A stretch of 61,346 bases of DNA from Candidatus Jorgensenbacteria bacterium (GTDB lineage: Bacteria > Patescibacteriota > Minisyncoccia > UBA6257 > GWB1-50-10), in the NCBI GenBank assembly GCA_043807585.1, contig JAZDFV010000003.1:1-61346 (forward strand), given 5' to 3'. Shown here one piece after another: positions 1 through 61,346 of the stretch. Below the pieces are notes generated by a model. That model was not told the origin of the DNA and did not search any database. It saw nothing but the letters and a program-made list of their open reading frames with translations. A program made the translations under genes and the position numbers. How positions within the stretch are numbered: position 1 is the first letter of the stretch; the number at the start of each line of letters is the position of its first letter.

Positions 1-129
1 ACGCGATCGCGTTTTAATGTGATAAAAATATGAAAGCCCTAAGATTCTGTAGAACCAAAGGGCTTTTTGATACATTACTACTTCACCAGCACCATCCACT
101 TTGTTTCGGTGAAAGCGCCGGCTTTCAGC
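1..129. repeat. 129-bp perfect direct repeat of 9034-9162 (palindrome half, terminator, CTD 3' end)
   Basis: Base-by-base comparison with 9034-9162; first mismatch at 130/9163. Confidence 0.9.
33..66. terminator. Hairpin terminator downstream of CTD tail 1
   Basis: aaagccct...agggcttt stem followed by T-tract; identical copy at 9066-9099. Confidence 0.75.
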
Positions 130-170
130 CGATAGAAATAGATGCCGCTGGGATATTTCTGTGCGTCCCA
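78..170 (-). pseudogene. Orphan 3' fragment of T9SS type A CTD (tail 1)
   Basis: Translates WDAQKYPSGIYFYRLKAGAFTETKWMVLVK*; in-frame TGA a few codons upstream; matches C-terminus of 9111-10406. Confidence 0.9.
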
Positions 171-181
171 GGAAATCTGCA

Positions 182-373
182 TCAATGGACCCTCGGATCA
201 TCGTAGTTCTCACTCGATACAATCGAGGAAGATGCGAGGCTGGGGAGAAACTCTCTGCCTCCACCGCAGGTTGGACATATTTCTGTTCTGCCCAAACTGT
301 TCTTGTATTCCTCTCCGCGGCAGGTGGGGCAATCTCCCGGTCTCAGGAGAAAATCGCGCGCTATTTCAGACAT
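182..373 (-). CDS. 63-aa Cys-rich peptide with two CPTCxG motifs (zinc-finger-like, Z1)
   Basis: ORF with AAGGTG-like RBS and upstream sigma70-like promoter; positional and motif counterpart at 11097-11294. Confidence 0.65.
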   Translation of the reverse strand: MSEIARDFLLRPGDCPTCRGEEYKNSLGRTEICPTCGGGREFLPSLASSSIVSSENYDDPRVH

Positions 374-455
374 ATCATCACCTTATTGATTGTTTGAGTC
401 GTAAAAAGTCAATCTTAAACCTTCTGAAAAGAAGAATACGCCGCTTCTAATGCTT

Positions 456-491
456 GTCAAATTCCACGGGCCTTAGCCCGTGGAATTTGAC
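456..491. repeat. Perfect 16-bp-arm hairpin (ccacgggc-ctta-gcccgtgg, IS200/IS605/REP-like) whose arms carry TTGAC boxes
   Basis: gtcaaattccacgggc / gcccgtggaatttgac read directly. Confidence 0.75.
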
Positions 492-560
492 TTAACCACC
501 GAAACTAAGTAATGTTGCTATAGTAATTTCTCAGGCATCACAATTATAGGAGAAACGCGT

Positions 561-686
561 ATGGAAAAACAAACTAGTGGTTGTCCGGAAAGAATTGACG
601 GAAACTCCATTGATTACCAGGCAGGAGAGCCGCAAGAAAGGGCGGGAGATCCCGATATCACGAATGTTGATTGTGAAAATTTCTAG
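561..686 (+). CDS. 41-aa acidic peptide MEKQTSGCPERIDGNSIDYQAGEPQERAGDPDITNVDCENF (IDY peptide 1)
   Basis: Below ORF-track cutoff; AGGAG RBS, TTGACT-17-TAATGT promoter, terminator behind it; resembles 11612-11752. Confidence 0.7.
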   Translation: MEKQTSGCPERIDGNSIDYQAGEPQERAGDPDITNVDCENF

Positions 687-730
687 TTTCGCACAATTCG
701 GGTGTGCTATGGTCACGCCCGTGCAATATT

Positions 731-768
731 AAACCCGTAACGCATGTCAATGACCACGTTACGGGTTT
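731..768. terminator. Terminator between convergent peptide and rSAM genes
   Basis: aaacccgtaacg...cgttacgggttt plus T-tract. Confidence 0.8.
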
Positions 769-791
769 TTTTGTCTCCCTTAAAATGACGT

Positions 792-1883
792 TCAGATTCC
801 TTCATTTGCTTTCAACTTCTCCTCAAGGATATTGAAGACCGCCTTGCGAGAGCCACAGTAAAAATATTTATCACCCATACTGCCATCTGCCGATAAATTC
901 CGGTAATCCGTACAGCCACCATGGCATATGGAAAACCAGTGGCAACCCAAACAACCAGTTGGGGGTTTCCTCACGGACAACAAAAATTGTCGGTAATTCT
1001 CACCTTGCAATATGTCGATAAGCCGTTCGGAAAGAATGTTGCCAAGAACGTCGGCTTCACCATTTCTGCTATGACATGGCCTCACATTTCCACTAGGGTA
1101 AATATCTAAGAACTGCTCGCATAGGCCGGAGTAGATACAAGCGGACGGATTGCCACCAAGCATGCCACGCATCGGGTCAATGAACTGTCTTATTTCGACT
1201 GTCGGATCATCTTCTTCAAGCCAGATGAGAAGTATCTTTTCCAGAAAAGTGGAGAATGCGGGATCACTGACTGAAAAGTCGCATACATTTCCCTCATTAT
1301 CCATTTCAAAAGCAGGATTAAACGCCATCTTTTTTACTCCAACATCCTTCAGAAAGCGATAAATCTCTTCAGGAAAATTAGCGCTGTGGGAAGTGACAAC
1401 AGTGATTGTACCGAAATTCAATTCCTCTTCCCGACAATATCGTATACCACGCATAACCTGCGGAAATGATCCCTGTCCACCGACAGCTTTCCTATAATAA
1501 TCATGGATTCCTTCCGGGCCATCAATACTAATACCAACCCGAAAATTGTTCTCCTTAAAAAACCTCGCCCATTTCTTATCAATTAGAACTCCGTTGGTCT
1601 GGACGCCGTTTATAATGTGGGTATTTTCTTTTTTGTATCTCCCTTGAAATTTTAGGGCGGTGCCAAAAAAGTCCATACCTGCCAGTAGCGGCTCGCCGCC
1701 ATGCCAAAGGAAATTACAGGAATCACTATTTATTTCAAGAATCTGCTCTGTTAATTTCTCTAACACTGACAGCGGCATTATACTATCGGATTTCACATTC
1801 TGATCCATGTATCTGTAGAAACAATAGGCGCAACGCAAATCACAGGCGATGTCAGCGCATTTGATTATAGGAAATACTTTCAT
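792..1883 (-). CDS. Radical SAM/SPASM enzyme, anaerobic sulfatase maturase-like (family includes peptide cyclophane maturases)
   Basis: CDLRCAYC, FLWHGGEPLL, QTNG, ISIDGP and SPASM Cys clusters; start MKVF at 1883 with AAGGAG RBS. Confidence 0.9.
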   Translation of the reverse strand: MKVFPIIKCADIACDLRCAYCFYRYMDQNVKSDSIMPLSVLEKLTEQILEINSDSCNFLWHGGEPLLAGMDFFGTALKFQGRYKKENTHIINGVQTNGVLIDKKWARFFKENNFRVGISIDGPEGIHDYYRKAVGGQGSFPQVMRGIRYCREEELNFGTITVVTSHSANFPEEIYRFLKDVGVKKMAFNPAFEMDNEGNVCDFSVSDPAFSTFLEKILLIWLEEDDPTVEIRQFIDPMRGMLGGNPSACIYSGLCEQFLDIYPSGNVRPCHSRNGEADVLGNILSERLIDILQGENYRQFLLSVRKPPTGCLGCHWFSICHGGCTDYRNLSADGSMGDKYFYCGSRKAVFNILEEKLKANEGI

Positions 1884-1965
1884 GACCGTGCTCTCCTTTT
1901 TTGGGGTTGGTAAAAAACTTGCTTTACTGTAAAACAAGAGCTCTTTCACGTCAATACCGAGGTAA

Positions 1966-2277
1966 TGTGCAAGGACATTTGGCACCATGCGAGATATGCT
2001 CGGCACATGGCAATCAACATAGCATCGTCCACTACCTAATTGACCTCGGCAAGCCTGCCTAGAACGGCATCGTGGAACGCTCCCACCACTCCGAATCAGG
2101 AGTCCTTCTACGACCGGAACGTCTTCGCCTCGCTCCCCAAGTTGCGCCGGAAGCTGCGGGTGTGGAATACTCGGTACAACAACCTTGTGCACTGCGGGCT
2201 GAACGGTCGGAGCCCGAATCAATATCTTACCAAATATACCCCGTCACCGACGGTGCCAAATGTCCGTGCCTAAAACA
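1966..2277 (+). mobile_element. Internally deleted IS481-like element with frameshifted integrase-core C-terminus
   Basis: NGIVERSHHS/(D)QESFY...WNTRYNN...GLNGRSP; 18-bp inverted repeats with 1 mismatch at 1969-1986 and 2252-2269; TGT...ACA ends. Confidence 0.7.
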
Positions 2278-3261
2278 TTTCCTGTTTACCAAAATATTGA
2301 GAAAACTATGAACAAATTTCAGAAAATCCTTATCCACCCCTCTATGATTAAAGTGATAGAAGGCAACCACCGGGTACAGTTCCCATACCAATACTTTCAT
2401 TAAATCGTCGTAATTATCAAACTTCACATTAGGGCGCTTTAGGAGAACATCGGTCGTCGGTTCGTAGGCTCTAAAGACTCCAGAACAGAAATAACCAAAA
2501 GGAGCGCAGGATTCGGTTATTATTTCCTGTAAGAAATTTTTAGGTTCGCGGTCTTTTGATATAAAACGTGGCAGAGCCAATTTATTATCTCGTAAGAACC
2601 GAGACAAGATACGTTGTATAGGATTACCATCAACGAATGTATGAGCGGCCTCATGCGCAAGCACACTGACGCCACTGCCGACGTTCCAATCATTGAGTTT
2701 AAACACGGGGACTTCAAGAGTTATATCGTCTTTTCCAAGATTAGCGCCGCCCGAAACAGACCGTTTTATCGAGGGAGACGCTATAAGATGCACCTTCATC
2801 AATTTTGACGATTTGCCTCCCAAGAAATGCTCTATGCCCGCGAACATGTTTCTAACATTATCTTTGCGCAACTCCCCGTCTATTTTTCGTTGCCAATTCT
2901 TGATCGCAAGTTGCTCCCAAGTCTTCTCAAATCTTGGTGTAAATATGTGGAATGCCTCCTTTACTATTTGTAAATCATCTCCGTCTAAGAATTCGGTGAT
3001 TGCCTTCCACTTCCTTCCCTCGGTGGGAATAAAAAATGGCATTCCGAGATAAATGGATTTCCCATTCCTGTAGGAAAAACCGCGTTGTTGCATTACTGCC
3101 TTAAACCGGCGCAAAGATTTTTTCTCTCCGTTACTTAGCGGTCCGGTTAACGCCTGGCATGCCTCATTGTAATCAAGACGACAAGAAAAATGCCATTCCG
3201 ACAAGTTGGAAATGAAGAAGAAGAGATTCTCTGTTTTTGAAATGACAAATCGGAATTTCAT
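2227..3261 (-). CDS. Hypothetical HExxH-motif protein (metallopeptidase or peptide-tailoring enzyme)
   Basis: 344-aa ORF with LAHEAAHT; lies between precursor and rSAM; last ~16 aa derive from the IS relic. Confidence 0.7.
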   Translation of the reverse strand: MKFRFVISKTENLFFFISNLSEWHFSCRLDYNEACQALTGPLSNGEKKSLRRFKAVMQQRGFSYRNGKSIYLGMPFFIPTEGRKWKAITEFLDGDDLQIVKEAFHIFTPRFEKTWEQLAIKNWQRKIDGELRKDNVRNMFAGIEHFLGGKSSKLMKVHLIASPSIKRSVSGGANLGKDDITLEVPVFKLNDWNVGSGVSVLAHEAAHTFVDGNPIQRILSRFLRDNKLALPRFISKDREPKNFLQEIITESCAPFGYFCSGVFRAYEPTTDVLLKRPNVKFDNYDDLMKVLVWELYPVVAFYHFNHRGVDKDFLKFVHSFLNILVNRKCFRHGHLAPSVTGYIW

Positions 3262-3328
3262 ACTCTTTATTCTATCAAAAAAACAACCCCTTATGAATCA
3301 GGGGTTGAAAGCAAATCTTCTCTCGTGG

Positions 3329-3493
3329 TTAGTCGACCGCTTTGTCGTGGTCGCCAGTGGAATGGTCGTTGTAGCTTGGTCCGTCGCCGTGGCAAGATAA
3401 CCTTTTCTGGTTAATCTCGGCCCTCACGCGACTGATGATTTTGCTACCGATACCGACCTTCCGCATCGAGTTGCTACTGGAGGTTTGTTCCAT
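3329..3493 (-). CDS. 54-aa putative RiPP precursor, core SCHGDGPSYNDHSTGDHDKAVD
   Basis: Promoter, AAAGGGAG RBS and downstream hairpin (3283-3307); first gene of the operon with HExxH and rSAM. Confidence 0.75.
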   Translation of the reverse strand: MEQTSSSNSMRKVGIGSKIISRVRAEINQKRLSCHGDGPSYNDHSTGDHDKAVD

Positions 3494-3551
3494 GATCGTA
3501 GCTCCCTTTAAGGAAGTGATTGAAAACAGTGAACTAAAACGGACTAAAACT

Positions 3552-3580
3552 AATATACTCTGCGACATTACAAAGGTCAA
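3552..3580 (-). promoter_or_regulatory. Sigma70 promoter TTGACC-17-TATATT for precursor operon
   Basis: Read from reverse complement; lies just past the CTD tail 2 terminator. Confidence 0.7.
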
Positions 3581-3623
3581 CTCCTTAGTTAGGACGCCAA
3601 AAACTCGACAGTTATACAACTCA

Positions 3624-3656
3624 AAAGGGCTGATGAGTTTTTCTCATCAGCCCTTT
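3624..3656. terminator. Terminator after CTD tail 2 (aaagggctgat...atcagcccttt family)
   Basis: Stem family shared with 8946, 10984 and 15205. Confidence 0.8.
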
Positions 3657-3658
3657 GG

Positions 3659-3880
3659 TTACTTGAGCAGAATCATCTTCCTCGTTGCCACGAAGCCGTT
3701 GGCTTCGAAACGGTAGAGATAGACGCCGCTGGGATACTTCTCTGCGTTCCAGACGATCCGGTGGACACCCGCTTCCTTCTCTTCCGCCACGAGTGTTGTG
3801 AGTTCCTGTCCGAGAAGGTTCAGCACGGTGAGTTTCACCGTTGAACGCTTCGGAAGCGCGAACTCAATCGTCGTCGTGGG
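3659..3880 (-). pseudogene. Orphan, nearly complete T9SS CTD fragment (tail 2)
   Basis: Translates PTTTIEFALPKRS...SGVYLYRFEANGFVATRKMILLK*; no start or propeller domain; closest to the C-terminus of 13337-14632. Confidence 0.9.
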
Positions 3881-3959
3881 ATAAATCGCGCCGTCTCACT
3901 CCCTTATATTGGACATATCACCGAAATGGGATTATTTTCAATACAACAAGATTTTAATT

Positions 3960-4490
3960 ATGGAGCTCAAGGAGAGGAATTCGCCTGTTATAAAAGAACG
4001 TTTTTTGCAATTTATCGAGACCTTGCGAGGCAAAATTGTTTTCGCATTTATTTGTGGCAGTGTAGCTAAAAATAGAACCGATGTTGGGAGCGACATAGAC
4101 GTTTTTATATGTGTAAAAGTTCTTGGCGCAGATTTTAAAACGAGATTTAGAAAATGGTATGAGAGAGTTCACCGAGATTTAAAATTTAAACCGGACAACG
4201 TGTTTCCTGGAGAAATCATGACACTGCAAAAACTTGACGCGAATCTGAGGAAGGCACAAAAGAGCACTCCGAACAAAAACATTAAGGATAGAGGTGTACA
4301 TGATGGCGTTGTATGGGCGGGAATGTTGTGTTCAAAAACTTTAGGATTCGTAGGCAATAGAAACGTATTTTTATTGAGAAAAACACTCGCGAAAAAGATT
4401 CTTATCGGGTGGAAGAAAGATTTGATGCAAAAATTTAAAGCGATGAGCTCCGACTCATTTCTCAAGGAAATAGTAAAGTACGAAAAATAA
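3960..4490 (+). CDS. Polymerase-beta-type nucleotidyltransferase domain protein
   Basis: GSVA...SDIDV motif; likely start MELK at 3960. Confidence 0.8.
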   Translation: MELKERNSPVIKERFLQFIETLRGKIVFAFICGSVAKNRTDVGSDIDVFICVKVLGADFKTRFRKWYERVHRDLKFKPDNVFPGEIMTLQKLDANLRKAQKSTPNKNIKDRGVHDGVVWAGMLCSKTLGFVGNRNVFLLRKTLAKKILIGWKKDLMQKFKAMSSDSFLKEIVKYEK

Positions 4491-4497
4491 TAATAGC

Positions 4498-5718
4498 ATG
4501 GTTGGAAACCCAACAATCAAAGAAAAAACGCAAGAGCTCTCTAGTTTATTAGAACTAAAAAGAGAGGATATTATAGAGGTGCTTTTGGAATATGAAAGTT
4601 ATACCACCGCCATTGACGAATTAGAACGCTCACTGAAATGTCTCCACAATATTGATTCAGAGCTCGAATATTTGACATATGGAAAGGTCGATACCATTAG
4701 CGCCTTCTTTCCGTTAAATTTACCTTTGTATTCTACTATATTGTTTGGCGTGGTCCCCGGTTTTATGGCCAACAAAATCTACATAAGGCCACCCTTATTA
4801 ATGCGGGGCGTTCTGCGAAAAATTCACTCACTTCTACATCTAAAAAATGTTTTACCCGACATGAAAATTATTGAGTTGGAGAGGCACCTTTTCCTTGACG
4901 GTTATGCCTCGATTTCCGATGTAATACTTTTCACAGGCAGATACGAAAACGCAAAAGCTGTCGAGGAAAGTTGTATGGCGCCACTCTTCATTTTTAATGG
5001 TGCTGGGATTAATCCTGTTGTGATAACAAAATCTGCCGACATAGAATTAGCCACCCAGAAAACTATGGAGATGAGACTGTTCAATAGCGGCCAAGACTGT
5101 GCTGGACCCGATGCTATCCTAGTTGATCAACGCGTGCTATCAGAATTTATGGGAACCCTACTCAAGAAACTCGCGACTGTGAAAATAGGAAGTTATTTAG
5201 ATAAAAAGGTTCAGGTAGGCAGATTAATAGATAGCAAACACGTTTTATTCATCGGCAAAATTTTAAGCGGATTGAGGGAGAAAATAATATACGGAGGTGC
5301 CGTCAACTACAAAGATTCAATTGTGTACCCGACTGTCATATTGGATACGTTAGAAGATGGAAGTTTAAACTATCAAGAGTTTTTTGCGCCCGTTTTTTAC
5401 GTTCTGCCGTTTACAAACATGGGCAAGCTCGATTCTTATTTTCTTGCCGAAGAATATGTTGATAATGCAATGTACGTTTCCGTATTCGGAGGATCGCCAG
5501 AATATACATCACACATCAAGGGTTCGGTAATATTGAAGGATAAGATAATAAACGATGTAGAAGAAGGCAATAAGCCATATGGAGGCTACGGGGAAAGGGC
5601 GAACTTTGTTGCTTCCAATGGTAAAATGACCCACAGCCCGATTCTAATTTCAAGAACGCTTTGCAATCATCTAAAGTCCTTGCCGCTTAATAAAACCGCA
5701 GTATCAGAACGTTCCTAA
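4498..5718 (+). CDS. Aldehyde dehydrogenase family protein
   Basis: FNSGQDC catalytic Cys, FTG, EFFAPV, PYGGYG motifs. Confidence 0.85.
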   Translation: MVGNPTIKEKTQELSSLLELKREDIIEVLLEYESYTTAIDELERSLKCLHNIDSELEYLTYGKVDTISAFFPLNLPLYSTILFGVVPGFMANKIYIRPPLLMRGVLRKIHSLLHLKNVLPDMKIIELERHLFLDGYASISDVILFTGRYENAKAVEESCMAPLFIFNGAGINPVVITKSADIELATQKTMEMRLFNSGQDCAGPDAILVDQRVLSEFMGTLLKKLATVKIGSYLDKKVQVGRLIDSKHVLFIGKILSGLREKIIYGGAVNYKDSIVYPTVILDTLEDGSLNYQEFFAPVFYVLPFTNMGKLDSYFLAEEYVDNAMYVSVFGGSPEYTSHIKGSVILKDKIINDVEEGNKPYGGYGERANFVASNGKMTHSPILISRTLCNHLKSLPLNKTAVSERS

Positions 5719-5733
5719 ATCGAGACCAAACTT

Positions 5734-6675
5734 ATGCGCCAGCACAAAACAGTCGATAACTCCATTAGCTCGGACGACCTATCTGGGATCAGAAAGCGAT
5801 ACCCGTGGATAAAGATGTTCTCGGGGGACATAGAGTGTTATATACCGCCGGGATATTACGATAAGTTATTAAAAGAATACACCTTCGGTGGCAAGTCAGA
5901 TTTGGATATCTTCCGATTATATTTAAAATCTCTAACACTGAAGCCGGGTTGCCGAGTGTTAGAATTGGGTGGCGGTACGGGGAGAGCGACGAAGGTATTT
6001 CTTGACGCAATAAAGAATTTTGGAGCACTAGACGTAATCGATTTAAGCCCTGGAATGGTGTCCTATTTATCGAGGAGGTTCAGTAGGAATAGAAACGTGT
6101 TGGTTAGGACAGCCGATAATGTAGATTATTTGAACAAAACAAAAAGAAAGTATGATTTGGTGTATAGTCTTTGGAGTTTTTCCCACTCGGCACATCAACA
6201 CATGGCTGACGAGGGGTTAAGAAGGGGGTCAAAATATACTGAAAATTCTCTGGAGGGTTTCATAAAGGGAAACATTAATCCACGCGGAAATTTCTTCGTC
6301 ATGCATTTTGACAGTCTGAGTGAGGAACAGAGAATTCTGATGAAGCAGTGGGCGAAAGATTTTCACATTTTTAAGAAAAGGTCTAGACAGTCACCATCCA
6401 AGCGGTTGTTGGATAAAATCTTGAAAAATCTTAATGGCGTTTATATTCACGGACTCACCACTAAATACTATGCAGGTGACCAAATACTATATAATTCGCT
6501 GGACGAATTATTGGAAATTTTCCTTAATTTCCATATGGAAACGGAATACAACAGAAGCCGTTATCTAAAACGTGCGTTACGCGACATATCGAATGACGCG
6601 CATAAATATTGTCAACCAAACGGCACATACCTCATACGCCCGGGCTGTTTCGTTTATTCGTTCCAGAGATTGTAG
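5734..6675 (+). CDS. Class I SAM-dependent methyltransferase
   Basis: VLELGGGTG, IDLSPGM, YDLVY motifs. Confidence 0.85.
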   Translation: MRQHKTVDNSISSDDLSGIRKRYPWIKMFSGDIECYIPPGYYDKLLKEYTFGGKSDLDIFRLYLKSLTLKPGCRVLELGGGTGRATKVFLDAIKNFGALDVIDLSPGMVSYLSRRFSRNRNVLVRTADNVDYLNKTKRKYDLVYSLWSFSHSAHQHMADEGLRRGSKYTENSLEGFIKGNINPRGNFFVMHFDSLSEEQRILMKQWAKDFHIFKKRSRQSPSKRLLDKILKNLNGVYIHGLTTKYYAGDQILYNSLDELLEIFLNFHMETEYNRSRYLKRALRDISNDAHKYCQPNGTYLIRPGCFVYSFQRL

Positions 6676-6735
6676 AACCTGATGAGATTGTAAAAAGGCA
6701 ACCTTTTGTAGAACATCTTTTTGCATATCAACAAG

Positions 6736-6763
6736 AAAGCCACGGACTCATGCCCGTGGCTTT
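6736..6763. terminator. Bidirectional terminator between methyltransferase and argS
   Basis: aaagccacgg...ccgtggcttt. Confidence 0.75.
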
Positions 6764-6770
6764 TTGAGTG

Positions 6771-8621
6771 TTACATTTTTTCAGGAACTCGAATATTCAT
6801 CAAATTGAGTCCTTTTCGGATGACATTCCTTACTGCGGTGATAAGAAGCACCCTTGAGCGAAGCAAGTTCTCTTCCTCTGTTCTTGAGACCGAAACCTCC
6901 GTGTAAAAATTATTGAAGAGTTGAGCTAACTCTTCAAGATACGAAGCGAGAAAATGTATCGCATCAAACCGCTGGGATTTGATAACTACGAAGGGGAAAA
7001 ACATGAGTTTCTTTGCGAGCTCAAATTCACTCCGCGCCTCGAAGTGGGGCAAGAAATCACGAGCGTTTTTAAGCATCTCCCCATTGATACTTCCAACCCT
7101 TTTTAGTATCGAGTTGATTCTCACGCAAGTGTACTGAAGATACGGAGAGCTGCCACCGTCGAAATTGAGCATCTTCTCCCAATTAAAAGAGATATTCTTG
7201 GTTCGTGATTGCCGAAGGTCGTTGTAAAGTATTGCACCGACCCCAACAATTTCTGATACCCTTCCCGTCTCTTCAGGAGTCATGGAAGAACCTTTCGCGG
7301 ATATAACCGCTCGCGACTTCAAGGTTGCTTGATCAATTAGCTCTTCGAGCTCAACCAATGTACCTTTTCTCGTGGACATTTTCTTTCCCTCGGTGAGAAC
7401 CATTCCAAACCCAACATGTTTGGCTTCCGCACCTGTCAGAAGATTGAGTTCCTCGCCAAGCAAGAACAGTTGTTTGAAATTAAGCTCTTGTTCGCTCCCG
7501 ACAACGTACACAATCACGTTTGGCTTGAATGTCTTGACGCGAAATTTCAATGTTGCTAAGTCTCTGGCTATATACAAAGTCGAACCATCCTGCTTCCTTA
7601 GGAGGAAGGATGGCGCGTCTAGGGAATCTACTATGACAGTTTCTGTTCCCTCTTCTTTTCTGGCGATGCCCTTTTCCAGACATTCTTCTATTGTTTCTTG
7701 TGCCAACTCGGAGAAATATCCTTCTCCTATAGAGGTGTCGAATTGGACTCCGAGTTTTTCGTAGGCCTTCTTAAAATCGGCGACGCTCAGATCTCTGAAT
7801 CTTTTCCACAGCTCAGTGATCCTCGGATCGTGCTTCTCGAGTTTCTTGAATATCTCTCTTGCTTCTATCTCCAACTCCGGGTGCTCCTCCGATTCGCGGT
7901 TAAACCTGACGTACAGATCTTTGAGATCCTTAAGTGAACTTTCTGAGGCGCCTTCTGTTCCTTCTCCCCAGCATTCGTATGCGTAGATAAGCTTACCAAA
8001 CTGAGTCCCCCAATCGCCCAAATGGTTGTCCCTTATCTCCGTATACCCTGTTGCCCGGTACACATTGGCTAGGGCCTGCCCAATGATAGTGGACCGTAAG
8101 TGCCCAACGCCTATCGGTTTAGCTATATTAGGAGCAGAGTAGTCAAAGAGGGCAACCCTTTTTGCGTTAACGTCGCTCTCGCCATATTTCTCTCCTAGAG
8201 AGTCGATGGTCAATAATATCTCAGGGTACAAAGTTTCCGATTCCAGTTCTATGTTGACGAATGGACCCTCGTTTTTTGCCGTCTTGATCCATTTTATGTC
8301 GCTCTGGTTGATCACGGAAGATATGGTTCCCGCGATTTTTACTGGATTCTCTTTTAATGATTTTGCTAATTCGAAAACCGGTAGTGCAATATCTCCACTT
8401 ACATGAGCTGGGGGTATTTCAAGCTCCAATCTTTCTAGCTTCGAGGCGTCAAACCTCTCCCGCAGAACACCCTTAATGGCCCTATCAAGCAGTTCTAGTT
8501 GGTAGCTGTGCAAGGATATATAGGATCTTTCCCTTTTCTCGCTTTCAACCCTTGCCAAAGCTTTCTCGATTGAATCGTCGATCTCGGTCCTATAATCCTC
8601 AAATGGGTCACCTTGCTTCAT
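6771..8621 (-). CDS. argS: Arginyl-tRNA synthetase
   Basis: PNIAK...GHLRSTIIG, HLGDWGTQFG, KMSTRKG, YLQY; start MKQG with GAAAGGAG RBS. Confidence 0.95.
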   Translation of the reverse strand: MKQGDPFEDYRTEIDDSIEKALARVESEKRERSYISLHSYQLELLDRAIKGVLRERFDASKLERLELEIPPAHVSGDIALPVFELAKSLKENPVKIAGTISSVINQSDIKWIKTAKNEGPFVNIELESETLYPEILLTIDSLGEKYGESDVNAKRVALFDYSAPNIAKPIGVGHLRSTIIGQALANVYRATGYTEIRDNHLGDWGTQFGKLIYAYECWGEGTEGASESSLKDLKDLYVRFNRESEEHPELEIEAREIFKKLEKHDPRITELWKRFRDLSVADFKKAYEKLGVQFDTSIGEGYFSELAQETIEECLEKGIARKEEGTETVIVDSLDAPSFLLRKQDGSTLYIARDLATLKFRVKTFKPNVIVYVVGSEQELNFKQLFLLGEELNLLTGAEAKHVGFGMVLTEGKKMSTRKGTLVELEELIDQATLKSRAVISAKGSSMTPEETGRVSEIVGVGAILYNDLRQSRTKNISFNWEKMLNFDGGSSPYLQYTCVRINSILKRVGSINGEMLKNARDFLPHFEARSEFELAKKLMFFPFVVIKSQRFDAIHFLASYLEELAQLFNNFYTEVSVSRTEEENLLRSRVLLITAVRNVIRKGLNLMNIRVPEKM

Positions 8622-8808
8622 TTTATTTCTCCTTTCTTGTACTCTTTTCACGAAGGTTTGTTTTGTTTGTAATAAACTACGGTTAGCGTATCCGGTTTCT
8701 AAGTACTTATCAAGTTAAAGCTTTGAGTCGCCGCAATTGGTTGGTTTGCGCGTCTACGATGATATTCTAATAGAATTTACCGTAGCTGGAAAGAATAACA
8801 AAGACATC

Positions 8809-8863
8809 AAAGCCCGATACGATGATTCGTATCGGGCTTTGTTGTTACTTACTTCACGAGCAC
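8809..8863 (-). pseudogene. CTD micro-tail 3 (VLVK*, 8849-8863) plus terminator 8809-8840
   Basis: Terminator aaagcccgatac...gtatcgggcttt nearly identical to 17691-17722 behind the third full gene. Confidence 0.7.
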
Positions 8864-8877
8864 CCTTCCATCCGCAT

Positions 8878-8913
8878 TACTATCCTATCGGACGATCGTC
8901 CGATAGGATAGTA
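8878..8913. repeat. Perfect 36-bp loopless palindrome centred on CGATCG
   Basis: tactatcctatcggacga|tcgtccgataggatagta. Confidence 0.9.
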
Positions 8914-8945
8914 TGGTTGCTCGGTCACTGTTCTCACGCAACGCA

Positions 8946-8994
8946 AAAGGGCTGATACATATGTATCAGCCCTTTAATAAAGCTACTTCACGAG
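8946..8994 (-). pseudogene. CTD micro-tail 4 (LVK*, 8983-8994) plus terminator 8946-8975
   Basis: ctacttcacgag tail; acgcaaaagggctgat terminator as found after the 138-aa genes. Confidence 0.6.
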
Positions 8995-9018
8995 GGGCAT
9001 TTCCTCCACGGCCTAAAG

Positions 9019-9060
9019 TTTTATCACACTAAAACGCGATCGCGTTTTAATGTGATAAAA
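9019..9060. repeat. 42-bp loopless palindrome (1 mismatch) centred on GCGATCGC
   Basis: ttttatcacactaaaacgcga|tcgcgttttaatgtgataaaa; partial second copy at 1-27. Confidence 0.9.
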
Positions 9061-9110
9061 ATATGAAAGCCCTAAGATTCTGTAGAACCAAAGGGCTTTT
9101 TGATACATTA

Positions 9111-10406
9111 CTACTTCACCAGCACCATCCACTTTGTTTCGGTGAAAGCGCCGGCTTTCAGCTGATAGAAGTAGACGCCACTCGGGAAACTTCCTGCGTC
9201 CCAAACGATTCTGTGGGTTCCGGGCTCCATCTCTCCATCAACGAGCGTTTCAATCTTCTGACCGATTGTATTCCAGATTGTAACACTCACATCGGAACGT
9301 TTCGGCAGAGAGAACTCGATAGTCGTGCTCGGATTGAACGGGTTCGGGTAGTTTTGGGAGAGAACGAACGCGGTTGGAACTGAAGAAGGATAGTCGTCCA
9401 CGGCGGTTGGCGTATCAATCGCGCCGTCCACGCGGTAGATGGCGTTCCATGTGCCGACGAGAAGGGATTTTCCCTTCACCGCGAGCGACATCACGAGCGT
9501 GGAGTCCGCGACGATTTGCGTCCATTCCTTCCCATCGCATTTGAAGACGCCGCCTTTTCCACTGGGATCACCGCCGCCTAGCCATCCGAAACCGACGAAC
9601 ATGAGGTTGGGTTTCAGAACAAAGATCGCGGTGCCATTCCGCGCCGATGCGTCGAAACCGGGAACTTTTTCCCAAGTATCCCCGTCATCGGTTGAGCGAT
9701 AGAGGCCCTTTCTCTCGACGCCCGCATAGACAATGCCATTACTATCCGCCGCGACTGCCCACACATGAAGATCGCCAAGACCCTCATTTGACTGGTGCCA
9801 TGTCTTGCCGTCATTAGTTGAGCGGAGCACGCCGAGGCCAATAGTGTCTGCCACACCAGCGAAAATGGAACCGGTTTTCGGATTCATCGCGAGTTCTTCG
9901 ACGTTGAAGTAGTTGCGAGAATCGTAGAAGATTTCCCGCCATGTTATGCCGCCGTCGTCGGATTGTGTAATGCGCCACCCCATACCACCGAGAATCGAAC
10001 CGTCGGGTTTTGCGAGGAAGCAACCTCCCCCGCCAGCGCTCCACACAAAATCCCAATTTCCGCCTTCATCGGTTGACCGGAAGATACCGCTACCGGAACC
10101 ATAGAGGATGGCGTTCGTTTTCTTGTCTCGTATGACGTCGAAGCCGAAGTTGGAGAGGAAATCCTTCTTGAAGATTTGTTTCCACGTCTTTCCATCATCT
10201 GTTGACCGGAGCAGGGCCTTGCGGGACATTGCGGCGAGAATATCGCCGTTCGCGTCCACAAAAAGCGAGAGAACGTTTCCTTTCAAACTGTCCGGCAGAA
10301 GATTCTTGCTTACCGTAATATCCGTCGCCACCGCTTGTGTCCATACCTTTTGAGGCATGGACGCGGTGAGCACCACAAGGATACTCCACATCCATATCCG
10401 TTTCAT
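9111..10406 (-). CDS. Secreted BNR/Asp-box beta-propeller protein with T9SS type A CTD (B1)
   Basis: Signal peptide, repeated RSTDDGKTW Asp-boxes, LSQNYPNPFNPSTTIEF...MVLVK. Confidence 0.9.
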   Translation of the reverse strand: MKRIWMWSILVVLTASMPQKVWTQAVATDITVSKNLLPDSLKGNVLSLFVDANGDILAAMSRKALLRSTDDGKTWKQIFKKDFLSNFGFDVIRDKKTNAILYGSGSGIFRSTDEGGNWDFVWSAGGGGCFLAKPDGSILGGMGWRITQSDDGGITWREIFYDSRNYFNVEELAMNPKTGSIFAGVADTIGLGVLRSTNDGKTWHQSNEGLGDLHVWAVAADSNGIVYAGVERKGLYRSTDDGDTWEKVPGFDASARNGTAIFVLKPNLMFVGFGWLGGGDPSGKGGVFKCDGKEWTQIVADSTLVMSLAVKGKSLLVGTWNAIYRVDGAIDTPTAVDDYPSSVPTAFVLSQNYPNPFNPSTTIEFSLPKRSDVSVTIWNTIGQKIETLVDGEMEPGTHRIVWDAGSFPSGVYFYQLKAGAFTETKWMVLVK

Positions 10407-10454
10407 GGCAAACCTCCATAACTGATTATTGATGATTTGGTAATTATTTCTATG

Positions 10455-10560
10455 TACATTATACCATAGAACATATCAAAAAGTCAATATTACGACAGTA
10501 GACAACTTTAGCGTCAAGCTGAACCGAGAAAAACCCCATCTGATGTGATATAATTTCGAT
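10455..10560. promoter_or_regulatory. Divergent promoter region, duplicated at 14676-14782
   Basis: TTGACT-18-TATAAT with extended TG on minus strand; extended -10 TGATATAAT on plus strand; 86 bp identical between copies. Confidence 0.75.
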
Positions 10561-10561
10561 A

Positions 10562-10978
10562 ATGAAGAAAGTAAGGGCTTTATTCGTCTCTCTTGCGATT
10601 TTTTCGCTTATTCTCCCTGTGGGCGGTTTCGCGGCGTTTCAAGGCCCAGCAAACTTTCAGGGGAAATATGAGGCAAGCCAGGACGCCATTCAGTTGCGGT
10701 GGCAAAATGTTGAGAACTACAGTCAACAGACGTTGACAAAGACCGTCAGTCCTTCAGGTAAACCCGGTGTTTTAGTTCCAAGATTCGATACTGCTCCCGG
10801 CAACAAATCTTTCTCCGATACAAACCAGGGGCAGGAGTTCACCCGCGGCGCGTATCAGTACCAACTTTCCACAACTAAGGGTGGCGAGATACAAACGTCC
10901 GATCTCTCCGTTCCCATCACCCCGGAGGACTCGAACATCGTGATCGTGAAGACGACGAGCGGGGGCTTGATGGCATAA
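10562..10978 (+). CDS. 138-aa secreted single-domain protein (A1), equal to the N-terminus of 19174-22152
   Basis: Signal peptide then AAFQGPANFQGKYEASQDAIQL...; ends GGLMA*. Confidence 0.8.
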   Translation: MKKVRALFVSLAIFSLILPVGGFAAFQGPANFQGKYEASQDAIQLRWQNVENYSQQTLTKTVSPSGKPGVLVPRFDTAPGNKSFSDTNQGQEFTRGAYQYQLSTTKGGEIQTSDLSVPITPEDSNIVIVKTTSGGLMA

Positions 10979-10983
10979 AACGC

Positions 10984-11089
10984 AAAAGAGCTGATACATT
11001 CTTGTTGTATCAGCTCTTTTGATAAATTTTCACTCCGGCTGAAGTGCCGGAATCTACTTCACCAGAAGCATTTTCACCGACGAAATGAA
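10984..11089. pseudogene. Terminator 10984-11020 plus orphan CTD tail 6 (FISSVKMLLVK*, 11054-11089, minus strand)
   Basis: Translation of reverse complement; same layout at 15205-15300. Confidence 0.75.
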
Positions 11090-11096
11090 TTCGCAA

Positions 11097-11294
11097 TCAA
11101 GACGGTGCCGATTCAGAAATTGCGCCCGTCGCCTCGTTCTTAAAGAGATCGCGGACGGGATCGGGCATTCTGCCAACACCATCACATCCACCACATCGGC
11201 CCCCTTTTTCTCTCTCTTCTCCTGTTCCGTTACAGGCCGGGCAGACAATCCATCCTTCCGGCATAAATGTGCAACATCCAAATTCTCCTAGCAT
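11097..11294 (-). CDS. 65-aa Cys-rich peptide with DnaJ-type CxxCxGxG motifs (Z2)
   Basis: CPACNGTG...CGGCDGVG; AGGAGG RBS. Confidence 0.75.
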   Translation of the reverse strand: MLGEFGCCTFMPEGWIVCPACNGTGEEREKGGRCGGCDGVGRMPDPVRDLFKNEATGAISESAPS

Positions 11295-11537
11295 GGGAAC
11301 CTCCTCGTGAAATTGGAAAGGTTGTTTCTATTTACTCTGCTTACATTACACCACACTAGACATAAGAAAATCAAATTTTTATAAGATGGGGTTTTGTGGC
11401 CCGGCAAACCCAACTATTGGTTTGCAATTCCTGACAAGATCAAGCGTGTCCGCAATATCACTAACCGTGGCCGCATCAACGGCGTCACCAGCGCCAGTCG
11501 CTGGAGAAGGAGCAAATCCAAAGCTCCAGCTAACTAC

Positions 11538-11565
11538 TTGACGAGTTGTTACTATTATGTATAAT
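11538..11565 (+). promoter_or_regulatory. Sigma70 promoter TTGACG-16-TATAAT for the peptide/M16 operon
   Basis: Near-consensus boxes read directly. Confidence 0.75.
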
Positions 11566-11611
11566 GCGAGTAGTATATTTCATAAAACTTTTTGAACGAA
11601 AGGAGGAATGT

Positions 11612-11752
11612 GTGCTGAAAGCAAAACCCGATCAAGAACAAATGCCCGAAACGCCGAATAGGGACCCATCAACGGATGCGATTGATTACCCGCAATCACC
11701 GGAAGGTGGAAGGGAAGAGGAATCTTCCGCGATGGAGAGTGAGTTGTTCTAA
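11612..11752 (+). CDS. 46-aa acidic peptide (IDY peptide 2) MLKAKPDQEQMPETPNRDPSTDAIDYPQSPEGGREEESSAMESELF
   Basis: AAGGAGG RBS with GTG start at 5-nt spacing; shares PE..D.IDY...E(N/L)F with 561-686. Confidence 0.7.
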   Translation: MLKAKPDQEQMPETPNRDPSTDAIDYPQSPEGGREEESSAMESELF

Positions 11753-11830
11753 CCATTCTCAGCGCAATTAAAAGTGTTTTCCGTTCTTGGAGTAACCAAC
11801 TAAATTTCAAAAGGAAAGGAGGTGAAAGCT

Positions 11831-11914
11831 ATGTATCCGAACCAACGTTATAGATCGGACGATCCGCCCGAAGGAACCGTGATGGATGACGACGGCGAAC
11901 CTATCCATGGTTAA
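11831..11914 (+). CDS. 27-aa peptide MYPNQRYRSDDPPEGTVMDDDGEPIHG
   Basis: Ideal AAGGAGGTG RBS; followed by hairpin ~11932-11968. Confidence 0.75.
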   Translation: MYPNQRYRSDDPPEGTVMDDDGEPIHG

Positions 11915-12007
11915 CACTCCCCTCATCATTCCGAACACGATTTATTGTTATTACAGTAAGTCGTGTTTTATTTTGTTATTTCTTAAAATAAGCTATTATT
12001 TTGATTG

Positions 12008-13282
12008 ATGAAGCATTATTCCGGGTCAAAACTTGAGAACGGTCTCACCGTCATTACAAGCGAGGATAAAAACTCTGAAGTCGTTCTTCTCATGGCTGGG
12101 TTTAAGGCTGGGTCACGTTATGAGAAAAAAAATGAGCGCGGCTATGCACATCTTTTAGAACACGTACTCCTCAAGGGTACCAAAAAACGTCCGTCCATTA
12201 CTAAAGTTGGCGAGATAACGGATCAAGCCGGAGCTGATCTGGGAGCCTATACCGACATGGAAAGTGTAGTGGTGCGTCTCCATGCCGCAAAGGAATGGCG
12301 GGAGGGCATGTTTGAACTATTGCTAGATGTTATTGGAAATCCTCTTTTCTCAACGGAAACGCTCAAAAACGAAAAGAATATTGTTATCCAAGAATTACAC
12401 AAATTCCGTGACAATCGAGGACCGCGCCTGTGGTCAGAATCACTAAAACGTCTGTTTGGATCTCACCCGCTCGCACAAAATCCCATCGGGGAAGAGGAGG
12501 TGATTTGTCATGTAACAAGCGCGAAACTCAAAAGCTACTATGAACGATTCTTAACTCCCGATAGGGGCGTAATAATAGCTACCGGGAACGTGAGTCACGC
12601 GGAGATTGTAAAATGGGTATCACAATACGGAAAACCAAAATGGATGCAATCTCGGGGAGCATCCACTCCACTCATATCAGTACACCCGAAATCTGGCACA
12701 GAGTTTATCAAAGAGCCCGGGAACCAAACACAGTTGTTCTTCAATTTTGTTTGTCCCGCGCTTACGCTCAATAAATTGCTGACGTTAGAACTAATTGCAA
12801 ACGCATTTGGATATGGGAATGTCCCAATACTAAAACAGGATTTACGCCACAAAAGAGGGTTGGTGTATGCAATCAGCTCTTACGTGCAAAGATTTCAGGA
12901 TGTAGTTCTATTCTATGTTTCCACCGCGAGTACTGAACCGAAGGAGGTCGTTGAAGCGGTAGTAAAAATATTTGAAAACTTTTTGGACACGTTTCCAGAA
13001 AGCCGATTTGAAGAATTCAAGAAAAAATACAAGAGCGTTTTTCTTCGCAAGCTGAGTGATCCTTTTTACGAAGCCAATCTATTGAAAGATTCTTGGATGT
13101 TTTACGGAAGGTTAGTAACGCCAGAAGAAATTTCCCAAAACATCGAATCGCTGACGTACCATGATGTGGTTAATATGAGAAATCGATATCTTATTAATGA
13201 GAAGCTTTTTATTACGATGTTCGGAGAACGGAATCCTGAAATTAAATTATCGGGACAAAGACAATTTACTTCTCATTCCTAA
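12008..13282 (+). CDS. M16 family zinc peptidase
   Basis: HLLEH inverted zincin motif; R..RGLVY C-domain motif. Confidence 0.9.
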   Translation: MKHYSGSKLENGLTVITSEDKNSEVVLLMAGFKAGSRYEKKNERGYAHLLEHVLLKGTKKRPSITKVGEITDQAGADLGAYTDMESVVVRLHAAKEWREGMFELLLDVIGNPLFSTETLKNEKNIVIQELHKFRDNRGPRLWSESLKRLFGSHPLAQNPIGEEEVICHVTSAKLKSYYERFLTPDRGVIIATGNVSHAEIVKWVSQYGKPKWMQSRGASTPLISVHPKSGTEFIKEPGNQTQLFFNFVCPALTLNKLLTLELIANAFGYGNVPILKQDLRHKRGLVYAISSYVQRFQDVVLFYVSTASTEPKEVVEAVVKIFENFLDTFPESRFEEFKKKYKSVFLRKLSDPFYEANLLKDSWMFYGRLVTPEEISQNIESLTYHDVVNMRNRYLINEKLFITMFGERNPEIKLSGQRQFTSHS

Positions 13283-13289
13283 AAAAATA

Positions 13290-13321
13290 AAAGCCCGAGG
13301 GATTGCTCCGCTCGGGCCTTT
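13290..13321. terminator. Bidirectional terminator between M16 and B2
   Basis: aaagcccgag...ctcgggcctt. Confidence 0.75.
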
Positions 13322-13336
13322 TGATACAAAGTACTA

Positions 13337-14632
13337 CTACTTCAGCAACAGCATCTTTCTCGTTGCCACGAAGCCGTTCGCTTCGAGGCGATGGAAATAG
13401 ACACCGCTGGGTAAATCTCGAGCGTTCCAGACGATTCTGTGAATTCCGGGCTCCATCTCTCCATCAACGAGCGTTTCAACATTCTGTCCGAGGGCGTTGT
13501 AAATCGCGAGATTCACATTCGCCCGCTTCGGAATAGAGAACTCTATCGTCGTACTCGGATTGAAGGGGTTCGGGTAGTTCTGGAGCAGACGGTAATCAGT
13601 AATTAGTAACTGGTAATTGTTGTCCACGGCGGTTGGCGTATTCATCGCGCCGTCCACGCGGTAGATGGCATTCCATGTGCCGACGAGAAGGGATTTTCCC
13701 TTCACCGCGAGCGCACCTACCCAACTCACCGAATCGGCGACGATCTGTGTCCATGCTTTCCCATCATACTTGAGGACACCGCTCTTCGCGCCGCCAACAC
13801 CTCCCGCATCGTCGAATCCCACGAACACAAAGTCGGGTTTCACTGCGAGAATCTTCCGCGCCCACCTGTGGGACGCGCCGATTTCCACAATTCTTGTCCA
13901 CGACACACCGTCGTCCACGGAACGATAGAGGCCGTTCTCAGTGCCGGCGTAAAGGGTGCCGTTTGAATCCGCCGCCACAGACCACACATGGAGATCTCCG
14001 AGACCCCCATTTGATTGGTGCCACGTTTTCCCGTCATCGGCGGACCGGAGCACGCCAAGCCCGATGGTGTCGGCGGTACCCGCGAAGAGAGAGCCAGTTT
14101 TTGGGTTCACCGCGAGCTCCTCGACGTTGAAGTAGTGGTCGCTACGATAGAATACCGGTTTCCAAGACACACCACCATCTTCGGAATGGCCGATATATTT
14201 ACCTGTGCCGGCGAGAATGGAACCATCCTCCTTTACCAGAAAACATCCTGCTCCTTTTTCCCACACAAAAGTCCAACTCACGCCGTTATCACCTGACCGG
14301 TAAAGCCCTCCGCCGTTTCCAAAAAGAAGCGCGTTAGTTTTCTGGTCGCGCATGACCGCAAAACCGAAGTTAGAGAGAAAATCTTTTTTGAAGATTCGCT
14401 CCCATGTCTTCCCGTCGTCCGTAGAGCGGAGCAACGCCTTGAAGGACATTGCGGCAAAAATATCGCCATTTGTGTCTATCCAGATTGAAAGAACATTGTC
14501 TTTCAAACTGTCCGGCAGAAGATTCTTGCTTACAGTGATATCCGTCGCCACCGATTGCGCCCATACCTTTTGAGGCATGGACAGCACACTCAACATCAGG
14601 GCGAGCGTGAAAGCCCATGCTCTCGTTTTCAT
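13337..14632 (-). CDS. Secreted BNR beta-propeller with T9SS type A CTD (B2)
   Basis: Paralog of B1; QNYPNPFNP; heptamer-repeat-derived linker NYQLLITDY. Confidence 0.9.
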   Translation of the reverse strand: MKTRAWAFTLALMLSVLSMPQKVWAQSVATDITVSKNLLPDSLKDNVLSIWIDTNGDIFAAMSFKALLRSTDDGKTWERIFKKDFLSNFGFAVMRDQKTNALLFGNGGGLYRSGDNGVSWTFVWEKGAGCFLVKEDGSILAGTGKYIGHSEDGGVSWKPVFYRSDHYFNVEELAVNPKTGSLFAGTADTIGLGVLRSADDGKTWHQSNGGLGDLHVWSVAADSNGTLYAGTENGLYRSVDDGVSWTRIVEIGASHRWARKILAVKPDFVFVGFDDAGGVGGAKSGVLKYDGKAWTQIVADSVSWVGALAVKGKSLLVGTWNAIYRVDGAMNTPTAVDNNYQLLITDYRLLQNYPNPFNPSTTIEFSIPKRANVNLAIYNALGQNVETLVDGEMEPGIHRIVWNARDLPSGVYFHRLEANGFVATRKMLLLK

Positions 14633-14782
14633 TGCTGTTACTCCTTATATAGGTTTGTGAATGACTTTAACTGCTTACATTATACCATAGAACATATCAA
14701 AAAGTCAATATTACGACAGTAGACAACTTTAGCGTCAAGCTGAACCGAGAAAAACCCCATCCGATGTGATATAATTTCAATA

Positions 14783-15199
14783 ATGAAAAGAGCAAGAGCT
14801 TTATTCGTTTCGCTTGCGATTCTCTCGCTTATTCTCCCCGCGGGCGGTTCCGCGGCGTTCCAGGGACCGGCAAACTTTCAGGGGAAATACGAGGCAAGCC
14901 AGGACGCCATTCAATTGAATTGGCAGAATGTTGAGAACTACAGTCAACAGACGTTGACAAAGACCGTCAGTCCTTCAGGTAAACCTGGTGTTTTGGAGCC
15001 AGGACTTGATACCACTCCCGGCAACAAATCCTTCTCCGACACAAACCAAGGGCAGGAGTTCACCCGCGGCTCGTATCAGTACCAACTTTCCACGATCAAG
15101 AGCGGCGAGACACAGACATCCGATCTTTCTGTCCCCATCATGCCGGAGGACTCGAACATCGTGATTGTGAAGACGACGACCGGGGGTTTGATGGCATAA
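14783..15199 (+). CDS. 138-aa secreted single-domain protein (A2)
   Basis: Close paralog of A1 with the same GGLMA* end. Confidence 0.8.
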   Translation: MKRARALFVSLAILSLILPAGGSAAFQGPANFQGKYEASQDAIQLNWQNVENYSQQTLTKTVSPSGKPGVLEPGLDTTPGNKSFSDTNQGQEFTRGSYQYQLSTIKSGETQTSDLSVPIMPEDSNIVIVKTTTGGLMA

Positions 15200-15204
15200 A
15201 ACGC

Positions 15205-15300
15205 AAAAGGGCTGATGCATATCGCATCAGCCCTTTTGATAAATCTTCACTCCGACTAAAGTGCCGGAGGCTACTTCACAAGCGTCATTTTCTTGCGAAT
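15205..15300. pseudogene. Terminator 15205-15237 plus orphan CTD tail 8 (IRKKMTLVK*, 15271-15300, minus strand)
   Basis: Translation of reverse complement; parallels 10984-11089. Confidence 0.75.
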
Positions 15301-15332
15301 ATTTCTATCGAGGTTCAACCTTGATAGGAACT

Positions 15333-16331
15333 TTACTGCACAGAACTGCCTTTGAATTTTATAAGAGATCTTTGGGTGTTAATTTCACATCTGCCGCCAA
15401 TAGGAAAAGTTATCATTGGGCTGGTATGACCGAAATCAAGATTAGAAACGACGGGTATGTCAAAATTTGATACTAGAATCTTCAATAATTCCCCCTCTTC
15501 TTTAGAGGCAAGACCGCTTCTAGAGCCGAATCTGCCAATGACTAATCCACGTAGTTTCCGGAAATCGGAAAGTTGAACCAGCTGGGTTAACATTCTTTCA
15601 ATCATTCCCTTATTCATACAGGGATCTTCTTCAATAAAAAGGATTTTATTTTTAAAACTGGGGCAATACGGCGTTTTTAATAGAAGCAGAAATGTTGATA
15701 AATTTCCTCCGATAATTTCTCCTTCTGCGCTACCAGCTTTGATAAACCGCCAGCCACCATTTTTCATCAGTTGTCTATGCTTGCGGGGCGTTTGCCACCA
15801 TTCGTCTTCCGCCCATGTTTTCGACGGTTCGACTATAATATCTGATTCGCCATCCATCAGTACTTTTTTGAAATATTTAAGCTCGAAGTTGAACGGAGGC
15901 TCAGTTTGTGCCATGGTAGCAAAACATGGCCCCGAAAATGTTATTAAACCGGTTTTTGTAAAAATTGCGTTTTGTAAAGCCGTAACATCACTGAAACCAA
16001 TAAATATTTTGGGGTTATTTTTTATGAGTTTGAAATCAATAAAAGGCAAAAGTTGGTTCGAGGTGTACCCCCCTATAACAGCCATTACCGCCTTAATACT
16101 CTTAGACTTAAACATGTGATGAAAATCTGTAAGGCGCGGTTTTATGCTATCTGTGGAAAGTTCGCTGAATCTGAATATATTCTTTCCGTATTGAACTTTA
16201 AAACCAAGAGATTCCAAATTCTTTTTAGCTAATTTGAGATTTCCCTTTTTAATCAGTGAAGCTGAAGATGCCGGGGCTACCACGCCAATTAAATCTCCAC
16301 ATTTTAATCTTGGCGGTTTAATAATTTCCAT
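15333..16331 (-). CDS. S66 family peptidase (LD-carboxypeptidase / MccF-like)
   Basis: IGVVAPAS, IGGY, FIGFSDVT, GGNL, LFIEE, DFGHT motifs. Confidence 0.9.
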   Translation of the reverse strand: MEIIKPPRLKCGDLIGVVAPASSASLIKKGNLKLAKKNLESLGFKVQYGKNIFRFSELSTDSIKPRLTDFHHMFKSKSIKAVMAVIGGYTSNQLLPFIDFKLIKNNPKIFIGFSDVTALQNAIFTKTGLITFSGPCFATMAQTEPPFNFELKYFKKVLMDGESDIIVEPSKTWAEDEWWQTPRKHRQLMKNGGWRFIKAGSAEGEIIGGNLSTFLLLLKTPYCPSFKNKILFIEEDPCMNKGMIERMLTQLVQLSDFRKLRGLVIGRFGSRSGLASKEEGELLKILVSNFDIPVVSNLDFGHTSPMITFPIGGRCEINTQRSLIKFKGSSVQ

Positions 16332-16397
16332 AACTTATATTATAAATAAAAAAAGAGTGCGAGAGAAGTCTTAAAATCCCGCACTCTCTATTAAGCC

Positions 16398-16427
16398 TTA
16401 CGGCTCACAAAGATGCCCCTTCAACAT
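16398..16427 (-). CDS. 9-aa micro-ORF MLKGHLCEP, candidate RiPP precursor
   Basis: AAGGAGGTG RBS 7 nt upstream; ATG overlaps the stop of the frame-corrected rSAM (ATGTTGA); hairpin plus U-tract follows (~16353-16388). Confidence 0.65.
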   Translation of the reverse strand: MLKGHLCEP

Positions 16428-17591
16428 AATTCATCACCTCCTTCCGGTAGTAGTTCGGAGAGTGTTCTGTACTTTGGCGATTCCCCATCATTTCTTATCA
16501 ACCCTCTGTAGATTTCCTTCAGATTGCTGGAAAGAATGGGTAGAATCGTTTCTTCCACAACTGGCATTATGAAACATGAGATTGGATCGGCATTGTTTAC
16601 CCCCCCCTGTCCATCTTAAGGCATCCGCTCGGCAACCTCCCCCACACAACATGAGATATTTGCAATTCCTACATCCTTCAAGGTCACTAACCTTTAGAGT
16701 GAAGAAGTTATTCTTCATGGCCGACCCCAAGACGTCGCTAAGGCTGGTACCTTCCGTAATTCTTCCCAGAACAAGTTGTATGGGAGAGCAGAGGGTTATC
16801 GTTCCATCGGGCTTAACGGTAATACTGCCCAAGAAATAGTCGCAGGGGTGAAGAGAAGTATCGCTTTGGGCCGCCGCATCACCGAGCTGGATGTTCTCAA
16901 GCTGACTCTTGTATATTCTAAACAATGCCAGTTCTGTCTTTTGCAATTCCGCATGAGCATACCTATTAATTATCAAACGGGAAGCTATCTCAACGGCGGT
17001 TTTGAAATCGAGCAAAATGTCGATCTTGTGAGGTCTAATTGGTAAATCGACTCTCCAAGCATCGACACCCAACTCAACAACCTTTCGCTGGAGATCAACA
17101 ACCTCTCCCATATTGTGTCTGTGAAGCACGGTATTCACGCTGATCCGACAATCCTTTCTTTTTTCCCTTATCCAGCGAATAACGTTGATAATGTTGTGCC
17201 AATCACTGGGTGGCCTTGCTATGTTATGACCATCAAAGCCGTCTAACGAGGTTATTATTTCTTTGACTGCTGGCGATTCGATTACGCTTTCCATCACCTT
17301 CCCGTCTGTCTTCCATAGGTTAGTCATGAGGGATGCTTTTGCATGATGCGAGCCAAGTCTCTCCATGATTTCCAAAATCCCCGGGAAAGAAAGAGGTTCT
17401 CCTCCAGAAACAACAAAACTCCCTATGCCCATCTCTACTGCCTGATCAATTATTCCCAACCACTCTTTGCTGGTCATCTCAGCTTTCTCATGACACATAC
17501 TGCTCTTCTCGCGAACGACGTAACAGTAAGAGCAATTAAGATTGCACCTATTTGTCAAATCAAGGTGTATCCTTTTTATACGATGTTCCAT
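16421..17591 (-). CDS. Radical SAM/SPASM enzyme (PqqE/NirJ-like), frameshifted at a G8 tract (16600-16607)
   Basis: CNLNCSYC, SGGEP, SPASM cysteines; removing one G restores ...NNADPISC...EGGDELC*. Confidence 0.85.
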
Positions 17592-17654
17592 TTTTATCCT
17601 CCATTCTCATCCGCTTATTTGGTTTTTATTCGAAGGTAATTCGATACTAAATAT

Positions 17655-17682
17655 ATTATACTCAATAATAGAAAGGTGTCAA
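17655..17682 (-). promoter_or_regulatory. Consensus promoter TTGACA-16-TATAAT for the rSAM cassette
   Basis: Read from reverse complement, immediately beyond the B3 terminator at 17691-17722. Confidence 0.85.
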
Positions 17683-17733
17683 CAAATAAAAAAGCCCGAT
17701 ACAATCAATCGTATCGGGCTTTCTTGTTACCAC

Positions 17734-19029
17734 TTATTTCACCAGCACCATCCGTTTCGTTTCAGTAAAAGCACCGGCCTTCAGCTGATAGAAGTATATG
17801 CCGCTGGGCAGATTAGAACCGTCAAACGTGGCGGTGTATACTCCCGCTCTTTCTGTCTTGTCCACCAGCACCGACACCTCCACACCAAGTATGTTGTACA
17901 CCGCGAGTTTCACATACGTCATACGTGACACTTGATACTCAATACTGGTAGAGGGATTGAACGGGTTCGGGAAATTCTGGGACAGCATGAAAGCGGTTGG
18001 AACGGAAGGATAGTCGTCCACGGCGGTTGGCGTATCAATCGCGCCGTCCACGCGGTAAATCGTGTTCCAAGTTCCGACAAGGAGCGATTTACCCTTGACC
18101 GCAAGCGACTTCACTATGTAAACGGTATCGGCGACGATCTGTGTCCACACCTTCCCGTCATACTTGAGGACCCCGCTCTTTGCTGCGCCCGCTTTCCAGT
18201 CGAATCCCACGAATACAAGATTCGGCTTTACCGCGAGAATCTTCCGCGCCCACCTGTGGGACGTGCCGATTTCCGTAATTCTTGTCCACGACACGCCGTC
18301 ATTCACCGAACGATAGAGGCCGTTCTCGGTGCCAGCGTAGATGGTGCCGTTCGAGTCAGACGCTACAGACCACACATGAAGATCTCCGAGACCCCCATTC
18401 GACTGTTGCCACGTCTTCCCGTCATCGGTTGAACGGAGTATGCCGAGGCCAATGGTGTCCGCAGTGCCTGCGAAGATAGAGCCGGTCCTAGGATTCATCG
18501 CGAGTTCCTCAACGTTGAAGTAGGGGCGGGGGTCGTAGAAGATTTCCCTCCACGTAGCACCGCCGTCGTCCGATTGTGTAATACGGTAACTCATGCCGCC
18601 GAGGATCGAGCCGTCCGGTTTTGCGAGGAAGCAACCCCCCCCGCCAGCGCTCCACACAAAAGTCCAGCTTTTACCCTCATCAGTTGATCGGAAAATACCG
18701 CTACCGGAACCATAGAGAATGGCGTTCGTTTTCTTGTCCCGTATAGCACCGAAGCCAAAGTTTGAGAGAAAGTCCTTTTTGAAGATTCGCTCCCATGTTT
18801 TCCCGTCGTCGGTCGAGCGGAGCAGGCCTCTGTAAGACATTGCCGCGAGGATGTCGCCGTTCTTATCAATCCAGATGGAGTACACGTTCTCGCTCACGCT
18901 GTCGGGCAGAATTTTGTTTACCGTAATATCTGTCGCCACCGATTGTGTCCATACCTTTTGCGGCATGGACAGCACACTCAACGTCAGGGCGAGTGTGAGA
19001 GCCCATGCTTTCGTTTTCATTTCTGTCAC
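17734..19029 (-). CDS. Secreted BNR beta-propeller with T9SS type A CTD (B3)
   Basis: Paralog of B1/B2; QNFPNPFNP; start may be MKTK at 19020. Confidence 0.9.
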   Translation of the reverse strand: MTEMKTKAWALTLALTLSVLSMPQKVWTQSVATDITVNKILPDSVSENVYSIWIDKNGDILAAMSYRGLLRSTDDGKTWERIFKKDFLSNFGFGAIRDKKTNAILYGSGSGIFRSTDEGKSWTFVWSAGGGGCFLAKPDGSILGGMSYRITQSDDGGATWREIFYDPRPYFNVEELAMNPRTGSIFAGTADTIGLGILRSTDDGKTWQQSNGGLGDLHVWSVASDSNGTIYAGTENGLYRSVNDGVSWTRITEIGTSHRWARKILAVKPNLVFVGFDWKAGAAKSGVLKYDGKVWTQIVADTVYIVKSLAVKGKSLLVGTWNTIYRVDGAIDTPTAVDDYPSVPTAFMLSQNFPNPFNPSTSIEYQVSRMTYVKLAVYNILGVEVSVLVDKTERAGVYTATFDGSNLPSGIYFYQLKAGAFTETKRMVLVK

Positions 19030-19173
19030 TCCTTATATTTTGTTGGTAAACCACTGTTATTCTGTTCCCATTATACCACGACTGGTGCCTAAAAGTCAAT
19101 ATTACGAGGAAAGCATGGGGCTTTGTCGAATCGGAGCGCAGAAAAGGGCTTGGGATATGGTATAATAGAAACC

Positions 19174-22152
19174 ATGAGAAAAGCTGTCGGTTTTCTTGCG
19201 CTTTCATTTCTCCTTTCGTTCACTTCCGCGTTCGCGGCTTTCCAAGGACCCGCTAATTTTCAGGGGAAATACGAGGCAAGCCAGGATGCTATTCAATTGA
19301 ACTGGCAGAACGTTGAGAACTATAGCCAGCAGACACTAACGAAGGTCAGTAGTCCTTCTGGTGGGTCACGTGTTTTAAAAGATCAACCCAACCCAGCTAC
19401 CGGTCAGCAAACTTTCTCCGACACAAACCAGGGGCAGGAGTTTGCCCGCGGCGCGTATCAGTACCAACTTTCCACAACCAAGGGCGGCGAGATACAAACG
19501 TCCGATCTCTCCGTTCCCATCATGCCGGAGGACTCGAACATCGTGATCGTGAAGACGACTACCGGGGGCCCGCCAGCCGTCGAGGGTTACATCTTAACCT
19601 GCCTCGGGAGTACCACCTCCACCATCAGCCTCGCGTGGAGCGGGAATGTCTCGGGCACCCACACCCTAAACCTCTACCGGAGTACCAGTGCCTCGGGGGT
19701 GCTTGGCGGGAGCCGTACGCTCGTGGCACCCCCGCCTACACTTACTACCGGGAGCGGTTCCTACACCGACGCAACCGGTCTCGCAGAAAATACCAACTAC
19801 TGGTACCGCCTGGAGTGGGGGGGCAGCGGCACCACCCAACAGTGCCGCACCGCCGCCGAAAGCCCTCCTCCCACTCCGGCCGGCGCCGATGTGCCGTCGT
19901 TCCTGAACGTTTGGGCGCTATCGCCCTCATCGCTCTACGTGAACTGGAAGGACAATTCGGTGGTTGCGCACACCTTCGACCTCCAGCGGGTGAAGCTCAC
20001 ACCCGCGCCGCCCGTATTCCCCTACACGGATGCCACCGGGAAGAAAGGCGTGGAGACCGTGAGCGATACCGCAATCAAACTCTATTGGAAGAATCTTACC
20101 AATACCCAGACGCTGAAGGGCCCCTACTACCACCTCGTGGAACGGAGCACGTCGAGCACCCCATTTGCGGATCCTGACAATGACGGGGACCTCGACGAGC
20201 ACGACCCGTCGTTCACAAAAATCCCGTGGGCGTTCACGGATGACGTGGATGTGGCGAGCACGCGCACGATCTACGAGCAGACGAGCACCGGCCTCACCGA
20301 GGGCACCAACTACTACTACCGTATGAAGGGGTGCTCATTCGTGCGGGCCGATGTCACCCGCGAGCAACCGCCGCCGGGACCCCAGAACGACGTACCCGAG
20401 GATATCTGCGGTGCGTACCAGAGCGGTGGTGTGGTGTACCTCGCGACGACGACGCTCCCGGCCTCGCCGCAGGGGGTTGAGTTCACAAATGTAACCACGA
20501 GTAGTCTCGCCCTCCGGTGGAAGGACTACTCCCAAAGAGAGAGCGGGTTTGCGCTTGCGGTGTTCCCTGCGCCGGGGGCGGGGAACTGCACCACCGGACA
20601 ATGCACCGCACCGGTGAACGCGGCGATGCCACCCGCAGGCCAGACGTACTCGTTCACTGCGCCATTCACCGTCACGGGGCTTCAGCCCGGAACGTCTTAC
20701 GCCGTCGCTATCCGCGCGTTCCGTGACGGCACGTGGGGGCGTGCGTTCTCTCCGGGGGTGTCGCCATCAAACTCTACCACGACCGACTCCTACGTCATGG
20801 TTGCCTCGCCGGACGGTGGCACTATCGGGGGCGACTGCACGAGCGGTCAGACCTGCTATTTCAGCTATGGCCATTCGGTAACCCTCACCGCGTCCGCGTC
20901 CGGCGAGTACGAATTTACACAGTGGACCGGTGGACCCTGCACTAACTCCACGAACGCGACATGCACTTTCCCAATTACCGGGAACGTGAGCGTGAACGCG
21001 CTCTTCACGGAAAACCCCAAGGTTGTAGTTGCCTCGCCGAGCGGCGGCACGATCGGGGGCGACTGCGAGAGTGGCAAGACCTGCTACTTTGTTCCCAATA
21101 CCTCGGTAACCCTTACCGCGACAGCGGACGGCGGGTACGAATTCACGAAGTGGAACGACGGGCCTTGCAATAACTCCACGAACGCGACGTGCACTTTCCC
21201 AATTACCGGGAACGTGACCGTGAACGCGCTTTTCACAAGGGTGGTGCTCCAGGAAACCGTATCTGTAAACGCATTTGTGGGGGCGACTGCGACCTCGACC
21301 GCTTTTAACTTCTCCCTCGTTGATCCGAATGGCAAGACCGTGGCCTCGGGGGTGAACAATGTTCCCACCTCGACGACCGCGAACTATCCCACCGGTTCGG
21401 ATAAGAAGTTTACCTTCACCTACGTGAGTGGGGGACCTCCCGGTATGGTCTTTGAGAAGATCGTCCATTTGAACTCAACCGGCAGTGGCGCGCCGACATT
21501 TAACACGTTCACCGGTCAAGGATTCATTGGTGAAGACGGCGGTTGGCTCAAGTACGACGTGTACTTCACGACGGCGAGCGGCATGCTCCCCACACGGAAT
21601 CTCTATGCAAATGTCACGGAGTCCCTCCGGACCGTCATAGAGTGGTTCTCGGCCGTCGGCACGCGCGTGAGAGTAGGAGCGACAGCGCTCGCGGGGGACT
21701 TTGCGGCGGCGGTGAGAGGATTATTTGCGACCGCGGCCGCATCGGTGGAGCTCCGGACCGTGGGCGGAGTGACCCTCACCCGGGACCAGTTGGATGCCTA
21801 CTTTGACCGATTCACGCCGTCGGGGTGGCAGGGATCCCACGCCGAGCGGAACCTCTCGGTCTTCACCGATACCGGGCTTGCGGCGGATACCGCCTATCTC
21901 TACCGAGTGCGCGCATGTAGCGGCGGCACCTGCACGGTGTATTCCGATGCAGCGGCGGGCAAAACGCTCTCGGGGAGTGCGGTAGAGAGCGGTGTGGTCA
22001 AGGTGTGCGTGCGGAATAACTTCTGCGGTACAAAGACGCGCTACATCGTGCCGGGATCGTCGCCACTGATCGCATCTGATGACCAGTGCGCGCTGAATAT
22101 CCACTGCCGCGACGTGGGCACCTCCCGCCAGTTCTTCGAGGAGACCCGGTAA
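19174..22152 (+). CDS. ~992-aa secreted surface protein with FN3-like domains and two ~76-aa InlB-B-repeat-like units (A3)
   Basis: Signal peptide; W...Y.YRV FN3 patterns; 228-nt internal repeat at ~20800 and ~21028. Confidence 0.8.
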   Translation: MRKAVGFLALSFLLSFTSAFAAFQGPANFQGKYEASQDAIQLNWQNVENYSQQTLTKVSSPSGGSRVLKDQPNPATGQQTFSDTNQGQEFARGAYQYQLSTTKGGEIQTSDLSVPIMPEDSNIVIVKTTTGGPPAVEGYILTCLGSTTSTISLAWSGNVSGTHTLNLYRSTSASGVLGGSRTLVAPPPTLTTGSGSYTDATGLAENTNYWYRLEWGGSGTTQQCRTAAESPPPTPAGADVPSFLNVWALSPSSLYVNWKDNSVVAHTFDLQRVKLTPAPPVFPYTDATGKKGVETVSDTAIKLYWKNLTNTQTLKGPYYHLVERSTSSTPFADPDNDGDLDEHDPSFTKIPWAFTDDVDVASTRTIYEQTSTGLTEGTNYYYRMKGCSFVRADVTREQPPPGPQNDVPEDICGAYQSGGVVYLATTTLPASPQGVEFTNVTTSSLALRWKDYSQRESGFALAVFPAPGAGNCTTGQCTAPVNAAMPPAGQTYSFTAPFTVTGLQPGTSYAVAIRAFRDGTWGRAFSPGVSPSNSTTTDSYVMVASPDGGTIGGDCTSGQTCYFSYGHSVTLTASASGEYEFTQWTGGPCTNSTNATCTFPITGNVSVNALFTENPKVVVASPSGGTIGGDCESGKTCYFVPNTSVTLTATADGGYEFTKWNDGPCNNSTNATCTFPITGNVTVNALFTRVVLQETVSVNAFVGATATSTAFNFSLVDPNGKTVASGVNNVPTSTTANYPTGSDKKFTFTYVSGGPPGMVFEKIVHLNSTGSGAPTFNTFTGQGFIGEDGGWLKYDVYFTTASGMLPTRNLYANVTESLRTVIEWFSAVGTRVRVGATALAGDFAAAVRGLFATAAASVELRTVGGVTLTRDQLDAYFDRFTPSGWQGSHAERNLSVFTDTGLAADTAYLYRVRACSGGTCTVYSDAAAGKTLSGSAVESGVVKVCVRNNFCGTKTRYIVPGSSPLIASDDQCALNIHCRDVGTSRQFFEETR

Positions 22153-22414
22153 GGGGAACTTACAACTTACAACCTACAACTGACAACCAGTTTTGGTTTC
22201 GGAAGTTCTACCCACGCACCAGTCCCGCTTAGCGGGGCGGTACGGGGTTTTGCTATAGTCAACTTGTATGTTATACTGACGATCGTCAGTATAACATACA
22301 ATTCCACGGAACCCCAAATGTACCCCACGCATAACCCCTTGTTTATGTGTGGGGTGGAAAGAAGCCGCGGACGCAAGAGAAAGGCCGACTCAGATTTTTG
22401 AGTCGGCCTTTGGT

Positions 22415-23050
22415 TTACGCGCGACAGCTTTGCAGCGCTCCCGTGAGCGACTGGAGAACGATCCACCGCACGTCGTCCGATGTCTCCACCTCGCGCTCGG
22501 GAGGGGTGAGGAACGTGAGCACTTCCCGGTGGGCGGGGATGAGGCGCCGTGCTCCGCGGAATGCCCCTCCCGCCGCAAACGCGGCAAGGGGGCTCTCGAC
22601 TACGCCGAGGGTGCGGTTCGCCGCATGGATCACGGTGCCTTCGCCGGTTGCCAGCCCCACATGCCCTATGCCGTCGGCGGGGTCGGTGAGGTAGTAGTCA
22701 ATGGAGCCGGAGCGGAATACGAGGTCACCGGCCATGAGGTCGGGGAGCGCGATCTGCGCGCCGAGTTCCCGCTGCTGGATGGAGCGGCGGGGGAGCCAGA
22801 TGCCGCGCTCTCCGTAGAGCCATTTCACAAAACTTGAACAATCCACCACCTCCGGCGCTTCGCTCACCCGCGCCCCGCGGCGGTAGGTGGCGATGCCAAC
22901 CCGTGCGCGCGCGAGCGCGACCACGTCCACCGCCACTATCCGAAATCCCTTCGCGGCGAGCGATATAATCACCCCTTCTTTCGGGAGAGGAACGCCGAGC
23001 GCTGCAAGATCAACGGCGCAACGGTTCTTCACCGCACGATATTCGGCCAT
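22415..23050 (-). CDS. NlpC/P60 family cell-wall peptidase
   Basis: DCSSFV, GDLVF, GHVGL, IHA motifs; start MAEY. Confidence 0.85.
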   Translation of the reverse strand: MAEYRAVKNRCAVDLAALGVPLPKEGVIISLAAKGFRIVAVDVVALARARVGIATYRRGARVSEAPEVVDCSSFVKWLYGERGIWLPRRSIQQRELGAQIALPDLMAGDLVFRSGSIDYYLTDPADGIGHVGLATGEGTVIHAANRTLGVVESPLAAFAAGGAFRGARRLIPAHREVLTFLTPPEREVETSDDVRWIVLQSLTGALQSCRA

Positions 23051-23100
23051 GACGCCACGCCTTCCTTTCTTTTCGTTGTGTATGTAAAAGAGCAAAAAAC

Positions 23101-23268
23101 AAAAACCTGCCCCAGGAGGGCAGGCTTCGAGGTCTCGCGGAAAACTCAAGACCTCCCCTCTGGGTCAGGGTTGGGGAAAGGGGAGAGGGAGGCGAATCCG
23201 GACCACGTTCGTATCGTCTTCGTATGGAGCATGGTTTTTTATGGTAGCCGGTGAGCGGGAGAAGTCAA
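23101..23268 (-). promoter_or_regulatory. Putative attenuator leader: promoter, 28-aa uORF (23146-23232), hairpins and terminator
   Basis: TTGACT-16-TACCAT; MLHTKTIRTWSGFASLSPFPNPDPEGRS*; cctgccc...gggcagg plus T-tract upstream of NlpC/P60. Confidence 0.45.
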
Positions 23269-23563
23269 CCCCGCACCAGACCAAGTGCCATCATCCCTGC
23301 GGGAGATCTCTCGAAGGGAGACAACGCCTAGACGCCCCTCCAGAAAACACGGTTTTATTTCAAAGCATCGCGGCGGTTGAAGAAACGCCGCGCTTTAAGA
23401 GAGCATTGTGGGGAGCCTTGCCTGCTCGCCTCGCTAAAGCTCTGGCGAAGCGGGTCGGTAGGCAGGGAAACTTCGACATAGCACCCATTTTACCCACTTA
23501 CAAAGCCATGGCTTTTTATCTGGGGAAACACCTCTTATGAGTGGTTAGGTGATTGGGGAGGAG

Positions 23564-23599
23564 AAGGATCCGCTCCGACTTAAGTCGGAGCGGATCCTT
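23564..23599. terminator. Perfect 36-bp palindrome at the comF stop
   Basis: aaggatccgctccgactt|aagtcggagcggatcctt. Confidence 0.65.
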
Positions 23600-24360
23600 T
23601 ACGCTCTCGCAACGACGACGCCGATGATACCATTCGCGCCGCCTCCTTGGAGTGCCTCTGCTGCTTCCTTCATGGTGGCGCCGGAAGTGAACACATCATC
23701 CACGAGGAATACCGTTTTCCCGCGGATGAGCTCGGGGCGCTTGAGCGTGAAGCAGTGTGCCACGTTTGCCCGACGCTTTTCTTCATTTGCTTCCTTTGCC
23801 TGCGGAGGGGTGTTGCGTGTCCGCGCGAGCGCGTCAGGGAGGACCGCGGCGCGTGAGAGCGGTTCGGTCCCGGTGAGCGCCTCCGCGATGAGTGCGGCCT
23901 GGTTGAACCCGCGCTCCCGGAGGCGTCGCGGATGGAGCGGGATGGGGACAATGACCAGGTCGCCGGCCGCTGAAGGCGCCCCGCGGAGCGTTGCGGCGAG
24001 GTAGGGGAGAAGAACTTTGAGGAGCGGCGCAAGCGCCATCTTCGTCCGCTCGTACTTCAATGTCCGGATGAGCGCGCGGACAGCGGGGTTTGCATAGCCC
24101 GCAGCGGCGGCGAGGATGAAGTGTTCCCGCGGATGGCAGCGGGGATGGGTTGAGGCAAGCGGCGGAGGGAGGCGCGCGCCGCAGCGGGGACAGGAGAATC
24201 CGTCCCGCAGCGCGATGGTCCCGAAGCACCTCTCGCAGATGGCGGCGCGGCGCGGGGTCGGTGGGAGAAGATTCGCGCACGCGGCGCAGTGGGGCGGGAA
24301 GAGCGTATCAAGGGTTGCTTCCCACAGCAGGCGGAGAATATGATGACCCGCGCGTTCCAT
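23599..24360 (-). CDS. comF: ComF family competence protein (Zn ribbon + PRTase)
   Basis: LFPPHCAAC, PIPLH..R.RERGFNQA, LVDDVFTSGAT. Confidence 0.92.
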   Translation of the reverse strand: MERAGHHILRLLWEATLDTLFPPHCAACANLLPPTPRRAAICERCFGTIALRDGFSCPRCGARLPPPLASTHPRCHPREHFILAAAAGYANPAVRALIRTLKYERTKMALAPLLKVLLPYLAATLRGAPSAAGDLVIVPIPLHPRRLRERGFNQAALIAEALTGTEPLSRAAVLPDALARTRNTPPQAKEANEEKRRANVAHCFTLKRPELIRGKTVFLVDDVFTSGATMKEAAEALQGGGANGIIGVVVARA

Positions 24361-24389
24361 TACTCCTCATTCTACCCCACCGTGTTACA

Positions 24390-25502
24390 ATGGACGCAAT
24401 GGGTTTGAAAAGCATCACCTCCAATTTTTTCACCGACATCAAGAACTTTTTGAGCTTCGGGCGCGTGCTCGGCGTGGACATCGGCACCGCCTCGGTGAAG
24501 ATGGTGGAGCTCGCGCGGAAAGGCGATGTGATATCGCTTGAGAACTACGGTGTGCTCCAGATGCGGGAGCACCTGGTGCGCGCGAATGCCGCCCTCCAAT
24601 CGAGCTCGCTCAAGCTCGACGAGCAGGAAGCCATCCGCCTCCTCAAGATCCTCCTCTCCGAGGTGAGGCCGAAGGCGGGGAAGGTCATCGCCTCGGTACC
24701 ATCATTCTCCTCGTTCGCGGTGCCAATCGAGATGCCTTTACTTACGCGGGAGGAGACCGAGAAGTCGATGGTGTTCCAAGCACGGCAATACATCCCCATG
24801 CCTGCGGGGGAGATGACCATCGAGTGGGAGAAGGTGGGAGAGTTTGAGAACCAGCAGGGGCAGCGCATGCAGCGGGTGCTCGTCTCGGCGATTCCGAACG
24901 CCTTGATCGCGAAGTATCAAGCCATTTTCCGTGCAGCAGGTCTCCAACTCGTTTCGCTCGAATCGGAGGGCGCGGCACTCGCGCGCGCTCTGTTCTCGCC
25001 CAATGATCGTTCCACGCTCCTCGTAGACATCGGAACGGAGTCAACCGCCATCGTGGTGGTAAATGGGTTGACGGTCCAGCAGATTGCGCAGACCGATTAC
25101 GGCGGGATTTCCCTCACCCAGGCGCTCGCGCGCGGTCTCGGCATCAGTGTCACCCGTGCTGAGGAGCTCAAGTGGCGGCGCGGCCTCCTTGGGGGCGGCG
25201 CCGAGGCGGAGTTGTCAACATCGCTACTGCCGTTTTTAGATGTTATAATACAGGAGTGTGAGCGGGTGCGCGTGCTCTATGAGCGAATGTTCAGAGCGCG
25301 CGTAGAGCGGCTCATGCTTGCGGGCGGCGGCGCGAACCTCCGCGGGATCGGGGAATATTTCAGTGAGCGTCTCGGGCTTCCACTCGCAGAGCCGCGTCCG
25401 TTCACCCACGTTACATACCCGAGCGAGCTCGAGCCGACAATGCAGTTCCTGAACCGAGAGCTCCCCGTGGCGGCGGGCCTCGCGCTCCGGTTCTACCGGT
25501 GA
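24390..25502 (+). CDS. pilM: Type IV pilus assembly protein PilM
   Basis: LGVDIGTASVK, LLVDIG, LAGGGA actin-like motifs; first gene of the pilus cluster. Confidence 0.9.
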   Translation: MDAMGLKSITSNFFTDIKNFLSFGRVLGVDIGTASVKMVELARKGDVISLENYGVLQMREHLVRANAALQSSSLKLDEQEAIRLLKILLSEVRPKAGKVIASVPSFSSFAVPIEMPLLTREETEKSMVFQARQYIPMPAGEMTIEWEKVGEFENQQGQRMQRVLVSAIPNALIAKYQAIFRAAGLQLVSLESEGAALARALFSPNDRSTLLVDIGTESTAIVVVNGLTVQQIAQTDYGGISLTQALARGLGISVTRAEELKWRRGLLGGGAEAELSTSLLPFLDVIIQECERVRVLYERMFRARVERLMLAGGGANLRGIGEYFSERLGLPLAEPRPFTHVTYPSELEPTMQFLNRELPVAAGLALRFYR

Positions 25503-25601
25503 CTAACGATGACTAATGACCATGACGATGACAGTAATGACAATAACTGTAACAATAACGACGAAGAAAAGTCATAGTCATTGTTATCGTTATAGTAAAC
25601 C

Positions 25602-26168
25602 ATGAACGGCACCCCATCTCCCCAAACAAATGTGAGCAGCCAGTTCGTTACCGAGAAGCTGCCAGTCGGGTGGCCATGGCGGCTCCTGGTGTTTTCCATC
25701 GTCATTTTTGCGTTCACTCTTCTTGTTTTCTTCGGCATCAAGTTCGGGTACACCGCTTTTCTCGATAAGAAATCATCCGACCTGGACAGCTCGCTCAATA
25801 AGCTCTCGGAAGAGGTGAGCGTGACGGACCAAAGTCGGTTCGTGGGTTTTTACTCGCAAATCGTGAATCTGAAGAGCGTGCTCGACCGGCACCTCTTCAG
25901 TGCCAATCTTTTTACTTTCCTCGAGCAGAATGTGATTGACGGGGTGGTGTTCACCGAGGCCAAGTTCAGCGGCTTGGACCGAGCACTCAACCTTCAGGGA
26001 ACCGCCTCGTCCTTCGATGCCATTGCCCAGCAGATGGCGGTGTTTGCGAAGGTGCGCGAGGTTCAAAAGGTGCTCCTCGAGGACGCGAACGTCGGTAGCG
26101 GAAACGCCGCTTTCAGGCTCTCGGTGGTTTTCACCGACGCGTTTTTCAAGAAACTTTTAACACCATGA
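25602..26168 (+). CDS. pilN: PilN-like bitopic membrane protein
   Basis: Single N-terminal TM; L.G.A.SF..IA.Q pattern; position after pilM. Confidence 0.7.
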   Translation: MNGTPSPQTNVSSQFVTEKLPVGWPWRLLVFSIVIFAFTLLVFFGIKFGYTAFLDKKSSDLDSSLNKLSEEVSVTDQSRFVGFYSQIVNLKSVLDRHLFSANLFTFLEQNVIDGVVFTEAKFSGLDRALNLQGTASSFDAIAQQMAVFAKVREVQKVLLEDANVGSGNAAFRLSVVFTDAFFKKLLTP

Positions 26169-26725
26169 GAGTCTCCACCAAACGCGTTTTAAGCATCGGG
26201 TTGTCCCTCCTGTTCATCTTGGGGGCGCTCGCGGTCTACGGTAATTTCATCCGCGGCGCCATGAGCGACGTTGGTAAGCTCCGCGCGCTCGTGGCTTCCA
26301 AATCGAGTCTGTTCGCGAACCAGCGGCAGGCGGTGGGGCAGGTGAAGGATCTCATTGCGCAGTTCCAGAACGCGAGCAGGCTTCAGGAGACCGTTTCGCT
26401 CGCCATGCCGAATGACGAACAGGCGATCCAGGCGCTCAGGCAGATAGAGGCGGTGGTGCGGACGAGCGCGGTTGTTCTAGGAAGCGTAGATTTCAAAACT
26501 GCCACGCTCCCAAAGGTGAGGGGAGAATCCTTCGTGGGTCGCTTGGGGGTGGTTGAGATGCATCTGCGTGCTGACGGCGCCTACGGGAATCTCAAACAAT
26601 TTATGCAGCTTCTCGAGTCAGGCGTGCGAGTTTCCAACGTGACGGAGTTCGACTATATTGCAGGGGGAGCGCGCCCCACGGACTCTCTTGCCCTCACGGT
26701 CGAAACCTATTACCAGCAGAAATGA
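26165..26725 (+). CDS. pilO: PilO-like protein
   Basis: N-terminal TM; G.Y.NLKQFM..LE...R pattern; overlaps pilN stop. Confidence 0.75.
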   Translation: MRVSTKRVLSIGLSLLFILGALAVYGNFIRGAMSDVGKLRALVASKSSLFANQRQAVGQVKDLIAQFQNASRLQETVSLAMPNDEQAIQALRQIEAVVRTSAVVLGSVDFKTATLPKVRGESFVGRLGVVEMHLRADGAYGNLKQFMQLLESGVRVSNVTEFDYIAGGARPTDSLALTVETYYQQK

Positions 26726-26870
26726 CGATGACTATGACGATGACTATGACGATGACTATGACCGTAGCTACGGCTATATTAAGAATTTCAGATGGACAAC
26801 AAAAAAATTGGCGGATGGTATCCGCATAAATCAGCCAAAATCCGCGTCAATCAGCGTTTAGCAAATAACT

Positions 26871-27158
26871 ATGGCCATTGTCGTTGAAGAGGAAAAGAAA
26901 ACCAACTGGGTTACCGTCATCACCGTGGTGGTGATCCTCGCCGTGGTGTTCATCGGGGGGTATTACCTTTTCTTCCAAAACCCGGGGCTCATTGAGGTGG
27001 TGGTGCCGGACCGCCTCCAGCAGCTGAACGAACTCTCGCAGGCGAAGTTTGACCCCAACGCGGTTTTGGATTCCCCGGTGTTCAAAGCGCTCCGCGACTA
27101 CTCCACTCCACTCGTGCTTCCGCAGGCGGGACGGGCAAACCCCTTCCAGCCAAAGTGA
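26871..27158 (+). CDS. Small bitopic pilus accessory protein (possible PilP-like)
   Basis: 95 aa with one TM; ends GRANPF. Confidence 0.6.
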   Translation: MAIVVEEEKKTNWVTVITVVVILAVVFIGGYYLFFQNPGLIEVVVPDRLQQLNELSQAKFDPNAVLDSPVFKALRDYSTPLVLPQAGRANPFQPK

Positions 27159-27372
27159 AGGGCTTCGTCTAAAATTTCGAGCCGCAGGCGAAGGAATTTT
27201 AGTGACGAAACCTTCACCCAGCACATAAGTTCATAGAAACGTTGGAAAATAAAAAAGACTTACTTACCTCTGCAAAAACTAATTTTGTGATAAGAAACAT
27301 CCAATTGAATTTATGTGCTGGGTGCTCAATGTGGTGGGACATTCGACCGAGCTCAGTCGAGGGCCTGAATTT
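27158..27372. mobile_element. Composite MITE/REP-like element
   Basis: Outer ends shared with 31976 and 45019; inner IR cacccagcacataa...ttatgtgctgggtg. Confidence 0.6.
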
Positions 27373-27414
27373 CATTCGCCTCGCATCGGGCTCTGAAATT
27401 CAGACCACATTGGC

Positions 27415-29142
27415 ATGACAGACCAGGAATTGCTTGATGCCCTTGTGAAGAAAGGACTCCTAGACCAGGTGTCCGCGGCCGGCGTTGCCCGCGATGCCGG
27501 CCTCACCGGTCGCTCGGCCGAGGACGTGCTATACGAGCGCCGCGCCGTGGAAGAGCCGTCGCTCGCCGCGGCGAAGAGCGAACTCCTTGGGATCCCATAC
27601 CGCCCAACGGAGGTGGAGAAGATCCCCGATGAGCTTTTGAAGGTAATTCCCCGCGAGACCTCGGTGACATACCGCGTGATGCCACTATCGCGCGAGCGCA
27701 ACATGCTCGTTGTAGGGATGTTGCGCCCGGATGACGAGCGCGCCCAGGAGGCACTCCGCTTCATCGCGAAGCGGGAGGGCGTAAGTTTGGGTATATACCT
27801 CATAACTCCCTCGGACTTGAAAGCAATGTGGCGCCGCTACGCGCCGTACCGGAGCGAGGTGGAGACGGCCGCAAAGGAAGTCGGCAAACTTCCCGGAGGA
27901 GAAAGCGAGATCACCTCACTCGAGGAGGGAGGGAGCGTCGAGGATGCGCCTATCATCAAGATCGTGGCGGCCACCCTCCGGCAAGCGGTAGAGGGTGGAG
28001 CGTCCGACATCCACATTGAGCCACAGCGCTCGCGCCTCCGCATCCGCTTCCGGGTGGATGGCATGCTCCAGGAAGTTGCTTCGCTCCCCGTGGCGCTTAC
28101 CCAGCAGATACTCTCCCGCGTGAAGGTGCTCGCGCGCCTCAAGCTCGATGAGAACCGCATCCCGCAGGACGGGCGGTTCCGGACCTTGATCTTCGGGCGC
28201 GACATCGATTTCCGGGTAGCCACGTTCCCTACTCCCTCCGGGGAAAAGGTGGCGCTCCGCGTCTTGGACCCAACAGTTGGCTTGAAGGGCTTGGGGGAAC
28301 TTGGGCTTGCCCCTTACCACGAAGCGGTTTTGAAGGAGGCCATTGAACGGCCCTTCGGCATGATCCTGATAAGCGGCCCAACCGGCTCCGGAAAGACCAC
28401 CACTCTCTACGGCATCATGCGCCAGCTCGCGAAGGAAACCGTGAACGCGGTGAGCTTGGAGGACCCGGTTGAGTACTTCATGGAGGGGGTTAATCAGTCG
28501 CAGGTGAAGCCGGAGATCGGCTACACGTTCGCCTCGGGCCTGCGGCAGATCCTCCGCCAGGACCCTGACGTGATCATGGTGGGTGAGATCCGGGACAGCG
28601 AGACCGCGGATCTCGCGGTGAACGCGGCCTTGACGGGTCACGTCCTCCTCTCCACGCTCCATACCAACAACTCGGTGGGAGTGATACCACGACTGGTTGA
28701 TCTCGGTGTGCCGCCGTTCCTCCTCTCTTCTGCCATGAATCTCATGTTGGCACAGCGCCTCGTGCTCCGCCTCTGTCCAGAATGCAGGGTGAAGGGGGAG
28801 GTAGCGCGGGATGCCGAGCGCATTATCAGCGAAGCGCTCGAAACACTCCCGCCGTCCCTGAAAGCGGGGGTGAAAGCGAAACCGCCGTACACGGTCTTTC
28901 GCGCGAAGCCAAAAGCGGACTGTCCCGTCTGCAGGGGAAAAGGCACCGCCGGCCGTGTAGCTCTCTTTGAGCTGTTTCAGATGACTCGGACGCTTGCCGA
29001 CCTCATCACGGGGGGATTTACTGAAGGGAAGCTCATGGACGAAGCAAAGCGGCAGGGAATGGTGACGCTCCGCGCGGATGGGATTTTGAAGGCCTTGAAG
29101 GGCGACGTGGGGATAGAAGAAGTCATCCAGGAAACAACCTAA
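27415..29142 (+). CDS. pilB: Pilus assembly ATPase PilB/GspE
   Basis: GASDIHIEP, GPTGSGKTTT, LRQDPDVIMVGEIRD. Confidence 0.95.
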   Translation: MTDQELLDALVKKGLLDQVSAAGVARDAGLTGRSAEDVLYERRAVEEPSLAAAKSELLGIPYRPTEVEKIPDELLKVIPRETSVTYRVMPLSRERNMLVVGMLRPDDERAQEALRFIAKREGVSLGIYLITPSDLKAMWRRYAPYRSEVETAAKEVGKLPGGESEITSLEEGGSVEDAPIIKIVAATLRQAVEGGASDIHIEPQRSRLRIRFRVDGMLQEVASLPVALTQQILSRVKVLARLKLDENRIPQDGRFRTLIFGRDIDFRVATFPTPSGEKVALRVLDPTVGLKGLGELGLAPYHEAVLKEAIERPFGMILISGPTGSGKTTTLYGIMRQLAKETVNAVSLEDPVEYFMEGVNQSQVKPEIGYTFASGLRQILRQDPDVIMVGEIRDSETADLAVNAALTGHVLLSTLHTNNSVGVIPRLVDLGVPPFLLSSAMNLMLAQRLVLRLCPECRVKGEVARDAERIISEALETLPPSLKAGVKAKPPYTVFRAKPKADCPVCRGKGTAGRVALFELFQMTRTLADLITGGFTEGKLMDEAKRQGMVTLRADGILKALKGDVGIEEVIQETT

Positions 29143-29254
29143 AAGGCTTTCTACAAATTTTCGAACGGTAGCGAAGAAAATTTGTTAAGAAAACTGTTTA
29201 AATTTATGGTAAAATTTATATCGTCAGGAACTCATAAATTTAAATAAATTTGGC

Positions 29255-30325
29255 ATGGACTACGCGCAAAAACTGAATGAGCTTCTCTTGACTACCGCGC
29301 GCGAGAACGCGTCCGACCTCCACATCGCGGTGGGTCGGCGCCCCACCATCCGTATTGACAGCGTTTTGATCCCCCTCGCGAAGGAGCCCATCCTCACCAA
29401 GGAGGACGCCGAGGGACTCGTGGGCGCGCTCCTCTCAGTGGAACAAAAGGATCGGTTCCTGAAACTGAAACAGGTGGATTTTTCGTTCAATTTTGAGGAC
29501 AAGGCGCGGTTCCGGGTGAACGTGTTCTTCCAGCGGGGTTTTATGGCGGCGGCACTGCGCCTTATCCCCGCCCAGATCCGCACTATGGAGGAGCTGAATC
29601 TTCCTCCAATCCTTCACGACTTCGCCAAGATGAACCAGGGGTTCGTCCTCGTCGTGGGGCCGGCGGGGCACGGGAAATCCACCACACTTGCGGCCGTTCT
29701 GGATGAGATAAATCACAACCGCACCGAGCACATCATTACCGTGGAAGATCCCATCGAGTACCTCTTCGCACAGGACCGCTGCATCATCTCACAGCGTGAG
29801 GTGGGGCAGGACACAACCTCGTTCCATGAGGCGCTCCGCGCGGTGCTCCGGCAGGACCCCGACGTCATCATGATCGGCGAGATGCGCGACCCTGAAACCA
29901 TCGCGACCGCGATGACCGCGGCGGAGACCGGTCACATTGTGTTCTCAACCCTCCACACGAACTCCGCTTCGCAGACCGTCGACCGCATCATTGACAGCTT
30001 CCCGCCCGAGCAGCAGGGGCAGGTGGTCTCCCAGCTCGCCTCCACGCTCGTGGCTATCATCTCGGAGCGCCTCGTGCCGCGGGTTGGCGGGGGGCGCGTG
30101 CCGGCGATGGAGATAATGCTCACCAACTCCGCCATACGGAACCTAATTCGCGAGCGGAAGATCTACCAAATCGACCTCGTTATTGAGACCTCCGTGCAGG
30201 AGGGGATGATATCCCTGAACCGTTCGCTTGTGAATCTCCTGAAAAGCAAAGAAATTTCGCTCGAGCAGGCCGAGAGTTACTCGCTCAACCCATCGGAGCT
30301 GAGGATATTGTTGGAGAGAACGTAA
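29255..30325 (+). CDS. pilT: Pilus retraction ATPase PilT
   Basis: ASDLHI, GPAGHGKSTT, AIRNLIRE. Confidence 0.95.
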   Translation: MDYAQKLNELLLTTARENASDLHIAVGRRPTIRIDSVLIPLAKEPILTKEDAEGLVGALLSVEQKDRFLKLKQVDFSFNFEDKARFRVNVFFQRGFMAAALRLIPAQIRTMEELNLPPILHDFAKMNQGFVLVVGPAGHGKSTTLAAVLDEINHNRTEHIITVEDPIEYLFAQDRCIISQREVGQDTTSFHEALRAVLRQDPDVIMIGEMRDPETIATAMTAAETGHIVFSTLHTNSASQTVDRIIDSFPPEQQGQVVSQLASTLVAIISERLVPRVGGGRVPAMEIMLTNSAIRNLIRERKIYQIDLVIETSVQEGMISLNRSLVNLLKSKEISLEQAESYSLNPSELRILLERT

Positions 30326-30327
30326 CG

Positions 30328-30765
30328 CGATGCGAATATACGAATGCATACGAATACTACGAATAAAATCATCTACCCAGAGCTATCGTATGCGCTTACT
30401 GGTGTTTCTTTCAGCGTTCATAACCAACTCGGGCGCTTTTCGCGTGAGCGGCAATACGGCGACGCAGTTGAAGCGAAATTAAAGGAGCTAAAAATACCTT
30501 ACGAAAGAGAGTACAATGTGAAAGGCTCAGGTAACATTATTGATTTTCTCGTAGATAGCAAAATTGTTATGGAACTAAAAGCGAAACCAGTTGTTTCAAG
30601 AGATGATTATTATCAGGTTCAACGATATCTTCAAACGCTTAATTTGAAATTGGGTATCATTGTCAACTTCCAGAACCGGTACATAAAACCCACCCGAGTT
30701 GTCAGGATAGATACCCCTTCAAAAGCGAGATTCGTATAATTCGTTCAATTCGTATATTCGCATCG
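30328..30765. mobile_element. GxxExxY gene bounded by perfect 18-bp inverted repeats
   Basis: cgatgcgaatatacgaat (30328-30345) and attcgtatattcgcatcg (30748-30765). Confidence 0.65.
30344..30739 (+). CDS. GxxExxY protein (PD-(D/E)XK nuclease-like)
   Basis: VHNQLGRFSRERQY, IDFLVD..IVMELK, Q..RYL. Confidence 0.9.
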   Translation: MHTNTTNKIIYPELSYALTGVSFSVHNQLGRFSRERQYGDAVEAKLKELKIPYEREYNVKGSGNIIDFLVDSKIVMELKAKPVVSRDDYYQVQRYLQTLNLKLGIIVNFQNRYIKPTRVVRIDTPSKARFV

Positions 30766-30769
30766 AGAT

Positions 30770-31975
30770 ATGAAGTTTAACTACAAAGCGCGCACGAAGG
30801 AGGGGGAGCTCCAGGTGGGGAACGTTGAGGCCTCGGCCCGCGAGGCGGCGGTTTCCGTGCTCTTGGGGCACGGGCTCTTCGTGCTCTCGGTGGAGCCGGT
30901 GAAGGAGACAAAGTGGTACAGCCGTCTCACCGACTTCTTCGAGCGGGTGAAGGTCACCGACCTCATGGTTTTCACGCGCCAGTTCGCCACCCTCCTCGCC
31001 TCGCAGGTACCTCTGGGGGATAGCTTGCGGAGTTTGTACGCGCAAACCTCAAAACCGGTTCTGAAGGAGGTGCTCGCGGAGGTGGCTTCCGATATTGAAT
31101 CCGGGTTTTCGCTCTCGCAGGCACTCGGGCGCCACCCCGGAGTGTTCTCCGAGTTCTATGTGAACATGGTAAGGTCGGCGGAGGTGACAGGCCGCCTCTC
31201 GGAGGTGCTGGACTTTCTCGCCGATTATCTTGAGCGGCAGTCGATGCTGGTCTCGAAGGTGAGGAACGCGCTTGTCTACCCCGTGTTCGTTGTGGGCCTC
31301 TTCTTCGTAGTGGTCATCATTATGGTGACCATGGTTATTCCACAGATCGCCCCTATCTTTGCCGAGTCGAATGTGCAGCTTCCCGCCCTGACCAGGTTCC
31401 TGGTTTCTTTCGGCACTTTCGTGGTGGGCTGGTGGTGGGCTCTCATAATCGTGTTCACCATGCTCGTCCTCCTAGTGATCAACTATGTGCAGACCGATGA
31501 AGGCAAGGCGGTGTTCAACGAGATCAGCTTACGGCTCCCCTTGATCGGCAAGCTTCTTCAGCGCTCGTACATTGCCCGTTTCGCGGAGTCGGCGAAGGTT
31601 CTGATCCAAGGCGGCCTCACCATTCCGCAGGCAATCGAGATCGCCTCACACACCATCGGCAACTACGTGTACCGTGACGTGCTCCACGAGGCGGCGCAGG
31701 CGGTGCGAAAAGGGCTCCTGCTCTCGCAGGCCCTCAAGGATGCGCCCTACTTCCCGCCGCTCGTCTCCCAGCTCATCGCGGTGGGTGAATCCACCGGCCG
31801 CCTTGAGGTGCTCTTGGGGAAGATCTCCTCGTTCTATGAGCGGCAGGTGGAAGATATCGTGGGGAATCTCGTTGAGCTCATCCAGCCGGCGCTCCTCGTG
31901 GTGATCGGTATCATGGTGGCGGGGCTCTTCGCCTCCATCCTCCTCCCGCTCTACAACCTCACGAAGGTATTCTAA
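30770..31975 (+). CDS. pilC: Platform protein PilC/GspF
   Basis: FTRQFATLL, AEVTGRL, GESTGRL, LIQP. Confidence 0.95.
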   Translation: MKFNYKARTKEGELQVGNVEASAREAAVSVLLGHGLFVLSVEPVKETKWYSRLTDFFERVKVTDLMVFTRQFATLLASQVPLGDSLRSLYAQTSKPVLKEVLAEVASDIESGFSLSQALGRHPGVFSEFYVNMVRSAEVTGRLSEVLDFLADYLERQSMLVSKVRNALVYPVFVVGLFFVVVIIMVTMVIPQIAPIFAESNVQLPALTRFLVSFGTFVVGWWWALIIVFTMLVLLVINYVQTDEGKAVFNEISLRLPLIGKLLQRSYIARFAESAKVLIQGGLTIPQAIEIASHTIGNYVYRDVLHEAAQAVRKGLLLSQALKDAPYFPPLVSQLIAVGESTGRLEVLLGKISSFYERQVEDIVGNLVELIQPALLVVIGIMVAGLFASILLPLYNLTKVF

Positions 31976-32240
31976 AGGGCTTTCTACGAATTTTCGAGCC
32001 GAAGGAGATGAAAATTTGTCGAGAAAACCTTTACCCCGTTAGATAGCGGCAATCATATGAAATTTCAATACAAAAATAGAGTGAGGTATAATAATCATCG
32101 AACTGCACTCCGAGAGGGCTTGCCCGCATCTAACGGGGTGGACATTCGGCCGAGCTCAGTCGAGGCCCTCAATTTTACCGCGCCCGACTTGCCCGAGAGC
32201 AACCCGGGCGGGCGGGTAGTCACTCGCTCCGCTCGTGAAT
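31976..32240. mobile_element. Composite MITE-like element, second copy at 45019-45240
   Basis: accccgttagat...atctaacggggt inner IR; ggacattcggcYgagctcagtcga tail; extensive similarity between copies. Confidence 0.7.
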
Positions 32241-32316
32241 AAAATTGGCATTTGCTATAATAAAGCGGATATTCGAAAGGTCGATGGAATAGCCAATAAC
32301 AAATAACCAATAACAA

Positions 32317-32745
32317 ATGACTAGTAAAAGAAGCGGTTTCACGCTGATCGAGATGCTCGTGGTGGTCGCCATCATCGGGCTCCTTGCGTCAGTGGTAGTG
32401 GTGGGGGTGGGGGGTGCGCGCCAGCGGGCGCGGGATGCGAAGCGCATAGCGGATATCAGGCAGATCCAGAACATGCTTGAGAACTACTACTCGACAAACA
32501 ACGCATACCCCACTGCCTTGAACCTTTTACCTAGCGTGCCTACCGATCCCTTGGATGCCACCAAGTCCTACGGCTACTCTGGGAGCGCCCAGACCTACAT
32601 ACTGGGGACCTGCCTGGAAAACGATCGCCCTGCCGGAACAGGGAGCGTCGCCGAGATGCTTGTTCTCACCAACCTCACCACCAACTGCACCAACTGCAAC
32701 CAAGCCGCGCCCGGAAATCTCAAGGTCTACTGCGTTAAGAGCTAA
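32317..32745 (+). CDS. Type IV pilin (major pilin/GspG-like)
   Basis: GFTLIEMLVVVAIIGLL. Confidence 0.9.
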   Translation: MTSKRSGFTLIEMLVVVAIIGLLASVVVVGVGGARQRARDAKRIADIRQIQNMLENYYSTNNAYPTALNLLPSVPTDPLDATKSYGYSGSAQTYILGTCLENDRPAGTGSVAEMLVLTNLTTNCTNCNQAAPGNLKVYCVKS

Positions 32746-32758
32746 TCCGCTCCACTCA

Positions 32759-33346
32759 ATGTCTACCCTTAAACGCGCTAACGCGGTTTTATCCAGCACC
32801 ACTTTTGAGCACGTCAGCAAAAGTGGTGCGAAGAAGGGTTTATCCAGCACCACCTTTGAGCACGTCAGCAAAAGTGGTGCTGGGTTTACCCTCATCCTTC
32901 GACGAACTCGGGATAAGCGTGGTTTTACGCTTATCGAGATGCTTATTGTGGTAGCCATCATCGGGCTCCTCTCGTCGGTGATCCTCGTGGGGCTTGGTGA
33001 TGTGCGCAAGGAAGCGCGGGACACGCGCCGCATTTCTGACATCCGACAGATGCAGAACCAGCTCGAGATCTACTATTCCGAACACCAGAGCTACCCTCCC
33101 GACGTCTACGAACAGCTTCAGGGGACTCCGTTCGACCCGGTGGCGGATCCAACGACTGGGGAACTGCACAAGTACGTCTACGAACGCCTCTCGCAGAACA
33201 GCTACCTCCTCGGGACATGCCTCGAGGGCGCGCGCCCCACGGGGATAAGCCACATCAGCCAGAATTTCCGGAACGACATCACGAACTACGGCGTCGGCTG
33301 CAATTGCGATGAGGCCGCGCAGCAGGCATACTGTGTGAAGAGTTGA
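32759..33346 (+). CDS. Type IV pilin paralog with repeat-expanded leader
   Basis: GFTLIEMLIVVAIIGLL; leader contains 2x41-bp hairpin repeat. Confidence 0.85.
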   Translation: MSTLKRANAVLSSTTFEHVSKSGAKKGLSSTTFEHVSKSGAGFTLILRRTRDKRGFTLIEMLIVVAIIGLLSSVILVGLGDVRKEARDTRRISDIRQMQNQLEIYYSEHQSYPPDVYEQLQGTPFDPVADPTTGELHKYVYERLSQNSYLLGTCLEGARPTGISHISQNFRNDITNYGVGCNCDEAAQQAYCVKS

Positions 33347-33526
33347 TAGCGCGATGCGAATATACCTGCCCGCCATAGCCTTTATCTTTGTTTTCTCTCC
33401 AGACATAGCTTTCTTATAATTGATGTTTAGACATAAATCATCGGATAGGCGTTGGCAGGCGGGCGAATTCGTGCGAATGATACGAATAATGCGAATGTTG
33501 GGAACGCCGGTTGCCGGTTAATTGTC

Positions 33527-34429
33527 ATGGAAGCGGTGTTTTACGCGACACTTTTTATACTCGGGCTCGCCACGGGGAGTTTCCTGAACGTTCTCACGCT
33601 CCGGTACCAGCCGGAGCGTTCCGTGTTCAGCCGAAAGGCGCTCGGCGGTCGTTCGCATTGTCCGCACTGCAGGAAAACGCTTACCGCGATCGAGCTCATT
33701 CCGCTCGTGAGTTTTCTAATCCAGCGTGGGCGTTGCTCCGCCTGTGGCGAACAGCTCTCACTCCAGTACCCGCTCGTGGAACTGGTGAGCGGCGCGGTGT
33801 GGGTGATGGTGCCGCTCTCGTTGAGTTTTTTTTACAACATCGCCCCAGTCGCCTTCGCTTCCCTCGCGGCGCCGCTATGGTTCTACGGACTCGCACTTGT
33901 GTGGATCGTTGCCTTTCTCACATGGCTCGCGATCTTCGTGATCGATATGCGGCACTATCTGATCCCCAATGAGCTGAATATACTCCTCGCTGTTCTCGGG
34001 GTGGCTGCGATGCTTCTCCTCTCCGCGCACCACGGGGCGCTCCCGGTGTTCCGTGATTCGTTCCTGCGGCACTACGCGCTTCTCGTCTCGCCCACCTTCG
34101 GGGTGTGGGCAGGCCATCTCTTGGGCGCGGCGGCCGGCGGGCTCATCTTCGGTTTCCTGGTGTTTCTGGGACGGGGGCGGGCGATGGGGGTGGGGGACGT
34201 GAAGCTCGCTATTGCCTCCGGGATCCTCTTGGGGTGGCCCGATATTCTCCTCGCCGCGTTCCTCGCATTCATTGTGGGCGGGGTGTGGGGGGTGGTACTC
34301 GTGCTCGCGAAAGAAAAAAAGTTCAGTGACCGTGTTCCCTTCGCGCCTTTCTTTGTGATCGGCGCGGCTATCACGGTTTTCGGCGGGTACCACCTCCTCC
34401 GCCTCTACTTCTCTCTCTTCGGGCTCTGA
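33527..34429 (+). CDS. pilD: Prepilin peptidase
   Basis: GSFLNV, RSHCPHC, GRCSAC, YPLVE, MGVGDVKL, PFAPF. Confidence 0.93.
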   Translation: MEAVFYATLFILGLATGSFLNVLTLRYQPERSVFSRKALGGRSHCPHCRKTLTAIELIPLVSFLIQRGRCSACGEQLSLQYPLVELVSGAVWVMVPLSLSFFYNIAPVAFASLAAPLWFYGLALVWIVAFLTWLAIFVIDMRHYLIPNELNILLAVLGVAAMLLLSAHHGALPVFRDSFLRHYALLVSPTFGVWAGHLLGAAAGGLIFGFLVFLGRGRAMGVGDVKLAIASGILLGWPDILLAAFLAFIVGGVWGVVLVLAKEKKFSDRVPFAPFFVIGAAITVFGGYHLLRLYFSLFGL

Positions 34430-34473
34430 TCTTCAAGACACGCGCTTTTCCCCGCCTCCTGCTATAATAGAGA

Positions 34474-35007
34474 GTGATGCGGGGCTTTTCTCTCGTTGAA
34501 ATGATCGTCGTGGTTGCAATCACCGCGTTCCTTTCCGCGCTTCTCTTGACCTACAACCGCTCGAGCGACAACCAAATCGTGCTTTCAGTGGAACGGGAGA
34601 AGGTAATGGGATTCTTGAACCGCGCCAAGGCCTTTGCGCTGGAGCGGAACCTCGCGAAGGGGGGAGAGGATGTGTGCGCGTTCGGGGTGAATTTCAACAA
34701 AGGCAATGGCACTATGGAGATCTTCCGCATAGGGAGCGGAGTGAGCGGAGGGTGCGGCGATTCTGATCCCTCACTCGACGGCACCAACAATTCTGTCATA
34801 GAGGGCCTTACCCTCGCCTCCCGCGTGGAGTTTAGGAGTTTCACATGCACGCCAACCACGCCCTGCGATGCAGCATCGCACGATGTGGCGTTCATTCCGC
34901 CATACCTCAAGACCGTGAACTCCGGGAGCATCGTGCTCGGCGTCAAAGGCAGTTCGAATGTCCTCACCGTTGAGGTGGGGGTCGGAGGGGAGATAACGCC
35001 CCGGTAA
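34474..35007 (+). CDS. Minor pilin (FimT/GspH-like)
   Basis: GFSLVEMIVVV. Confidence 0.8.
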   Translation: MMRGFSLVEMIVVVAITAFLSALLLTYNRSSDNQIVLSVEREKVMGFLNRAKAFALERNLAKGGEDVCAFGVNFNKGNGTMEIFRIGSGVSGGCGDSDPSLDGTNNSVIEGLTLASRVEFRSFTCTPTTPCDAASHDVAFIPPYLKTVNSGSIVLGVKGSSNVLTVEVGVGGEITPR

Positions 35008-35016
35008 CACGAGGAC

Positions 35017-35529
35017 ATGAAAACGATGTGCAACGCATCCGGCGTGATAGGAAAGAGAGAAGGAAGTTTCCTTGTGGAGGCCATTGTTGCCTTGAGTTTG
35101 GTGGTCACCGGCATCCTCGGGATCATCGTGCTCCTCACCCGTTCCATCGGGCTCACAGCCAATGTGTCGCAGCGCGCGGTGGCGACCTACCTCGCGGCGG
35201 AAGGAATCGAGATAACCAAAAACATCATTGACATCGAGATCGCGAAACCGGCGGGGAGTGGGTGGTCTTTCGTCTCGGGACTTCCTTCTTCGTTTGCGGT
35301 GGAACACGATTCGTCGGCGCCGGACGTGGGTCGTGCCGGGTTACCACTCCATTTCAGTGGCGGTTTATATTCGTACGATCCGAGCGGTGCTCTCACACCG
35401 TTCCGACGGGTGATGACTGCGACCTCAACTGGCGATGAGGTACAGGTGAGTTCAGTGGTGACATGGTCCATAAAAGGAAAGCCGGAATCGGTGAATCTTG
35501 AAGATCGGTTTTGGAACTGGCGCCAGTAA
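35017..35529 (+). CDS. Minor pilin (PilV-like)
   Basis: GSFLVEAIVAL, A.YLAAEGIE. Confidence 0.8.
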   Translation: MKTMCNASGVIGKREGSFLVEAIVALSLVVTGILGIIVLLTRSIGLTANVSQRAVATYLAAEGIEITKNIIDIEIAKPAGSGWSFVSGLPSSFAVEHDSSAPDVGRAGLPLHFSGGLYSYDPSGALTPFRRVMTATSTGDEVQVSSVVTWSIKGKPESVNLEDRFWNWRQ

Positions 35530-36152
35530 TGACGAAACTTATGTCTATCAAAAGCCGAAAAGGGAAAGAGGGGTTTACCCTGAGCTTGCCGAATGGGTTC
35601 ACGGTAGTCGAGCTCCTCGTGGCGATGTCCATATTCGCCATTTTCTTGAGCATTGCTTTCGGTGTATTCGTGCAGGCCGTGAAGGGACAGCGCGAGCTAA
35701 CCCGTTTCATGGCGGTGCAGAACAACGCGGGGCTCGTCTTGGAACAGATGATGCGGGAGATGCGGACCGGCTACTGGTTCTGCGATGGTACGGAAAACGG
35801 TGCCGCGCCCTGTGAGACGAGCGGGAATTCACTCACGTTCAAAAACCACGAAGGGGAAATGGTGCGTTACCGTCTTGATAGTGAGAAAGTGGGAAGGCAG
35901 GTTGTTGGAGTCGATGACGATCCGGTGCCGCTCACCTCAAGCGTGGTGCGAATAAGCAACCTGCAGTTTCTCGTGACCCAGCAGGGAAACCCCTGCGTGC
36001 CGCCGCGGATCACCGTGGCGATGCAAGCCGGGCTCGCGGGGGCGGGGAACGTAGCGCCGGTGAATTTGGAGACCTCGGTGAGCTCCAGGGTTTTCCCTGT
36101 TGACGTAAAGGGCGCGTCGCTGAGTCTTAGGTCCAGCTGTTACGTGCCGTAA
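35529..36152 (+). CDS. Minor pilin (PilW/GspJ-like)
   Basis: GFTVVELLVAMSIF. Confidence 0.8.
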   Translation: MTKLMSIKSRKGKEGFTLSLPNGFTVVELLVAMSIFAIFLSIAFGVFVQAVKGQRELTRFMAVQNNAGLVLEQMMREMRTGYWFCDGTENGAAPCETSGNSLTFKNHEGEMVRYRLDSEKVGRQVVGVDDDPVPLTSSVVRISNLQFLVTQQGNPCVPPRITVAMQAGLAGAGNVAPVNLETSVSSRVFPVDVKGASLSLRSSCYVP

Positions 36153-36167
36153 GACGTACGAATATAT

Positions 36168-36770
36168 ATGGCAGCAAGGTCAATAGAAAAAATTCGACAG
36201 CGGGCTTCGGCTGAGCTCAGCCGAAAGTCCTCAGGGCAAGCCCTCCTCCGCCAGAAGGCTACGGACGGGCAAGCCCTTCGACGGATTCGACTGGGGCTTC
36301 GACTGAGCTCAGCCGAACGTCCTCACCGCAGGCAGCGCTCAGGGCAGGCCCTTCGACAGCGCTCAGGGCAGGCCATGCTCCTTACGGTCATCATGACCAG
36401 CGGCATCCTTTTCCTCGTGACATCGGTGGCTGGGATCCTTATGTTCTACCAGCTTCAGCAGGTAACCGACATTGGGAATTCCGCCGCGGCCGTCTTTGCC
36501 GCAGATGCAGCCTTGGAGAAAGCGACGTACAACTATCTCAAAAGCACGGAATTCGTATATGACCCCACCAAACCCTGTTTTGTGTCCCCACGGCCTCCTT
36601 CGTGTCTCGGCCCCACAGTTTCGCTCTCGAACGGAGCGTCTGGTTCCTCGTATCTTGTGATCCCGCCTCCCGGCACTCCAAACGCCACCACGGTCATCAC
36701 GGCGGAGGGGAAAGGCCCCGGGGGGCGCACAGTCCGTCTTCTCCAGACAACTTTCTTCGTGAACCCCTAA
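36168..36770 (+). CDS. PilX-like minor pilin with REP-expanded leader
   Basis: SGQAMLL..., AVFAADAALE; repeated GQA segments. Confidence 0.7.
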   Translation: MAARSIEKIRQRASAELSRKSSGQALLRQKATDGQALRRIRLGLRLSSAERPHRRQRSGQALRQRSGQAMLLTVIMTSGILFLVTSVAGILMFYQLQQVTDIGNSAAAVFAADAALEKATYNYLKSTEFVYDPTKPCFVSPRPPSCLGPTVSLSNGASGSSYLVIPPPGTPNATTVITAEGKGPGGRTVRLLQTTFFVNP

Positions 36771-36803
36771 ATTTCAGAGGCGAAACCTCCGAAAATTTGG
36801 ACT

Positions 36804-38966
36804 ATGGATATTCGAGAGGCACGCGTACGGGTTTCGAAGCTCCGAGCGGAGGTTGAGCGGGCTCGGTACGCCTACCACGCGCTGGACAAGGAACTTATTT
36901 CGCCGGAGGCGCTCGATTCGCTGAAGAAGGAACTCTTTGACCTCGAGCTGAAGTTTCCGGAACTCATTACACCCGACTCGCCGACCCAGCGGGTGGCGGG
37001 GAAACCGCTCGCACAGTTCCGCAAGGTGCGCCACTTCTCTCCCATGCTCTCGTTCAACGACGTGTTCAGCGAGGATGATTTCCTTGCATGGTTCCTGCGG
37101 GTGAAGAATTATCTTGGTAGGTCGCTGACTGATGTAGAAGAACTTCGGCGTAAATCCGCGCTTGCCCCGTTAGATGCGAAGCTATCTAACGGGGTGAATC
37201 CGCGTGAATCTGCGATGTTCTACTGCGAGCTCAAAATTGACGGACTTGCCATCGAGCTCATCTACGAGGACGGGATGCTGGTACAAGGGTCCACGCGCGG
37301 CGACGGCCGCATAGGCGAGGACGTTATCCAAAATCTCAAGACCATCGAAGCAATTCCTCTGCGGATCCTCGAGGCCAAGGAGGCGATCATGAACGCGCGG
37401 GAACTCGGCTTGGATTCCGAGCGTTTTGACTTCAACCCGGGGCGCCTCGTGGTGCGCGGCGAGGTGTTTTTGACCAAGCGCGAGTTTGCCCGCATCAACC
37501 GCGAGCAGGAAATGCTGGATGAGAAGGCCTATGCAAATCCGCGGAACATCGCGGCCGGTTCCATCCGGCAGCTTGACCCGAAGGTCACCGCTTCGCGGAA
37601 GCTTGACTCCTTCCAGTATGCCGTGGTGAGCGACGTCGGCCAGCGGACCCACGAAGAGGAACATCTCTACCTCCGAGCACTCGGGTTCAAAACGAATCCA
37701 TGGAATAAGCTCACGCACTCGCTCCGGGAAGCAATCGCGTTTCGCGACCACTGGGGTGCGCATCGCGAAAAACTTCCCTATGAGATAGACGGGGCGGTGG
37801 TCATTTTGAACGATAACGCGGCTTTCGCCGCCGCGGGGGTGGTGGGGAAAGCGCCGCGGGGTGCCATCGCCTACAAGTTTTCGCCGCGCGAAGCGACAAC
37901 GGTGGTGGAAAATATCGTGGTGCAGGTTGGACGCACGGGGGCCCTGACGCCTGTCGCGGTGCTCCGCCCCGTGGAGGTAGGCGGGATCACTATCACACAC
38001 GCCACGCTCCACAACTTTGATGAGGTGAAGCGTCTCGGCATCAAGATCGGTGACACGGTGGTGGTGAGCCGCGCGGGCGACGTGATTCCGCAGATAACCC
38101 AAGTGCTTCCCGAGCTCCGCACGGGAAAAGAAAAACCATTCCGTATGCCGGAGCGGTGCCCGGTGGACGGTTCCAGGGTCGTGAAGGAAGGCGCCATCAT
38201 GCGGTGCGGAAACCCGAAGTGCGCCGCCCGCCACCGCGAGGCGCTCCGCCACTTCGTGGCGCGTTCGGCGTTCGATATCCGCGGTTTGGGCGCGAAGATC
38301 GTGGACCGTTTTTTGGACGAGGGGCTCATCGGCGACGCGGCGGACATCTTCACGCTCAAAGCCGGGGACATTGCCGTTCTGGGGCGTTTTGGTGAGAAGT
38401 CGGCGGCAAACATCGTGCGGGAGGTGGCGGAGAAGAAACGGGTCGCGCTTCCGCGGTTCCTTTTTGGCCTCGGCATCCTCCATGTGGGAGAAGAGACGGC
38501 GCTCCTTCTGGCGAAGGAAATCTCAAATCTCAAATCCCAAATCTCAAAACCGACAGACATGCTAAAAGTTTTCCAGAAACTTTCCGTTGAGGATTTGCAG
38601 AACATCAAGGATATCGGGCCGAAGATGTCAGAGAGCATCTACGATTGGTTCCGCGAGCCGCGCAATGTAAAACTGCTGGAAAAATTGGAACAAGCTGGGG
38701 TGGAAATCAAAAATCAAAAATCAAAAATCAAAAATCAAAAGTTAGAAGGACTTACGTTTGTTTTGACCGGTACCCTAAGAACGATGAGCCGCGACGAGGC
38801 GAAGGAGAAAATACGCGCCTTGGGCGGCGAGGTTTCGGAATCAGTTTCCCGGAAGACGAGCTACGTGGTGGCGGGGACGGAACCGGGATTGAAGTACGAG
38901 AGGGCGAAGACCTTTGGCATCCCGACGCTCGACGAGGCGGCTTTCGTGAAACTCCTCAAGGGGTGA
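36804..38966 (+). CDS. ligA: NAD-dependent DNA ligase
   Basis: ELKIDG, STRGDG, BRCT FVLTG; three in-frame repeat insertions. Confidence 0.97.
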   Translation: MDIREARVRVSKLRAEVERARYAYHALDKELISPEALDSLKKELFDLELKFPELITPDSPTQRVAGKPLAQFRKVRHFSPMLSFNDVFSEDDFLAWFLRVKNYLGRSLTDVEELRRKSALAPLDAKLSNGVNPRESAMFYCELKIDGLAIELIYEDGMLVQGSTRGDGRIGEDVIQNLKTIEAIPLRILEAKEAIMNARELGLDSERFDFNPGRLVVRGEVFLTKREFARINREQEMLDEKAYANPRNIAAGSIRQLDPKVTASRKLDSFQYAVVSDVGQRTHEEEHLYLRALGFKTNPWNKLTHSLREAIAFRDHWGAHREKLPYEIDGAVVILNDNAAFAAAGVVGKAPRGAIAYKFSPREATTVVENIVVQVGRTGALTPVAVLRPVEVGGITITHATLHNFDEVKRLGIKIGDTVVVSRAGDVIPQITQVLPELRTGKEKPFRMPERCPVDGSRVVKEGAIMRCGNPKCAARHREALRHFVARSAFDIRGLGAKIVDRFLDEGLIGDAADIFTLKAGDIAVLGRFGEKSAANIVREVAEKKRVALPRFLFGLGILHVGEETALLLAKEISNLKSQISKPTDMLKVFQKLSVEDLQNIKDIGPKMSESIYDWFREPRNVKLLEKLEQAGVEIKNQKSKIKNQKLEGLTFVLTGTLRTMSRDEAKEKIRALGGEVSESVSRKTSYVVAGTEPGLKYERAKTFGIPTLDEAAFVKLLKG

Positions 38967-39015
38967 CCCCTCGCCATTTTGTTCAAAGGGTGAGGGGCGG
39001 GGTATACTGAAGCCA

Positions 39016-39330
39016 ATGCTTTCCGAAAAGGACGTCACGCACCTCGCGGAGCTTGCGCGCATAGCGCTCGCTCCAGAGGAGAAAAAATCCCTCCTCAAGG
39101 ACCTTGGGGGAATCCTCGCATACTTTGAGGAACTGAAGGCCGTTGATACCGAGGGAGTTCGGCCCATTGCTGGCGGCACGAGCTCCATGAACGTGGTGCG
39201 TGAGGATACGGGAAGCGAGCCGATCCCGAACGGCCTCGCCGTGGAGGCGTTCCCAGAGGCGGAGAACGGTTTTCTGAAAGTTCCGCCGGTATTTTCCGCC
39301 GAAGGCGGATCCGCCTCAGGCGGAGAATAA
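39016..39330 (+). CDS. gatC: Asp/Glu-tRNA amidotransferase subunit C
   Basis: HLAELARI, NVVRED, FLKVP. Confidence 0.9.
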   Translation: MLSEKDVTHLAELARIALAPEEKKSLLKDLGGILAYFEELKAVDTEGVRPIAGGTSSMNVVREDTGSEPIPNGLAVEAFPEAENGFLKVPPVFSAEGGSASGGE

Positions 39331-39332
39331 TA

Positions 39333-40793
39333 ATGGAATTAAGAAATCTCTCCATCGCAGGTATCCGCCGGGGGCTCGCCGAGAAGCGCTTTTCTGCGGT
39401 TGAGCTCGCGGAAGAATTTCTGGGCTGGGCGGAGACGCACGACCGCGAAATCCACGCGTACCTCTCGCTTGCTCGAGAGCATGCTCTCGCCTCCGCCAGG
39501 GCGGTGGATGAAAAAATTGCCACCGGCGCGCCGCTCCCGCCGCTCGCAGGGGTTCCGGTGGCGCTCAAGGACAATCTGCTCGTGGAGGGCGGCGTGACCA
39601 CGGCCGCGTCGAAGATACTGGAACACTACGTGGGGAGCTACGATGCGACGGCTGTGAGGAAGCTCAAGGATGCGGGCGCGGTGCTCCTCGGTAAGACCAA
39701 CATGGATGAGTTCGCGATGGGCTCTTCCACGGAACACTCCGCGTTTGGCGTAACGCGGAACCCGTACGATCTCTCGCGGGTGCCCGGCGGCTCCTCCGGC
39801 GGCTCCGCGGCGGCGGTCGCGGCGGGGATGGCGGCGGCGGCGCTGGGTTCCGACACGAGCGGCTCCGTATGCTTGCCCGCGGCGTTCTGCGGCATCGTGG
39901 GTCTCCGGCCTTCCTATGGTGCGGTCTCGCGCTTCGGCCTGATCGCCATGGCATCCAGTTTGGACCAGATCGGCCCGCTCGCGAAGACGGCGGAGGACGC
40001 GGCGCTGGTTTTCGGTGCCATCCGCGGGAGGGATCCCTTGGATGCCACGAGTGTTGAGTTCGAGCCATCAGGTGATCCGGTACCGCCCGGGGAGGCGAAA
40101 AAGTTGAAGGTGGGTATCCCCAAGGAATTCTTCGTGGAGGGGATTTCCCCCGAAGTGTCTCGCGGCCTCGAGGTGGCGATGGCAAAACTCAAATCGCTCG
40201 GCTTCACATTCAAGGAAATCAGCTTGCCGCACGCGAGGTACGCCCTCGCTGTCTACTACATCATCATGCCCGCGGAAGTTTCCGCGAACCTCGCGCGCTT
40301 CGATGGTATTAGATACGAAAGAACCAACAACCAACAACCGACAACTGACAACTTATTAAAGGATCTTTACTTCAAAACCCGCGGTGAAGGATTCGGCGCG
40401 GAGGCGCGGCGGCGCATCCTCCTCGGAACCTACGTGCTCTCCGCCGGCTACTACGATGCGTACTACGCGAAGGCGCAGAGAGTGCGGCGGCTCATCACCG
40501 AGGACTTCGAGCGGGCGTTCGATCGCGCGGGCGGCGGCGTGGATGTCATCTTTGCGCCAGTGGCGCCGACCACCGCGTTCAAGCTCGGGGAAAAGATTGC
40601 TGACCCGCTCGCCATGTACCTCTCGGACATTTTTACGACGCAGACGAACCTCGCCGGCGTTCCCGCGCTCTCCATGCCGGTGGACGGCTACCGGCCGGAG
40701 CGTACGGAACTTCCCATAGGATTCCAGCTTATCGGGAAGCGGTTCCACGAGGAGGAACTGTTCGCCGCGGGCCGCTTGTACGAGGAAGGGTAG
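39333..40793 (+). CDS. gatA: Asp/Glu-tRNA amidotransferase subunit A
   Basis: GKTNMDEFAMGSS, PGGSSGGSAAA, RRILLGTYVLSAGYY. Confidence 0.97.
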   Translation: MELRNLSIAGIRRGLAEKRFSAVELAEEFLGWAETHDREIHAYLSLAREHALASARAVDEKIATGAPLPPLAGVPVALKDNLLVEGGVTTAASKILEHYVGSYDATAVRKLKDAGAVLLGKTNMDEFAMGSSTEHSAFGVTRNPYDLSRVPGGSSGGSAAAVAAGMAAAALGSDTSGSVCLPAAFCGIVGLRPSYGAVSRFGLIAMASSLDQIGPLAKTAEDAALVFGAIRGRDPLDATSVEFEPSGDPVPPGEAKKLKVGIPKEFFVEGISPEVSRGLEVAMAKLKSLGFTFKEISLPHARYALAVYYIIMPAEVSANLARFDGIRYERTNNQQPTTDNLLKDLYFKTRGEGFGAEARRRILLGTYVLSAGYYDAYYAKAQRVRRLITEDFERAFDRAGGGVDVIFAPVAPTTAFKLGEKIADPLAMYLSDIFTTQTNLAGVPALSMPVDGYRPERTELPIGFQLIGKRFHEEELFAAGRLYEEG

Positions 40794-40860
40794 GGTGGTA
40801 CAACGAAGGCAGCGCTTGAGAAGGGTATTTTTACATCCACTTTTGAGAAAGGAGGGATAC

Positions 40861-41016
40861 ATGACTGCTCCGCAAAATCTGCCGCCCGAGGTTTGTACGG
40901 ATCACCATGACCACAAAGCTAATGGCGAACGCCAATGTCTATGGTGTCATGAATGGATCAGGGCTTCGTGGCCATTTTACAGTCACGAACAAAATTGCCC
41001 CTCGCGGCCGAAGTGA
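40861..41016 (+). CDS. 51-aa Cys/His-rich putative zinc-binding peptide
   Basis: AAGGAGG RBS; C..HH, CLWC, H...C. Confidence 0.6.
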   Translation: MTAPQNLPPEVCTDHHDHKANGERQCLWCHEWIRASWPFYSHEQNCPSRPK

Positions 41017-41073
41017 AGCGGTAGCCGCGGGCGCTCCACGCGAACGCCGCCCCAATATTCTAGGGCGGCGTTT

Positions 41074-41757
41074 TTATGTTTTGAGGATCGTTTCGGCGCG
41101 TGCGAGGTCCCCCGGTGTCCCGATGGGGATCCAGAGCTTTGTTTCCACCACTTCTATCGGATGTTCACGGGCCATGGCGCCCAAGGCAGTCGCGAAGTAG
41201 TACTCGCCGTTTGCGGGGTGGGGGACGGGTGGATAGTTGAAGATGTCAGGAGTGATCATATGGGTGGCGGTGGTGACGAGGTTGGAGCGCGGCGCCGCAG
41301 GCTTTTCTTCAATTTCCCTGATGGTGCCGTCGGCGTTCAAAGTGATAACCCCGAAACGTTCAGGGTGTTCTGCGTGCGACGCGACGATGGCGAGCGGGCG
41401 CGAGAGACATTCGGCAATTGAAGCGGCATCAGTGAGGTCATCCGAGTAGAGGAACGCGAATGCGTCATTTTTGGAGAGGTAGGGCTTGCAAAGCTCAAGC
41501 GCGTGGTAGGTGCCTTTCCGCTCCGTTTGCGCGACGTAGGTGACCGGCCGGCCGAGGAACTCCGGGCCGCAGTATTCCTTTATCTGGTCTCCCCGGTAGC
41601 CGGTAACGATGATGAGTTCGACCACGCTCGGCGGGAGAGCTTCTACAATGTGTCGCAGTAAAGGTTTCCCTAGGAGTGGGACAAGTGATTTGGGGGTCGT
41701 GAGTGTCAGAGGCCGCATGCGGACCCCTTCCCCAGCGGCGAGGATGACGGCTTTCAT
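41074..41757 (-). CDS. Sugar-phosphate nucleotidyltransferase (RfbA/GalU-like)
   Basis: KAVILAAGEGVRMRPLT..PK. Confidence 0.9.
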   Translation of the reverse strand: MKAVILAAGEGVRMRPLTLTTPKSLVPLLGKPLLRHIVEALPPSVVELIIVTGYRGDQIKEYCGPEFLGRPVTYVAQTERKGTYHALELCKPYLSKNDAFAFLYSDDLTDAASIAECLSRPLAIVASHAEHPERFGVITLNADGTIREIEEKPAAPRSNLVTTATHMITPDIFNYPPVPHPANGEYYFATALGAMAREHPIEVVETKLWIPIGTPGDLARAETILKT

Positions 41758-42023
41758 ATAGACGCTGATTTACGCTGATTATTGGACGCTGATTTACGCT
41801 GATATTTAAGACGCGGATTTATGCGGATTGGAACGGATTTATACGGATGTTATCAGTTATTAGCTCGGTGATCTCTAACGGGATTCATGGTGCGCTTGAA
41901 TAATAAAAGAGACACCTGGAATTACAAGGCGTCCCCATTTTTTTGCGGGCCGGCCCTCCTTCGTCCTGAGCCGCGTCGAAGGACTGCGGACGGGCAGGCT
42001 GGATTTGTGTCGGCTTTTTCAGG

Positions 42024-42097
42024 CGCGGTGGACGGGATTTGAACCCGTGATCTTCTCCGTGACAGGGAGACGCTTTGCCAGGCTAAGCTACCACCGC
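42024..42097 (-). tRNA. tRNA-Asp(GTC)
   Basis: Manual cloverleaf; anticodon at 42061-42063. Confidence 0.92.
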
Positions 42098-42132
42098 TCG
42101 TTTAAAAATCCTATATTTTCTTGGGAGATAAA

Positions 42133-42678
42133 TCAAGTTTTGTAACCGGGTTTTCGTTTCGGGTACGCCACAATAATTCTCCGTTTCCATCCTATGAGGA
42201 ACTTTTTCACCGAAGCGCGGCGCGCGATGCCCGAACGGGTTTTTGAATCGGGGTCAAGATAGAGGACCACCCCTTTCCCGATGCCGGTGATTGCCACCAG
42301 ATGCCCGTGGCGTTTTGGGTCGAGATTTCCGTAGATTGAGGCGAGCACCGGTCCGCGCCGCAATTCTTTTTTCAGTTTCGGGAACGCGCGCGTTGGCGTG
42401 AGTTTTGCCCAGTCATAATTTTGTCCCGCGAGCCCGAAATGTTTTGCAACCATTGCGAGGCCACGGTGCGACCATCCCACACTTCTTATATACGCGCCGC
42501 GATTGTGGGCGAGCCGAACGAGCGAAGGAATGGTGGGTGGCATGCGGCGGATGGCTCCTTCGCGGTGCCAAAAATCCAGGACCATTTTGAGCGCTACAAT
42601 GCCACAGCTTCGGGACCGCCAGAAGCGGTTTTTGACGTCAAAACGTTGGGAGAGGGCAGTGACCGCGTAATGCATCAA
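42133..42678 (-). CDS. Peptidase C39-like protein
   Basis: SCGIVALKM, GHLVAITG, DP motifs. Confidence 0.75.
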   Translation of the reverse strand: MMHYAVTALSQRFDVKNRFWRSRSCGIVALKMVLDFWHREGAIRRMPPTIPSLVRLAHNRGAYIRSVGWSHRGLAMVAKHFGLAGQNYDWAKLTPTRAFPKLKKELRRGPVLASIYGNLDPKRHGHLVAITGIGKGVVLYLDPDSKTRSGIARRASVKKFLIGWKRRIIVAYPKRKPGYKT

Positions 42679-43118
42679 AAGCGTTTCACCATGACGATGT
42701 GGTCGTGCGGTTCTGCGGTGAATACTGTAAGACCTTGTATGGTGACGCCGCCAAGTTTATGGCGAGAATGAATAATCTCGCCATTTCCGAGATAAAGTCC
42801 CACGTGGCCGATGGTCATTTGGCGTCCGCCGAAGAGGTCGTCGTCATAATGTCCCTTTCTCCCGCGCGCGAAGAGAACGTCGCCCGTTTCAAGATTTGAG
42901 AAGTCGTGTGCCAGAGCGATTTCTTTTCCTTGCGGATCCGCGGCTTGAAGGATGGATGAACGGGGGAGCTCGATGCCAATCTGCTTGAAAACGTATTGGA
43001 CGAACGATGAGCAATCAAAGAAGTTCGGTGCCTCCTCCGGCGCGGCGCCGTATTTGTAGGGCCTCCCGACCAGACCTTTCGCCAATGCGACGAGTTTTGT
43101 TTTTTGTGCCCCCGTCAT
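42675..43118 (-). CDS. NlpC/P60 family protein
   Basis: PYKYG, FDCSSFV, GHVGLYLG, IIHS. Confidence 0.9.
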   Translation of the reverse strand: MTGAQKTKLVALAKGLVGRPYKYGAAPEEAPNFFDCSSFVQYVFKQIGIELPRSSILQAADPQGKEIALAHDFSNLETGDVLFARGRKGHYDDDLFGGRQMTIGHVGLYLGNGEIIHSRHKLGGVTIQGLTVFTAEPHDHIVMVKRF

Positions 43119-43237
43119 TTTTTGTGGCTGGGGTGGGATTCAAACCCCATTTAAAAAACGGTTATGGTGGCCAGAACCAGAGCATAGCACGGTTCAGGCC
43201 TACCATGAACCGTATTGCCAAAGGCAATTCTGGTTCA

Positions 43238-43312
43238 TGGTGGCTGGGGTGAGAATCGGACTCACAACCTGACGCTTATGAAACGTCTGCTCTACCATTG
43301 AGCTACCCAGCC
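43238..43312 (-). tRNA. tRNA with CAT anticodon, probably elongator Met; CCA encoded
   Basis: Manual cloverleaf starting GGCTGGG; Ile2 not excluded. Confidence 0.85.
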
Positions 43313-43386
43313 GTCAAAATCACTGTATCGTACAATTAAATTACGTTCAAGATTTGATTTTTACCGGTATGTTGCTAACATAAGAA

Positions 43387-43459
43387 CGCGGGGTAGTGTA
43401 ACGGCCGCACGTGAGGCCCATAACCTCAAGGCTAGCGGGTTCGACTCCCGCCCCCGCAA
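43387..43459 (+). tRNA. Initiator tRNA-fMet(CAT)
   Basis: CGCGGGG start with C1:A72 mismatch; anticodon stem has AGG rather than GGG. Confidence 0.85.
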
Positions 43460-43462
43460 CAC

Positions 43463-43680
43463 TTCGACTCGCTATGCTCGCTCAGTGCAAGCACCCTCAG
43501 CAGAAGCAGCGAGGAGAAGTGGGCTGAGTTTATCGAAGCCCTTTCGACTCGCTATGCTCGCTCAGTGCAAGCACCCTCAGCAGAAGCAGCGAGGAGAAGT
43601 GGGCTGAGCCGTTCGGCCCCGAGGAGTTCGGCTGAGGCTCACTCGAAGTCCTCACGGCCGAGGGGTTTATCGAAGCCCCT
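43463..43680. repeat. REP-like array: two 66-bp direct repeats (80-bp period) plus palindromes
   Basis: 43463-43528 = 43543-43608. Confidence 0.85.
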
Positions 43681-43686
43681 TCAACT

Positions 43687-43941
43687 ATGTGGCATGTTTA
43701 TCTACTGCTCTGCAGGAACGATAGTATCTATACTGGCGTCACAGACGACGTTAATGCGAGATTCAAGCGACACAGAGCGGGAACGGGCGGTGGGCACACC
43801 CACTCATACCCAGCAATCAGATTGCTACGCACGGAAGAGTTTCAAACCAAGGAGGAAGCACTAAAGCAGGAAAGGCAAATTAAGGGGTGGCGGCGCGAGA
43901 AAAAGCTTAATTTAGTCGAATTTGGGAGACCTATGGTGTAG
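43687..43941 (+). CDS. Small GIY-YIG nuclease
   Basis: WHVYLL...SIYTGVT...R...H; A.K.E.QIKGW.REKK. Confidence 0.9.
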   Translation: MWHVYLLLCRNDSIYTGVTDDVNARFKRHRAGTGGGHTHSYPAIRLLRTEEFQTKEEALKQERQIKGWRREKKLNLVEFGRPMV

Positions 43942-43983
43942 AACAAATTTGCGCGGCGTTAGCACCACGCGAAAAGATATAAT

Positions 43984-45018
43984 ATGCCTGATGTGAAAAA
44001 AATAAGAGAGCGTGCCCTTGAGGCGCTGAAGAGCGTTTCCGATGCCGAGACGCTTGAGGGAGTTCGGGTGAAATATTTGGGGCGGAAGGGCGAGCTCACG
44101 GGGCTCCTCCGGGCCCTCAAAGACCTGCCAGTCGCCGAGCGGAAGCGGGTCGGTTCCGCGGCAAATGCGCTGCGGCGCGAGCTTGAATCTCTCGTAGACG
44201 GCAAGAAGGCGGAATTGGGGGGCAATGAGGGAAGCGGGGTTCATCTTGATGTGACGAAGCCGGGCGAGAAGCTCCACCGCGGCCACCTCCATCCGCTCAC
44301 GAAGATAGACCGGGAGATACGGGAGATCTTCCGCTCCATGAATTTCTCCGTCGTGGAGGGGCCGGAGGTGGAAACCGCCTACTACAATTTCGATGCGCTG
44401 AACATTCCCGCGGACCATCCGGCGCGGGATATGTGGGACACGCTCTGGTTAAACCCGACCAACGACCAACGACTAACGACAAATAACAAGAACGGTCGTA
44501 AGTTGTCAGTTGAAAGTCGTAAGTTATTGTTGCGGACGCATACCAGTCCGGTGCAGGTCCGTTACATGGAGACCCATGAGCCGCCGTTCCAGATCGTGGT
44601 GCCGGGACGGGTGTTCCGCTACGAGGCGACCGACGCTTCCCACGAGATCAATTTTTACCAGCTGGAGGGTCTCATGGTGGGAACGGACGTCTCGCTCGCG
44701 AACTTCAAGTTCGTGGTGGAGGAGTTCTTCCGAAAGCTCTTCGGGAAGGGTTTGGAGTTCCGGTTCCGGCCCGGCTACTTCCCATTTGTGGAGCCGGGGC
44801 TGGAGGTGGACATCCGTTTCCAGAAAGGCAAGTGGCTCGAGGTGATGGGTGCGGGGATGGTCCATCGGAACGTATTTGACGCGGTGCGCTATAACCCCGA
44901 CGCGGTCCAGGGATTCGCCTTCGGCATGGGCATCGACCGCCTCGCCATGATCAAGTACAAGGTTCCCGACATCCGTTTTTTCTACTCCGGCGATCTCCGC
45001 TTTGTGCGGCAATTTTGA
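43984..45018 (+). CDS. pheS: Phenylalanyl-tRNA synthetase alpha
   Basis: HPARDMWDT, LLRTHTSPVQ, FPFVEP, GFAFGMG. Confidence 0.97.
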   Translation: MPDVKKIRERALEALKSVSDAETLEGVRVKYLGRKGELTGLLRALKDLPVAERKRVGSAANALRRELESLVDGKKAELGGNEGSGVHLDVTKPGEKLHRGHLHPLTKIDREIREIFRSMNFSVVEGPEVETAYYNFDALNIPADHPARDMWDTLWLNPTNDQRLTTNNKNGRKLSVESRKLLLRTHTSPVQVRYMETHEPPFQIVVPGRVFRYEATDASHEINFYQLEGLMVGTDVSLANFKFVVEEFFRKLFGKGLEFRFRPGYFPFVEPGLEVDIRFQKGKWLEVMGAGMVHRNVFDAVRYNPDAVQGFAFGMGIDRLAMIKYKVPDIRFFYSGDLRFVRQF

Positions 45019-45253
45019 AGGGCTTGGTATGAATTTTCAAGACAGAGTCGCAGAAAATTTATTTACCAAACCTTCACCCCGTTAGATAGCGGTAACAATA
45101 TGAAATTTCAATGCAAAAATGGAGTATTAGGGATAACAATCGTCGAACCACTCCGAGCGGGTCTGTCCGCATCTAACGGGGTGGACATTCGGCTGAGCTC
45201 AGTCGAAGCCCTCGGTTTTATAGTCACTCGCTGTGCTCGCGAATAAAAACGGC

Positions 45254-54990: not shown

Positions 54991-55872
54991 ATGAATCAAA
55001 AAGGATCCGCGGCGATTGTTGTCCCTCTCATTATTTTGGGCATTCTTATGGTGGCTGTCTGGGGTTTGTTAACTTCTGGTTTGGTAGTTTTTGCACAAGA
55101 GCCCATCCCATCTGATAATCTACGTGTTAATGATCCTTCTTACCCACGGCCTATACAAAGTGCGGGTTCCCCTTGGCTCTGCGTAAATTTAAATTTTAAT
55201 GGTGATGAGTATTGTCTGCGAACGCAAAAGGATAGAGTTGAATCTGACCAAGGCGCCGTCTTAGGAATTTTGGATTTGGTAAAGTCAAAATTGCTAGAAA
55301 CGATTTCAGAGAACTATTTTTCCAAACATTTTGACCTAAAACAAGTTTTAATAGGTGAGCAAGACACGGCGATTGATTTTTCTTATAACATAGGCGAGTA
55401 CAGTATAGACTACAGAGTTTTCGTTAGGGCTGAAGGCGTTAACAAGAATGTTATTCCACCGCGAGCAGCTCCCAGAGAAATTGCGGGGGTTGTTAATAAA
55501 GATGCGGTTTTTTCTGAAGCGCGGAAATGTATAGGAACAGAAAACGTGATATATGGCATAAACCCCGCTCCTGGTAGCATGTTTGAACTCCTTGCTATCG
55601 GTGACGAACCTAATCCTGGCAATCATAACCATTTTGAGATGGACCTAGAGACGAGCAAGGTTTCCTGTTCACTGGTGACAGAATCTATATTGGAATGGAG
55701 CGCGGTTTCTCCTAAAGAACCAAGACAAAATGTACCTTGCTATGACTGTTGGAAGAGCTACATACCTTATGTGGCGGGGGTTGGCGCAATAATTCTTGTT
55801 GTCTCTGGAACAATTTTATACCGGGAGAAGCGAGGTGGAGTGAAAAATAAGGATGGAGAGCGGACGAAATAG
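54991..55872 (+). CDS. Hypothetical surface protein with N- and C-terminal TM segments
   Basis: 293-aa AT-rich ORF between tRNA-Ala 3' duplicates. Confidence 0.7.
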   Translation: MNQKGSAAIVVPLIILGILMVAVWGLLTSGLVVFAQEPIPSDNLRVNDPSYPRPIQSAGSPWLCVNLNFNGDEYCLRTQKDRVESDQGAVLGILDLVKSKLLETISENYFSKHFDLKQVLIGEQDTAIDFSYNIGEYSIDYRVFVRAEGVNKNVIPPRAAPREIAGVVNKDAVFSEARKCIGTENVIYGINPAPGSMFELLAIGDEPNPGNHNHFEMDLETSKVSCSLVTESILEWSAVSPKEPRQNVPCYDCWKSYIPYVAGVGAIILVVSGTILYREKRGGVKNKDGERTK

Positions 55873-56090
55873 ACAATTTCTCCCACCTTCCTCTGTAGAG
55901 CCCCCATCCTCTATACTACTAAGCAGCATGACGAAGAGGATTGTCGTCTTCCAAGGGCTTGTTCCTGAAGAAAGTTCTAACGTCTTCTACTAGGGTCCAC
56001 AAAATGTCCCTTCCGGCAAAAAGACCCCCGTTGTTGGGAGAACCTCGAGGGTTCTTGACAAGAAGTTTGTTGGCATGATACACTTAAAGC

Positions 56091-56729
56091 ATGAAAGAAA
56101 AGTATGATCCCTCGAAAATCGAACACCTAGAGAGTCAGGAGGGCCTTGTGGAGGATTCGGAAAAAGCGAGGAGAATGGCAAACACCGAAGAGTGGTATAA
56201 AGAGTGGTCCGACGATTATGATAAATACCTTAAGGATCACGAAGGCGAAAATCCAGCCGAACATTTAAATTGGTTGGAAAAACTAACGAAAAGTCCCGGC
56301 ACTGAAGATAAAGATGATGCGCAGCGCGCCCTAGCGTTTTTAGGAATAAAACCGGAATATATAGAGAAAATTGGAGAAGTTGACGCGGAGGCGATCGGCG
56401 AGAAAGTAGATTACGAAAAAACTCTTCGCAGTAAGAGCGAAAGTGAGTTGCGAGCTGATTCATTCAAACTCTTTGCCACCCAGATATTTTGGAATGCATG
56501 GGGGGTGGGAAGACCCGCACCAGAATCTAAACGGATAAAACAAGATAAGGACAACAGATTTTCTTATTGGGATGCCGAAGGGGAGGCGCAAGCACATTTC
56601 TTTCAGGAATCACCGAGAGTTTATAGTAAATTGGCACATGAGTGGGCCGCTATGTATAAGCGCGGAGCAATATCCGATGAATTAGAAAGGAGAAGGAGAG
56701 AGAAGGAACGCTCGAAAGAAAAGGAGTAA
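56091..56729 (+). CDS. Hypothetical charged protein
   Basis: 212-aa ORF with no recognised motif. Confidence 0.7.
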   Translation: MKEKYDPSKIEHLESQEGLVEDSEKARRMANTEEWYKEWSDDYDKYLKDHEGENPAEHLNWLEKLTKSPGTEDKDDAQRALAFLGIKPEYIEKIGEVDAEAIGEKVDYEKTLRSKSESELRADSFKLFATQIFWNAWGVGRPAPESKRIKQDKDNRFSYWDAEGEAQAHFFQESPRVYSKLAHEWAAMYKRGAISDELERRRREKERSKEKE

Positions 56730-57073
56730 GCGGGGCTTAAACCGAACAGAGAGGTGATGCGGCGTTGCACGCATCCTTTTTCTTTGTCCAAACTTTCCGC
56801 CTCAAACAACCTTACCCCACTTCCTCTGTGCATTCTCTTCAGATACACTGATCTCAAGAATCAGGGAATCGAGGATAAGTTCTGCGAATGCTTTGATTTC
56901 TCCTGGTCCAAAGTTCCAACTGCTTCGCGTGAGGTCCACAAAATCATCCACTTCTCCCCCTAGGTCCACCAAAGACGTTCGCGCGGACAAGTTTGACTTC
57001 TCCCGGAATGTGTATAAAGCTAAACCTTGTAAAGGTCGGTCTATCGCTCATACATAAATTGTAATTGAGAAAA

Positions 57074-57985
57074 ATGTCTATTGAACAAGGTCCGTTTTCC
57101 CAAGGGGCGGGAAACGAGCAGCCGAAAGATCAGGAGGCCTTGAATATTGAACAGGCTTGGATAGGAGCGCTCGCCGAGAAGCCGGTCCGCGATTTGGCGC
57201 GGGAGGAAGGCGCGAGTGAGGAGGAAAAGGCGATCCTTGACCGGTTGGCGGAGAGGCACGGCGAAAAAGCGGTGCAAGAGTACGGGGCCGAAAAAGAGAA
57301 AAATCCCATTGAGAGATTGCTTGCCCGCGTGGATAAGATCGCCGTTGAGATGGAAGGAAAGGGGTTGGGACAAGATGCGGCTATGGTGAAAAAGATAAAG
57401 GACAGGTTTGATCTTTACGCCGAAACTGTGCGAAAAGGTAAGGAAGGTTTGGAAGAAAGTCGGGGTAGGAGGGTGTCGTTGCAGGAACTGAAGCGGAGCG
57501 GCCATTCGGAATATGCGATCGGCGATTCAATCCCGGTAACCCATCAAATTGGCAGGGGCGGTGGTTGGACTTACTCTCCACAAGGGTTTGCGAGAAGCTG
57601 GTTCAGTGAGGGCGATCTTGAGAAATACAAAGATTCGTTCGAGAAGGAACGGACGGAGCATAATATGGAAGTCGTCAATTTCAGCTTTTCCAAGGAGGGC
57701 GAAACGGAGTTCTACCGATCCCTGGGGGTTCTCGGAGCGAACGAAGAAGTTATCGACATACCGACTATCTACCAAAGAGCGGATAACGAAGAAAGGAAGA
57801 AACGTGGCCATAGCGAGGGACACATTGATCCGAAAAATTACCAGGCTAAATTCCCCACCAATATCGATGGGGTAATTTTAGAGGTTAAGAAAGACCGCAG
57901 TAGATCCTACGACGGCCAAGGCGAAGAAAGAATTTCCCTCGGATTCGACGACAAGTTTCTGGAGGCGATTCTCGCCAAGAAATAA
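57074..57985 (+). CDS. Hypothetical charged protein
   Basis: ~303-aa ORF; TTGACT promoter-like box upstream. Confidence 0.7.
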   Translation: MSIEQGPFSQGAGNEQPKDQEALNIEQAWIGALAEKPVRDLAREEGASEEEKAILDRLAERHGEKAVQEYGAEKEKNPIERLLARVDKIAVEMEGKGLGQDAAMVKKIKDRFDLYAETVRKGKEGLEESRGRRVSLQELKRSGHSEYAIGDSIPVTHQIGRGGGWTYSPQGFARSWFSEGDLEKYKDSFEKERTEHNMEVVNFSFSKEGETEFYRSLGVLGANEEVIDIPTIYQRADNEERKKRGHSEGHIDPKNYQAKFPTNIDGVILEVKKDRSRSYDGQGEERISLGFDDKFLEAILAKK

Positions 57986-58108
57986 TAATTAAGGGCCAAC
58001 TTTCGTCCTGGTCTCATAAGTAGCCCCCGCCTCCTTTGTGGGGCTACTGCGGAAAACGGCCGCCCCCCTGGGGCGGCCTTTTTCGTTTTGGTTTATGATT
58101 AGGGAAAC

Positions 58109-58801
58109 ATGCCCGTAGTCGGCATTGATATCGGCGGCTCAAAAATGCGCGGGGTGGTGTGGAGCGGCACCCGCGTTCTCCGCGCAAAAACCGTTGGAAC
58201 TCCCCACGGGAAAGTCGTCTTTGAGAGAACACTCAGGGCGCTCGTCCAAGGCCTTGGCGGTGGCGACCGGCGCGTTCCTGTCGGCATCGGCTGTGCGGGT
58301 GTCATCCAAGGAACGAAAGTGGTCTGGAGCACCAACATTCCGTTTCTCGTGAATTTTGACATGGCGAAGTTTCTCGGCCGCCGGGTGCGGCTCGATAACG
58401 ATGCGCGCGCGTTCGCGCGCGGGGAATACCGGCGGGGTGCGGCGAAAGGTGTGCGGCGCGCTCTCTTCCTTACCTTCGGCACGGGTGTGGGGCGCGCGTA
58501 TGGGGAGCGCAACAGAATAGAGAGCGTAAAACGTTTTGAATATCCCGAACGATGGGAGAAACGGTACCAGGCGATTCGCGGCATGAAGAAGCTTGGGTCA
58601 TTCGCGGCGGAGCATGTGTTTCCCATCGTCAGGCGTTACAAGCCGACAGTTATCGTGGTAGGCGGGGCGGTGGGGGGGTGTGCGGGATTCGTGCCGCGTT
58701 TTCGCGCCGCCCTCCGTACGCGGGGATTCACTGGGAATACCGTGAGGTCAAAACTCGGGGCGTACGCGGGCGCCATCGGCGCGGTGCTTCTTTTCCCATG
58801 A
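58109..58801 (+). CDS. ROK family sugar kinase
   Basis: VGIDIGGSK, DNDARA, LTFGTGVG, AGAIGA. Confidence 0.88.
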   Translation: MPVVGIDIGGSKMRGVVWSGTRVLRAKTVGTPHGKVVFERTLRALVQGLGGGDRRVPVGIGCAGVIQGTKVVWSTNIPFLVNFDMAKFLGRRVRLDNDARAFARGEYRRGAAKGVRRALFLTFGTGVGRAYGERNRIESVKRFEYPERWEKRYQAIRGMKKLGSFAAEHVFPIVRRYKPTVIVVGGAVGGCAGFVPRFRAALRTRGFTGNTVRSKLGAYAGAIGAVLLFP

Positions 58802-58924
58802 TCCCGTTAGAGATAACTAGAGTATCCATTATGCATTTCAACATCCACGAAGGTAAGAAACTGATTGGTAATGAAAAGGCCGTGACTGCTACGGTCGCCT
58901 CGGGCGACCTATCTCTAACGGGAT
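58801..58924. mobile_element. MITE-like element with cccgttaga...tctaacggg inverted ends
   Basis: atcccgttagagat / atctctaacgggat. Confidence 0.65.
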
Positions 58925-60179
58925 GAATAGAAACGAACCATTTTACTTCGGTGCCGCGACGAGCGCCCACCAAGTGGAGGGCGGGAACCGGAACGACTGG
59001 ACGGAGTGGGAAATTGAAACTGCAAAGAGCAAGGCGCAAATGGCGAAGGGTAATCCGCCGACTGGCGGATGGCCGGACTATATATTGGAAAATTATCCGA
59101 GCCCTCTTGACGAAGAAAATTATATTTCGGGGCGTGCGGCGGACCATTTCAACCGCTACGAGGAGGATTTTGATATTGCGAAATCGCTCGGCCACAACGC
59201 CCACCGTTTCTCCATCGAGTGGTCGCGGGTGGAGCCGGAGGAAGGGAAGTTTGACGAGAGCGCCCTCGCGCACTACCGCAACGTGGTGAAAGCGCTCCGC
59301 GCGCGGGGAATGGAACCGTTCGTCTCCCTCTCCCACTGGACGATTCCGCGCTGGTTCCGTGACGCGGGCGGGTGGCGCAGTCCGCGCGCCCCGGAGCGCT
59401 TCGCGCGGTACGCGGAAACGGCGGCGCGCGTGCTCGGGGACGACGTGCGTTTCTGGATCACCCTGAACGAGCCGGAGCTCAATGCGGCATTCGGGTATTT
59501 CCTCGGAAAGTGGCCGCCGAACGTCCGCTCGCCGCTGGCCTATTGGCGCGTGCTCCACCGGCTTGTGGACGGTCACCGCGCCGCCTACGCGGTCATCAAG
59601 CGCTTGGCTCCGCAGGCGCAGGTCGGCATCGCGAAACACAATTCATACTTTGAAGCGGTGGGGTTGAATCCGTGGAATCGGGCGCTCCAGTCGCTCGCGC
59701 AGTGGTGGTGGAATTCGTACTTCCTGGACAGCATCGCGGACGTGCAGGACTTCATCGGACTCAACTACTACTTCCACAACCGCATCAACTGGTGGTTCAA
59801 CCGCAACGAGAACAGAACGGTGTCGGATGTTGGATGGGAGCTGTATCCGGAGGGCATCTACCACGTCGTGAAGGACCTCGCGCGCTACCGGAAACCGATC
59901 TACATCACCGAGAACGGCGTGGCCGATGCGCGCGACGTTCTCCGAGCCGCATTCATCCGCGAAACGTTCCGGTGGCTCGCGCTCACGAAAGAGGAAGGGG
60001 TGGATATCCGCGGCTATCTCCACTGGTCGCTCATCGACAATTTTGAGTGGGCGGACGGTTTCTGGCCGCGCTTTGGGCTCGTGGAGGTGGACTACCGTAC
60101 GCAGGCGCGCCGCGTGCGTCCGAGCGCGCTCGTCTACCGCGACCTCATCCGAGAATGGCACCGGGAGCATTTCGATTGA
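58923..60179 (+). CDS. Glycoside hydrolase family 1 (beta-glucosidase)
   Basis: ATSAHQVEG, RFSIEWSR, TLNEP, ITENG, WSLIDNFEW. Confidence 0.95.
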   Translation: MNRNEPFYFGAATSAHQVEGGNRNDWTEWEIETAKSKAQMAKGNPPTGGWPDYILENYPSPLDEENYISGRAADHFNRYEEDFDIAKSLGHNAHRFSIEWSRVEPEEGKFDESALAHYRNVVKALRARGMEPFVSLSHWTIPRWFRDAGGWRSPRAPERFARYAETAARVLGDDVRFWITLNEPELNAAFGYFLGKWPPNVRSPLAYWRVLHRLVDGHRAAYAVIKRLAPQAQVGIAKHNSYFEAVGLNPWNRALQSLAQWWWNSYFLDSIADVQDFIGLNYYFHNRINWWFNRNENRTVSDVGWELYPEGIYHVVKDLARYRKPIYITENGVADARDVLRAAFIRETFRWLALTKEEGVDIRGYLHWSLIDNFEWADGFWPRFGLVEVDYRTQARRVRPSALVYRDLIREWHREHFD

Positions 60180-60223
60180 TTTATTCGCATCATTCGCATG
60201 ATTCGTATATTCGCATCGCGTTT

Positions 60224-61114
60224 ATGAATTGGTTTTCCATCGCAACCGTTGCATACCTCCTGAACGCTGGCGCGGCGCTCGTGGATAAGGTGCTCCTGCG
60301 GCGCCTCGTCCCTCACCCCGCGGTGTACGCATTCTTCGTGAGTGTGCTGGGCGGGGTCGTGGTGCTCGCGGCGCCGTTCGTGCTCCAGGCGGCTGCCGCA
60401 AATATTATTCTCGCGAGCTTGGGCTCGGGTGTTCTCTTTACGGCCGCGCTCTTTCTCTTCTATACCGCGCTCCGGAAGGGGGAAACATTGCGCGTGGTGC
60501 CGCTCGTGGGGAGCGCGACGCCCGTTTTCGTGCTCGCCCTCGCGTGGATGATGCTCGGGGAAACGCTCACTGCGGCGCAGCTCGTCGGGCTCGCGCTTGT
60601 GGTCTTGGGGACTTTCTTCCTCGCACGGGAGGGGAGCGGGGGGCGGATGACGGCGCGCCTTGTCATGGAGGGCAGTGTCGCGGCGCTCCTCTTTGCCGCC
60701 TCGCACGTCGCCGCCAAGTTCGTGTATCTCCATCACCCGTTCCTCTCCGGGCTCGTATGGCGGGGGATCGGCGGGATCCTCGGGGCGCTCCTCCTTCTTG
60801 CATTCTCCTCCAATCGCAGGAATATCCGTGAGGCGCTTTCACACCCCGTGCTCTCTACAGGCGCGCTGTTCTTTGTGGGCCAGGCGCTCGCGGCGGTGAG
60901 TTTTTTCCTCGTGAACTACGCATTCTCGCTCGGGCCCGTGACGCTCGTGAACGCATTGACCGGCATCCAATACGCGTTCCTCTTCGCGGCGGTGTATACG
61001 CTCTCGCGGTTCTTCCCGCAGGTACTCCACGAATCCCATACGCCCCGGACGGTTGCGGCAAAAGTGGTCGGCATCCTCCTCGTGAGCGGCGGAATCGCCG
61101 CGCTGTTCATATAG
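60224..61114 (+). CDS. EamA/DMT family transporter
   Basis: About ten hydrophobic segments in two repeats. Confidence 0.8.
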   Translation: MNWFSIATVAYLLNAGAALVDKVLLRRLVPHPAVYAFFVSVLGGVVVLAAPFVLQAAAANIILASLGSGVLFTAALFLFYTALRKGETLRVVPLVGSATPVFVLALAWMMLGETLTAAQLVGLALVVLGTFFLAREGSGGRMTARLVMEGSVAALLFAASHVAAKFVYLHHPFLSGLVWRGIGGILGALLLLAFSSNRRNIREALSHPVLSTGALFFVGQALAAVSFFLVNYAFSLGPVTLVNALTGIQYAFLFAAVYTLSRFFPQVLHESHTPRTVAAKVVGILLVSGGIAALFI

Positions 61115-61140
61115 CAAATTATGCGTATGGTGAGTATTAC

Positions 61141-61346
61141 CGAACTGACTTGTGGTAAACCATTCAGCACTGAGTCTTTCGACGGCGAGCTCAAGACGGT
61201 CGAGCCGCTCATGGCCGAAGCGCTTGTCGAACCTACTTGTGGTGAGCCATTCGGCACTGAGCTCATGGCCGAAGCGCTTGTCGAACCTACTTGTGGTGAG
61301 CCATTCGGCACTGAGCTCATGGCCGAAGCGCGTGGCGAACCTACTT
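61141..61346. repeat. 54-bp tandem REP-like repeat running off the window end
   Basis: Units start at 61207, 61261 and 61315; degenerate copy at 61141. Confidence 0.88.

Follow-up and report, generated by a model that had tools for sequence, protein, structure and literature searches.

A hypervariable gene array at duplicated 3′ ends of a surface-protein gene in a Patescibacteria genome: possible growth by C-terminal displacement

We analyzed a window of 61,346 nt, i.e., the whole stretch of DNA under study, and found that its first 19 kb is hypervariable. This region lies at the 3′ end of a gene for a surface protein of an uncultured CPR (Patescibacteria) bacterium. The encoded protein is a BNR propeller followed by a Por_Secre_tail C-terminal domain (CTD), and low-GC blocks of foreign genes are separated by leftover copies of the last codons of the gene, each with a terminator hairpin. 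Replacement of the 3′ end of the gene by repeated recombination would explain this pattern best, a mechanism that we infer by comparison. On this reading, which we adopt tentatively, with slightly more doubt than belief, the locus would be a hotspot of recombination, and the array would grow through C-terminal displacement and through cassette exchange anchored in the conserved tail. The features of the region are as follows.

1..77, minus strand, contig start: terminator hairpin (33-66) and half of a CGATCG palindrome; exact copy of 9034-9110
78..179, minus strand, orphan tail 1: ~100 nt, last ~33 CTD codons
180..3623, minus strand, cargo block 1, GC 0.44: 63-aa Zn-ribbon ORF (182-373), radical SAM/SPASM (792-1910), HExxH 344-aa ORF (2227-3261), 96-aa ORF (3329-3619)
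3624..3656, unstranded, H1-family palindromic terminator after orphan CTD 3659
3659..3882, minus strand, orphan CTD 3659: 222 nt, whole CTD, 74 codons plus stop, no frame break
3883..8808, unstranded, cargo block 2, GC 0.42: nucleotidyltransferase (3909-4490, plus), ALDH-like (4498-5718, plus), methyltransferase (5734-6675, plus), CPR-type ArgRS (6771-8651, minus)
8809..8869, minus strand, stub 8849: B3-type hairpin (8809-8840) and ~17-21-nt stub ending in VK-stop
8879..8912, unstranded, perfect 34-nt palindrome with a CGATCG centre, sole content of a tiny block
8946..9003, minus strand, stub 8983: H1 (8946-8975) and ~12-21-nt stub ending in VK-stop
9017..9099, unstranded, CGATCG palindrome (9023-9056) and B1 terminator hairpin (9066-9099)
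9111..10406, minus strand, B1: intact 431-aa BNR/Sortilin-like protein with Por_Secre_tail CTD
10562..10978, plus strand, N138_A: N-terminal 138 aa of the 1009-aa gene, a truncated copy marking a tandem-duplication junction
10985..11075, minus strand, stub 11054: H1 (10985-11019) and 22-nt stub ending in VK-stop; inside, an inner 6-nt stub (11028-11033) and a mini hairpin (11034-11051)
11076..13288, unstranded, cargo block 5, GC 0.44: M16 peptidase (12005-13282, plus) and small ORFs; a marginal BNR-promoter-like relic was seen at 11337-11374
13289..13322, minus strand, B2 terminator, unique in sequence
13337..14632, minus strand, B2: intact 431-aa paralog
14783..15199, plus strand, N138_B: N-terminal part of the 1009-aa gene, truncated (second copy)
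15206..15294, minus strand, stub 15271: H1 (15206-15236) and 24-nt stub ending in VK-stop; inside, an inner stub (15245-15250) and a mini hairpin (15251-15268); homologous to 10985-11075
15295..17687, minus strand, cargo block 6, GC 0.41: S66 LD-carboxypeptidase (15333-16331), radical SAM/SPASM (16488-17591); consensus promoter at 17682-17655
17688..17722, minus strand, B3 terminator
17734..19029, minus strand, B3: intact 431-aa paralog with a CTD of a different clade
19123..22152, plus strand, 1009-aa fn3/Flg_new_2 surface protein: divergent neighbour of B3 and source of the N138 copies

All nine sites at which the original prediction placed a (V/L)K-stop end plus hairpin were found by motif count and translation. 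The sequence CTACTTCAC occurred in five copies, all on the plus strand, against 0.2 expected, and five copies were reached in 0/100 shuffles. Its degenerate form, YTAYTTSAS, occurred 12 times, again only on the plus strand, against 5.3 expected, and nine of the 12 were the reported tail sites. DNA folding showed a stable hairpin 3′ of each site in the gene sense (z −2.5 to −7.9), as claimed. The genes with stops at 9111, 13337, and 17734 were each translated from the minus strand as 431 aa ending in ...MVLVK-stop or ...MLLLK-stop, confirming that the target gene stays intact with 3′ fragments downstream. The six predicted orphan 3′ fragments (~12-222 nt) all exist, although they reflect five independent events, because 11054 and 15271 are copies within a duplicated 2-kb module (9093-11075 resembling 13314-15292 at 76%). 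The proposed pairings also held: positions 1-129, with tail 1, are 100% identical to 9034-9162 at B1; 3660-3882 (tail 2) matches the B2 tail at 73% nt identity; and 8797-8864 (tail 3 terminator) matches the B3 terminator plus tail at 82%. Within tail 1, identity to the B1 tail extends over bases 78-129, and 130-179 are diverged. The short stubs are individually marginal by local alignment and convincing only jointly with their place beside hairpins.

B1, B2, and B3 are a tandem triplication accompanied by truncated 138-aa copies of the neighbour, not independent targets. The triplicated unit consists of the 5′ 138 codons of the fn3 neighbour, the divergent BNR gene, and the native terminator H1 of the latter; the 1009-aa gene itself starts the conserved core, as seen from synteny with L001. 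The predicted array on duplicated tails is real, but some of the repetition is tandem segmental duplication of the gene with the 5′ end of its neighbour, which the original prediction had overlooked. Two H1 copies abut the N138 tandem-duplication junction, indicating that the stub there is the native end of the BNR copy of the same unit. In all three units, the CTD of the intact gene now carries a non-native terminator followed by variable DNA: two units have low-GC cargo of 2.3-2.4 kb there, and the third has a 34-nt palindrome. Beyond it lie the last ~21-24 nt of a CTD and the native H1. We read stub 8983 with its H1 as the original 3′ terminus of the B1 unit, since displaced. More orphan tails and low-GC blocks lie past the three units.

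The terminators also speak for a replaced 3′ end. B1, B2, and B3 end in terminators that are unrelated in sequence and are not H1 (the B1 hairpin resembles the one after an orphan in L086), and in the window H1 follows only orphans, namely stubs 8983, 11054, and 15271 and orphan CTD 3659. In relatives, H1 was observed after the intact gene in L001, L003, and L171, and after the far-end relic in L090. As the intact gene of L001/L090 is itself followed by H1, the argument from terminators holds cleanly in the window only.

The demonstrated triplication with truncated neighbour copies also suits another explanation, namely that a longer tandem array of many full N138-BNR units decayed, unrelated indels of foreign DNA removed the greater part of several copies with the orphan tails as remnants, and the tail had no role in acquisition. 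We consider this unlikely, though it deserves more weight than any other alternative. That cassettes bring their own tail is not shown: tail GC (0.49-0.56) is that of the resident gene family, against 0.41-0.44 for cargo, and most tails cluster by genome. GC and clustering fit relics of resident paralogs equally well; otherwise, displacement would need same-lineage donors plus gene conversion. Consistent with decay, window orphans are nearest to window paralogs (3659 to B2, 78 to B1, 8849 to B3), dS between orphan 3659 and B2 (0.93) is close to that between B1 and B2 (0.88), and the promoter-like relic in block 5, marginal as it is, could be a remnant of such a unit. However, orphans within 1-9 kb lack any N138, promoter, or body relic, and in units B and C the stub lies directly on the H1|N138 junction, leaving no space for an extra decayed unit. 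Moreover, the long orphans retain intact frames, with dN/dS of 0.13-0.37 and dS of 0.4-2 relative to other tails, which suggests that they diverged while part of working genes.

The comparison of relatives further bears on decay. We identified 11 independent relics of the gene family (window 5, L090 4, L085 1, L004 1), and all 11 retain the 3′ end, i.e., stop codon plus terminator. Relics restricted to the 5′ or internal part did not turn up, even when the body HMM was run unfiltered, and random one-sided decay would give such polarity with p ~0.5^11. Related loci compared for cargo, including two loci of a Brennerbacteria MAG and those of other Patescibacteria, kept the layout and differed in cargo. 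In L004, a 79/70-aa gene pair directly follows the intact gene; in L090, the pair (82% nt) instead comes after a 141-codon relic, with 10 kb separating it from the intact gene upstream. The CTD of the L090 intact gene is an outlier among the tails of that genome. Likewise, L084 and L086 have 81-97% identical cores and differ by 10 kb of low-GC cargo lying between the intact CTD gene and an orphan CTD. L004/L090 and L084/L086 are therefore empty-site and occupied-site pairs in two lineages, and according to them the insertion separated the body of the gene from its own former tail, contrary to simple decay. The far-end relic of L090 nevertheless has an internal deletion, as in a decaying pseudogene. 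Two exceptions were noted: in L086, a CTD 5′-half repeat flanks HicAB, and in L004, orphan and intact gene lie in opposite orientations.

The cargo was compositionally foreign and differed between relatives, as predicted for unrelated AT-rich blocks: its GC (0.41-0.44) and GC3 (0.35-0.49) contrast with core values of 0.57 and 0.68-0.78. Its genes are CPR-type and include housekeeping-like, RiPP-like, and toxin-antitoxin kinds with no common function; the methyltransferase-ArgRS pair is syntenic with a 42%-GC contig, L089. The assignment to Parcubacteria/CPR in the original prediction agrees with these data. The claim that each block runs into the next tail was correct in part (block 1 meets tail 1 immediately after the stop of the 63-aa ORF), but blocks 2 and 5 contain opposite-strand genes.

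Sharp GC steps at junctions, a MAG-type source, and a contig start inside an exact 129-nt repeat (1-129 equal to 9034-9162) could also mean that a metagenomic assembler fused high-GC and low-GC genomes at tail repeats. We regard such an artefact as highly improbable. The window is one contig, and this repeat, which might stem from a loop in the assembly or from a circular form, is the sole exact repeat of at least 30 nt at a cargo/tail junction; tail copies are mutually only 55-82% identical, so the array is not built on repeats that an assembler could collapse. Furthermore, relatives from independent assemblies and samples show the same layout, assemblies are in agreement (99.985% for L002 and L001; L087/L088 are the same as L086), and the CPR-type cargo also speaks against fusion.

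No recombinase was found across the 61-kb contig, in agreement with the original prediction; the array runs off the contig, so one may lie just outside it. Similarly, none was found in the complete array of L090, unannotated ORFs included. Neighbouring type IV pilus/ComF genes would be compatible with DNA uptake, a speculative link; a possible tandem island at tRNA-Ala was also noted on the contig.

An enzyme encoded elsewhere could still act on the last codons, stop, and H1 as an attC-like or Xer/IMEX-like site, making the blocks true cassettes, and several H1 properties recommend this. Its outer arms are conserved (AACGCAAAAGGGCTGAT / ATCAGCCCTTTTGCGTT) around a variable centre; it occurred in 10 copies in 174 kb of CPR loci, nine of them 2-8 nt past a CTD stop or stub, and in 0 copies in 1.86 Mb of non-CPR loci. 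A 35-nt stretch across the H1 at 3624..3656 is identical in the Jorgensenbacteria MAG L172 despite different adjoining tails. Short stubs beside H1 were seen not only in the window but also in L085 and L172, the latter also having toxin-antitoxin modules with two flanking H1 copies; homology between modules A and B starts exactly at one tail end and stops at the following one; and the 129-nt repeat would be compatible with a circular form. Nevertheless, the missing recombinase counts against it, and left edges of stubs lie 13 to 225 nt from H1, indicating that there is no fixed crossover point. The other hairpins beside tails (B1, B2, and B3 types) are unrelated in sequence, H1 variants resemble ordinary intrinsic terminators in their compensatory stem changes and T-tract, and neither attC R″/R′ cores nor a dif-like 28-mer was found. 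We consequently judge site-specific recombination improbable. The integron-like description also fails, as IntI and attC cores are absent and the cassettes have their own promoters and mixed orientation.

The intact genes themselves appear recombined. The B3 body is ~75% aa identical to B1, but its CTD shares 35-57% nt identity with B1/B2 (alignment columns 1081-1230) and is nearest to an orphan in L172 (77% nt, versus ≤59% for B1/B2); the B3 tail belongs to a foreign CTD clade, a point against decay of local paralogs. The B1/B2/B3 alignment is a patchwork in which the nearest relative alternates by segment, suggesting active recombination, and an 80-95% identity block just upstream of the CTD could be a recombination anchor. 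Such strong mosaicism, the intact frames and low dN/dS of long orphans, the identity of tail 78 to B1 over 52 coding nt plus terminator, and CTD alleles common to several genomes might be taken to mean that orphan CTDs are a silent reservoir (pilS, vls, MgPar-type) of gene-conversion donors diversifying expressed surface proteins, with cargo incidental. We find this quite improbable: at 12-24 nt, four of the six orphans are too short to be of use as donors, what is stored is the conserved sorting domain and not the variable propeller, kilobases of unrelated expressed genes separate the copies, and recent orphans would also show low dN/dS.

C-terminal displacement would proceed as follows. DNA from a related cell would bring a homologous gene 3′ region with its terminator and downstream DNA, and would recombine through conserved sequence at or just before the CTD, either one-sidedly (homology-facilitated illegitimate recombination) or by single or double crossover between tail copies. 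The second join would fall inside the resident tail, often near the terminator hairpin, leaving the gene intact with a new tail and shifting the old tail end and terminator downstream as an orphan. Homologous recombination could then swap, duplicate, or loop out a block flanked by two tail copies, the 9,033-bp segment within the 129-nt exact repeat being a possible example, and a dedicated integrase would be unnecessary. However, three independent stubs are nearly equal in length (~21-24 nt, K-M-x-L-x-K-stop) and several joints lie ≤30 nt from the hairpin, which a purely illegitimate join does not predict. Besides, stubs 11054 and 15271 are copies but their cargo differs, so later cargo replacement or a hotspot is needed.

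The original prediction knew of no description of such a system, yet close conceptual precedents exist in rhs/CDI displacement, T6SS arrays, and tRNA-gene tandem islands. Tandem islands at tRNA/tmRNA genes use a tyrosine or serine integrase and a fixed core. As at the present locus, the target stays intact, each island ends on its far side in a displaced 3′ fragment, and repeated use of the site yields arrays; here, in contrast, there is no integrase, repeats are 6-420 nt, and the target is protein-coding. Integron arrays similarly are linear sets of unrelated genes whose units are bounded by palindromes with conserved arms and a variable centre, the newest adjoining a fixed point, whereas the present array lacks IntI, attI, and RYYYAAC/GTTRRRY cores and has blocks with their own promoters, mixed orientation, and palindromes resembling intrinsic terminators. 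In the Staphylococcus aureus lpl cluster, surface-protein paralogs are tandem recombination mosaics, as here, and the evolutionary unit likewise spans an ORF boundary (3′ part of one ORF, intergenic region, 5′ part of the next); lpl units are not reported to capture foreign cargo between them (Tsuru & Kobayashi 2008, PMC2568036). C-terminal displacement in rhs/CDI genes (Jackson et al. 2009, to the extent cited in PMC5361080; Poole et al. 2011, PMC3150448) also gives an intact gene followed by a same-orientation array of displaced, promoter-poor 3′ fragments without an integrase, growth being credited to recombination at the conserved gene part with later homologous exchange between copies. 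The rhs/CDI anchor is conserved and upstream of a variable toxic tip, and each orphan consists of a toxin tip and an immunity gene; here, what is repeated is a terminator together with the very 3′ end of the gene, a conserved sorting-type domain, the intervening genes are unrelated and low in GC, and the host is a CPR bacterium. For effector-immunity arrays of the Vibrio cholerae T6SS, homology-facilitated illegitimate recombination with a one-sided anchor was proposed, and an integron comparison was made and rejected for want of an integrase (Kirchberger et al. 2017, PMC5361080). Sequential insertion moves older modules downstream there and would do so here, although T6SS arrays keep selected immunity genes, whereas non-functional tail stubs and terminators are kept here and the cargo has no common function. 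The same recombination logic was thus proposed earlier for both rhs and T6SS arrays (PMC5361080).

The window is a complete contig of 61,346 bp. Its positions 19-61 kb had a GC of 0.55-0.63 and the gene content expected for the core of a CPR/Patescibacteria genome (PilM, PilB, PilT, PilC, pilins, prepilin peptidase, ComF-like, LigA, GatA, PheS/T, RecG, CCA enzyme and seven tRNAs). In positions 1-19 kb, GC alternates between 0.41-0.44 and ~0.52. We analyzed this part by motif counts, minus-strand translation and self-comparison, and the nine tail sites and their pairings proposed in the original prediction were borne out. The motif CTACTTCAC occurred five times in the window against 0.2 expected, and YTAYTTSAS was counted 12 times, on the plus strand only, nine of the 12 being the predicted sites. 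The sites comprise three intact genes and six 3' remnants (orphans, the shortest called stubs), named by their stop positions.

Tail sites in the window
9111-10406, minus strand: B1, intact 431 aa, BNR/Sortilin-like plus Por_Secre_tail
13337-14632, minus strand: B2, intact 431 aa, BNR/Sortilin-like plus Por_Secre_tail
17734-19029, minus strand: B3, intact 431 aa, BNR/Sortilin-like plus Por_Secre_tail
stop 78, minus strand: orphan (tail 1), ~33 codons
stop 3659, minus strand: orphan, complete 74-codon C-terminal domain (CTD)
stop 8849, minus strand: orphan, ~17-21 nt
stop 8983, minus strand: orphan, ~12-21 nt
stop 11054, minus strand: orphan, ~22 nt
stop 15271, minus strand: orphan, ~24 nt

A stable hairpin lies downstream (in gene orientation) of every tail site. 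Positions 1-129 were 100% identical to 9034-9162, the B2 tail was 73% identical to 3660-3882, and the B3 tail with its terminator was 82% identical to 8797-8864. Elsewhere on the contig, a 66-nt exact tandem duplication with an 80-nt period directly follows tRNA-Met (43463-43608), and a 54-nt tandem repeat occupies the right end (61207-61346), so that the contig terminates in a repeat there too. Within 54755-56970, tRNA-Ala (54755-54826) is followed by a low-GC stretch (0.42-0.48) with ORFs that have no Pfam match, closed by a 16/18 copy of the tRNA-Ala 3' end at ~56954-56971; this stretch may be the remains, without an integrase, of an island on the same contig that targeted the tRNA.

The CTD of B1 scored 32.9 bits against PF18962 (cut-off 27), and the Por_Secre_tail test with TIGR04183 gave 32.3 against a cut-off of 23. 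The closest relative of the BNR gene was found in a Candidatus Brennerbacteria MAG (65% aa), and the closest non-CPR homologs were ~700-aa Ignavibacteria/Bacteroidota proteins with ~30% identity. Por_Secre_tail (T9SS type A sorting) domains are present in CPR bacteria, both at 9111-10406 and in the relatives. CPR bacteria are not known to possess a T9SS or an outer membrane, and the domain may have a role other than T9SS sorting in such a host. A full-text literature search returned nothing relevant on T9SS C-terminal domains in Patescibacteria and no paper joining 'candidate phyla radiation' and Por_Secre_tail. A metagenome contig search with an alignment of the CTD-less body returned generic BNR Asp-box motifs and no close relative.

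Self-comparison further revealed three copies of a 2-kb module (9093-11075, 13314-15292 and 17716-19569), 73-76% identical, each containing a BNR gene, the divergent promoter region and codons 1-138 of the adjacent 1009-aa fn3 gene. Tandem triplication is therefore part of the locus, which the original prediction of an array built by capture at coding tails had overlooked.

Copies of the fn3 gene
10562-10978: truncated copy, 138 codons
14783-15199: truncated copy, 138 codons
19123-22152: full 1009-aa gene

The full gene also carries a 228-nt internal repeat (20786-21236, copies 79-87% identical), matching the two Flg_new_2 (InlB B-repeat-like) domains of the protein. Since stubs 11054 and 15271 are mutual copies within the duplicated module, the window holds five independent orphan events. 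B1, B2 and B3 themselves are mosaics whose nearest pair changes repeatedly along the alignment: B2-B3 at the N-terminus and in columns 630-800, B1-B3 in columns 271-500, and B1-B2 over most of the CTD, with a block of 80-95% identity just upstream of the CTD. Such a patchwork points to frequent gene conversion or recombination in the surface protein.

The 1-129 copy was the sole exact repeat of at least 30 nt at a cargo/tail junction, and beyond the match with 9034-9162 identity drops to ~75%. An exact 129-nt repeat at a contig start is what an assembler makes at a graph loop, and segment 130-9033 may be integrated, as a block between direct repeats, or may exist in a circular or polymorphic state. 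The unique, CTD-like sequence of positions 130-179 shows that tail 1 itself is real. That the array as a whole is an assembly artefact seems very remote to us; two structures of the relatives were reproduced in independent Logan assemblies.

The low-GC blocks between the tails carried the following cargo.

Cargo of the window
Block 1: radical SAM/SPASM (anSME/DynA-like, below cut-off), HExxH 344-aa ORF, 63-aa zinc-ribbon ORF
Block 2: nucleotidyltransferase, ALDH-like protein, methyltransferase, ArgRS
Block 5: M16 peptidase
Block 6: S66 LD-carboxypeptidase and a second radical SAM/SPASM enzyme

GC3 was 0.35-0.49 for the cargo, 0.62-0.65 for the BNR gene and 0.68-0.78 for the core. The methyltransferase and ArgRS pair was syntenic with a 42%-GC contig (L089, 69% nt), and the island ArgRS was of CPR type, its best named matches being from Moranbacteria and Parcubacteria (~55%). 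PADLOC identified no defence system, its matches being generic ones to radical-SAM (viperin-like) and nucleotidyltransferase/methyltransferase proteins, and Rfam (1-20 kb, E<=1) returned weak terminator look-alikes only. The 63-aa ORF (182-373, minus strand) was 85% (nt) and 87% (aa) identical to one in the related locus L004 (4116-4307, minus strand). It has two CxxC pairs, with radical SAM/SPASM genes nearby in both loci, and may encode either a peptide substrate or a small protein of the zinc-ribbon type. Fusion of a cargo ORF to tail 1 was rejected, as the 63-aa ORF lies in a different frame. The 344/345-aa ORFs of unknown function that recur beside tails in several loci were likewise rejected as a candidate mobility gene, being mutually non-homologous (the window copy has HExxH).

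The architecture recurred in related loci. The whole array was visible in contig 3 of a Brennerbacteria MAG (L090/L001; cargo GC 0.35-0.44), and a second array in contig 5 of the same MAG (L085).

Order of features in L090/L001
1-2: fn3 gene; intact 432-aa gene
3-4: AAA_18, NDK, GT, NUDIX and other genes; orphan CTD
5-8: nucleotidyltransferase and radical SAM; 26-codon orphan; ParE pair; orphan CTD
9-10: hydrolase; 165-aa relic (body residues ~150-170 and 291-431)
11-12: 79/70-aa gene pair; GAPDH and remaining core

Order of features in L085
intact gene
345-aa ORF, two dCTP-deaminase genes, ProRS
short stub with the palindromic terminator H1
radical SAM, 299-aa ORF
orphan CTD
IS3
core

In L004, the 79/70 pair directly follows the intact gene and is 82% identical (nt) to the L090 pair; L004 is an empty-site counterpart of the L090 array. 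In another Patescibacteria lineage (L084 and L086), the CTD genes have ASH/DUF1573 bodies. The cores of these two loci are 81-97% identical; what sets the loci apart is 10 kb of GC-0.36 cargo, an rve gene and toxin-antitoxin pairs located between an intact CTD gene and orphan CTDs. An L086 HicAB module lies between 142-nt direct repeats (10166-10307 and 11048-11189, 91.5% identical) of the CTD 5' half, a case from another family of CTD genes that breaks the 3'-anchored rule. In a Jorgensenbacteria MAG (L172), an orphan CTD lies amid toxin-antitoxin modules. Across the genomes, only the radical-SAM enzymes and the 63-aa ORF were common cargo. Recurrent classes of island genes in the window (1-19 kb), L085 (5809-7275), L090, L004 and L086 were aminoacyl-tRNA synthetases (ArgRS in the window, ProRS in L085), nucleotide-metabolism genes (NDK, dCTP/dCMP deaminases, Tmk, NUDIX and MazG-like), minimal nucleotidyltransferases and radical SAM enzymes, along with toxin-antitoxin pairs. 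Of the CTD hits, only 7 of 168 were orphan-like in 1.22 Mb of FCB-group control loci, versus 9 of 20 in the CPR loci, some of which were chosen via orphans; the control loci were matches of the universal QNYPNPFN motif (~30% identity) from FCB-group genomes only.

Next, we analyzed the terminator family H1, whose form is CTTTATTAAAGGGCTGATACAxATGTATCAGCCCTTTTGCGTT; the outer arms (AACGCAAAAGGGCTGAT...) are conserved and the variants differ in the centre.

Copies of H1
Window: 3624-3656, 8946-8975, 10985-11019, 15206-15236
L003: 4217-4250
L085: 7350-7383
L171: 1875-1907
L172: 1472-1504, 3460-3492

In the window, H1 follows only orphans, namely stubs 8983, 11054 and 15271 and the orphan CTD 3659, and the terminators of B1, B2 and B3 are unrelated to it. 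In three relatives (L001, L003, L171) H1 lies behind the intact gene, and in L090 behind the far-end relic. The conservation of H1, and how closely it keeps to tail ends, suggest a hairpin-directed, site-specific system, in which the last CTD codons, the stop and the H1 palindrome would be the genuine recombination site of a CPR-specific cassette system. Blocks would be cut out as circles and inserted again at the ends of surface-protein genes, either by an unrecognised enzyme of the host or acting in trans, or by replication or template switching directed by the hairpin; the 9,033-bp segment flanked by the 129-nt exact repeat would be one of these circles, free or integrated. In its favour, nine of the ten H1 copies in 174 kb of CPR loci have a CTD stop or stub 2-8 nt before them, compared with no copy in 1.86 Mb of non-CPR control loci, and a 35-nt stretch of the H1 region is identical in distant CPR MAGs. 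It is weakened by the missing recombinase, the inconstant crossover and the other tail-associated hairpins, which are unrelated to H1. We consider both this system and the proposed recombination site improbable. A search of IMG/VR with H1 returned four terminator-like matches, none with a CTD, and therefore no phage attP link. H1 was rejected as a DNA-uptake sequence, the 42-kb core having no copy. Separately, perfect or near-perfect CGATCG-centred palindromes of 34-44 nt occur at 8879-8912, 9023-9056 (truncated copy at 1-27), 22261-22304 and 52559-52602. They form three sequence families with the centre alone in common; two are the only content of tiny blocks between stubs, one follows the fn3 gene and another lies between tRNA-Pro and an ABC transporter. 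No CGATCG palindrome with arms of at least 8 nt was found in L001-L004.

The remnants were polar. All 11 relics of the BNR family were 3'-anchored, every relative's relic running through the stop codon, and ten of the 11 lay on the intact gene's strand, the exception being the inverted L004 orphan; an unfiltered gene-body HMM found no 5' or internal relic in the window. The duplication junction lies directly after an H1 terminator. Because two H1 copies adjoin it, the stub before each must be the native end of the same unit's gene, which would place the insertion of the present CTD, its terminator and the cargo ahead of the last ~22 nt of the gene, behind its body. Stub left edges lay 13, 14, 22-25, 28 and 225 nt from H1, and longer orphans start anywhere up to 420 nt before the stop, indicating no fixed crossover; the edges, variable as they are, cluster near the hairpin. 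At the distal end of an insert, where C-terminal displacement would predict an illegitimate (microhomology) joint, that of cargo 1 and tail 1 falls straight after the stop codon with no clear homology. The B3 CTD was nearest to the L172 orphan (77% nt; at most 59% to B1 or B2), with a B3 body ~75% identical to B1 (aa). That the present 3' end of an intact gene may be newer or foreign relative to the displaced one is clearest for B3, and is supported by the restriction of H1 to orphans in the window and by L090, where the CTD of the intact gene is an outlier among its own genome's tails; the similarity of the B1 and B2 tails, and the gene-family GC of the tails, speak against it. Import of the B3 tail with low-GC cargo from a low-GC donor received no support from composition. 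The long orphans have intact frames with dN/dS of 0.13-0.37 and dS of 0.4-2, and so diverged inside working genes rather than as old neutral debris. A silent-cassette role for the orphans appears highly unlikely.

Simple import is opposed by four observations: tail GC is that of the gene family and not of the cargo, most tails cluster by genome, three independent stubs are almost equal in length, and the copied stubs 11054 and 15271 have different cargo in front. Pure decay of a longer paralog array would account for the composition and the clustering, but it leaves the polarity, the stub-on-junction geometry and the foreign B3 tail unexplained, and we regard it as unlikely. The most economical account, which we favour tentatively, would be a hotspot of recombination enlarged by C-terminal displacement. 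DNA entering from related cells would pair with conserved sequence at or before the CTD, and a replacement tail, terminator and downstream genes would arrive. Rejoining would take place within the resident tail, often near the hairpin, leaving the old tail end and its native terminator downstream. The tail copies would then let whole blocks be exchanged by ordinary homologous recombination, duplicated or looped out, and these events would give the tail-to-tail extent of homology between modules A and B, different cargo before copies of one stub, and tails homogenised within a genome.

No recombinase, transposase or integrase was found in the contig (Pfam, all ORFs of at least 150 aa plus cargo ORFs), where the array leaves the contig end, and no recombinase, including integrases, in the complete L090 array. 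Unannotated cargo ORFs gave no recombinase signal with Pfam at E<=0.1 or with PHROGs, and the rve genes of L085 and L086 are IS transposases. The claim of integrase-less capture at a coding tail is supported in part, with tandem duplication mixed in.

Few mobile elements have been recognised in the tiny genomes of CPR/Patescibacteria, whose gene acquisition is poorly understood. This locus and its relatives present a recurrent, polar, integrase-less stacking of foreign genes (aminoacyl-tRNA synthetases, nucleotide-metabolism genes, radical-SAM/peptidase sets and toxin-antitoxin pairs) behind a surface-protein gene, marked by conserved tail fragments and a lineage-specific palindromic terminator. 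If anchored recombination is the cause, C-terminal displacement would be widened from toxin loci to general gene acquisition, and a CTD orphan with H1 would be a signature of flexible islands in CPR metagenomes. If the hairpin is a recombination site, this would be a new cassette system, giving minimal genomes an integron-like gene-capture platform without IntI.

Compared with known systems, the array is not integron-like as had been suggested, lacking each defining feature. No IntI-type tyrosine recombinase gene lies beside it in the contig or the complete L090 array, and attC sites with RYYYAAC...GTTRRRY cores and extrahelical bases were absent from the boundary sequences read directly, where the hairpins are perfect palindromes with T-tracts from several unrelated sequence families. 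Integron cassettes are promoterless and co-oriented, whereas some genes of blocks 2 and 5 lie on the opposite strand and consensus promoters lie downstream of several terminators. As in tRNA-type islands, direct repeats of the target's 3' end flank the insert and the target stays intact; however, such islands have an element integrase and a constant core and crossover, neither of which is seen here, with orphans of 6 to ~420 nt. The precedents found in the full-text search are conceptual only: displacement arrays of the rhs, CDI and T6SS types, and the lpl cluster of paralogs in S. aureus. Kirchberger et al. (PMC5361080) proposed the same displacement logic for integrase-less T6SS arrays and rhs, invoking homology-facilitated illegitimate recombination and setting it explicitly against integrons. 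In C-terminal displacement arrays of this kind, an intact gene is followed only by same-strand, 3'-anchored orphans, and the same arrangement was found here, save for the inverted L004 orphan.

What the first reader, a model, noticed from the sequence alone, without database searches (positions are those of the whole stretch)
182..686. Recurring divergent micro-gene pair (Zn-finger peptide and IDY peptide) at the edge of two cassettes
Seen: the same layout occurs at 78-686 and at 11054-11752. An orphan CTD tail is preceded by a ~64-aa peptide with two CxxCxG motifs, with a divergent 41-46-aa acidic peptide sharing PE..D.IDY...E(N/L)F. DNA similarity is not obvious, but order, size, RBS and motifs are conserved. 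A possible relic of the Z1 start (ggtgat-atgtc...gcgcgattt) also sits at the tail 2 junction (~3882-3920). Inference: a conserved end module of a cassette family, such as a directionality or regulatory factor plus partner, or a shared precursor family.
Basis: partly seen in the sequence, partly recalled or inferred. Interest (0 to 1): 0.7.

Follow-up and report, generated by a model that had tools for sequence, protein, structure and literature searches.

The report
Zinc-knuckle mini-proteins beside acidic mini-peptides
Two tiny genes encode real zinc-binding mini-proteins from a rare, unnamed family that in related uncultured bacteria sits at the end of peptide-modifying gene cassettes, often next to a very acidic mini-peptide. 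The two "IDY" peptides said to partner them are not detectably related to each other or to anything else.

Summary
The ORFs exist as described.

**Zinc peptides: real genes.**
- Zn1 has an orthologue under strong purifying selection (dN/dS 0.08).
- Zn2 belongs to a family of 61-71-aa proteins.
- They are the only double-CxxCxG ORFs in the window and are distantly related to each other.
- The Zn2 model resembles an anti-TRAP/DnaJ-type single-zinc knuckle.
- In related groundwater metagenome contigs this gene closes a cassette (radical-SAM/SPASM maturase, Cys/Asp-rich peptide, ~250-aa HExxH protein, Zn knuckle). Elsewhere it sits beside a short, very acidic peptide gene.
- So "end gene of a cassette family" holds for the zinc peptide.

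**IDY peptides: not a family.**
- Their similarity is near chance, no relative was found, and none of the seven other Zn contexts has one.
- Both carry promoters, Shine-Dalgarno sites and terminators, and they are the most acidic intergenic mini-ORFs in the window.
- A looser rule, zinc knuckle plus some acidic mini-peptide, is therefore supported.

**Tails.** The orphan tails are copies of the 3' ends of paralogous BNR surface-protein genes. The Zn genes sit at recombination joints upstream of those genes' terminator hairpins. The proposed Z1-start relic is not significant.

Function is inferred, not shown.

The parts
78..181 (-). Orphan CTD tail 1: the last ~35 codons of a BNR/sortilin-like surface-protein gene. 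It would form the 3' UTR of Zn1.
   Evidence: Window 1-170 is 95% identical to 9034-9203. Weak Por_Secre_tail hit. The joint with the Zn1 module lies at ~172-181.
182..373 (-). Zn1: 63-aa mini-protein with two CxxCxG motifs (one predicted Zn(Cys)4 knuckle).
   Evidence: Orthologue P0002 is 87% identical. dN/dS 0.077, and all four Cys are kept through synonymous changes. SD is GGTGAT.
374..463 (-). Zn1 promoter (-35 TTGACA 460-455, -10 TATTCT 438-433) and 5' UTR.
   Evidence: The stretch is 80% identical to L001, against 48% identity at synonymous sites of the ORF. Homology with L001 stops at 463.
456..491 (.). Perfect 16-bp-arm palindrome between the divergent Zn1 and IDY1 promoters. It overlaps both -35 boxes. 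It could be an operator or an inverted duplication formed at a joint.
   Evidence: -29.5 kcal/mol, z -8.6. Its role is inferred.
561..686 (+). IDY1: 41-aa acidic ORF (net -7, 2 Cys). SD AGGAGA at 548-553. Candidate promoters: TTGACT-17-TAATGT at 487-515, or an extended -10 TGcTATAGT at 516-524.
   Evidence: No homologue found. Coding status is not shown.
731..772 (.). Hairpin followed by T7. It would terminate IDY1 (+) and also stands after the convergent rSAM gene (-).
   Evidence: -20.7 kcal/mol, z -5.8.
792..1883 (-). Radical-SAM/SPASM enzyme resembling anaerobic sulfatase maturase, DynA and cyclophane-forming maturases. It lies upstream of Zn1 on the same strand.
   Evidence: TIGR03942 301 bits, below the 349 cut-off; DynA 234 bits. 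Start at M114 read from the sequence.
2227..3261 (-). 344-aa protein with an HEAAH motif and no known family.
   Evidence: Not homologous to the 245-264-aa HExxH family beyond the motif.
3332..3493 (-). 54-aa precursor-like ORF with its own promoter, an SD, and an attenuator-like hairpin before the 344-aa gene. It is a better candidate substrate for the rSAM than IDY1.
   Evidence: sequence. No known family. The assignment is inferred.
11054..11075 (-). Orphan CTD tail relic 2 (…KMLLVK*), possibly extending to ~11092. Terminator hairpins follow at 11027-11050 and 10983-11021.
   Evidence: 10998-11075 is 81% identical to 15215-15292. Unit homology ends at 11075/15292. Hairpins.
11097..11294 (-). 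Zn2: 65-aa mini-protein with two CxxCxGxG motifs.
   Evidence: Five small relatives at 44-59% identity. DnaJ_CXXCXGXG E 0.002, Anti-TRAP 0.018, TIGR02642 9e-7. AF2 and Foldseek. SD is GAGGAGG.
11295..11374 (-). Zn2 5' UTR and promoter region. It resembles the promoter of the paralogous BNR genes.
   Evidence: 11337-11374 is 68-76% identical to 10450-10487 and 14671-14708. Alignment A4.
11538..11565 (+). Near-consensus promoter of IDY2 (TTGACG-16-TATAAT).
   Evidence: 11 of 12 matches.
11612..11752 (+). IDY2: 46-aa acidic ORF (net -8, no Cys). GTG start, SD AAGGAGG.
   Evidence: No relative in any fetched locus.
11831..11914 (+). Second acidic mini-ORF, 27 aa (MYPNQRYRSDDPPEGTVMDDDGEPIHG). SD AAAGGAGGTGA.
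   Evidence: Not related to the class-B peptides.
11933..11968 (+). Terminator or attenuator hairpin between the two mini-ORFs and the M16 gene.
   Evidence: -19.4 kcal/mol, z -7.6.
12005..13282 (+). M16 (insulinase-type) zinc peptidase with an HxxEH motif.
   Evidence: Peptidase_M16 1.5e-24, M16_C 1.8e-23..

Best explanation
The finding mixes one real, recurring element with one that is not a family.

**The recurring element.** It is a gene for a 61-71-aa protein whose four cysteines (two CxxCxG(xG) motifs) should hold one zinc ion. The knuckle resembles half of the DnaJ cysteine-rich domain. In the Zn2 model it is followed by a short helix, as in the Bacillus anti-TRAP protein.
- Zn1 and Zn2 are two very divergent versions of this protein.
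- In related uncultured (probably ultra-small groundwater) bacteria, this gene is the last gene of a small peptide-maturation cassette: radical-SAM/SPASM enzyme, Cys/Asp-rich precursor peptide, ~250-aa HExxH protein, Zn knuckle. Elsewhere it forms a two-gene unit with the HExxH protein or with a 26-40-aa strongly acidic peptide.
- I infer that it is a protein- or peptide-binding accessory. It would act as an escort or holdase for the acidic, often Cys-rich peptide, or as a partner of the HExxH peptidase. I do not think it is an enzyme or a DNA-binding factor.

**In this window.**
- Both Zn genes are separate transcription units at joints between a triplicated backbone and variable cargo. The backbone is a BNR-CTD surface-protein gene plus the 5' end of an fn3/Flg_new gene.
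- Each Zn ORF abuts a truncated copy of a BNR gene's 3' end, followed by a terminator-like hairpin. I infer that these hairpins terminate the Zn transcripts. Zn2 also has a BNR-like promoter.
- This explains the 'orphan CTD tail' layout as a by-product of recombination at those conserved gene ends.
- Zn1 still lies downstream of a non-homologous set with the same gene content: 54-aa precursor-like ORF, HExxH 344 aa, rSAM/SPASM.

**The IDY ORFs.** They are lineage-specific acidic mini-ORFs that look expressed (own promoter, SD, terminator). They are not homologous to each other or to the acidic peptides found near Zn genes elsewhere. At most they fill the same 'acidic partner or cargo peptide' slot.

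**Shown:** gene reality, family, contexts, joints. **Inferred:** zinc binding, fold, the binding role, and IDY translation.
For: **Zn1 is a real gene**
- One homologue among 5.8 billion clusters: P0002, 87% identical.
- 22.5 synonymous against 9.5 non-synonymous differences, dN/dS 0.077.
- The promoter and 5' UTR are also conserved. Homology with L001 is confined to window 180-463.

**Zn2 family**
- Five small relatives by full HMMER, with invariant F, P, W, Cys, G and R-x-x-D-P positions.

**One superfamily**
- Both Zn peptides hit the same segment of TIGR02642.
- P0002 vs P0006 and P0008: z 5.6-6.4, and p 0.001-0.003 with Cys held fixed.
- They occupy the same position in orthologous cassettes: rSAM 86% identical, HExxH 46% identical.

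**Fold**
- The AF2 model of Zn2 has a knuckle pLDDT of 84-89 and a helix at 46-57.
- The Foldseek top three hits are anti-TRAP (probability 0.84-0.98), then BSD2 and the DnaJ cysteine-rich domain.
- The best PDB sequence hits are DnaJ CR (E 0.0017) and anti-TRAP.

**Contexts**
- L001, L010, L013-L018, L007/8, L009, L011/12, L019.

**Acidic neighbours**
-.
- The class-B peptide is conserved next to Zn in three lineages.

**Joints and backbone**
-.

**IDY expression signals**
-.
Against: - No RNA or protein evidence. No run holds copy 1, and only low-depth DNA contigs identical to the window cover copy 2.
- Profile-profile comparison of the Zn1 pair with the Zn2 family aligns only 9 columns (probability 38%). 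Homology therefore rests on weak pairwise statistics plus position.
- The Zn1 model is poor (pLDDT 60.8). No Foldseek hit reaches E 0.001.
- In L014-L018 no acidic mini-ORF lies near the HExxH-Zn pair. In L007 and L011 no maturase is near. The Zn gene is therefore tied to no single partner.
- The window's 344-aa HExxH protein and its rSAM are not homologous, or only distantly related, to those of L001/L010.
- Only about ten loci are known, all from metagenomes.
Confidence: 0.55

Rival explanations
1. Zn peptide and IDY peptide are a homologous, co-inherited divergent gene pair that marks the end of mobile cassettes, for example a recombination directionality factor plus partner.
For: - The same order, sizes and RBS occur at two sites.
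- Both Zn ORFs abut CTD relics.
- Only two segments in the window end in E[NL]F, and both contain IDY. The motif was chosen after seeing the sequences.
Against: - IDY similarity is not significant.
- No IDY relatives were found.
- None of the other Zn loci has an IDY-like or divergently placed acidic ORF.
- L001 carries the Zn1 unit without IDY and without a CTD relic.
- There is no integrase or att-like repeats. The Zn proteins are acidic and resemble protein-binding knuckles rather than excisionases.
Confidence: 0.05
2. The Zn peptides are themselves ribosomal peptide precursors. The conserved N-terminal zinc-knuckle would act as a 'leader' and the hypervariable C-terminal ~20 residues as the core, processed by the neighbouring HExxH or M16 peptidase.
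For: - In the Zn2 family, residues 1-46 are conserved up to GR(M/I)PDP. The tails differ in sequence and length.
- Between L007 and L009 the Zn 3' half has diverged within flanks that are 89-91% identical.
- The HExxH gene directly precedes Zn in three lineages.
- Structured leaders have precedents (Nif11 and NHLP leaders; own knowledge).
Against: - The Zn1 tail is under purifying selection rather than diversifying (6 synonymous vs 3 non-synonymous codon changes in residues 44-63).
- The rSAM cassettes already carry an obvious Cys/Asp-rich precursor directly after the maturase.
- Zn genes in L007, L011 and L019 have no maturase or peptidase nearby.
- The tail is modelled as a helix like that of anti-TRAP.
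Confidence: 0.1
3. Zn knuckle plus acidic mini-peptide is a two-component antagonistic pair, such as a small toxin/antitoxin or peptide/immunity pair. Its partner is swapped by recombination.
For: - Nearly identical Zn genes are followed by unrelated acidic peptides: class C in L009 and class B in L019.
- The variable segment is flanked by conserved DNA.
- Each unit has its own promoter and terminator.
Against: - No hit to any PADLOC or toxin-antitoxin family.
- Both partners are acidic.
- In several loci the Zn gene stands without such a partner.
- The window's pairs are divergent, not operonic.
Confidence: 0.1
4. The IDY ORFs are not genes. They are chance ORFs in promoter-rich joint DNA, or short non-coding transcripts, so the 'pair' is only Zn genes next to junk.
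For: - No homologues found and no comparative signal.
- A 41-46-codon open frame is not rare.
- IDY1 lies between a convergent rSAM gene and a joint, where L001 has different DNA.
- The 54-aa ORF at 3332-3493 is a better precursor candidate for that cluster.
Against: - Both have an SD at correct spacing, a promoter (11 of 12 matches for IDY2) and a strong hairpin terminator immediately downstream.
- They are the two most acidic of only 7 such ORFs in 61 kb, and both lie within 320 nt of the only two Zn genes. My rough estimate for that coincidence is p about 0.002.
- Acidic mini-ORFs with strong SDs recur next to Zn genes elsewhere.
Confidence: 0.2

Closest known systems
Anti-TRAP (RtpA, PF15777), Bacillus subtilis and B. 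licheniformis; PDB 2bx9, 3ld0, 3lcz
   Same: - A stand-alone ~53-aa protein.
- One zinc is held by two CxxC(xGxG) pairs, followed by a C-terminal helix.
- It is acidic and works by binding another protein.
- It gives the top three Foldseek hits for the Zn2 model and weak Pfam and PDB sequence hits.
   Different: - Scores are below the family cut-off (15.5 vs 32 bits).
- The conserved N-terminal F-(L/M)-P-E-G-W and the GR(M/I)PDP motifs are not anti-TRAP features.
- No T-box leader was detected near either Zn gene, and no TRAP (mtrB) gene was seen among the neighbouring genes examined.
- The genomic partners here are HExxH, rSAM and acidic peptides.
DnaJ cysteine-rich domain (PF00684; PDB 1exk) and plant DnaJ-like zinc-finger chaperones such as BSD2 (PDB 6ekb, 8ilb)
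   Same: - The CxxCxGxG motif and spacing are the same (CPxCxGxG…CxxCxGxGR).
- It is the best PDB sequence hit (E 0.0017), and Foldseek hits 4-6 and 12.
- These domains bind unfolded or assembling client proteins (own knowledge).
   Different: - There are only two motifs (one zinc site) instead of four.
- There is no J domain.
- Scores are below the gathering threshold (12.6 and 18.8 vs 32.7).
- The client is unknown.
TIGR02642 / CHP02642 (PF27659), an uncharacterised phage-associated protein family of ~267 aa
   Same: Both Zn1 and Zn2 match the same zinc-finger segment, profile positions 182-219 (E 0.003 and 9e-7). P0006 and P0013 carry a weak precomputed PF27659 hit.
   Different: - The match covers only 37 of 267 profile positions, and scores are far below the cut-off (28.8 vs 101.4).
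- No phage context: PHROGs gives only weak motif hits and the viral contig scans were empty.
Ranthipeptide/SCIFF-type radical-SAM clusters (PapB family NF047865, ScfB), relevant to the cassette that the Zn gene closes in L001 and L010
   Same: - An rSAM/SPASM enzyme with an N-terminal extension.
- It is followed at once by a 40-42-aa peptide rich in Cys and Asp/Glu.
- The best NCBIfam hit is PapB.
   Different: - The score of 143.6 is far below the 340 cut-off.
- The extra HExxH and Zn-knuckle genes are not part of described ranthipeptide clusters, to my knowledge.
- No product is known.

Membership tests
DnaJ central cysteine-rich domain (PF00684) | Four CxxCxGxG repeats forming two zinc centres | tested here: not met
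   Exactly two motifs per protein.
DnaJ central cysteine-rich domain (PF00684) | Pfam gathering score of 32.7 bits | tested here: not met
   Zn1 scores 12.6 bits and Zn2 18.8 bits. The best family member reaches E 6.6e-5.
Anti-TRAP (PF15777) | Pfam gathering score of 32 bits | tested here: not met
   Zn2 scores 15.5 bits. Three of 6 family members hit, best E 5.9e-4. Zn1 has no hit.
Anti-TRAP (PF15777) | Fold: a single Zn(Cys)4 knuckle followed by a C-terminal helix in a ~50-65-aa protein | tested here: inconclusive
   The AF2 model of Zn2 has mean pLDDT 70.7, a knuckle at 84-89 and a helix at 46-57. The Foldseek top hits 3ld0 and 2bx9 have probability 0.96-0.98 but E 0.05-0.09 and TM 0.43-0.53. 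The Zn1 model is too poor to use.
Anti-TRAP (PF15777) | Genetic setting: T-box-regulated rtpA operon in an organism with TRAP | tested here: not met
   The only Rfam hits in the window are tRNAs. The neighbouring genes are unrelated.
TIGR02642 / CHP02642 | Full-length match above 101.4 bits | tested here: not met
   Scores of 17.3 and 28.8 bits over profile positions 182-219 only.
RiPP precursor peptide (applied to IDY1 and IDY2) | Encoded beside and co-oriented with a maturase or peptidase, often with an attenuator between them | tested here: inconclusive
   IDY2 and the 27-aa ORF lie upstream of M16 on the same strand with a hairpin between them. IDY1 is convergent with the rSAM gene, and that cluster has a better candidate at 3332-3493.
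RiPP precursor peptide (applied to IDY1 and IDY2) | Homologues with a conserved leader and variable core; a known precursor family | tested here: not met
   No homologues. No NCBIfam or Pfam family.
RiPP precursor peptide (applied to IDY1 and IDY2) | Post-translational modification by the neighbouring enzyme | not testable with these tools
   Needs co-expression and mass spectrometry.
T9SS-type C-terminal sorting domain (PF18962), applied to the 'tails' | C-terminal ~75-aa domain above 27 bits at the end of a secreted protein | tested here: met
   The three intact 431-aa BNR proteins score 32.9, 33.3 and 37.2 bits. The relics alone score 15-20 bits, but two of them are DNA copies of those gene ends (95% and 73% identity).
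Recombination directionality factor / excisionase | Small DNA-binding protein next to an integrase and att sites of a mobile element | tested here: not met
   No integrase lies in 1-19 kb, only an rve_3 fragment (E 0.019). The Zn proteins are net -3 and -4 and resemble protein-binding knuckles. No flanking direct repeats specific to the cargo were found.
PapB-family ranthipeptide maturase (NF047865), applied to the rSAM of the L001 and L010 cassettes | Equivalog score of 340 bits | tested here: not met
   143.6 bits. It is the best hit but far below the cut-off.

The most novel reading that the evidence does not exclude
The zinc-knuckle mini-protein and a short, strongly acidic (often Cys/Asp/His-rich) peptide form a previously undescribed two-part small-protein module of ultra-small groundwater bacteria. 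The knuckle protein would be a dedicated escort or recognition factor for ribosomal peptides, used with or without a radical-SAM maturase and an HExxH peptidase. The peptide partner would be exchanged freely by recombination, here by capture into the expression signals of decayed surface-protein genes.
Probability: 0.25. Interest if true: 0.65.

Novelty: new variant of a known kind. Interest (0 to 1): 0.45.

Why it matters
- The zinc-knuckle gene is an unnamed family. No Pfam, NCBIfam, PHROG or PADLOC model reaches threshold.
- It appears again and again at the end of small peptide-maturation cassettes in poorly known bacteria.
- If it is a peptide escort or a partner of the HExxH peptidase, it would add a new accessory component to radical-SAM peptide biosynthesis. 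It would also be a useful marker for finding such cassettes and their very short, unannotated precursor genes.
- The locus shows how conserved 3' ends of surface-protein genes can act as landing sites that supply terminators, and in one case a promoter, to incoming small genes.
- On the negative side, the 'IDY family' should not be propagated as a peptide family.

Tried and rejected
**Searches that found nothing useful**
- The word-index homologue search found nothing for Zn2 and only the self-hit for IDY1.
- Genome and metagenome scans with Zn1 returned only motif-level false hits. These were the FlhC C-terminal CxxC…CxxC in a Steroidobacteraceae MAG and high-GC frames.
- Viral contig scans for Zn2 and for the Zn2 family were empty.
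- Rfam found only tRNAs, so no riboswitch or leader lies near the micro-genes.
- PADLOC and PHROGs found no defence or phage family for Zn, HExxH or IDY.
- Sequencing-run search found no RNA data and only identical low-depth DNA.
- Three literature searches found no paper linking CxxCxGxG mini-proteins to rSAM clusters.

**Ideas tested and rejected**
- IDY ORFs lie antisense to a decayed HExxH gene: rejected. tblastn found no relic.
- The window's 27-aa ORF belongs to the conserved class-B peptide family: rejected (p 0.1-0.6, no profile hit).
- The 344-aa HExxH protein is related to the 245-264-aa family: rejected.
- The palindromes reflect HIP1-like GCGATCGC enrichment: rejected (3 sites against 2.3 expected).
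- A Z1-start relic sits at tail 2: rejected.

**Technical limits**
- MAFFT misaligned the second CxxC in the three-sequence Zn alignment A1. That alignment was used only for the Zn1 model.
Full report
**1. What is at the coordinates**

| | Zn peptide | Acidic peptide | Start-to-start distance |
|---|---|---|---|
| Copy 1 | Zn1, 182-373(-), 63 aa: …DCPTCRGEEYKNSLGRTEICPTCGGG… | IDY1, 561-686(+), 41 aa | 187 nt |
| Copy 2 | Zn2, 11097-11294(-), 65 aa: …VCPACNGTGEEREKGGRCGGCDGVG… | IDY2, 11612-11752(+), GTG start, 46 aa | 317 nt |

In each copy the two genes are divergent. A further 27-aa acidic ORF follows IDY2 at 11831-11914(+).

All of them have Shine-Dalgarno sequences at proper spacing:
- Zn1: GGTGAT.
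- Zn2: GAGGAGG.
- IDY1: AGGAGA.
- IDY2: AAGGAGG.
- 27-aa ORF: AAAGGAGGTGA.

Promoter and terminator signals:
- The consensus scan finds TTGACA-16-TATTCT for Zn1.
- It finds TTGACG-16-TATAAT for IDY2.
- IDY1 has TTGACT-17-TAATGT, or an extended -10 (TGcTATAGT), read from the sequence.
- IDY1 is followed by a strong hairpin plus T7 (-20.7 kcal/mol, z -5.8).
- The IDY2/27-aa pair is followed by another hairpin (-19.4 kcal/mol, z -7.6).
- A perfect 16-bp-arm palindrome (456-491) lies between the two divergent -35 boxes of copy 1.

**2. Is it more than chance?**

*Zn peptides: yes.*
- The double CxxCxG pattern occurs only twice in the six-frame translation of all 61 kb, in these two ORFs.

*IDY similarity: no.*
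- BLASTP gives E 0.66.
- Shuffle tests give p 0.07-0.74 for local and 0.02-0.09 for global alignment.
- The motif PE..D.IDY...E(N/L)F was read off after the fact. By my estimate, two peptides of this size share some tripeptide by chance about one time in three.
- IDY1 has no relative among 5.8 billion protein clusters.
- Neither IDY has a relative in any related locus.

*Placement of the acidic ORFs is unusual.*
- Among SD-preceded ORFs of 20-60 aa in the window, only 7 have net charge of -4 or lower.
- The two most acidic (-7 and -8) are IDY1 and IDY2. A third is the 27-aa ORF.
- All three lie beside the only two Zn genes.

*The 'Z1 start relic' at 3882-3920 is not above background*.

**3. 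The Zn peptides are real genes of one rare family**

*Zn1*
- It has one homologue, P0002 (87% identity), on contig L001.
- The two genes differ at 22.5 synonymous and 9.5 non-synonymous positions (dS 0.89, dN 0.068, dN/dS 0.077).
- All four cysteine codons are kept through TGC/TGT changes.
- DNA homology between L001 and the window is confined to 180-463. This covers the ORF, its 5' UTR and the promoter. The upstream part is 80% identical, which is better conserved than the ORF's synonymous sites.

*Zn2*
- A full HMMER search of 1.84 billion representatives found five small relatives of 61-71 aa at 44-59% identity.
- Invariant positions are F10, P12, W15, four Cys-motif positions, G41, R42, D45 and P46.
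- The C-terminal tails are variable.

*Link between the two types*
- Profile-profile alignment of the Zn1 pair with this family aligns only the CPxCxG motif (probability 38%).
- Both peptides hit the same zinc-finger segment of TIGR02642.
- P0002 is significantly similar to P0006 and P0008 even when the cysteines are held fixed in the shuffles (p 0.001-0.003).
- The shared features extend to F-L-(x)-P-E before the first motif and G-R after the second.

**4. Context in relatives**

| Locus | Zn type | Gene order |
|---|---|---|
| L001 | Zn1-type | BNR gene(-) ◄► rSAM/SPASM 460 aa, 42-aa Cys/Asp-rich peptide, HExxH 253 aa, Zn, terminator, large fn3/Flg_new protein |
| L010 | Zn2-type (P0006) | Orthologous cassette: rSAM 86% identical, homologous 40-aa peptide, HExxH 46% identical, Zn |
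| L013-L018 | Zn2-type | HExxH 245-264 aa, then Zn; no rSAM |
| L007/L008, L019 | Zn2-type | Zn, then a 26-27-aa peptide with a strong SD, then a terminator |
| L011/L012 | Zn2-type | The same peptide family lies 985 nt from Zn |
| L009 | Zn2-type | Zn about 90% identical to that of L019 (read from the two sequences), followed by an unrelated 40-aa acidic peptide |

- The L007/L019/L011 peptides form a conserved family, DCxCGxSDCxGxGGDHG (z 8.8 and profile hits). The L007 and L019 members are MWRGSDDCICGSSDCEGPGGDHGDEGE and MKGPEDCPCGDSDCEGPGGDHGDEGE.
- So the Zn gene recurs as the terminal gene of a peptide-maturation cassette, or paired with HExxH or with an acidic mini-peptide.
- A strongly acidic SD-bearing mini-ORF lies within 1 kb of Zn in 8 of 9 contexts, counting the window's two.
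- These peptides fall into at least five unrelated sequence classes.
- The IDY peptides are two singletons.

**5. What the protein looks like**

- Pfam hits are weak and below threshold: DnaJ_CXXCXGXG in 4 of 6 family members (best E 6.6e-5) and Anti-TRAP in 3 of 6.
- The best PDB sequence matches are the DnaJ cysteine-rich domain (E 0.0017) and anti-TRAP.
- The AF2 model of Zn2 (mean pLDDT 70.7; 84-89 over the knuckle) shows a β-hairpin knuckle followed by a helix at 46-57.
- Its top three Foldseek matches are anti-TRAP structures (probability 0.84-0.98; E 0.05-0.17). BSD2 and the DnaJ cysteine-rich domain follow.
- None of these matches is statistically strong, and the Zn1 model is poor.
- Both proteins are acidic (net -3 and -4, counted from the sequence). 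That does not suggest DNA binding.

**6. Why the layout recurs in this window**

*Composition and backbone*
- The first ~18 kb has 40-48% GC, against 55-61% in the rest of the window.
- It holds three ~75%-identical backbone units: U1 9093-11075, U2 13314-15292 and U3 17716-19569.
- Each unit carries a 431-aa BNR/sortilin-like protein with a Por_Secre_tail C-terminal domain.
- Each also carries, divergently, the 5' end of an fn3/Flg_new gene. Only U3 has the full 1009-aa gene. The 138-aa ORFs in U1 and U2 are truncated copies.

*Cargo between the units*
- 11076-13313: Zn2, IDY2, the 27-aa ORF and M16.
- 15293-17715: S66 peptidase and a second rSAM/SPASM gene.

*CTD relics*
- Short relics of the BNR 3' end occur at 78-181, 3659-3838, about 8848, about 8984, 11054-11075 and 15271-15292. 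At most of these sites a terminator-like hairpin lies beside the relic.
- The relic beside Zn1 is a recent copy (95%) of 9034-9203. It starts exactly at the window's first base, so the contig ends in a repeat.
- Zn1's stop codon abuts that relic. The homology with L001 ends at 180.
- Zn2's stop lies 21 nt from the shared unit boundary at 11075/15292.
- Zn2's promoter is 68-76% identical to the BNR promoters.

*Reading*
- The Zn ORFs sit inside the remains of BNR expression units at recombination joints. That accounts for the 'orphan tail preceded by a Zn peptide' without any dedicated end module.
- The two copies share no DNA similarity although the units are ~75% identical. They are therefore separate acquisitions, not duplicates.

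**7. Neighbours of copy 1**

Upstream of Zn1, on the same strand, lie in order:
- A 54-aa ORF (3332-3493) with promoter TTGACC-17-TATATT, SD AAGGGAG and a hairpin plus T7 before the next gene.
- A 344-aa HEAAH protein (2227-3261).
- A weak rve_3 fragment on the other strand.
- An rSAM/SPASM enzyme (792-1883). It is closest to anaerobic sulfatase maturase (301 bits, below the 349 cut-off), DynA and cyclophane-forming maturases.

What this means:
- The gene content (precursor, HExxH protein, rSAM, Zn) parallels the L001/L010 cassette with parts that are non-homologous or only distantly related.
- The 54-aa ORF has a C-terminal CHGDGPSYNDHSTGDHD stretch. It is a better substrate candidate for this rSAM than IDY1, which is convergent with the enzyme.

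**8. Mechanism proposed, and its status**

*Shown*
- The Zn genes are real and under selection.
- They form one rare family.
- They recur at the end of rSAM/HExxH cassettes or next to acidic mini-peptides.
- They lie at joints with BNR gene ends.

*Inferred*
- One Zn(Cys)4 site and an anti-TRAP/DnaJ-like fold.
- A role as a binding accessory, either an escort or holdase for acidic, often Cys-rich ribosomal peptides, or a partner of the HExxH peptidase.

*IDY1 and IDY2*
- They are probably expressed, lineage-specific acidic peptides that may occupy the 'acidic partner or cargo' slot.
- Their translation, and any link to the rSAM or M16 enzymes, are untested.
- They are not a sequence family.

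**9. Limits**

- There is no expression evidence.
- About ten related loci are known, and all come from metagenomes.
- The organism is unknown. Type IV pilus genes and scattered tRNAs in the window, and relatives recovered from 0.1-µm groundwater filtrates, fit a CPR-like bacterium. This was not tested.

Noticed in passing
window 3332-3493 (-): A 54-aa ORF (MEQTSSSNSMRKVGIGSKIISRVRAEINQKRLSCHGDGPSYNDHSTGDHDKAVD) has its own promoter, a strong SD and a hairpin plus T7 before the 344-aa HExxH gene. It looks like the precursor peptide of the anSME/DynA-like rSAM cluster. Its His/Tyr-x-x motifs are in the style of cyclophane peptides.
   Followed up: partly
window 16427-16456 (-): A 9-codon ORF (MLKGHLCEP) with a near-perfect SD (GGAAGGAGGTGATGA) lies directly after the second rSAM/SPASM gene (16488-17591). 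A terminator and an S66 LD-carboxypeptidase (MccF-like family) follow it.
   Followed up: no
window 9093-11075, 13314-15292, 17716-19569: A backbone unit is triplicated at ~75% identity: a BNR/sortilin-like CTD protein plus the divergent 5' end of an fn3/Flg_new gene. The 138-aa ORFs at 10562-10978 and 14783-15199 are truncated copies of the 1009-aa gene at 19123-22152.
   Followed up: yes
window 8797-9100: Gene-end relics and hairpins are stacked here. There are copies of the U3 and fn3' terminators, each followed by a few CTD codons (8848, 8984). There are also perfect palindromes at 8878-8913 and 9019-9060, both centred on CGATCG. The stack looks like scars of repeated recombination at BNR 3' ends.
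   Followed up: partly
window 1-18000 vs 18000-61346: GC content steps from 40-48% to 55-61% at about 18-19 kb. The low-GC part holds all cassettes, but also an arginyl-tRNA synthetase (6771-8651).
   Followed up: no
window 1-170: The window (the whole contig) begins exactly at a 95% repeat of 9034-9203. The assembly probably broke at this repeat, so what lies to the left of Zn1's tail is unknown.
   Followed up: no
window 2040-2273 (+): A possible relic of the C-terminal end of an rve-type transposase (rve_3, E 0.019) lies between the 344-aa gene and the rSAM gene.
   Followed up: partly
window 9111-10406, 13337-14632, 17734-19029: Por_Secre_tail (T9SS-type) C-terminal domains occur in a genome whose other genes and relatives suggest a CPR-like, ultra-small bacterium. 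Such bacteria are not known to have a T9SS (own knowledge). The taxon was not established.
   Followed up: no
L007 5652-5897 vs L009 1407-1708; L019 1260-1390: Between flanks that are 89-91% identical, the 3' half of the Zn gene and the downstream mini-peptide gene differ completely. Nearly identical Zn genes (L009, L019) carry unrelated partner peptides. This looks like a local recombination hot spot.
   Followed up: partly
L007, L009, L019 (e.g. L009 1753-1795; L007 2440, 6754, 6995, 8228): A ~36-nt intergenic repeat (…ccggttcaaaaattttaaggggatttta…) occurs many times in these genomes, often just after terminators.
   Followed up: no
L014 1288-2735: An ATP-grasp MvdD-type ligase with a 55-aa acidic ORF beside it (microviridin-like arrangement) lies 5 kb from the HExxH-Zn pair.
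   Followed up: no
L001 5556-6011: A Phd/ParE-like toxin-antitoxin pair lies directly downstream of the BNR gene in the relative's locus.
   Followed up: no

What the first reader, a model, noticed from the sequence alone, without database searches (positions are those of the whole stretch)
8878..9060. Long loopless CGATCG-centred palindromes sit just upstream of duplicated gene tails at two unrelated loci
Seen: 8878-8913 (36 bp, perfect) lies ~14 nt upstream of tail 3, and 9019-9060 (42 bp, 1 mismatch) ~24 nt upstream of tail 4, with a partial copy at 1-27. A third, 52562-52599 (38 bp, perfect), abuts a duplicated tRNA-Pro 3' end. The arms are unrelated but all share the CGATCG centre, two of them GCGATCGC (the cyanobacterial HIP1 octamer). 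The other two long loopless palindromes in the backbone (23564, 47325) have different centres and look like terminators. Inference: these are recombination or resolution signals, or scars such as cruciform sites, fused hairpin ends or head-to-head joined element ends, linked to whatever duplicates gene 3' ends.
Basis: partly seen in the sequence, partly recalled or inferred. Interest (0 to 1): 0.78.

Follow-up and report, generated by a model that had tools for sequence, protein, structure and literature searches.

The report
Small mobile hairpin palindromes in CPR bacterium
The long CGATCG-centred palindromes are real, but they look like small, independently inserted hairpin repeats that collect behind genes in this candidate-phyla-radiation bacterium, and they are probably not the cause of the nearby duplicated gene tails.

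Summary
Perfect or near-perfect loopless palindromes lie at 8878-8913, 9019-9060 (partial copy at 1-27) and 52562-52599. Three of the seven palindrome families in the window share the CGATCG centre (P about 1e-4).

The contig is from a CPR bacterium (Jorgensenbacteria-like).

The proposed link to tail duplication fails where it can be tested. Two independent assemblies of the closest relative carry the same tRNA-Pro downstream insert and the same duplicated 16-nt tail, but lack the 47-nt palindrome unit. Relatives of the palindromes occur in other genomes at unrelated sites with no duplicated tail. Tail duplicates occur in 9 related loci without CGATCG palindromes.

In 1.1 Mb of related genomes, long loopless palindromes form the largest class of long inverted repeats. 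They avoid divergent promoter regions, stay symmetric through paired changes, and in four cases bracket small winged-helix genes.

Best reading: these are REP/REPIN-like dispersed hairpin elements, solo copies of protein-recognised sites, with the enzyme unknown. The duplicated tails are fossils of displaced gene 3' ends at replacement hotspots. No recombinase, protelomerase or methylase is encoded in the window.

The parts
1..27 (.). P0: truncated second copy (centre plus right arm) of the 9019-9060 palindrome, at the contig start. It is part of a 170-bp duplicated module of palindrome, terminator and sorting-domain tail.
   Evidence: positions 1-170 match 9034-9203 at about 95%
78..185 (-). 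Truncated sorting-domain remnant (35 aa, ...YFYRLKAGAFTETKWMVLVK*) attached to P0 and its terminator
8804..8845 (.). Terminator hairpin C, downstream of tail 3
8850..8877 (-). Tail 3: decayed copy of the last 9 codons of a sorting-domain gene (ADGRVLVK*)
   Evidence: family D16
8878..8913 (.). P1: 36-bp perfect loopless palindrome, core GACGATCGTC
8946..8975 (.). Terminator hairpin B (AAAGGGCTGATACATATGTATCAGCCCTTT). The same terminator family follows the intact BNR genes in L087 and L089.
8984..9010 (-). Tail 4: decayed copy of the last 9 codons (AVEEMPLVK*)
9019..9060 (.). P2: 42-bp palindrome with 1 mismatch, core ACGCGATCGCGT. A relative sits in L003 6736-6775.
9111..10406 (-). Intact BNR/Sortilin-type gene with a Por_Secre_tail C-terminal domain. 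Its own tail and terminator A (9067-9100) precede P2.
22255..22301 (.). P3 unit: ATAGTCAAC plus a 38-bp perfect palindrome (22264-22301). This is the second copy of the P4 unit, lying between convergent genes inside an outer 9-bp stem.
   Evidence: (D15)
23489..23528 (.). Q1: degenerate copy of the CCATGG-centred palindrome family
   Evidence: I1
23564..23599 (.). 36-bp perfect, GC-rich palindrome (centre CTTAAG) abutting the stop of the ComFC-like gene; terminator-like
47325..47366 (.). Q2: 42-bp perfect palindrome (centre CCATGG) between convergent pheT and recG. It is absent from L006. Its core CCAGTTACTAnGCCATGGCnTAGTAACTGG recurs twice in L055, flanking a PaaX-like gene.
52176..52247 (+). 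tRNA-Pro(CGG)
52248..52392 (+). Insert 1 (145 nt, GC-rich hairpins; contains GGAATCGAAC, complementary to the tRNA T-loop)
52393..52408 (+). First duplicate of the tRNA-Pro 3' end (TTCCCAGCGGCCCGAC)
52409..52552 (+). Insert 2, shared with L004/L090 at 92.5% identity. It contains the 32-bp CGGCCG palindrome at 52437-52468.
52553..52599 (.). P4 unit: ATAATCAAT plus a 38-bp perfect palindrome (52562-52599). It is absent from the otherwise identical site in L004 and L090.
52600..52615 (+). Second duplicate of the tRNA-Pro 3' end, followed by the conserved upstream region of the ABC transporter gene

Best explanation
P1-P4, together with the CCATGG and CGGCCG palindromes, are copies of short (about 36-50 bp), non-coding, hairpin- or cruciform-forming palindromic elements. 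They are analogous to REP/REPIN sequences and are dispersed through the gene-3' flanks of this Jorgensenbacteria-like CPR genome and its relatives.

Shown:
- They form sequence families with copies at unrelated loci, both within the genome and between genomes.
- One copy (the P4 unit, 47 nt) is a clean presence/absence difference against the closest relative.
- Their dyad symmetry is kept through paired changes in both arms.
- They avoid divergent promoter regions and sit after gene ends, often beyond a canonical terminator.

Inferred:
- They are recognised as symmetric DNA sites or extruded hairpins by a protein supplied in trans. In relatives, the same kind of palindrome brackets small winged-helix genes (PaaX-like with a Cas2-like domain, and ArsR-like). 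The window copies would then be orphan ('solo') sites, copied or recombined by an enzyme not encoded in this contig.
- The shared CGATCG centre marks one superfamily or one recognition specificity.

The duplicated tails are a separate phenomenon. They are fossils of displaced gene 3' ends at loci where the upstream part of the gene (tRNA-Pro, or the paralogous sorting-domain genes) has been repeatedly replaced or had DNA integrated. Palindromes and tails lie together because both accumulate in the same non-essential space behind genes.
For: 1. Presence/absence of one unit. The window reads ...GACGTCCG|ATAATCAAT+38-bp palindrome|TTCCCAGCGGCCCGAC. L004 and the independent assembly L090 read ...GACGTTCGC|TTCCCAGCGGCCCGAC, inside an insert that is 92.5% identical over 133 nt.

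2. A second copy of the same unit. The 47-nt unit recurs at 22255-22301 in an unrelated intergenic region.

3. Families shared between genomes:
- A P2 relative, TATCACATTAAATCGCG-AC-CGCGATTTAATGTGATA, lies between an mscS-like gene and rplU in L003.
- The P3 core ACTGACGATCGTCAGT lies in a 44-bp perfect palindrome in L017.
- The Q2 core occurs twice in L055, a Liptonbacteria genome.

4. Symmetry is preserved. There are two paired changes between P3 and P4, one between P2 and L003, and one between Q2 and L055. A mirrored 1-nt indel separates P3 from L017. No one-sided disruptions are seen apart from the single P2 mismatch (sequences).

5. Clade census over 1.13 Mb. Among inverted repeats with arms of at least 13 nt, the zero-gap class is the largest (39 of 173 in relatives, 8 of 20 in the window). 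In bacteria generally, 4-bp spacers dominate (PMC13155455).

6. Location. Palindromes split 21 co-directional, 12-14 convergent and 2 divergent. Intergenic base pairs split 88.6, 33.1 and 35.9 kb. P = 0.005 for the divergent depletion.

7. Bracketing of small DNA-binding genes in relatives: two PaaX-like genes in L055, one in L008, and an ArsR-type gene in L077. One L055 site is a hybrid of two neighbouring sites, which suggests exchange at the core.

8. Tails without palindromes. Nine related loci, plus L091, have tRNA-Pro 3'-end duplicates with heterogeneous short inserts. In L004, L090 and L091 the live tRNA-Pro has a different acceptor stem from the remnant tails.
Against: - No transposase, RAYT-type enzyme, recombinase or winged-helix gene is present in the 61-kb window. 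Copy numbers seen are low (2 per family), and genome-wide copy number cannot be measured.
- No target-site duplication or conserved head motif was found.
- Three of the four CGATCG palindromes directly abut a truncated tail on its 5' side, and tails 3 and 4 start at the same codon. This regularity is not explained by simple co-location.
- The L017 copy is followed by a T-run, so it could simply be a terminator.
- The presence/absence difference could be a deletion in the L004 lineage rather than an insertion in the window lineage.
- Symmetric changes are also expected for homodimer binding sites, so they do not prove hairpin formation.
Confidence: 0.5

Rival explanations
1. Recombination or integration sites tied to tail duplication. 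Each unit of 'terminator + palindrome' would be a miniature integrative element, or the arm of an integrated element. The palindrome would be the recombinase-binding arm next to the core. The core would be the duplicated tail: 16 nt of tRNA-Pro, or about 25 nt of the sorting-domain 3' end.
For: - P1, P2 and P4 lie 0-9 nt to the 5' side of a truncated tail.
- Tails 3 and 4 begin at the same position of the coding sequence, and all tRNA-Pro duplicates begin in the T-loop. This is typical of site-specific att cores (the knowledge of tRNA-targeting tyrosine integrases is my own).
- Tail-to-tail spacing is regular, at 128-134 nt.
- The hybrid palindrome in L055 suggests exchange within palindrome cores.
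- The right flank of P3, TTCCACGGAACCCCA, weakly resembles a tRNA 3' end.
Against: - L004 and L090 have the same arm and the same core but no palindrome.
- Nine other loci have the tail duplication without CGATCG palindromes, and none has an integrase or a large insert within 10 kb.
- Relatives of the palindromes in L003 and L017 have no tail next to them.
- Four of six truncated sorting-domain tails in the window lack a palindrome.
- There is no recombinase in the window.
Confidence: 0.2
2. Ordinary transcript-end hairpins that evolved in place. These would be intrinsic terminators or RNA-stabilising or RNase III stems, made perfect by template-switch correction of quasi-palindromes. They would not be mobile.
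For: - The palindromes are biased toward gene-3' and convergent regions.
- Predicted RNA hairpins are very stable, -26 to -35 kcal/mol with z-scores of -4 to -9.
- The L017 copy is followed by TTTGTTTTT.
- 23564-23599 is GC-rich and abuts a stop codon.
- L057 and L047 have palindromes right after tRNA-Pro ends.
Against: - P1-P4 are AT-rich with 17-19-bp stems and lack a U-tract. Only P4, on the minus strand, meets the terminator scan.
- P1, P2 and the L003 copy lie beyond canonical terminators.
- RNA hairpins do not need self-complementary loops, yet zero-gap repeats outnumber 4-nt-loop repeats.
- The same 47-nt unit at two unrelated loci, and family members at unrelated loci in other genomes, cannot arise in place.
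Confidence: 0.2
3. Replicated hairpin-telomere or protelomerase target sites, or head-to-head joined element ends.
For: Size (36-44 bp), perfect dyad symmetry with no loop, and a self-complementary 6-bp centre are what a telomere-resolvase substrate looks like (own knowledge of TelN, TelK and ResT sites).
Against: - The flanks on the two sides are unrelated, and the region is collinear with relatives.
- Several different palindromes lie inside one contiguous chromosome segment.
- No protelomerase-like gene was found by Pfam in the window.
- No terminal-inverted-repeat element lies between or around them.
Confidence: 0.04
4. Assembly or library fold-back artefact.
For: The contig starts inside a palindrome (position 1).
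Against: - Unique flanks on both sides.
- Family members, and an orthologous CGGCCG palindrome, occur in independent assemblies from other samples: L003, L004, L090, L017 and L055.
Confidence: 0.02

Closest known systems
REP / REPIN sequences mobilised by RAYT (Y1 HUH) transposases (PMC3116915, PMC3337134)
   Same: - Short extragenic palindromes that form long hairpins.
- Dispersed in families.
- Located after genes.
- Symmetry maintained.
- In relatives, a single small gene is bracketed by its cognate palindromes, as RAYT genes are flanked by REPs.
   Different: - Low observed copy number.
- No loop or spacer, giving perfect dyad symmetry through the centre.
- No GTAG-type head motif.
- No RAYT was found. 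The bracketed genes in relatives are winged-helix proteins (PaaX-like with a Cas2-like domain, or ArsR-like), not HUH enzymes.
- The organism is a CPR bacterium, for which I found no description of such repeats.
HIP1 (GCGATCGC) of cyanobacteria
   Same: Two of the palindromes have GCGATCGC at the centre.
   Different: HIP1 is an 8-mer over-represented hundreds to thousands of times per cyanobacterial genome. Here GCGATCGC occurs 3 times in 61 kb, only inside the palindromes. CGATCG is at or below expectation. The organism is not a cyanobacterium.
Operators of dimeric repressors (PaaX, PaaR/TetR, ArsR types)
   Same: - Perfect dyad symmetry including the centre.
- The L077 palindrome contains GTGATTCGCG, which resembles the E. 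coli PaaX box as I recall it.
- The only database match to the P3/P4 pattern is a 26-bp operator-like palindrome between a TetR-family gene and paaK.
- Palindromes sit 32-55 nt upstream of small winged-helix genes in L055 and L077.
   Different: - The window copies lie in convergent or post-terminator positions, not in promoters.
- At 36-44 bp they are longer than usual operators.
- The outer arms differ between copies yet remain self-complementary, which protein binding alone does not require.
att sites of tRNA-targeting integrative elements (applies to the tails, not the palindromes)
   Same: Direct repeats of the tRNA 3' end, starting in the T-loop, bound serial inserts downstream of tRNA-Pro. 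The locus is hypervariable among relatives.
   Different: - The inserts are only 25-190 bp and carry no integrase.
- No large element is seen in any of about 60 related loci.
- In some relatives the whole live tRNA allele differs from the fossil tails. This fits gene replacement that leaves the old 3' end behind at least as well.
Protelomerase (telomere resolvase) target sites
   Same: Length, perfect palindromy and a self-complementary 6-bp centre.
   Different: The palindromes are internal to a collinear chromosome segment and have unrelated flanks. Several different sequences are present, and no enzyme gene was found.

Membership tests
HIP1 (cyanobacterial highly iterated palindrome) | GCGATCGC strongly over-represented across the genome | tested here: not met
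   3 occurrences in 61,346 bp, all at palindrome centres. CGATCG occurs 12 times against 17-33 expected.
HIP1 (cyanobacterial highly iterated palindrome) | Cyanobacterial host | tested here: not met
   The CCA-adding enzyme, ArgRS and gene order match Jorgensenbacteria, Brennerbacteria and other Patescibacteria.
REP/REPIN-RAYT | Extragenic palindromic repeats occurring as sequence families at many loci | tested here: inconclusive
   The families exist: P0/P2 plus L003, P3/P4 plus the L017 core, and Q1/Q2 plus two copies in L055. All are extragenic. Only 2 copies per family are visible in 61 kb, and the genome-wide count is not available.
REP/REPIN-RAYT | Cognate RAYT (IS200/IS605-like Y1 transposase) gene flanked by the repeats | tested here: not met
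   No Y1_Tnp or other transposase was found in the window by Pfam. In relatives the bracketed genes are PaaX-like or ArsR winged-helix proteins. The rest of the genome was not available.
REP/REPIN-RAYT | Conserved 5' tetranucleotide head (GTAG/GTGG) at the cleavage site | tested here: not met
   Arms start TACT, TTTT and TTGT. No shared head is visible.
Intrinsic (Rho-independent) terminators | GC-rich stem, 3-8 nt loop, and a U-tract directly after the stem | tested here: not met
   The scan flags the neighbouring hairpin 8808-8841 but not P1 or P2. P4 passes only on the minus strand. P3 has no T-run. 23564-23599 and the L017 copy are terminator-like.
Protelomerase target / hairpin telomere junction | Protelomerase gene and a linear replicon; the junction flanked by mirror-image sequence | tested here: not met
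   No such gene was found in the window. The flanks differ on the two sides and are syntenic with relatives.
Tyrosine-integrase att repeats at tRNA 3' ends (for the tails) | Direct repeats of the tRNA 3' segment flanking the inserted DNA | tested here: met
   TTCCCAGCGGCCCGAC occurs three times in the window. The same pattern is seen in 9 related loci.
Tyrosine-integrase att repeats at tRNA 3' ends (for the tails) | Integrase gene inside the inserted element | tested here: not met
   Inserts are 25-190 bp. No distal repeat lies within 10 kb in any locus.
Operator of a dimeric winged-helix repressor | Cognate regulator gene adjacent, with the site in its promoter | tested here: not met
   Met in the relatives L055, L008 and L077. 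Not met for any palindrome in the window.
Operator of a dimeric winged-helix repressor | Protein binds the palindrome | not testable with these tools
   Needs EMSA or footprinting.

The most novel reading that the evidence does not exclude
CPR (Paceibacteria) genomes may host an undescribed class of selfish or regulatory cassette. It would be a small winged-helix protein with a Cas2-like domain (PaaX-like), or an ArsR-type protein, bracketed by its own zero-loop palindromes. Orphan copies would spread to gene-3' flanks, in an analogue of REP-RAYT that uses a different protein fold. The palindrome cores (CGATCG, CCATGG and others) would act as exchange points, helping the cassette-like replacement of gene 3' ends seen at tRNA-Pro and at the sorting-domain genes.
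Probability: 0.15. Interest if true: 0.7.

Novelty: new variant of a known kind. Interest (0 to 1): 0.42.

Why it matters
CPR bacteria have tiny genomes that are usually described as poor in repeats. Even so, long zero-loop palindromes are the commonest class of long inverted repeat in this clade. They form families shared between genomes and sometimes bracket small DNA-binding genes.

If they are mobile, or are recognised by a dedicated protein, they would be a REP-like system in an uncultivated lineage. They would also be useful markers for strain-level comparison.

The window also shows that tRNA-Pro(CGG) and the paralogous sorting-domain genes are hotspots where gene 3' ends are repeatedly displaced and left as fossils. 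This bears on how reduced genomes that depend on competence take up and replace genes.

For the original claim, the practical result is negative. The palindromes should not be read as the signal that duplicates gene tails.

Tried and rejected
- Exact-sequence look-ups of four window proteins found no contigs. I replaced it with a 1.13-Mb census of 80+ related loci.
- A pattern scan for the P3/P4 family gave 0 hits in genome contigs and 0 in viral contigs. In metagenome contigs it gave 2 hits that are one unrelated TetR-paaK operator.
- Viral scans for the P1, P2 and Q2 cores gave 0 hits.
- Rfam found only tRNAs. Nothing matched the palindromes or the tRNA-Pro inserts.
- I considered a tRNA-like reading of the 73-nt P3 region, which has a 9-bp outer stem and is exactly tRNA length. 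There is no D-arm or T-arm, and neither ARAGORN nor Rfam calls it, so I dropped it.
- I looked for target-site duplications, terminal inverted repeats beyond the palindrome, and a shared flanking motif among P1-P4. Nothing was convincing.
- No solo half-arms were found that would suggest local inverted duplication.
- The low-GC first 19 kb might have been a chimeric join. I rejected this because the Brennerbacteria contig L087 is syntenic with both parts.
- ArgRS and BNR relatives (L005, L087-L089) gave no orthologous empty site for P1 or P2.
- An alignment of the tRNA-Pro inserts shows only a loose subfamily (L047, L060, L076). I did not build a covariance model.
- Literature searches found nothing on palindromic repeats in CPR, or on PaaX-like Cas2-domain proteins with flanking palindromes.

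Full report
**What the window is.** The 61,346-bp window is a whole contig; the window's own proteins are listed with a longest contig of 61,346 bp.
- The backbone (19-61 kb, about 58% GC) carries a type IV pilus operon, ComFC, LigA, GatCA, PheST, RecG, the CCA-adding enzyme and seven tRNAs.
- The CCA enzyme is 63-75% identical to proteins of Candidatus Jorgensenbacteria, Brennerbacteria and other Patescibacteria.
- The first 19 kb are about 44% GC. They hold three paralogous BNR/Sortilin-type genes with a Por_Secre_tail C-terminal domain, arranged in 4.2-kb segmental repeats. They also hold radical-SAM/SPASM genes and a Patescibacteria-type ArgRS.
- A Brennerbacteria contig (L087) is syntenic with both the backbone and this island, so the contig is not a chimera.

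**Checking the observation.**
- P1 is at 8878-8913 (36 bp, perfect).
- P2 is at 9019-9060 (42 bp, one mismatch).
- P0 at 1-27 is a truncated copy of P2. It belongs to a 170-bp duplicated module.
- P4 is at 52562-52599 (38 bp, perfect). It abuts TTCCCAGCGGCCCGAC, a copy of the last 16 nt of tRNA-Pro(CGG).
P3 has the same outer arms as P4 and the same 9-nt leader, ATARTCAAY.

The pattern is not chance.
- CGATCG occurs 12 times, against 17-33 expected, and five of those sites are palindrome centres.
- Three of seven independent palindrome families share this centre (P about 1e-4).
- GCGATCGC occurs only three times. This is not HIP1, and the host is not a cyanobacterium.

**The key comparison at tRNA-Pro.** Gene order CCA enzyme, tRNA-Pro, ABC transporter, tRNA-Ala is conserved in the closest relatives. 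The locus takes different forms:
- L003 has the tRNA followed directly by the conserved ABC upstream region.
- L091 has the tRNA, 25 nt, one fossil tail, then the same downstream sequence.
- L004, and the independent assembly L090, have three remnants. Their last insert is 92.5% identical over 133 nt to window 52419-52552, including the CGGCCG palindrome. It ends ...GACGTTCGC|TTCCCAGCGGCCCGAC.
- The window reads ...GACGTCCG|ATAATCAAT+P4|TTCCCAGCGGCCCGAC.

So the 47-nt P4 unit is a discrete presence/absence difference inside a tail duplication that exists without it. The same unit recurs at P3. The palindrome is therefore not part of whatever duplicated the tail at this locus.

**The tails.** The tRNA-Pro 3' end is duplicated 47-350 bp downstream in 9 of about 60 related loci. 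The inserts are short and heterogeneous. No integrase or large element lies within 10 kb.
- In L004, L090 and L091 the live tRNA-Pro has a different acceptor stem from the fossil tails. The tails are therefore leftovers of displaced 3' ends at a replacement or integration hotspot.
- tRNA-Ala shows the same thing on a small scale.
- In the island, tails 3 and 4 are decayed copies of the last nine codons of the sorting-domain genes, each with a terminator. Terminator B is the family that follows intact BNR genes in L087 and L089.
- Four other truncated sorting-domain remnants of various lengths (78-185, 3659-3838, 11054-, 15271-) have no palindrome beside them.

**The palindromes as a class.** In 1.13 Mb of related loci I found 32 loopless palindromes of at least 28 bp.
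- Among inverted repeats with arms of at least 13 nt, the zero-gap class is the largest: 39 of 173 in relatives and 8 of 20 in the window. A survey of 118,019 genomes found that 4-bp spacers dominate in bacteria (PMC13155455).
- The palindromes lie after gene ends. Counts are 21 co-directional, 12-14 convergent and 2 divergent, against 88.6, 33.1 and 35.9 kb of intergenic DNA. P = 0.005 for the divergent depletion.
- Families cross genomes. A P2 relative sits between an mscS-like gene and rplU in L003, with one paired arm change and a non-palindromic centre. The P3 core ACTGACGATCGTCAGT lies in a 44-bp perfect palindrome in L017, with a mirrored 1-nt indel. The core of the 47325 palindrome occurs twice in L055, with one paired change.
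- P3 and P4 differ by two paired changes.
- No solo half-arms exist.
- L006 has no palindrome between pheT and recG, where the window has 47325-47366.

**A lead on what recognises them.**
- In L055, each of two PaaX-like genes (winged helix plus a Cas2-like middle domain) is bracketed by its own CCATGG-centred palindromes. One family has the same core as window 47325.
- One L055 site is a hybrid of the left arm of one neighbour and the right arm of another. This suggests exchange at the core.
- The only other PaaX-like gene in the data set (L008) is flanked by 39-nt inverted quasi-palindromes.
- An ArsR-type gene in L077 is flanked by two copies of a CGCGCG-centred palindrome.
- A small GIY-YIG gene in L021 sits next to a doubled palindrome.
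- No such gene, and no transposase, recombinase, protelomerase or DNA methylase, is encoded in the window.

**Interpretation.** The best-supported reading (about 0.5) is that these are REP/REPIN-like dispersed palindromic elements. They would be orphan copies of symmetric sites recognised by a trans-acting protein, accumulating in the dispensable space behind genes.

Rivals:
- Recombination arms tied to tail duplication (0.2). This is kept alive by the 0-9-nt abutment in three of four cases and by the shared start point of tails 3 and 4.
- Transcript-end hairpins evolved in place (0.2). This is favoured by location and by the L017 T-run. It is disfavoured by AT-rich stems without U-tracts, by positions beyond canonical terminators, by self-complementary centres, and by dispersal.
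- Telomere-resolvase sites (0.04).
- Artefact (0.02).

**What remains unexplained.**
- Why three different arm families share CGATCG in this genome, when only 2 of 272 CGATCG sites in relatives are palindrome centres.
- Why the palindromes so often sit exactly at the 5' edge of a fossil tail.
- What enzyme, if any, copies them.

Noticed in passing
window 52176-52615; L004 2512-2963; L090; L091 2785-2896; L007, L015, L024, L036, L047, L049, L060, L076: tRNA-Pro(CGG) is a hypervariable hotspot in this clade. Its last 16 nt (sometimes 35-40 nt) are repeated 25-350 bp downstream, with short heterogeneous inserts and no integrase. In some relatives the live tRNA allele differs from the fossil tails. 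A subfamily of inserts (L047, L060, L076) shares the ordered motifs GGAATTGAAC (complementary to the T-loop), GGGTCGGA, AACCGAGGGTT and GGAGTCCCGC...GCGGGACGACGTGAAA. This could be a structured element.
   Followed up: partly
L055 1186-2028 and 6454-7845; L008 20563-21207; L077 1207-1668: Small winged-helix genes are bracketed on both sides by their own 32-44-bp zero-loop palindromes. The genes are PaaX-like with a Cas2-like domain (about 175-190 aa), or ArsR-type (88 aa). One L055 site is a hybrid of two neighbouring sites. I found no description of this arrangement in the literature searches.
   Followed up: partly
window 54755-54927 and 54990-57990: The 3' end of tRNA-Ala (GGTCCACAAAT) is repeated 91 nt downstream. 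A low-GC (about 45%) stretch follows, with ORFs of 293, 212 and 306 aa that have no Pfam hits. This may be another integration remnant or island.
   Followed up: no
window 1-19100; L087: A low-GC island holds three paralogous BNR genes ending in a T9SS-type sorting domain (Por_Secre_tail). It also holds sorting-domain-only mini-ORFs, CxxCxGxG-rich small peptides and radical-SAM/SPASM enzymes, in a CPR bacterium that should lack an outer membrane and a T9SS. The same gene set occurs in a Brennerbacteria contig. The island's ArgRS is only 55-71% identical to any database protein.
   Followed up: partly
window 30324-30770 and 60201-60222: A small PD-(D/E)XK nuclease gene (PDDEXK_3, 131 aa) inside the pilus operon is bracketed by 22-23-nt inverted repeats (AACGCGATGCGAATATACGAAT). 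A third copy of the repeat lies at 60201-60222.
   Followed up: no
window 32145-32164, 36206-36225, 36298-36317, 45188-45207 (weaker at 27337): A separate family of 20-bp GAGCTC-centred palindromes (TTCGGCTGAGCTCAGCCGAA) is embedded in longer 36-114-nt intergenic repeats after pilus and pheS genes. One copy occurs in L028.
   Followed up: partly
window 22244-22316: P3 with its leader sits in the loop of an outer 9-bp stem (GGGGTTTTG / CGGAACCCC). The whole structure is 73 nt, and its 3' end (TTCCACGGAACCCCA) has the layout of a tRNA 3' end. No tRNA is called there.
   Followed up: partly
window 43463-43608 and 61207-61346: An exact 66-nt repeat at 80-nt spacing lies just after tRNA-Met. A 54-bp tandem repeat (2.6 copies) lies at the contig end. 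Intergenic regions also carry simple oligomer runs such as AACTTACAACCTACAACTGACAAC (22164, 40325, 44502).
   Followed up: no
L001 2346-2371, L002 1472-1497: The only public match to GTTATACTNNCGATCGNNAGTATAAC is a 26-bp operator-like palindrome between a TetR-family regulator and a phenylacetate-CoA ligase gene in an unrelated GC-rich organism. Sequences of the P3/P4 type therefore have the layout of a dimeric-repressor operator.
   Followed up: partly

What the first reader, a model, noticed from the sequence alone, without database searches (positions are those of the whole stretch)
15333..17682. rSAM/SPASM + 9-aa micro-precursor (MLKGHLCEP) + MccF-like S66 peptidase cassette
Seen: a consensus promoter drives the rSAM. 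Its frame-corrected C-terminus (EGGDELC) encodes an ideal AAGGAGGTG RBS, and its stop overlaps the ATG of a 9-codon ORF. A hairpin with U-tract and then an S66 peptidase follow. Established: very short RiPP precursors exist (microcin C 7 aa, biarylitides 5 aa), S66 MccF is the microcin C self-protection enzyme, and SPASM rSAMs crosslink Cys, His and Lys. Inference: a minimal, nearly leaderless RiPP pathway that annotation pipelines would miss, in a lineage with little known secondary metabolism.
Basis: partly seen in the sequence, partly recalled or inferred. Interest (0 to 1): 0.85.

Follow-up and report, generated by a model that had tools for sequence, protein, structure and literature searches.

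The report
Tiny peptide gene with radical-SAM maturase
A 9-codon gene (MLKGHLCEP) beside a radical-SAM/SPASM enzyme and a MccF-like peptidase is conserved at the amino-acid level in every related locus, and it belongs to an undescribed, widespread family of very short ribosomal peptides whose gene cassettes usually travel with an aminoacyl-tRNA synthetase gene.

Summary
All features lie on the minus strand.
- Promoter: the only perfect sigma-70 consensus in the window (17682-17655).
- Enzyme: a radical-SAM/SPASM gene (17591-16421), broken by one extra G in a G8 run (16607-16600).
- Ribosome-binding site: AAGGAGGTGAT inside the enzyme's last codons.
- Micro-ORF: 9 codons (16427-16398), with its ATG overlapping the enzyme's stop.
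- Terminator: a -18 kcal/mol hairpin followed by U7.
- Peptidase: an S66 gene (16331-15333), closest to MccF-like proteins.

The micro-ORF is real. Ten distinct homologous loci (enzymes about 50% identical) encode MLKGHLCEP (one has H5D). All 8 third codon positions vary and no second position does. A DNA-pattern scan for the peptide alone found only such cassettes, with gene order shuffled.

More distant relatives of the enzyme (28-34% identity; mostly Patescibacteria, DPANN archaea and Clostridia MAGs) carry related peptides of 9-13 aa (MxLKNKQPS, xLKGHCxD) or 27-57 aa (...KGHxxD).

In those relatives the S66 slot is taken by an aminoacyl-tRNA synthetase gene. At least seven kinds occur, in 28 of 39 loci against 0 of 29 control loci. 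Some loci also have a GNAT.

No curated family and no searched paper covers this. The best reading is a minimal RiPP-type pathway. A link to tRNA synthetases, possibly microcin-C-like self-protection, is inferred. The chemistry is unknown.

The parts
17655..17682 (-). Sigma-70-type promoter, TTGACA-16 nt-TATAAT, about 60 nt upstream of the rSAM start codon
   Evidence: Matches 12 of 12 positions. It is the only perfect match in the window, with 0 in 100 shuffles.
17688..17725 (-). Terminator-like hairpin plus T-run that ends the upstream 431-aa gene and sets the cassette apart as its own transcription unit
   Evidence: 17-bp stem.
16421..17591 (-). Radical-SAM/SPASM gene with no N-terminal RRE domain. 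As sequenced it is split into ORFs 17591..16488 and 16567..16421. After removing one G it encodes 389 aa.
   Evidence: Pfam Radical_SAM 4.7e-17 and SPASM 7.5e-5. Repair. Homologues of 49-56% identity cover 86-97% of the repaired protein. CxxxCxxC plus seven SPASM cysteines. AlphaFold model of homologue P0002 has pLDDT 89.5; its top folds are SuiB, SkfB, PqqE and anSME.
16600..16607 (-). G8 homopolymer holding the +1 frameshift. It may be a sequencing error, a real inactivating mutation or a slippage site.
   Evidence: Deleting one G restores the frame and the family's WTG-4 aa-ADP spacing. Homologues have no poly-G here.
16433..16443 (-). Shine-Dalgarno sequence AAGGAGGTGAT, embedded in the last codons of the rSAM gene
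   Evidence: Single occurrence in the window. AGGAGG-type sites precede the micro-ORF in all homologous loci.
16398..16427 (-). Micro-ORF MLKGHLCEP (9 codons plus TAA). Its ATG overlaps the rSAM stop. It is the putative precursor or core peptide.
   Evidence: Conserved in 10 distinct loci. Variable sites at codon positions 1/2/3 are 3/0/8. Pairwise codon differences are 232 synonymous against 9 non-synonymous. All three stop codons are used. A pattern-only metagenome scan returned only cassette loci.
16345..16389 (-). Intrinsic-terminator-like hairpin (13-bp stem, 12-nt loop) followed by U7, between the micro-ORF and S66
   Evidence: -18.2 kcal/mol, z = -3.8. Comparable hairpin plus T-run follows the micro-ORF in most homologous loci.
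15333..16331 (-). S66 serine peptidase of the MccF-like clade (332 aa, no signal peptide evident). Candidate Ser-Glu-His triad: Ser114, Glu234/235, His302.
   Evidence: Pfam S66 and S66C. PDB: BA_5613 1.7e-75, BaMccF 1e-49, EcMccF 3e-43, LdcA-type 1e-26 or weaker. The G[FY]SD, F[IL]EE and DFGHT motifs are invariant in 8 cassette S66 proteins.
15204..15238 (.). Strong palindromic terminator between S66 and the convergent 138-aa gene. It marks the end of the cassette.
   Evidence: 16-bp stem.

Best explanation
This is a minimal RiPP-type cassette made of one promoter, one radical-SAM/SPASM enzyme, one translationally coupled 9-codon gene and one MccF-like S66 peptidase.

**Shown**
- The 9-residue peptide MLKGHLCEP is under strong purifying selection as a peptide.
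- It is always found with this enzyme subfamily, and in this clade with S66.

**Inferred**
- The enzyme has no RRE domain, like anSME. It binds the essentially leaderless peptide directly and modifies it around the Lys that is common to all recovered peptides: [L/I]-K-G-H-x-x-[D/E] in this branch, L-K-N-K-Q-P-S in another.
- The hairpin after the micro-ORF lets the enzyme-plus-peptide transcript end before S66.
- S66 acts on the product in the cytoplasm, either detoxifying it as MccF does or trimming its C-terminus.

**Broader inference**
In sister clades the S66 position is filled by a genuine aminoacyl-tRNA synthetase gene (ProRS, CysRS, MetRS, LeuRS, AspRS, SerRS; ValRS lies nearby in one clade-1 locus), and sometimes by a GNAT. 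S66, GNAT and an extra synthetase are three of the self-protection devices known from Trojan-horse synthetase inhibitors. The product is therefore most likely directed at, or functionally coupled to, tRNA aminoacylation.

**State of the window's copy**
The copy in the window carries a one-base frameshift, so as sequenced it may be inactive.
For: **Anatomy:**

**Coding conservation.** Ten unique DNA versions of the ORF were found beside enzymes of only 49-56% identity. Codon positions 1/2/3 vary at 3/0/8 sites. Pairwise codon differences are 232 synonymous against 9 non-synonymous. In 20,000 simulations with substitutions placed at random, the peptide was never kept in all nine other loci.

**Independence from the enzyme search.** A scan of JGI metagenomes for the back-translated peptide alone gave 4 hits, all cassette loci.

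**Gene order shuffles but the trio persists.**
- L075: S66, then rSAM, then the ORF.
- L072: S66, then a separate promoter, then the ORF.
- L006: S66 convergent.

**Family-wide pattern.** In 43 of 47 loci whose rSAM matches at 26% identity or better over most of its length, a short ORF sharing the L/I-K core lies beside the enzyme. The four exceptions are two truncated loci and two (L014, L027) where none was found.
- MxLKNKQPS in 11 of 11 ProRS-linked loci, with 203 synonymous against 58 non-synonymous differences and Ser encoded by AGC, AGT or TCA.
- ..LKGHC[STMG]D.. in the CysRS-linked clade.
- 27-57-aa forms ending in ..KGHxxD...

**Enzyme type.** It has a full 7-Cys SPASM domain and the protein starts at the radical-SAM core. 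Its nearest folds are peptide maturases and anSME.

**S66.** It falls in the MccF-like clade and the candidate triad motifs are invariant.

**Synthetase linkage.**
- 28 of 39 family loci against 0 of 29 other rSAM loci from the same scans (Fisher p = 2e-10).
- ProRS and rSAM identities co-vary (r = 0.93) while the flanking genes differ.
- GNAT is present in L012, L023 and L028.
- ValRS starts 0.8 kb from S66 in the clade-1 locus L075.

**Known immunity roles** of MccF, MccE2 and extra synthetase copies: PMC8323819.
Against: - There is no biochemical evidence that the peptide is modified, and no way to infer the reaction. No Cys, aromatic or acidic residue is universal across the clades.
- No exporter, leader protease or MccB-type nucleotidyltransferase is conserved in the cassette. 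This weakens an antibiotic reading.
- The rSAM gene in the window is frameshifted.
- A terminator lies between the micro-ORF and S66, and S66 has no Shine-Dalgarno sequence, so co-expression is not assured.
- I could not determine whether the neighbouring synthetases are second copies or the only copies in their genomes.
- The match between synthetase specificity and peptide sequence is partial. The residue at K+3 matches for Cys, Met, Leu and Asp. It fails for the ProRS clade, L031, L039, L041 and L075 (4 of 9, p about 0.002; this test was devised after seeing the data).
- Taxonomic labels of the MAGs may be unreliable.
Confidence: 0.72

Rival explanations
1. The micro-ORF is a cis-regulatory leader or arrest peptide. 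Ribosome occupancy on it would control the hairpin and therefore read-through into S66 (attenuation). It would not be an enzyme substrate.
For: In the window, L003-L005, L007, L008 and L074 the ORF lies immediately upstream of a terminator hairpin and S66. Arrest peptides can also be conserved at the amino-acid level.
Against: - The ORF is not upstream of S66 in L075 (order S66, rSAM, ORF), in L072 (S66, then own promoter, then ORF) or in L006 (S66 convergent).
- In other clades there is no S66 at all. There the related ORF lies upstream of the rSAM (L015, L016, L018, L019, L021), on the opposite strand (L017), or 1 kb away beyond a second rSAM (L023, L026, L028).
- The only constant partner of the ORF is the rSAM.
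Confidence: 0.05
2. The peptide is functional but is not the rSAM's substrate. It might be a small regulator or ligand of the neighbouring tRNA synthetase or of translation. The rSAM would then act on something else, such as a small molecule, a tRNA or the synthetase itself.
For: Linkage to synthetases is strong. No residue other than Lys is found in all recovered peptides, which would be unusual if one crosslink chemistry were shared. No leader or RRE is present.
Against: - A full SPASM domain whose closest folds include peptide maturases (SuiB, SkfB, PqqE) and anSME.
- Strict one-to-one pairing of peptide type with rSAM clade.
- Translational coupling: the Shine-Dalgarno sequence lies inside the rSAM's last codons and the stop and start overlap in several clades.
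- Relatives with leaders of 27-57 aa look like ordinary RiPP precursors.
Confidence: 0.12
3. In this particular genome the cassette is a decaying, horizontally acquired remnant. The frameshift is real, the rSAM lacks its last SPASM cysteine and C-terminal helices, and nothing is made.
For: - A G8 run causes a +1 frameshift that is absent from all homologues.
- The cassette has 41% GC against 53% for the window, and it has strong Shine-Dalgarno sequences in a host where only 5 of 42 large ORFs have one.
- It sits between diverged tandem copies of another module.
Against: - This single-base frameshift in an 8-nt homopolymer (the kind of site where sequencing and assembly errors are common, from general knowledge) is the only disruption of the coding sequence noticed.
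- The promoter, both ribosome-binding sites, the micro-ORF, the terminator and the candidate S66 triad motifs are all intact.
- Everything downstream of the shift still aligns with the homologues.
Confidence: 0.3
4. The 9-codon ORF is a chance ORF. Its apparent conservation would come from constraints on the rSAM C-terminus, the ribosome-binding site or the terminator RNA.
For: It is very short, and in the window and L008 it overlaps the end of the rSAM gene.
Against: - Variation is confined to wobble positions (3/0/8), with changes between all three stop codons.
- In most loci the ORF lies fully outside the rSAM gene, at varying distances.
- It is found by pattern alone, and only in cassettes.
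- In L008 an in-frame stop two codons upstream fixes its length.
Confidence: 0.01

Closest known systems
Microcin C (mcc) and McC-like peptide-nucleotide systems
   Same: - A tiny ribosomal precursor (7 aa there, 9 aa here).
- A terminator hairpin next to the tiny gene.
- An S66 MccF-type peptidase in the cluster.
- In sister clades, a GNAT (compare MccE2) or a tRNA synthetase gene, as in some mcc-like clusters.
(PMC8323819)
   Different: - There is no MccB (ThiF-like nucleotidyltransferase) and no MccC exporter. The only enzyme is a radical-SAM/SPASM protein.
- The peptide does not end in Asn or Asp.
- The micro-ORF follows the enzyme gene rather than preceding it.
- A nucleotide moiety is purely hypothetical here.
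SPASM-domain peptide maturases and anSME (SuiB/StrB for the streptide Lys-Trp crosslink, PqqE, SkfB, CteB, anSME)
   Same: - CxxxCxxC plus a 7-Cys SPASM domain.
- Best sequence and fold matches.
- An adjacent short peptide gene.
- A Lys is central to the motif, as in streptide.
- Like anSME, there is no RRE and the protein is about 380 aa.
   Different: - Only 17-20% identity to any solved enzyme.
- No NCBIfam rSAM model reaches its cut-off: the best is 84 bits against a cut-off of 400.
- The substrate is only 9-13 aa with no leader.
- The anSME motif (C/S-x-P/A-x-R) and the Trp or Tyr partners of StrB and PqqE are absent.
Biarylitides (5-aa precursor, P450 crosslink)
   Same: A near-leaderless micro-precursor that gene callers miss, paired with a single tailoring enzyme. 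Biarylitides are still described as having the smallest reported precursor (PMC12951456).
   Different: The enzyme is a cytochrome P450, not a radical-SAM protein. There is no peptidase or synthetase partner.
Mycofactocin and PQQ pathways (an rSAM/SPASM enzyme acts on a short peptide, then a peptidase releases a small molecule)
   Same: An rSAM/SPASM enzyme, a short peptide and a dedicated peptidase form the core set. A C-terminal region of the peptide is the part that matters. (From general knowledge.)
   Different: Those precursors are 20-30 aa and are bound through PqqD- or RRE-type chaperones. The peptidases belong to other families (MftE creatininase-like, PqqF/G M16). No redox partner genes are present here.
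Self-resistance synthetase genes in the agrocin 84 (AgnB2 LeuRS) and albomycin (AbmK SerRS) clusters, and asnS in some mcc-like clusters
   Same: A complete, genuine synthetase gene lies inside or beside a small biosynthetic cassette and co-evolves with it (PMC8323819).
   Different: Whether the synthetases here are extra, resistant copies is untested. The cassettes are far smaller, and many occur in reduced Patescibacteria and DPANN genomes.

Membership tests
Radical SAM / SPASM peptide-modifying enzymes | CxxxCxxC radical-SAM cluster motif and a TIM-barrel-like core | tested here: met
   C16/C20/C23 (CNLNCSYC). Pfam Radical_SAM 4.7e-17. The AlphaFold model of homologue P0002 has pLDDT 89.5 and matches SuiB, SkfB, PqqE and anSME.
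Radical SAM / SPASM peptide-modifying enzymes | SPASM domain with seven cysteines for two auxiliary clusters | tested here: met
   C250, C268, C307, C310, C316, C320 and C339 are invariant in 14 sequences. In the window, C339 is encoded only after the frameshift is repaired.
Radical SAM / SPASM peptide-modifying enzymes | Membership of a named, curated subfamily (NCBIfam equivalog) | tested here: not met
   The best hit is ScmE at 84 bits against a cut-off of 400. No model reaches its cut-off for any of the clades tested.
RiPP pathway | A ribosomally encoded precursor gene adjacent to, and co-inherited with, the tailoring enzyme | tested here: met
   The micro-ORF is present in all 10 distinct close loci and related short ORFs are present in most of the more distant loci. 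It shows a coding-type substitution pattern.
RiPP pathway | Post-translational modification of the peptide by the enzyme | not testable with these tools
   This needs co-expression or in-vitro reconstitution followed by mass spectrometry.
RiPP pathway | Leader peptide and an RRE-type recognition domain (usual but not universal) | tested here: not met
   At most two residues precede the conserved Lys. The enzyme starts at the radical-SAM core with no N-terminal domain. Some relatives have 27-57-aa precursors.
Microcin C-like peptide-nucleotide system | MccB (ThiF-like) nucleotidyltransferase next to the mccA micro-gene | tested here: not met
   Between its flanking terminators the cassette holds only the rSAM, the micro-ORF and S66. 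Clustering of neighbouring genes across the loci found no conserved partner other than S66, aaRS genes and further rSAM genes; GNAT recurs in three loci.
Microcin C-like peptide-nucleotide system | Precursor ending in Asn or Asp that becomes the aminoacyl-nucleotide warhead | tested here: not met
   The peptide ends in Glu-Pro.
Microcin C-like peptide-nucleotide system | S66 MccF-type immunity peptidase | tested here: inconclusive
   By sequence it belongs to the MccF-like clade rather than LdcA. The candidate triad motifs are invariant. A Trp-containing loop aligns with BaMccF. Activity and substrate are unknown.
Peptidase family S66 | N- and C-terminal S66 domains with a Ser-His-Glu triad | tested here: met
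   Pfam PF02016 1.7e-35 and PF17676 5e-29. The motifs G-F-S114-D, E234-E235 and G-H302-T are invariant in 8 cassette S66 proteins. Assigning these residues as the catalytic triad rests on general knowledge of S66.
Sactipeptide / ranthipeptide | Cys donor residue(s) in every precursor, forming thioethers | tested here: not met
   Cys is present in MLKGHLCEP but absent from family members MxLKNKQPS..LKGHLVDSAPD and ..LKGHLADTQ. A thioether therefore cannot be the family-wide reaction, though it is not excluded for this clade.
anSME (anaerobic sulfatase maturase) | Substrate motif C/S-x-P/A-x-R in a sulfatase | tested here: not met
   The motif is absent from the peptide. Score to TIGR03942 is far below its cut-off.
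Rho-independent terminator | GC-rich hairpin followed by a U-run | tested here: met
   -18.2 kcal/mol, z = -3.8, followed by U7. The simple scanner missed it because the loop is 12 nt.

The most novel reading that the evidence does not exclude
A widespread, undescribed class of radical-SAM-made micro-peptides (core of 6-7 residues after an invariant Lys) acts on aminoacyl-tRNA synthetases. These could be Trojan-horse or antimetabolite inhibitors in which a radical-SAM enzyme replaces MccB chemistry. Possible reactions include adding a 5'-deoxyadenosyl group or converting one residue into a toxic analogue.

Each cassette would carry its own antidote. That antidote would be a matching synthetase (Pro, Cys, Met, Leu, Asp, Ser or Val), a GNAT, or, in the window's clade, a MccF-like S66 hydrolase.

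The cassettes move horizontally among Patescibacteria, DPANN archaea, Clostridia and others. This would give these reduced-genome organisms a previously unrecognised chemical weapon or growth-control system.
Probability: 0.3. Interest if true: 0.95.

Novelty: new variant of a known kind. Interest (0 to 1): 0.86.

Why it matters
**Shortest radical-SAM precursors.** If the peptide is modified, these would be the shortest precursors I know of for a radical-SAM RiPP enzyme, at 9 aa with essentially no leader. That would show how a SPASM enzyme can recognise a substrate without a leader or an RRE domain.

**A blind spot in annotation.** Gene callers missed the micro-ORF in every public contig examined, and it matches no curated family. 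A profile search nevertheless finds at least 150 representative clusters of the enzyme at E below 1e-52. A whole family has therefore gone unseen.

**An unexpected link to translation.** The enzyme-plus-peptide unit is coupled to tRNA synthetase genes of at least seven specificities. In one clade it is coupled instead to a MccF-like hydrolase. This points to a new way of targeting or tuning aminoacylation.

**Where it occurs.** Many carriers are Patescibacteria and DPANN archaea, whose secondary metabolism and interactions with hosts are barely known.

**It is testable.** The system has only two or three genes. A cultured carrier also exists: Paenibacillus haidiansis M1 (locus L055).

Tried and rejected
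- **Named rSAM subfamilies.** NCBIfam and Pfam scans of enzymes from five clades never reached a curated cut-off. Long precursors matched no precursor family.
- **Literature.** Searches for the peptide strings, for rSAM with S66 or MccF, for rSAM with LD-carboxypeptidase, for rSAM with Patescibacteria and RiPP, and for rSAM with tRNA synthetase and self-resistance found nothing relevant.
- **Phage origin.** No close relative is present in IMG/VR; hits are only 21-26% identical.
- **Structured RNA.** Rfam finds nothing in the cassette; the window has only 7 tRNAs elsewhere.
- **A larger conserved cluster.** The window, L003 and L075 each have another, larger rSAM/SPASM gene nearby. These are only 23-28% identical to each other and are not orthologues. 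Apart from the rSAM, only S66 is conserved around clade-1 cassettes.
- **A K+3 rule.** I tested whether the residue three positions after the Lys names the neighbouring synthetase. It holds for Cys, Met, Leu and Asp. It fails for the ProRS clade, L031, L039 and L041. It also failed a prospective check: L075 has Leu at K+3 but ValRS nearby. I keep it only as a weak lead.
- **Host taxonomy.** I could not identify the window's organism with the available tools. The only clues are T9SS sorting domains, rare Shine-Dalgarno use and 53% GC.
- **Copy number of the synthetases.** I could not check whether the cassette synthetases are second copies.


Full report
**1. What is in the window**

The finding lies on the minus strand.

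- **Boundaries.** A terminator-like hairpin (17725-17688) ends the upstream 431-aa gene.
- **Promoter.** TTGACA-16 nt-TATAAT (17682-17655) is a perfect sigma-70 consensus. It is the only perfect match in the 61 kb window, and none appeared in 100 shuffles.
- **Enzyme.** After a GGAGGA ribosome-binding site, an ORF runs from 17591 to 16488 (367 aa). It carries Radical_SAM, Fer4_12 and SPASM domains.
- **Frameshift.** The ORF leaves the family's reading frame inside a G8 run (16607-16600). Removing one G gives a 389-aa protein ending in ...LPEGGDELC.
- **Why the repair is right.** It is not arbitrary. Homologues of 49-56% identity and about 380 aa cover 86-97% of the repaired protein. The repaired tail brings back the invariant D335, C339 (the seventh SPASM cysteine) and E346. 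It also restores the family's spacing of WTG, four residues, then ADP. None of the homologues has a poly-G at this site.
- **Ribosome-binding site.** The codons for ...EGGDEL spell AAGGAGGTGAT (16443-16433), which occurs only once in the window.
- **Micro-ORF.** Nine bases after AGGAGG comes ATG TTG AAG GGG CAT CTT TGT GAG CCG TAA (16427-16398), encoding MLKGHLCEP. Its ATG overlaps the enzyme's TGA.
- **Terminator.** A 13-bp hairpin (16389-16352) folds at -18.2 kcal/mol (z = -3.8) and is followed by U7.
- **Peptidase.** The S66 gene (16331-15333) follows, then a strong palindromic terminator (15238-15204).

**2. Is the micro-ORF real?**

Contigs carrying seven close homologues of the enzyme were retrieved. 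In every one a 9-codon ORF with an AGGAGG-type site lies at or just after the enzyme's stop. In L002 the ORF runs into masked sequence (a run of N) after its sixth codon.

A separate scan of JGI metagenomes used only the back-translated peptide (ATGYTNAARGGNSAYYTNTGYGARCC). It gave four hits, and all four were such cassettes.

Across ten distinct DNA versions the peptide is MLKGHLCEP nine times and MLKGDLCEP once.

- All eight third codon positions vary and no second position does.
- Two of the three variable first positions are synonymous Leu changes.
- Pairwise codon differences are 232 synonymous against 9 non-synonymous.
- TAA, TAG and TGA are all used as stops.
- In 20,000 simulations with substitutions placed at random, the peptide was never kept in all nine other loci.
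- In L008 an in-frame stop two codons upstream fixes the ORF's length.

Meanwhile the enzyme has diverged to about 50% identity. This is the signature of a translated peptide under strong purifying selection.

None of the public gene calls includes the micro-ORF.

**3. The trio is a unit, not an attenuator**

S66 is adjacent in the window and in nine of the ten other distinct loci; L001 ends before its position. The gene order changes, however.

- In the window, L003, L004, L005, L007, L008 and L074, the order is rSAM, ORF, terminator, S66; L002 has the same gene order, but its intergenic region is masked.
- In L075 the order is S66, rSAM, ORF.
- In L072 S66 is followed by a separate promoter-like site, then the ORF, then a terminator.
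- In L006 S66 is convergent.

This argues against the idea that the ORF is a leader peptide controlling S66.

The S66 protein is closest to MccF-like BA_5613 (E = 1.7e-75), Lmo1638, B. anthracis MccF (1e-49) and E. coli MccF (3e-43). Murein LD-carboxypeptidases score far lower, at 1e-26 to 1e-15. The S66 motifs G[FY]SD, F[IL]EE and DFGHT (Ser114, Glu234/235, His302) are invariant in eight cassette S66 proteins. Calling these residues the catalytic triad rests on general knowledge of the family.

**4. A much larger family**

Searching one genome per GTDB species with the enzyme alignment returned no close homologue. It did return about 30 loci at 27-34% identity over the full length of the enzyme. 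These come mostly from MAGs labelled Patescibacteria, Woesearchaeota and other archaea, Clostridia and 'Gammaproteobacteria'. Single examples are labelled Bacteroidales, Bdellovibrionota, Victivallales and Anaerolineaceae. Paenibacillus haidiansis M1 is the one cultured isolate (27% identity).

In all but four of these loci, plus the six other lower-identity loci retrieved from public contigs, a short ORF with a related core lies beside the enzyme.

- **MxLKNKQPS:** 11 loci. The ribosome-binding site is again inside the enzyme's last codons. Pairwise differences are 203 synonymous against 58 non-synonymous, and Ser is encoded by AGC, AGT or TCA.
- **Short KGH forms:** MAIKGHCTDD, MTLKGHCTDD, MVLKGHCGDD, MKAPIVLKGHCSD, MSAPVVLKGHCSD, MIALKGHCSDC, MISLKGHCMDC, MQSLKGHCMDC and MVALKGHCTDR.
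- **MVLKCRDGS:** one locus.
- **Longer forms (27-57 aa):** these end in ...LKGHLVDSAPD, ...LKGHLADCGPAP, ...LKGHLADTQ, ...LKGHWCDI, ...IKGHLGDCQ, ...FKGHMADCGYS, ...FKGHMMDCSYE, ...NKGHMADCGYA or ...LKGHLANSNSSSD.

The feature shared by all recovered peptides is a Lys, usually preceded by Leu or Ile, followed by five to ten residues. In the KGH branch the pattern is K-G-H-x-x-[D/E]. Cys is not universal.

The window's peptide therefore looks like the bare core of what is, in some relatives, an ordinary leader-plus-core precursor.

The exceptions were two loci whose sequence is truncated (L013, L043) and two (L014, L027) where no such ORF was found.

A profile search of 1.84 billion representative proteins gave 1,904 hits at E of 1e-30 or lower. 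At least 150 representatives scored below 1e-52.

**5. The enzyme**

No NCBIfam model reaches its curated cut-off for any clade tested. The closest solved sequences are anSME, SkfB, SuiB, PqqE and CteB, at E of 1e-17 to 1e-25.

An AlphaFold model of homologue P0002 (pLDDT 89.5, pTM 0.88) matches SuiB, SkfB, PqqE and BlsE best by E-value. By TM-score it matches anSME best (0.68/0.71).

The protein begins directly at the radical-SAM core, so it has no RRE domain. That fits a substrate without a leader. About 50 conserved residues follow the last SPASM cysteine (MPLVE..ILP.LS..L...Y..LI), and these are specific to the family.

**6. The unexpected context: tRNA synthetases**

Clustering of the neighbouring genes, followed by family scans, shows that outside the S66 clade the cassette sits next to a complete aminoacyl-tRNA synthetase gene. 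All of these score above their NCBIfam equivalog cut-offs except the AsnRS-like gene of L039 and the truncated LeuRS of L042.

| Synthetase | Loci |
|---|---|
| ProRS | all 11 MxLKNKQPS loci |
| CysRS | 7 distinct KGHC loci |
| MetRS | L036, L014 |
| LeuRS | L040, L042 |
| AspRS | L030, L031 |
| AsnRS-like | L039 |
| SerRS | L041 |

- **Control.** Using nine synthetase queries, 28 of 39 family loci contain a synthetase. None of the 29 other rSAM loci returned by the same scans does (Fisher p = 2e-10, or 1e-10 after removing duplicates).
- **Co-evolution.** In the ProRS clade, ProRS and rSAM identities co-vary (r = 0.93, both 56-87%). The flanking genes differ, and the MAG labels span several phyla. 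Synthetase, enzyme and micro-ORF therefore behave as one mobile unit.
- **Other recurrent neighbours.** These are a GNAT (L012, L023, L028), a second smaller rSAM/SPASM gene and NUDIX (L007, L019).
- **The S66 clade.** Here too, L075 has ValRS starting 0.8 kb from S66. The window has a low-GC ArgRS 6.7 kb away.

**7. Interpretation**

*Shown:* a translated 9-residue peptide is co-inherited with a SPASM radical-SAM enzyme and a MccF-like peptidase. The family is linked to synthetases.

*Inferred:* the enzyme modifies the peptide near the Lys.

The review PMC8323819 lists the self-protection devices of Trojan-horse synthetase inhibitors.

- The S66 peptidase MccF.
- The GNAT MccE2, which acetylates processed microcin C and other aminoacyl-nucleosides.
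- Extra synthetase copies: AgnB2 (LeuRS), AbmK (SerRS), and asnS in some mcc-like clusters.

The same three gene types are the accessory genes of this family. My preferred reading is therefore that the products act on aminoacylation and that S66 protects the producer. I put this at about 0.3-0.4. A biosynthetic trimming role for S66 is the main alternative.

There is weak support for specificity. The residue at K+3 equals the synthetase's amino acid for Cys, Met, Leu and Asp. It fails in the other five independent cases, including a prospective check on L075.

Points against an antibiotic reading are the lack of an exporter, the lack of an MccB-like enzyme, and the unknown copy number of the synthetases.

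The reaction cannot be read from the sequence. Candidates are a crosslink from Lys, a Cys thioether (possible in this clade only), epimerisation, oxidation of Cys or Ser, and 5'-deoxyadenosyl addition.

**8. State in this genome**

The cassette has 41% GC against 53% for the window. It uses strong Shine-Dalgarno sequences, whereas only 5 of 42 large ORFs in the window have one. It lies between diverged tandem copies of a 1.9-kb module. It therefore looks horizontally acquired.

The single-base frameshift may be an assembly error in a homopolymer, a real inactivation or a slippage site. All other signals are intact.

**9. Novelty**

No curated protein family covers the enzyme or the precursors. 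None of nine full-text literature searches found this system. A 2026 paper still describes biarylitides, which are made by a P450, as having the smallest reported RiPP precursor (PMC12951456).

I classify the finding as a new variant of a known kind: an rSAM/SPASM RiPP with leaderless precursors of 9-13 aa and a cassette coupled to a synthetase or to MccF. A more radical reading remains open.

Noticed in passing
window 9109-10978, 13335-15199, 17735-19570: Three diverged tandem copies (65-92% nucleotide identity over the repeat segments, period about 4.2-4.4 kb) of a module. Each holds a 431-aa BNR/Sortilin-like protein with a T9SS C-terminal sorting domain (minus strand) and a divergent 138-aa secreted protein. 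The third copy of the latter is extended to 1009 aa. The two spacers are of similar size and low GC: one holds an M16 peptidase (12005-13282), the other the rSAM cassette.
   Followed up: partly
window 792-2222 (-) and 2227-3261 (-): A second, unrelated radical-SAM/SPASM gene (476 aa with a roughly 118-aa N-terminal extension). Its best match is anaerobic sulfatase maturase at 301 bits (cut-off 349), followed by DynA. Next to it is a 344-aa protein with no family hit. This may be another peptide-maturation locus. I did not look for a precursor.
   Followed up: no
window 1-17700, versus the rest: A low-GC mosaic (genes at 38-46% GC) that includes ArgRS (6771-8651), an aldehyde-dehydrogenase-like gene, the M16 peptidase and the cassette. 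Core genes such as LigA, PheT and PilB are at 58-63% GC. It may be a genomic island that also holds a tRNA synthetase gene.
   Followed up: partly
window, start regions of 42 large ORFs: Only 5 of 42 have a Shine-Dalgarno-like sequence. That is typical of Bacteroidota/FCB-type hosts, which also fits the T9SS sorting domains. The cassette's rSAM and micro-ORF have strong ones. The host organism could not be identified.
   Followed up: partly
window 16332-16345: The S66 gene has no Shine-Dalgarno sequence. A TATAAT box lies 7 nt upstream of its ATG, so S66 might be expressed from a leaderless transcript rather than by read-through of the terminator.
   Followed up: no
window 42024-54825: Seven tRNA genes are scattered through the second half of the window.
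   Followed up: no
L055 2825-5214 (Paenibacillus haidiansis M1, NZ_JAZHPZ010000008.1): A cultured isolate carries a 57-aa precursor ending in ...NKGHMADCGYA, followed by two tandem rSAM/SPASM genes. It is the only cultured carrier found and is a practical experimental entry point.
   Followed up: partly
L022-L044 (ProRS clade): ProRS proteins are 74-87% identical between MAGs labelled Saccharibacteria, Magasanikbacteria, Paceibacterota, Falkowbacteria and 'Gammaproteobacteria'. Either the cassette moves horizontally together with its synthetase, or the MAG labels or binning are unreliable.
   Followed up: partly
L029 3997-4026: A variant micro-ORF, MTLKNKQFF, replaces MxLKNKQPS. It may be a degenerate copy.
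   Followed up: no
L015-L018, L021, L023, L026, L028, L036, L055, L080: Many cassettes outside the S66 clade carry a second, smaller rSAM/SPASM gene (329-381 aa) next to the first. In L015 it is PapB-like at 162 bits, below the cut-off. These peptides may undergo two radical-SAM steps.
   Followed up: partly
L079 1759-2649; L007 3334-3837; L019 4264-4707: Nucleotide-directed hydrolase families recur beside cassettes: a metallo-beta-lactamase fold resembling Apyc1, and NUDIX twice. This may be chance or may hint at a nucleotide-containing product.
   Followed up: no
L075 3746-5416: An ABC-F (ribosomal-protection-like/EttA-like) ATPase lies 2.7 kb from a clade-1 cassette. It is probably a housekeeping gene.
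   Followed up: no
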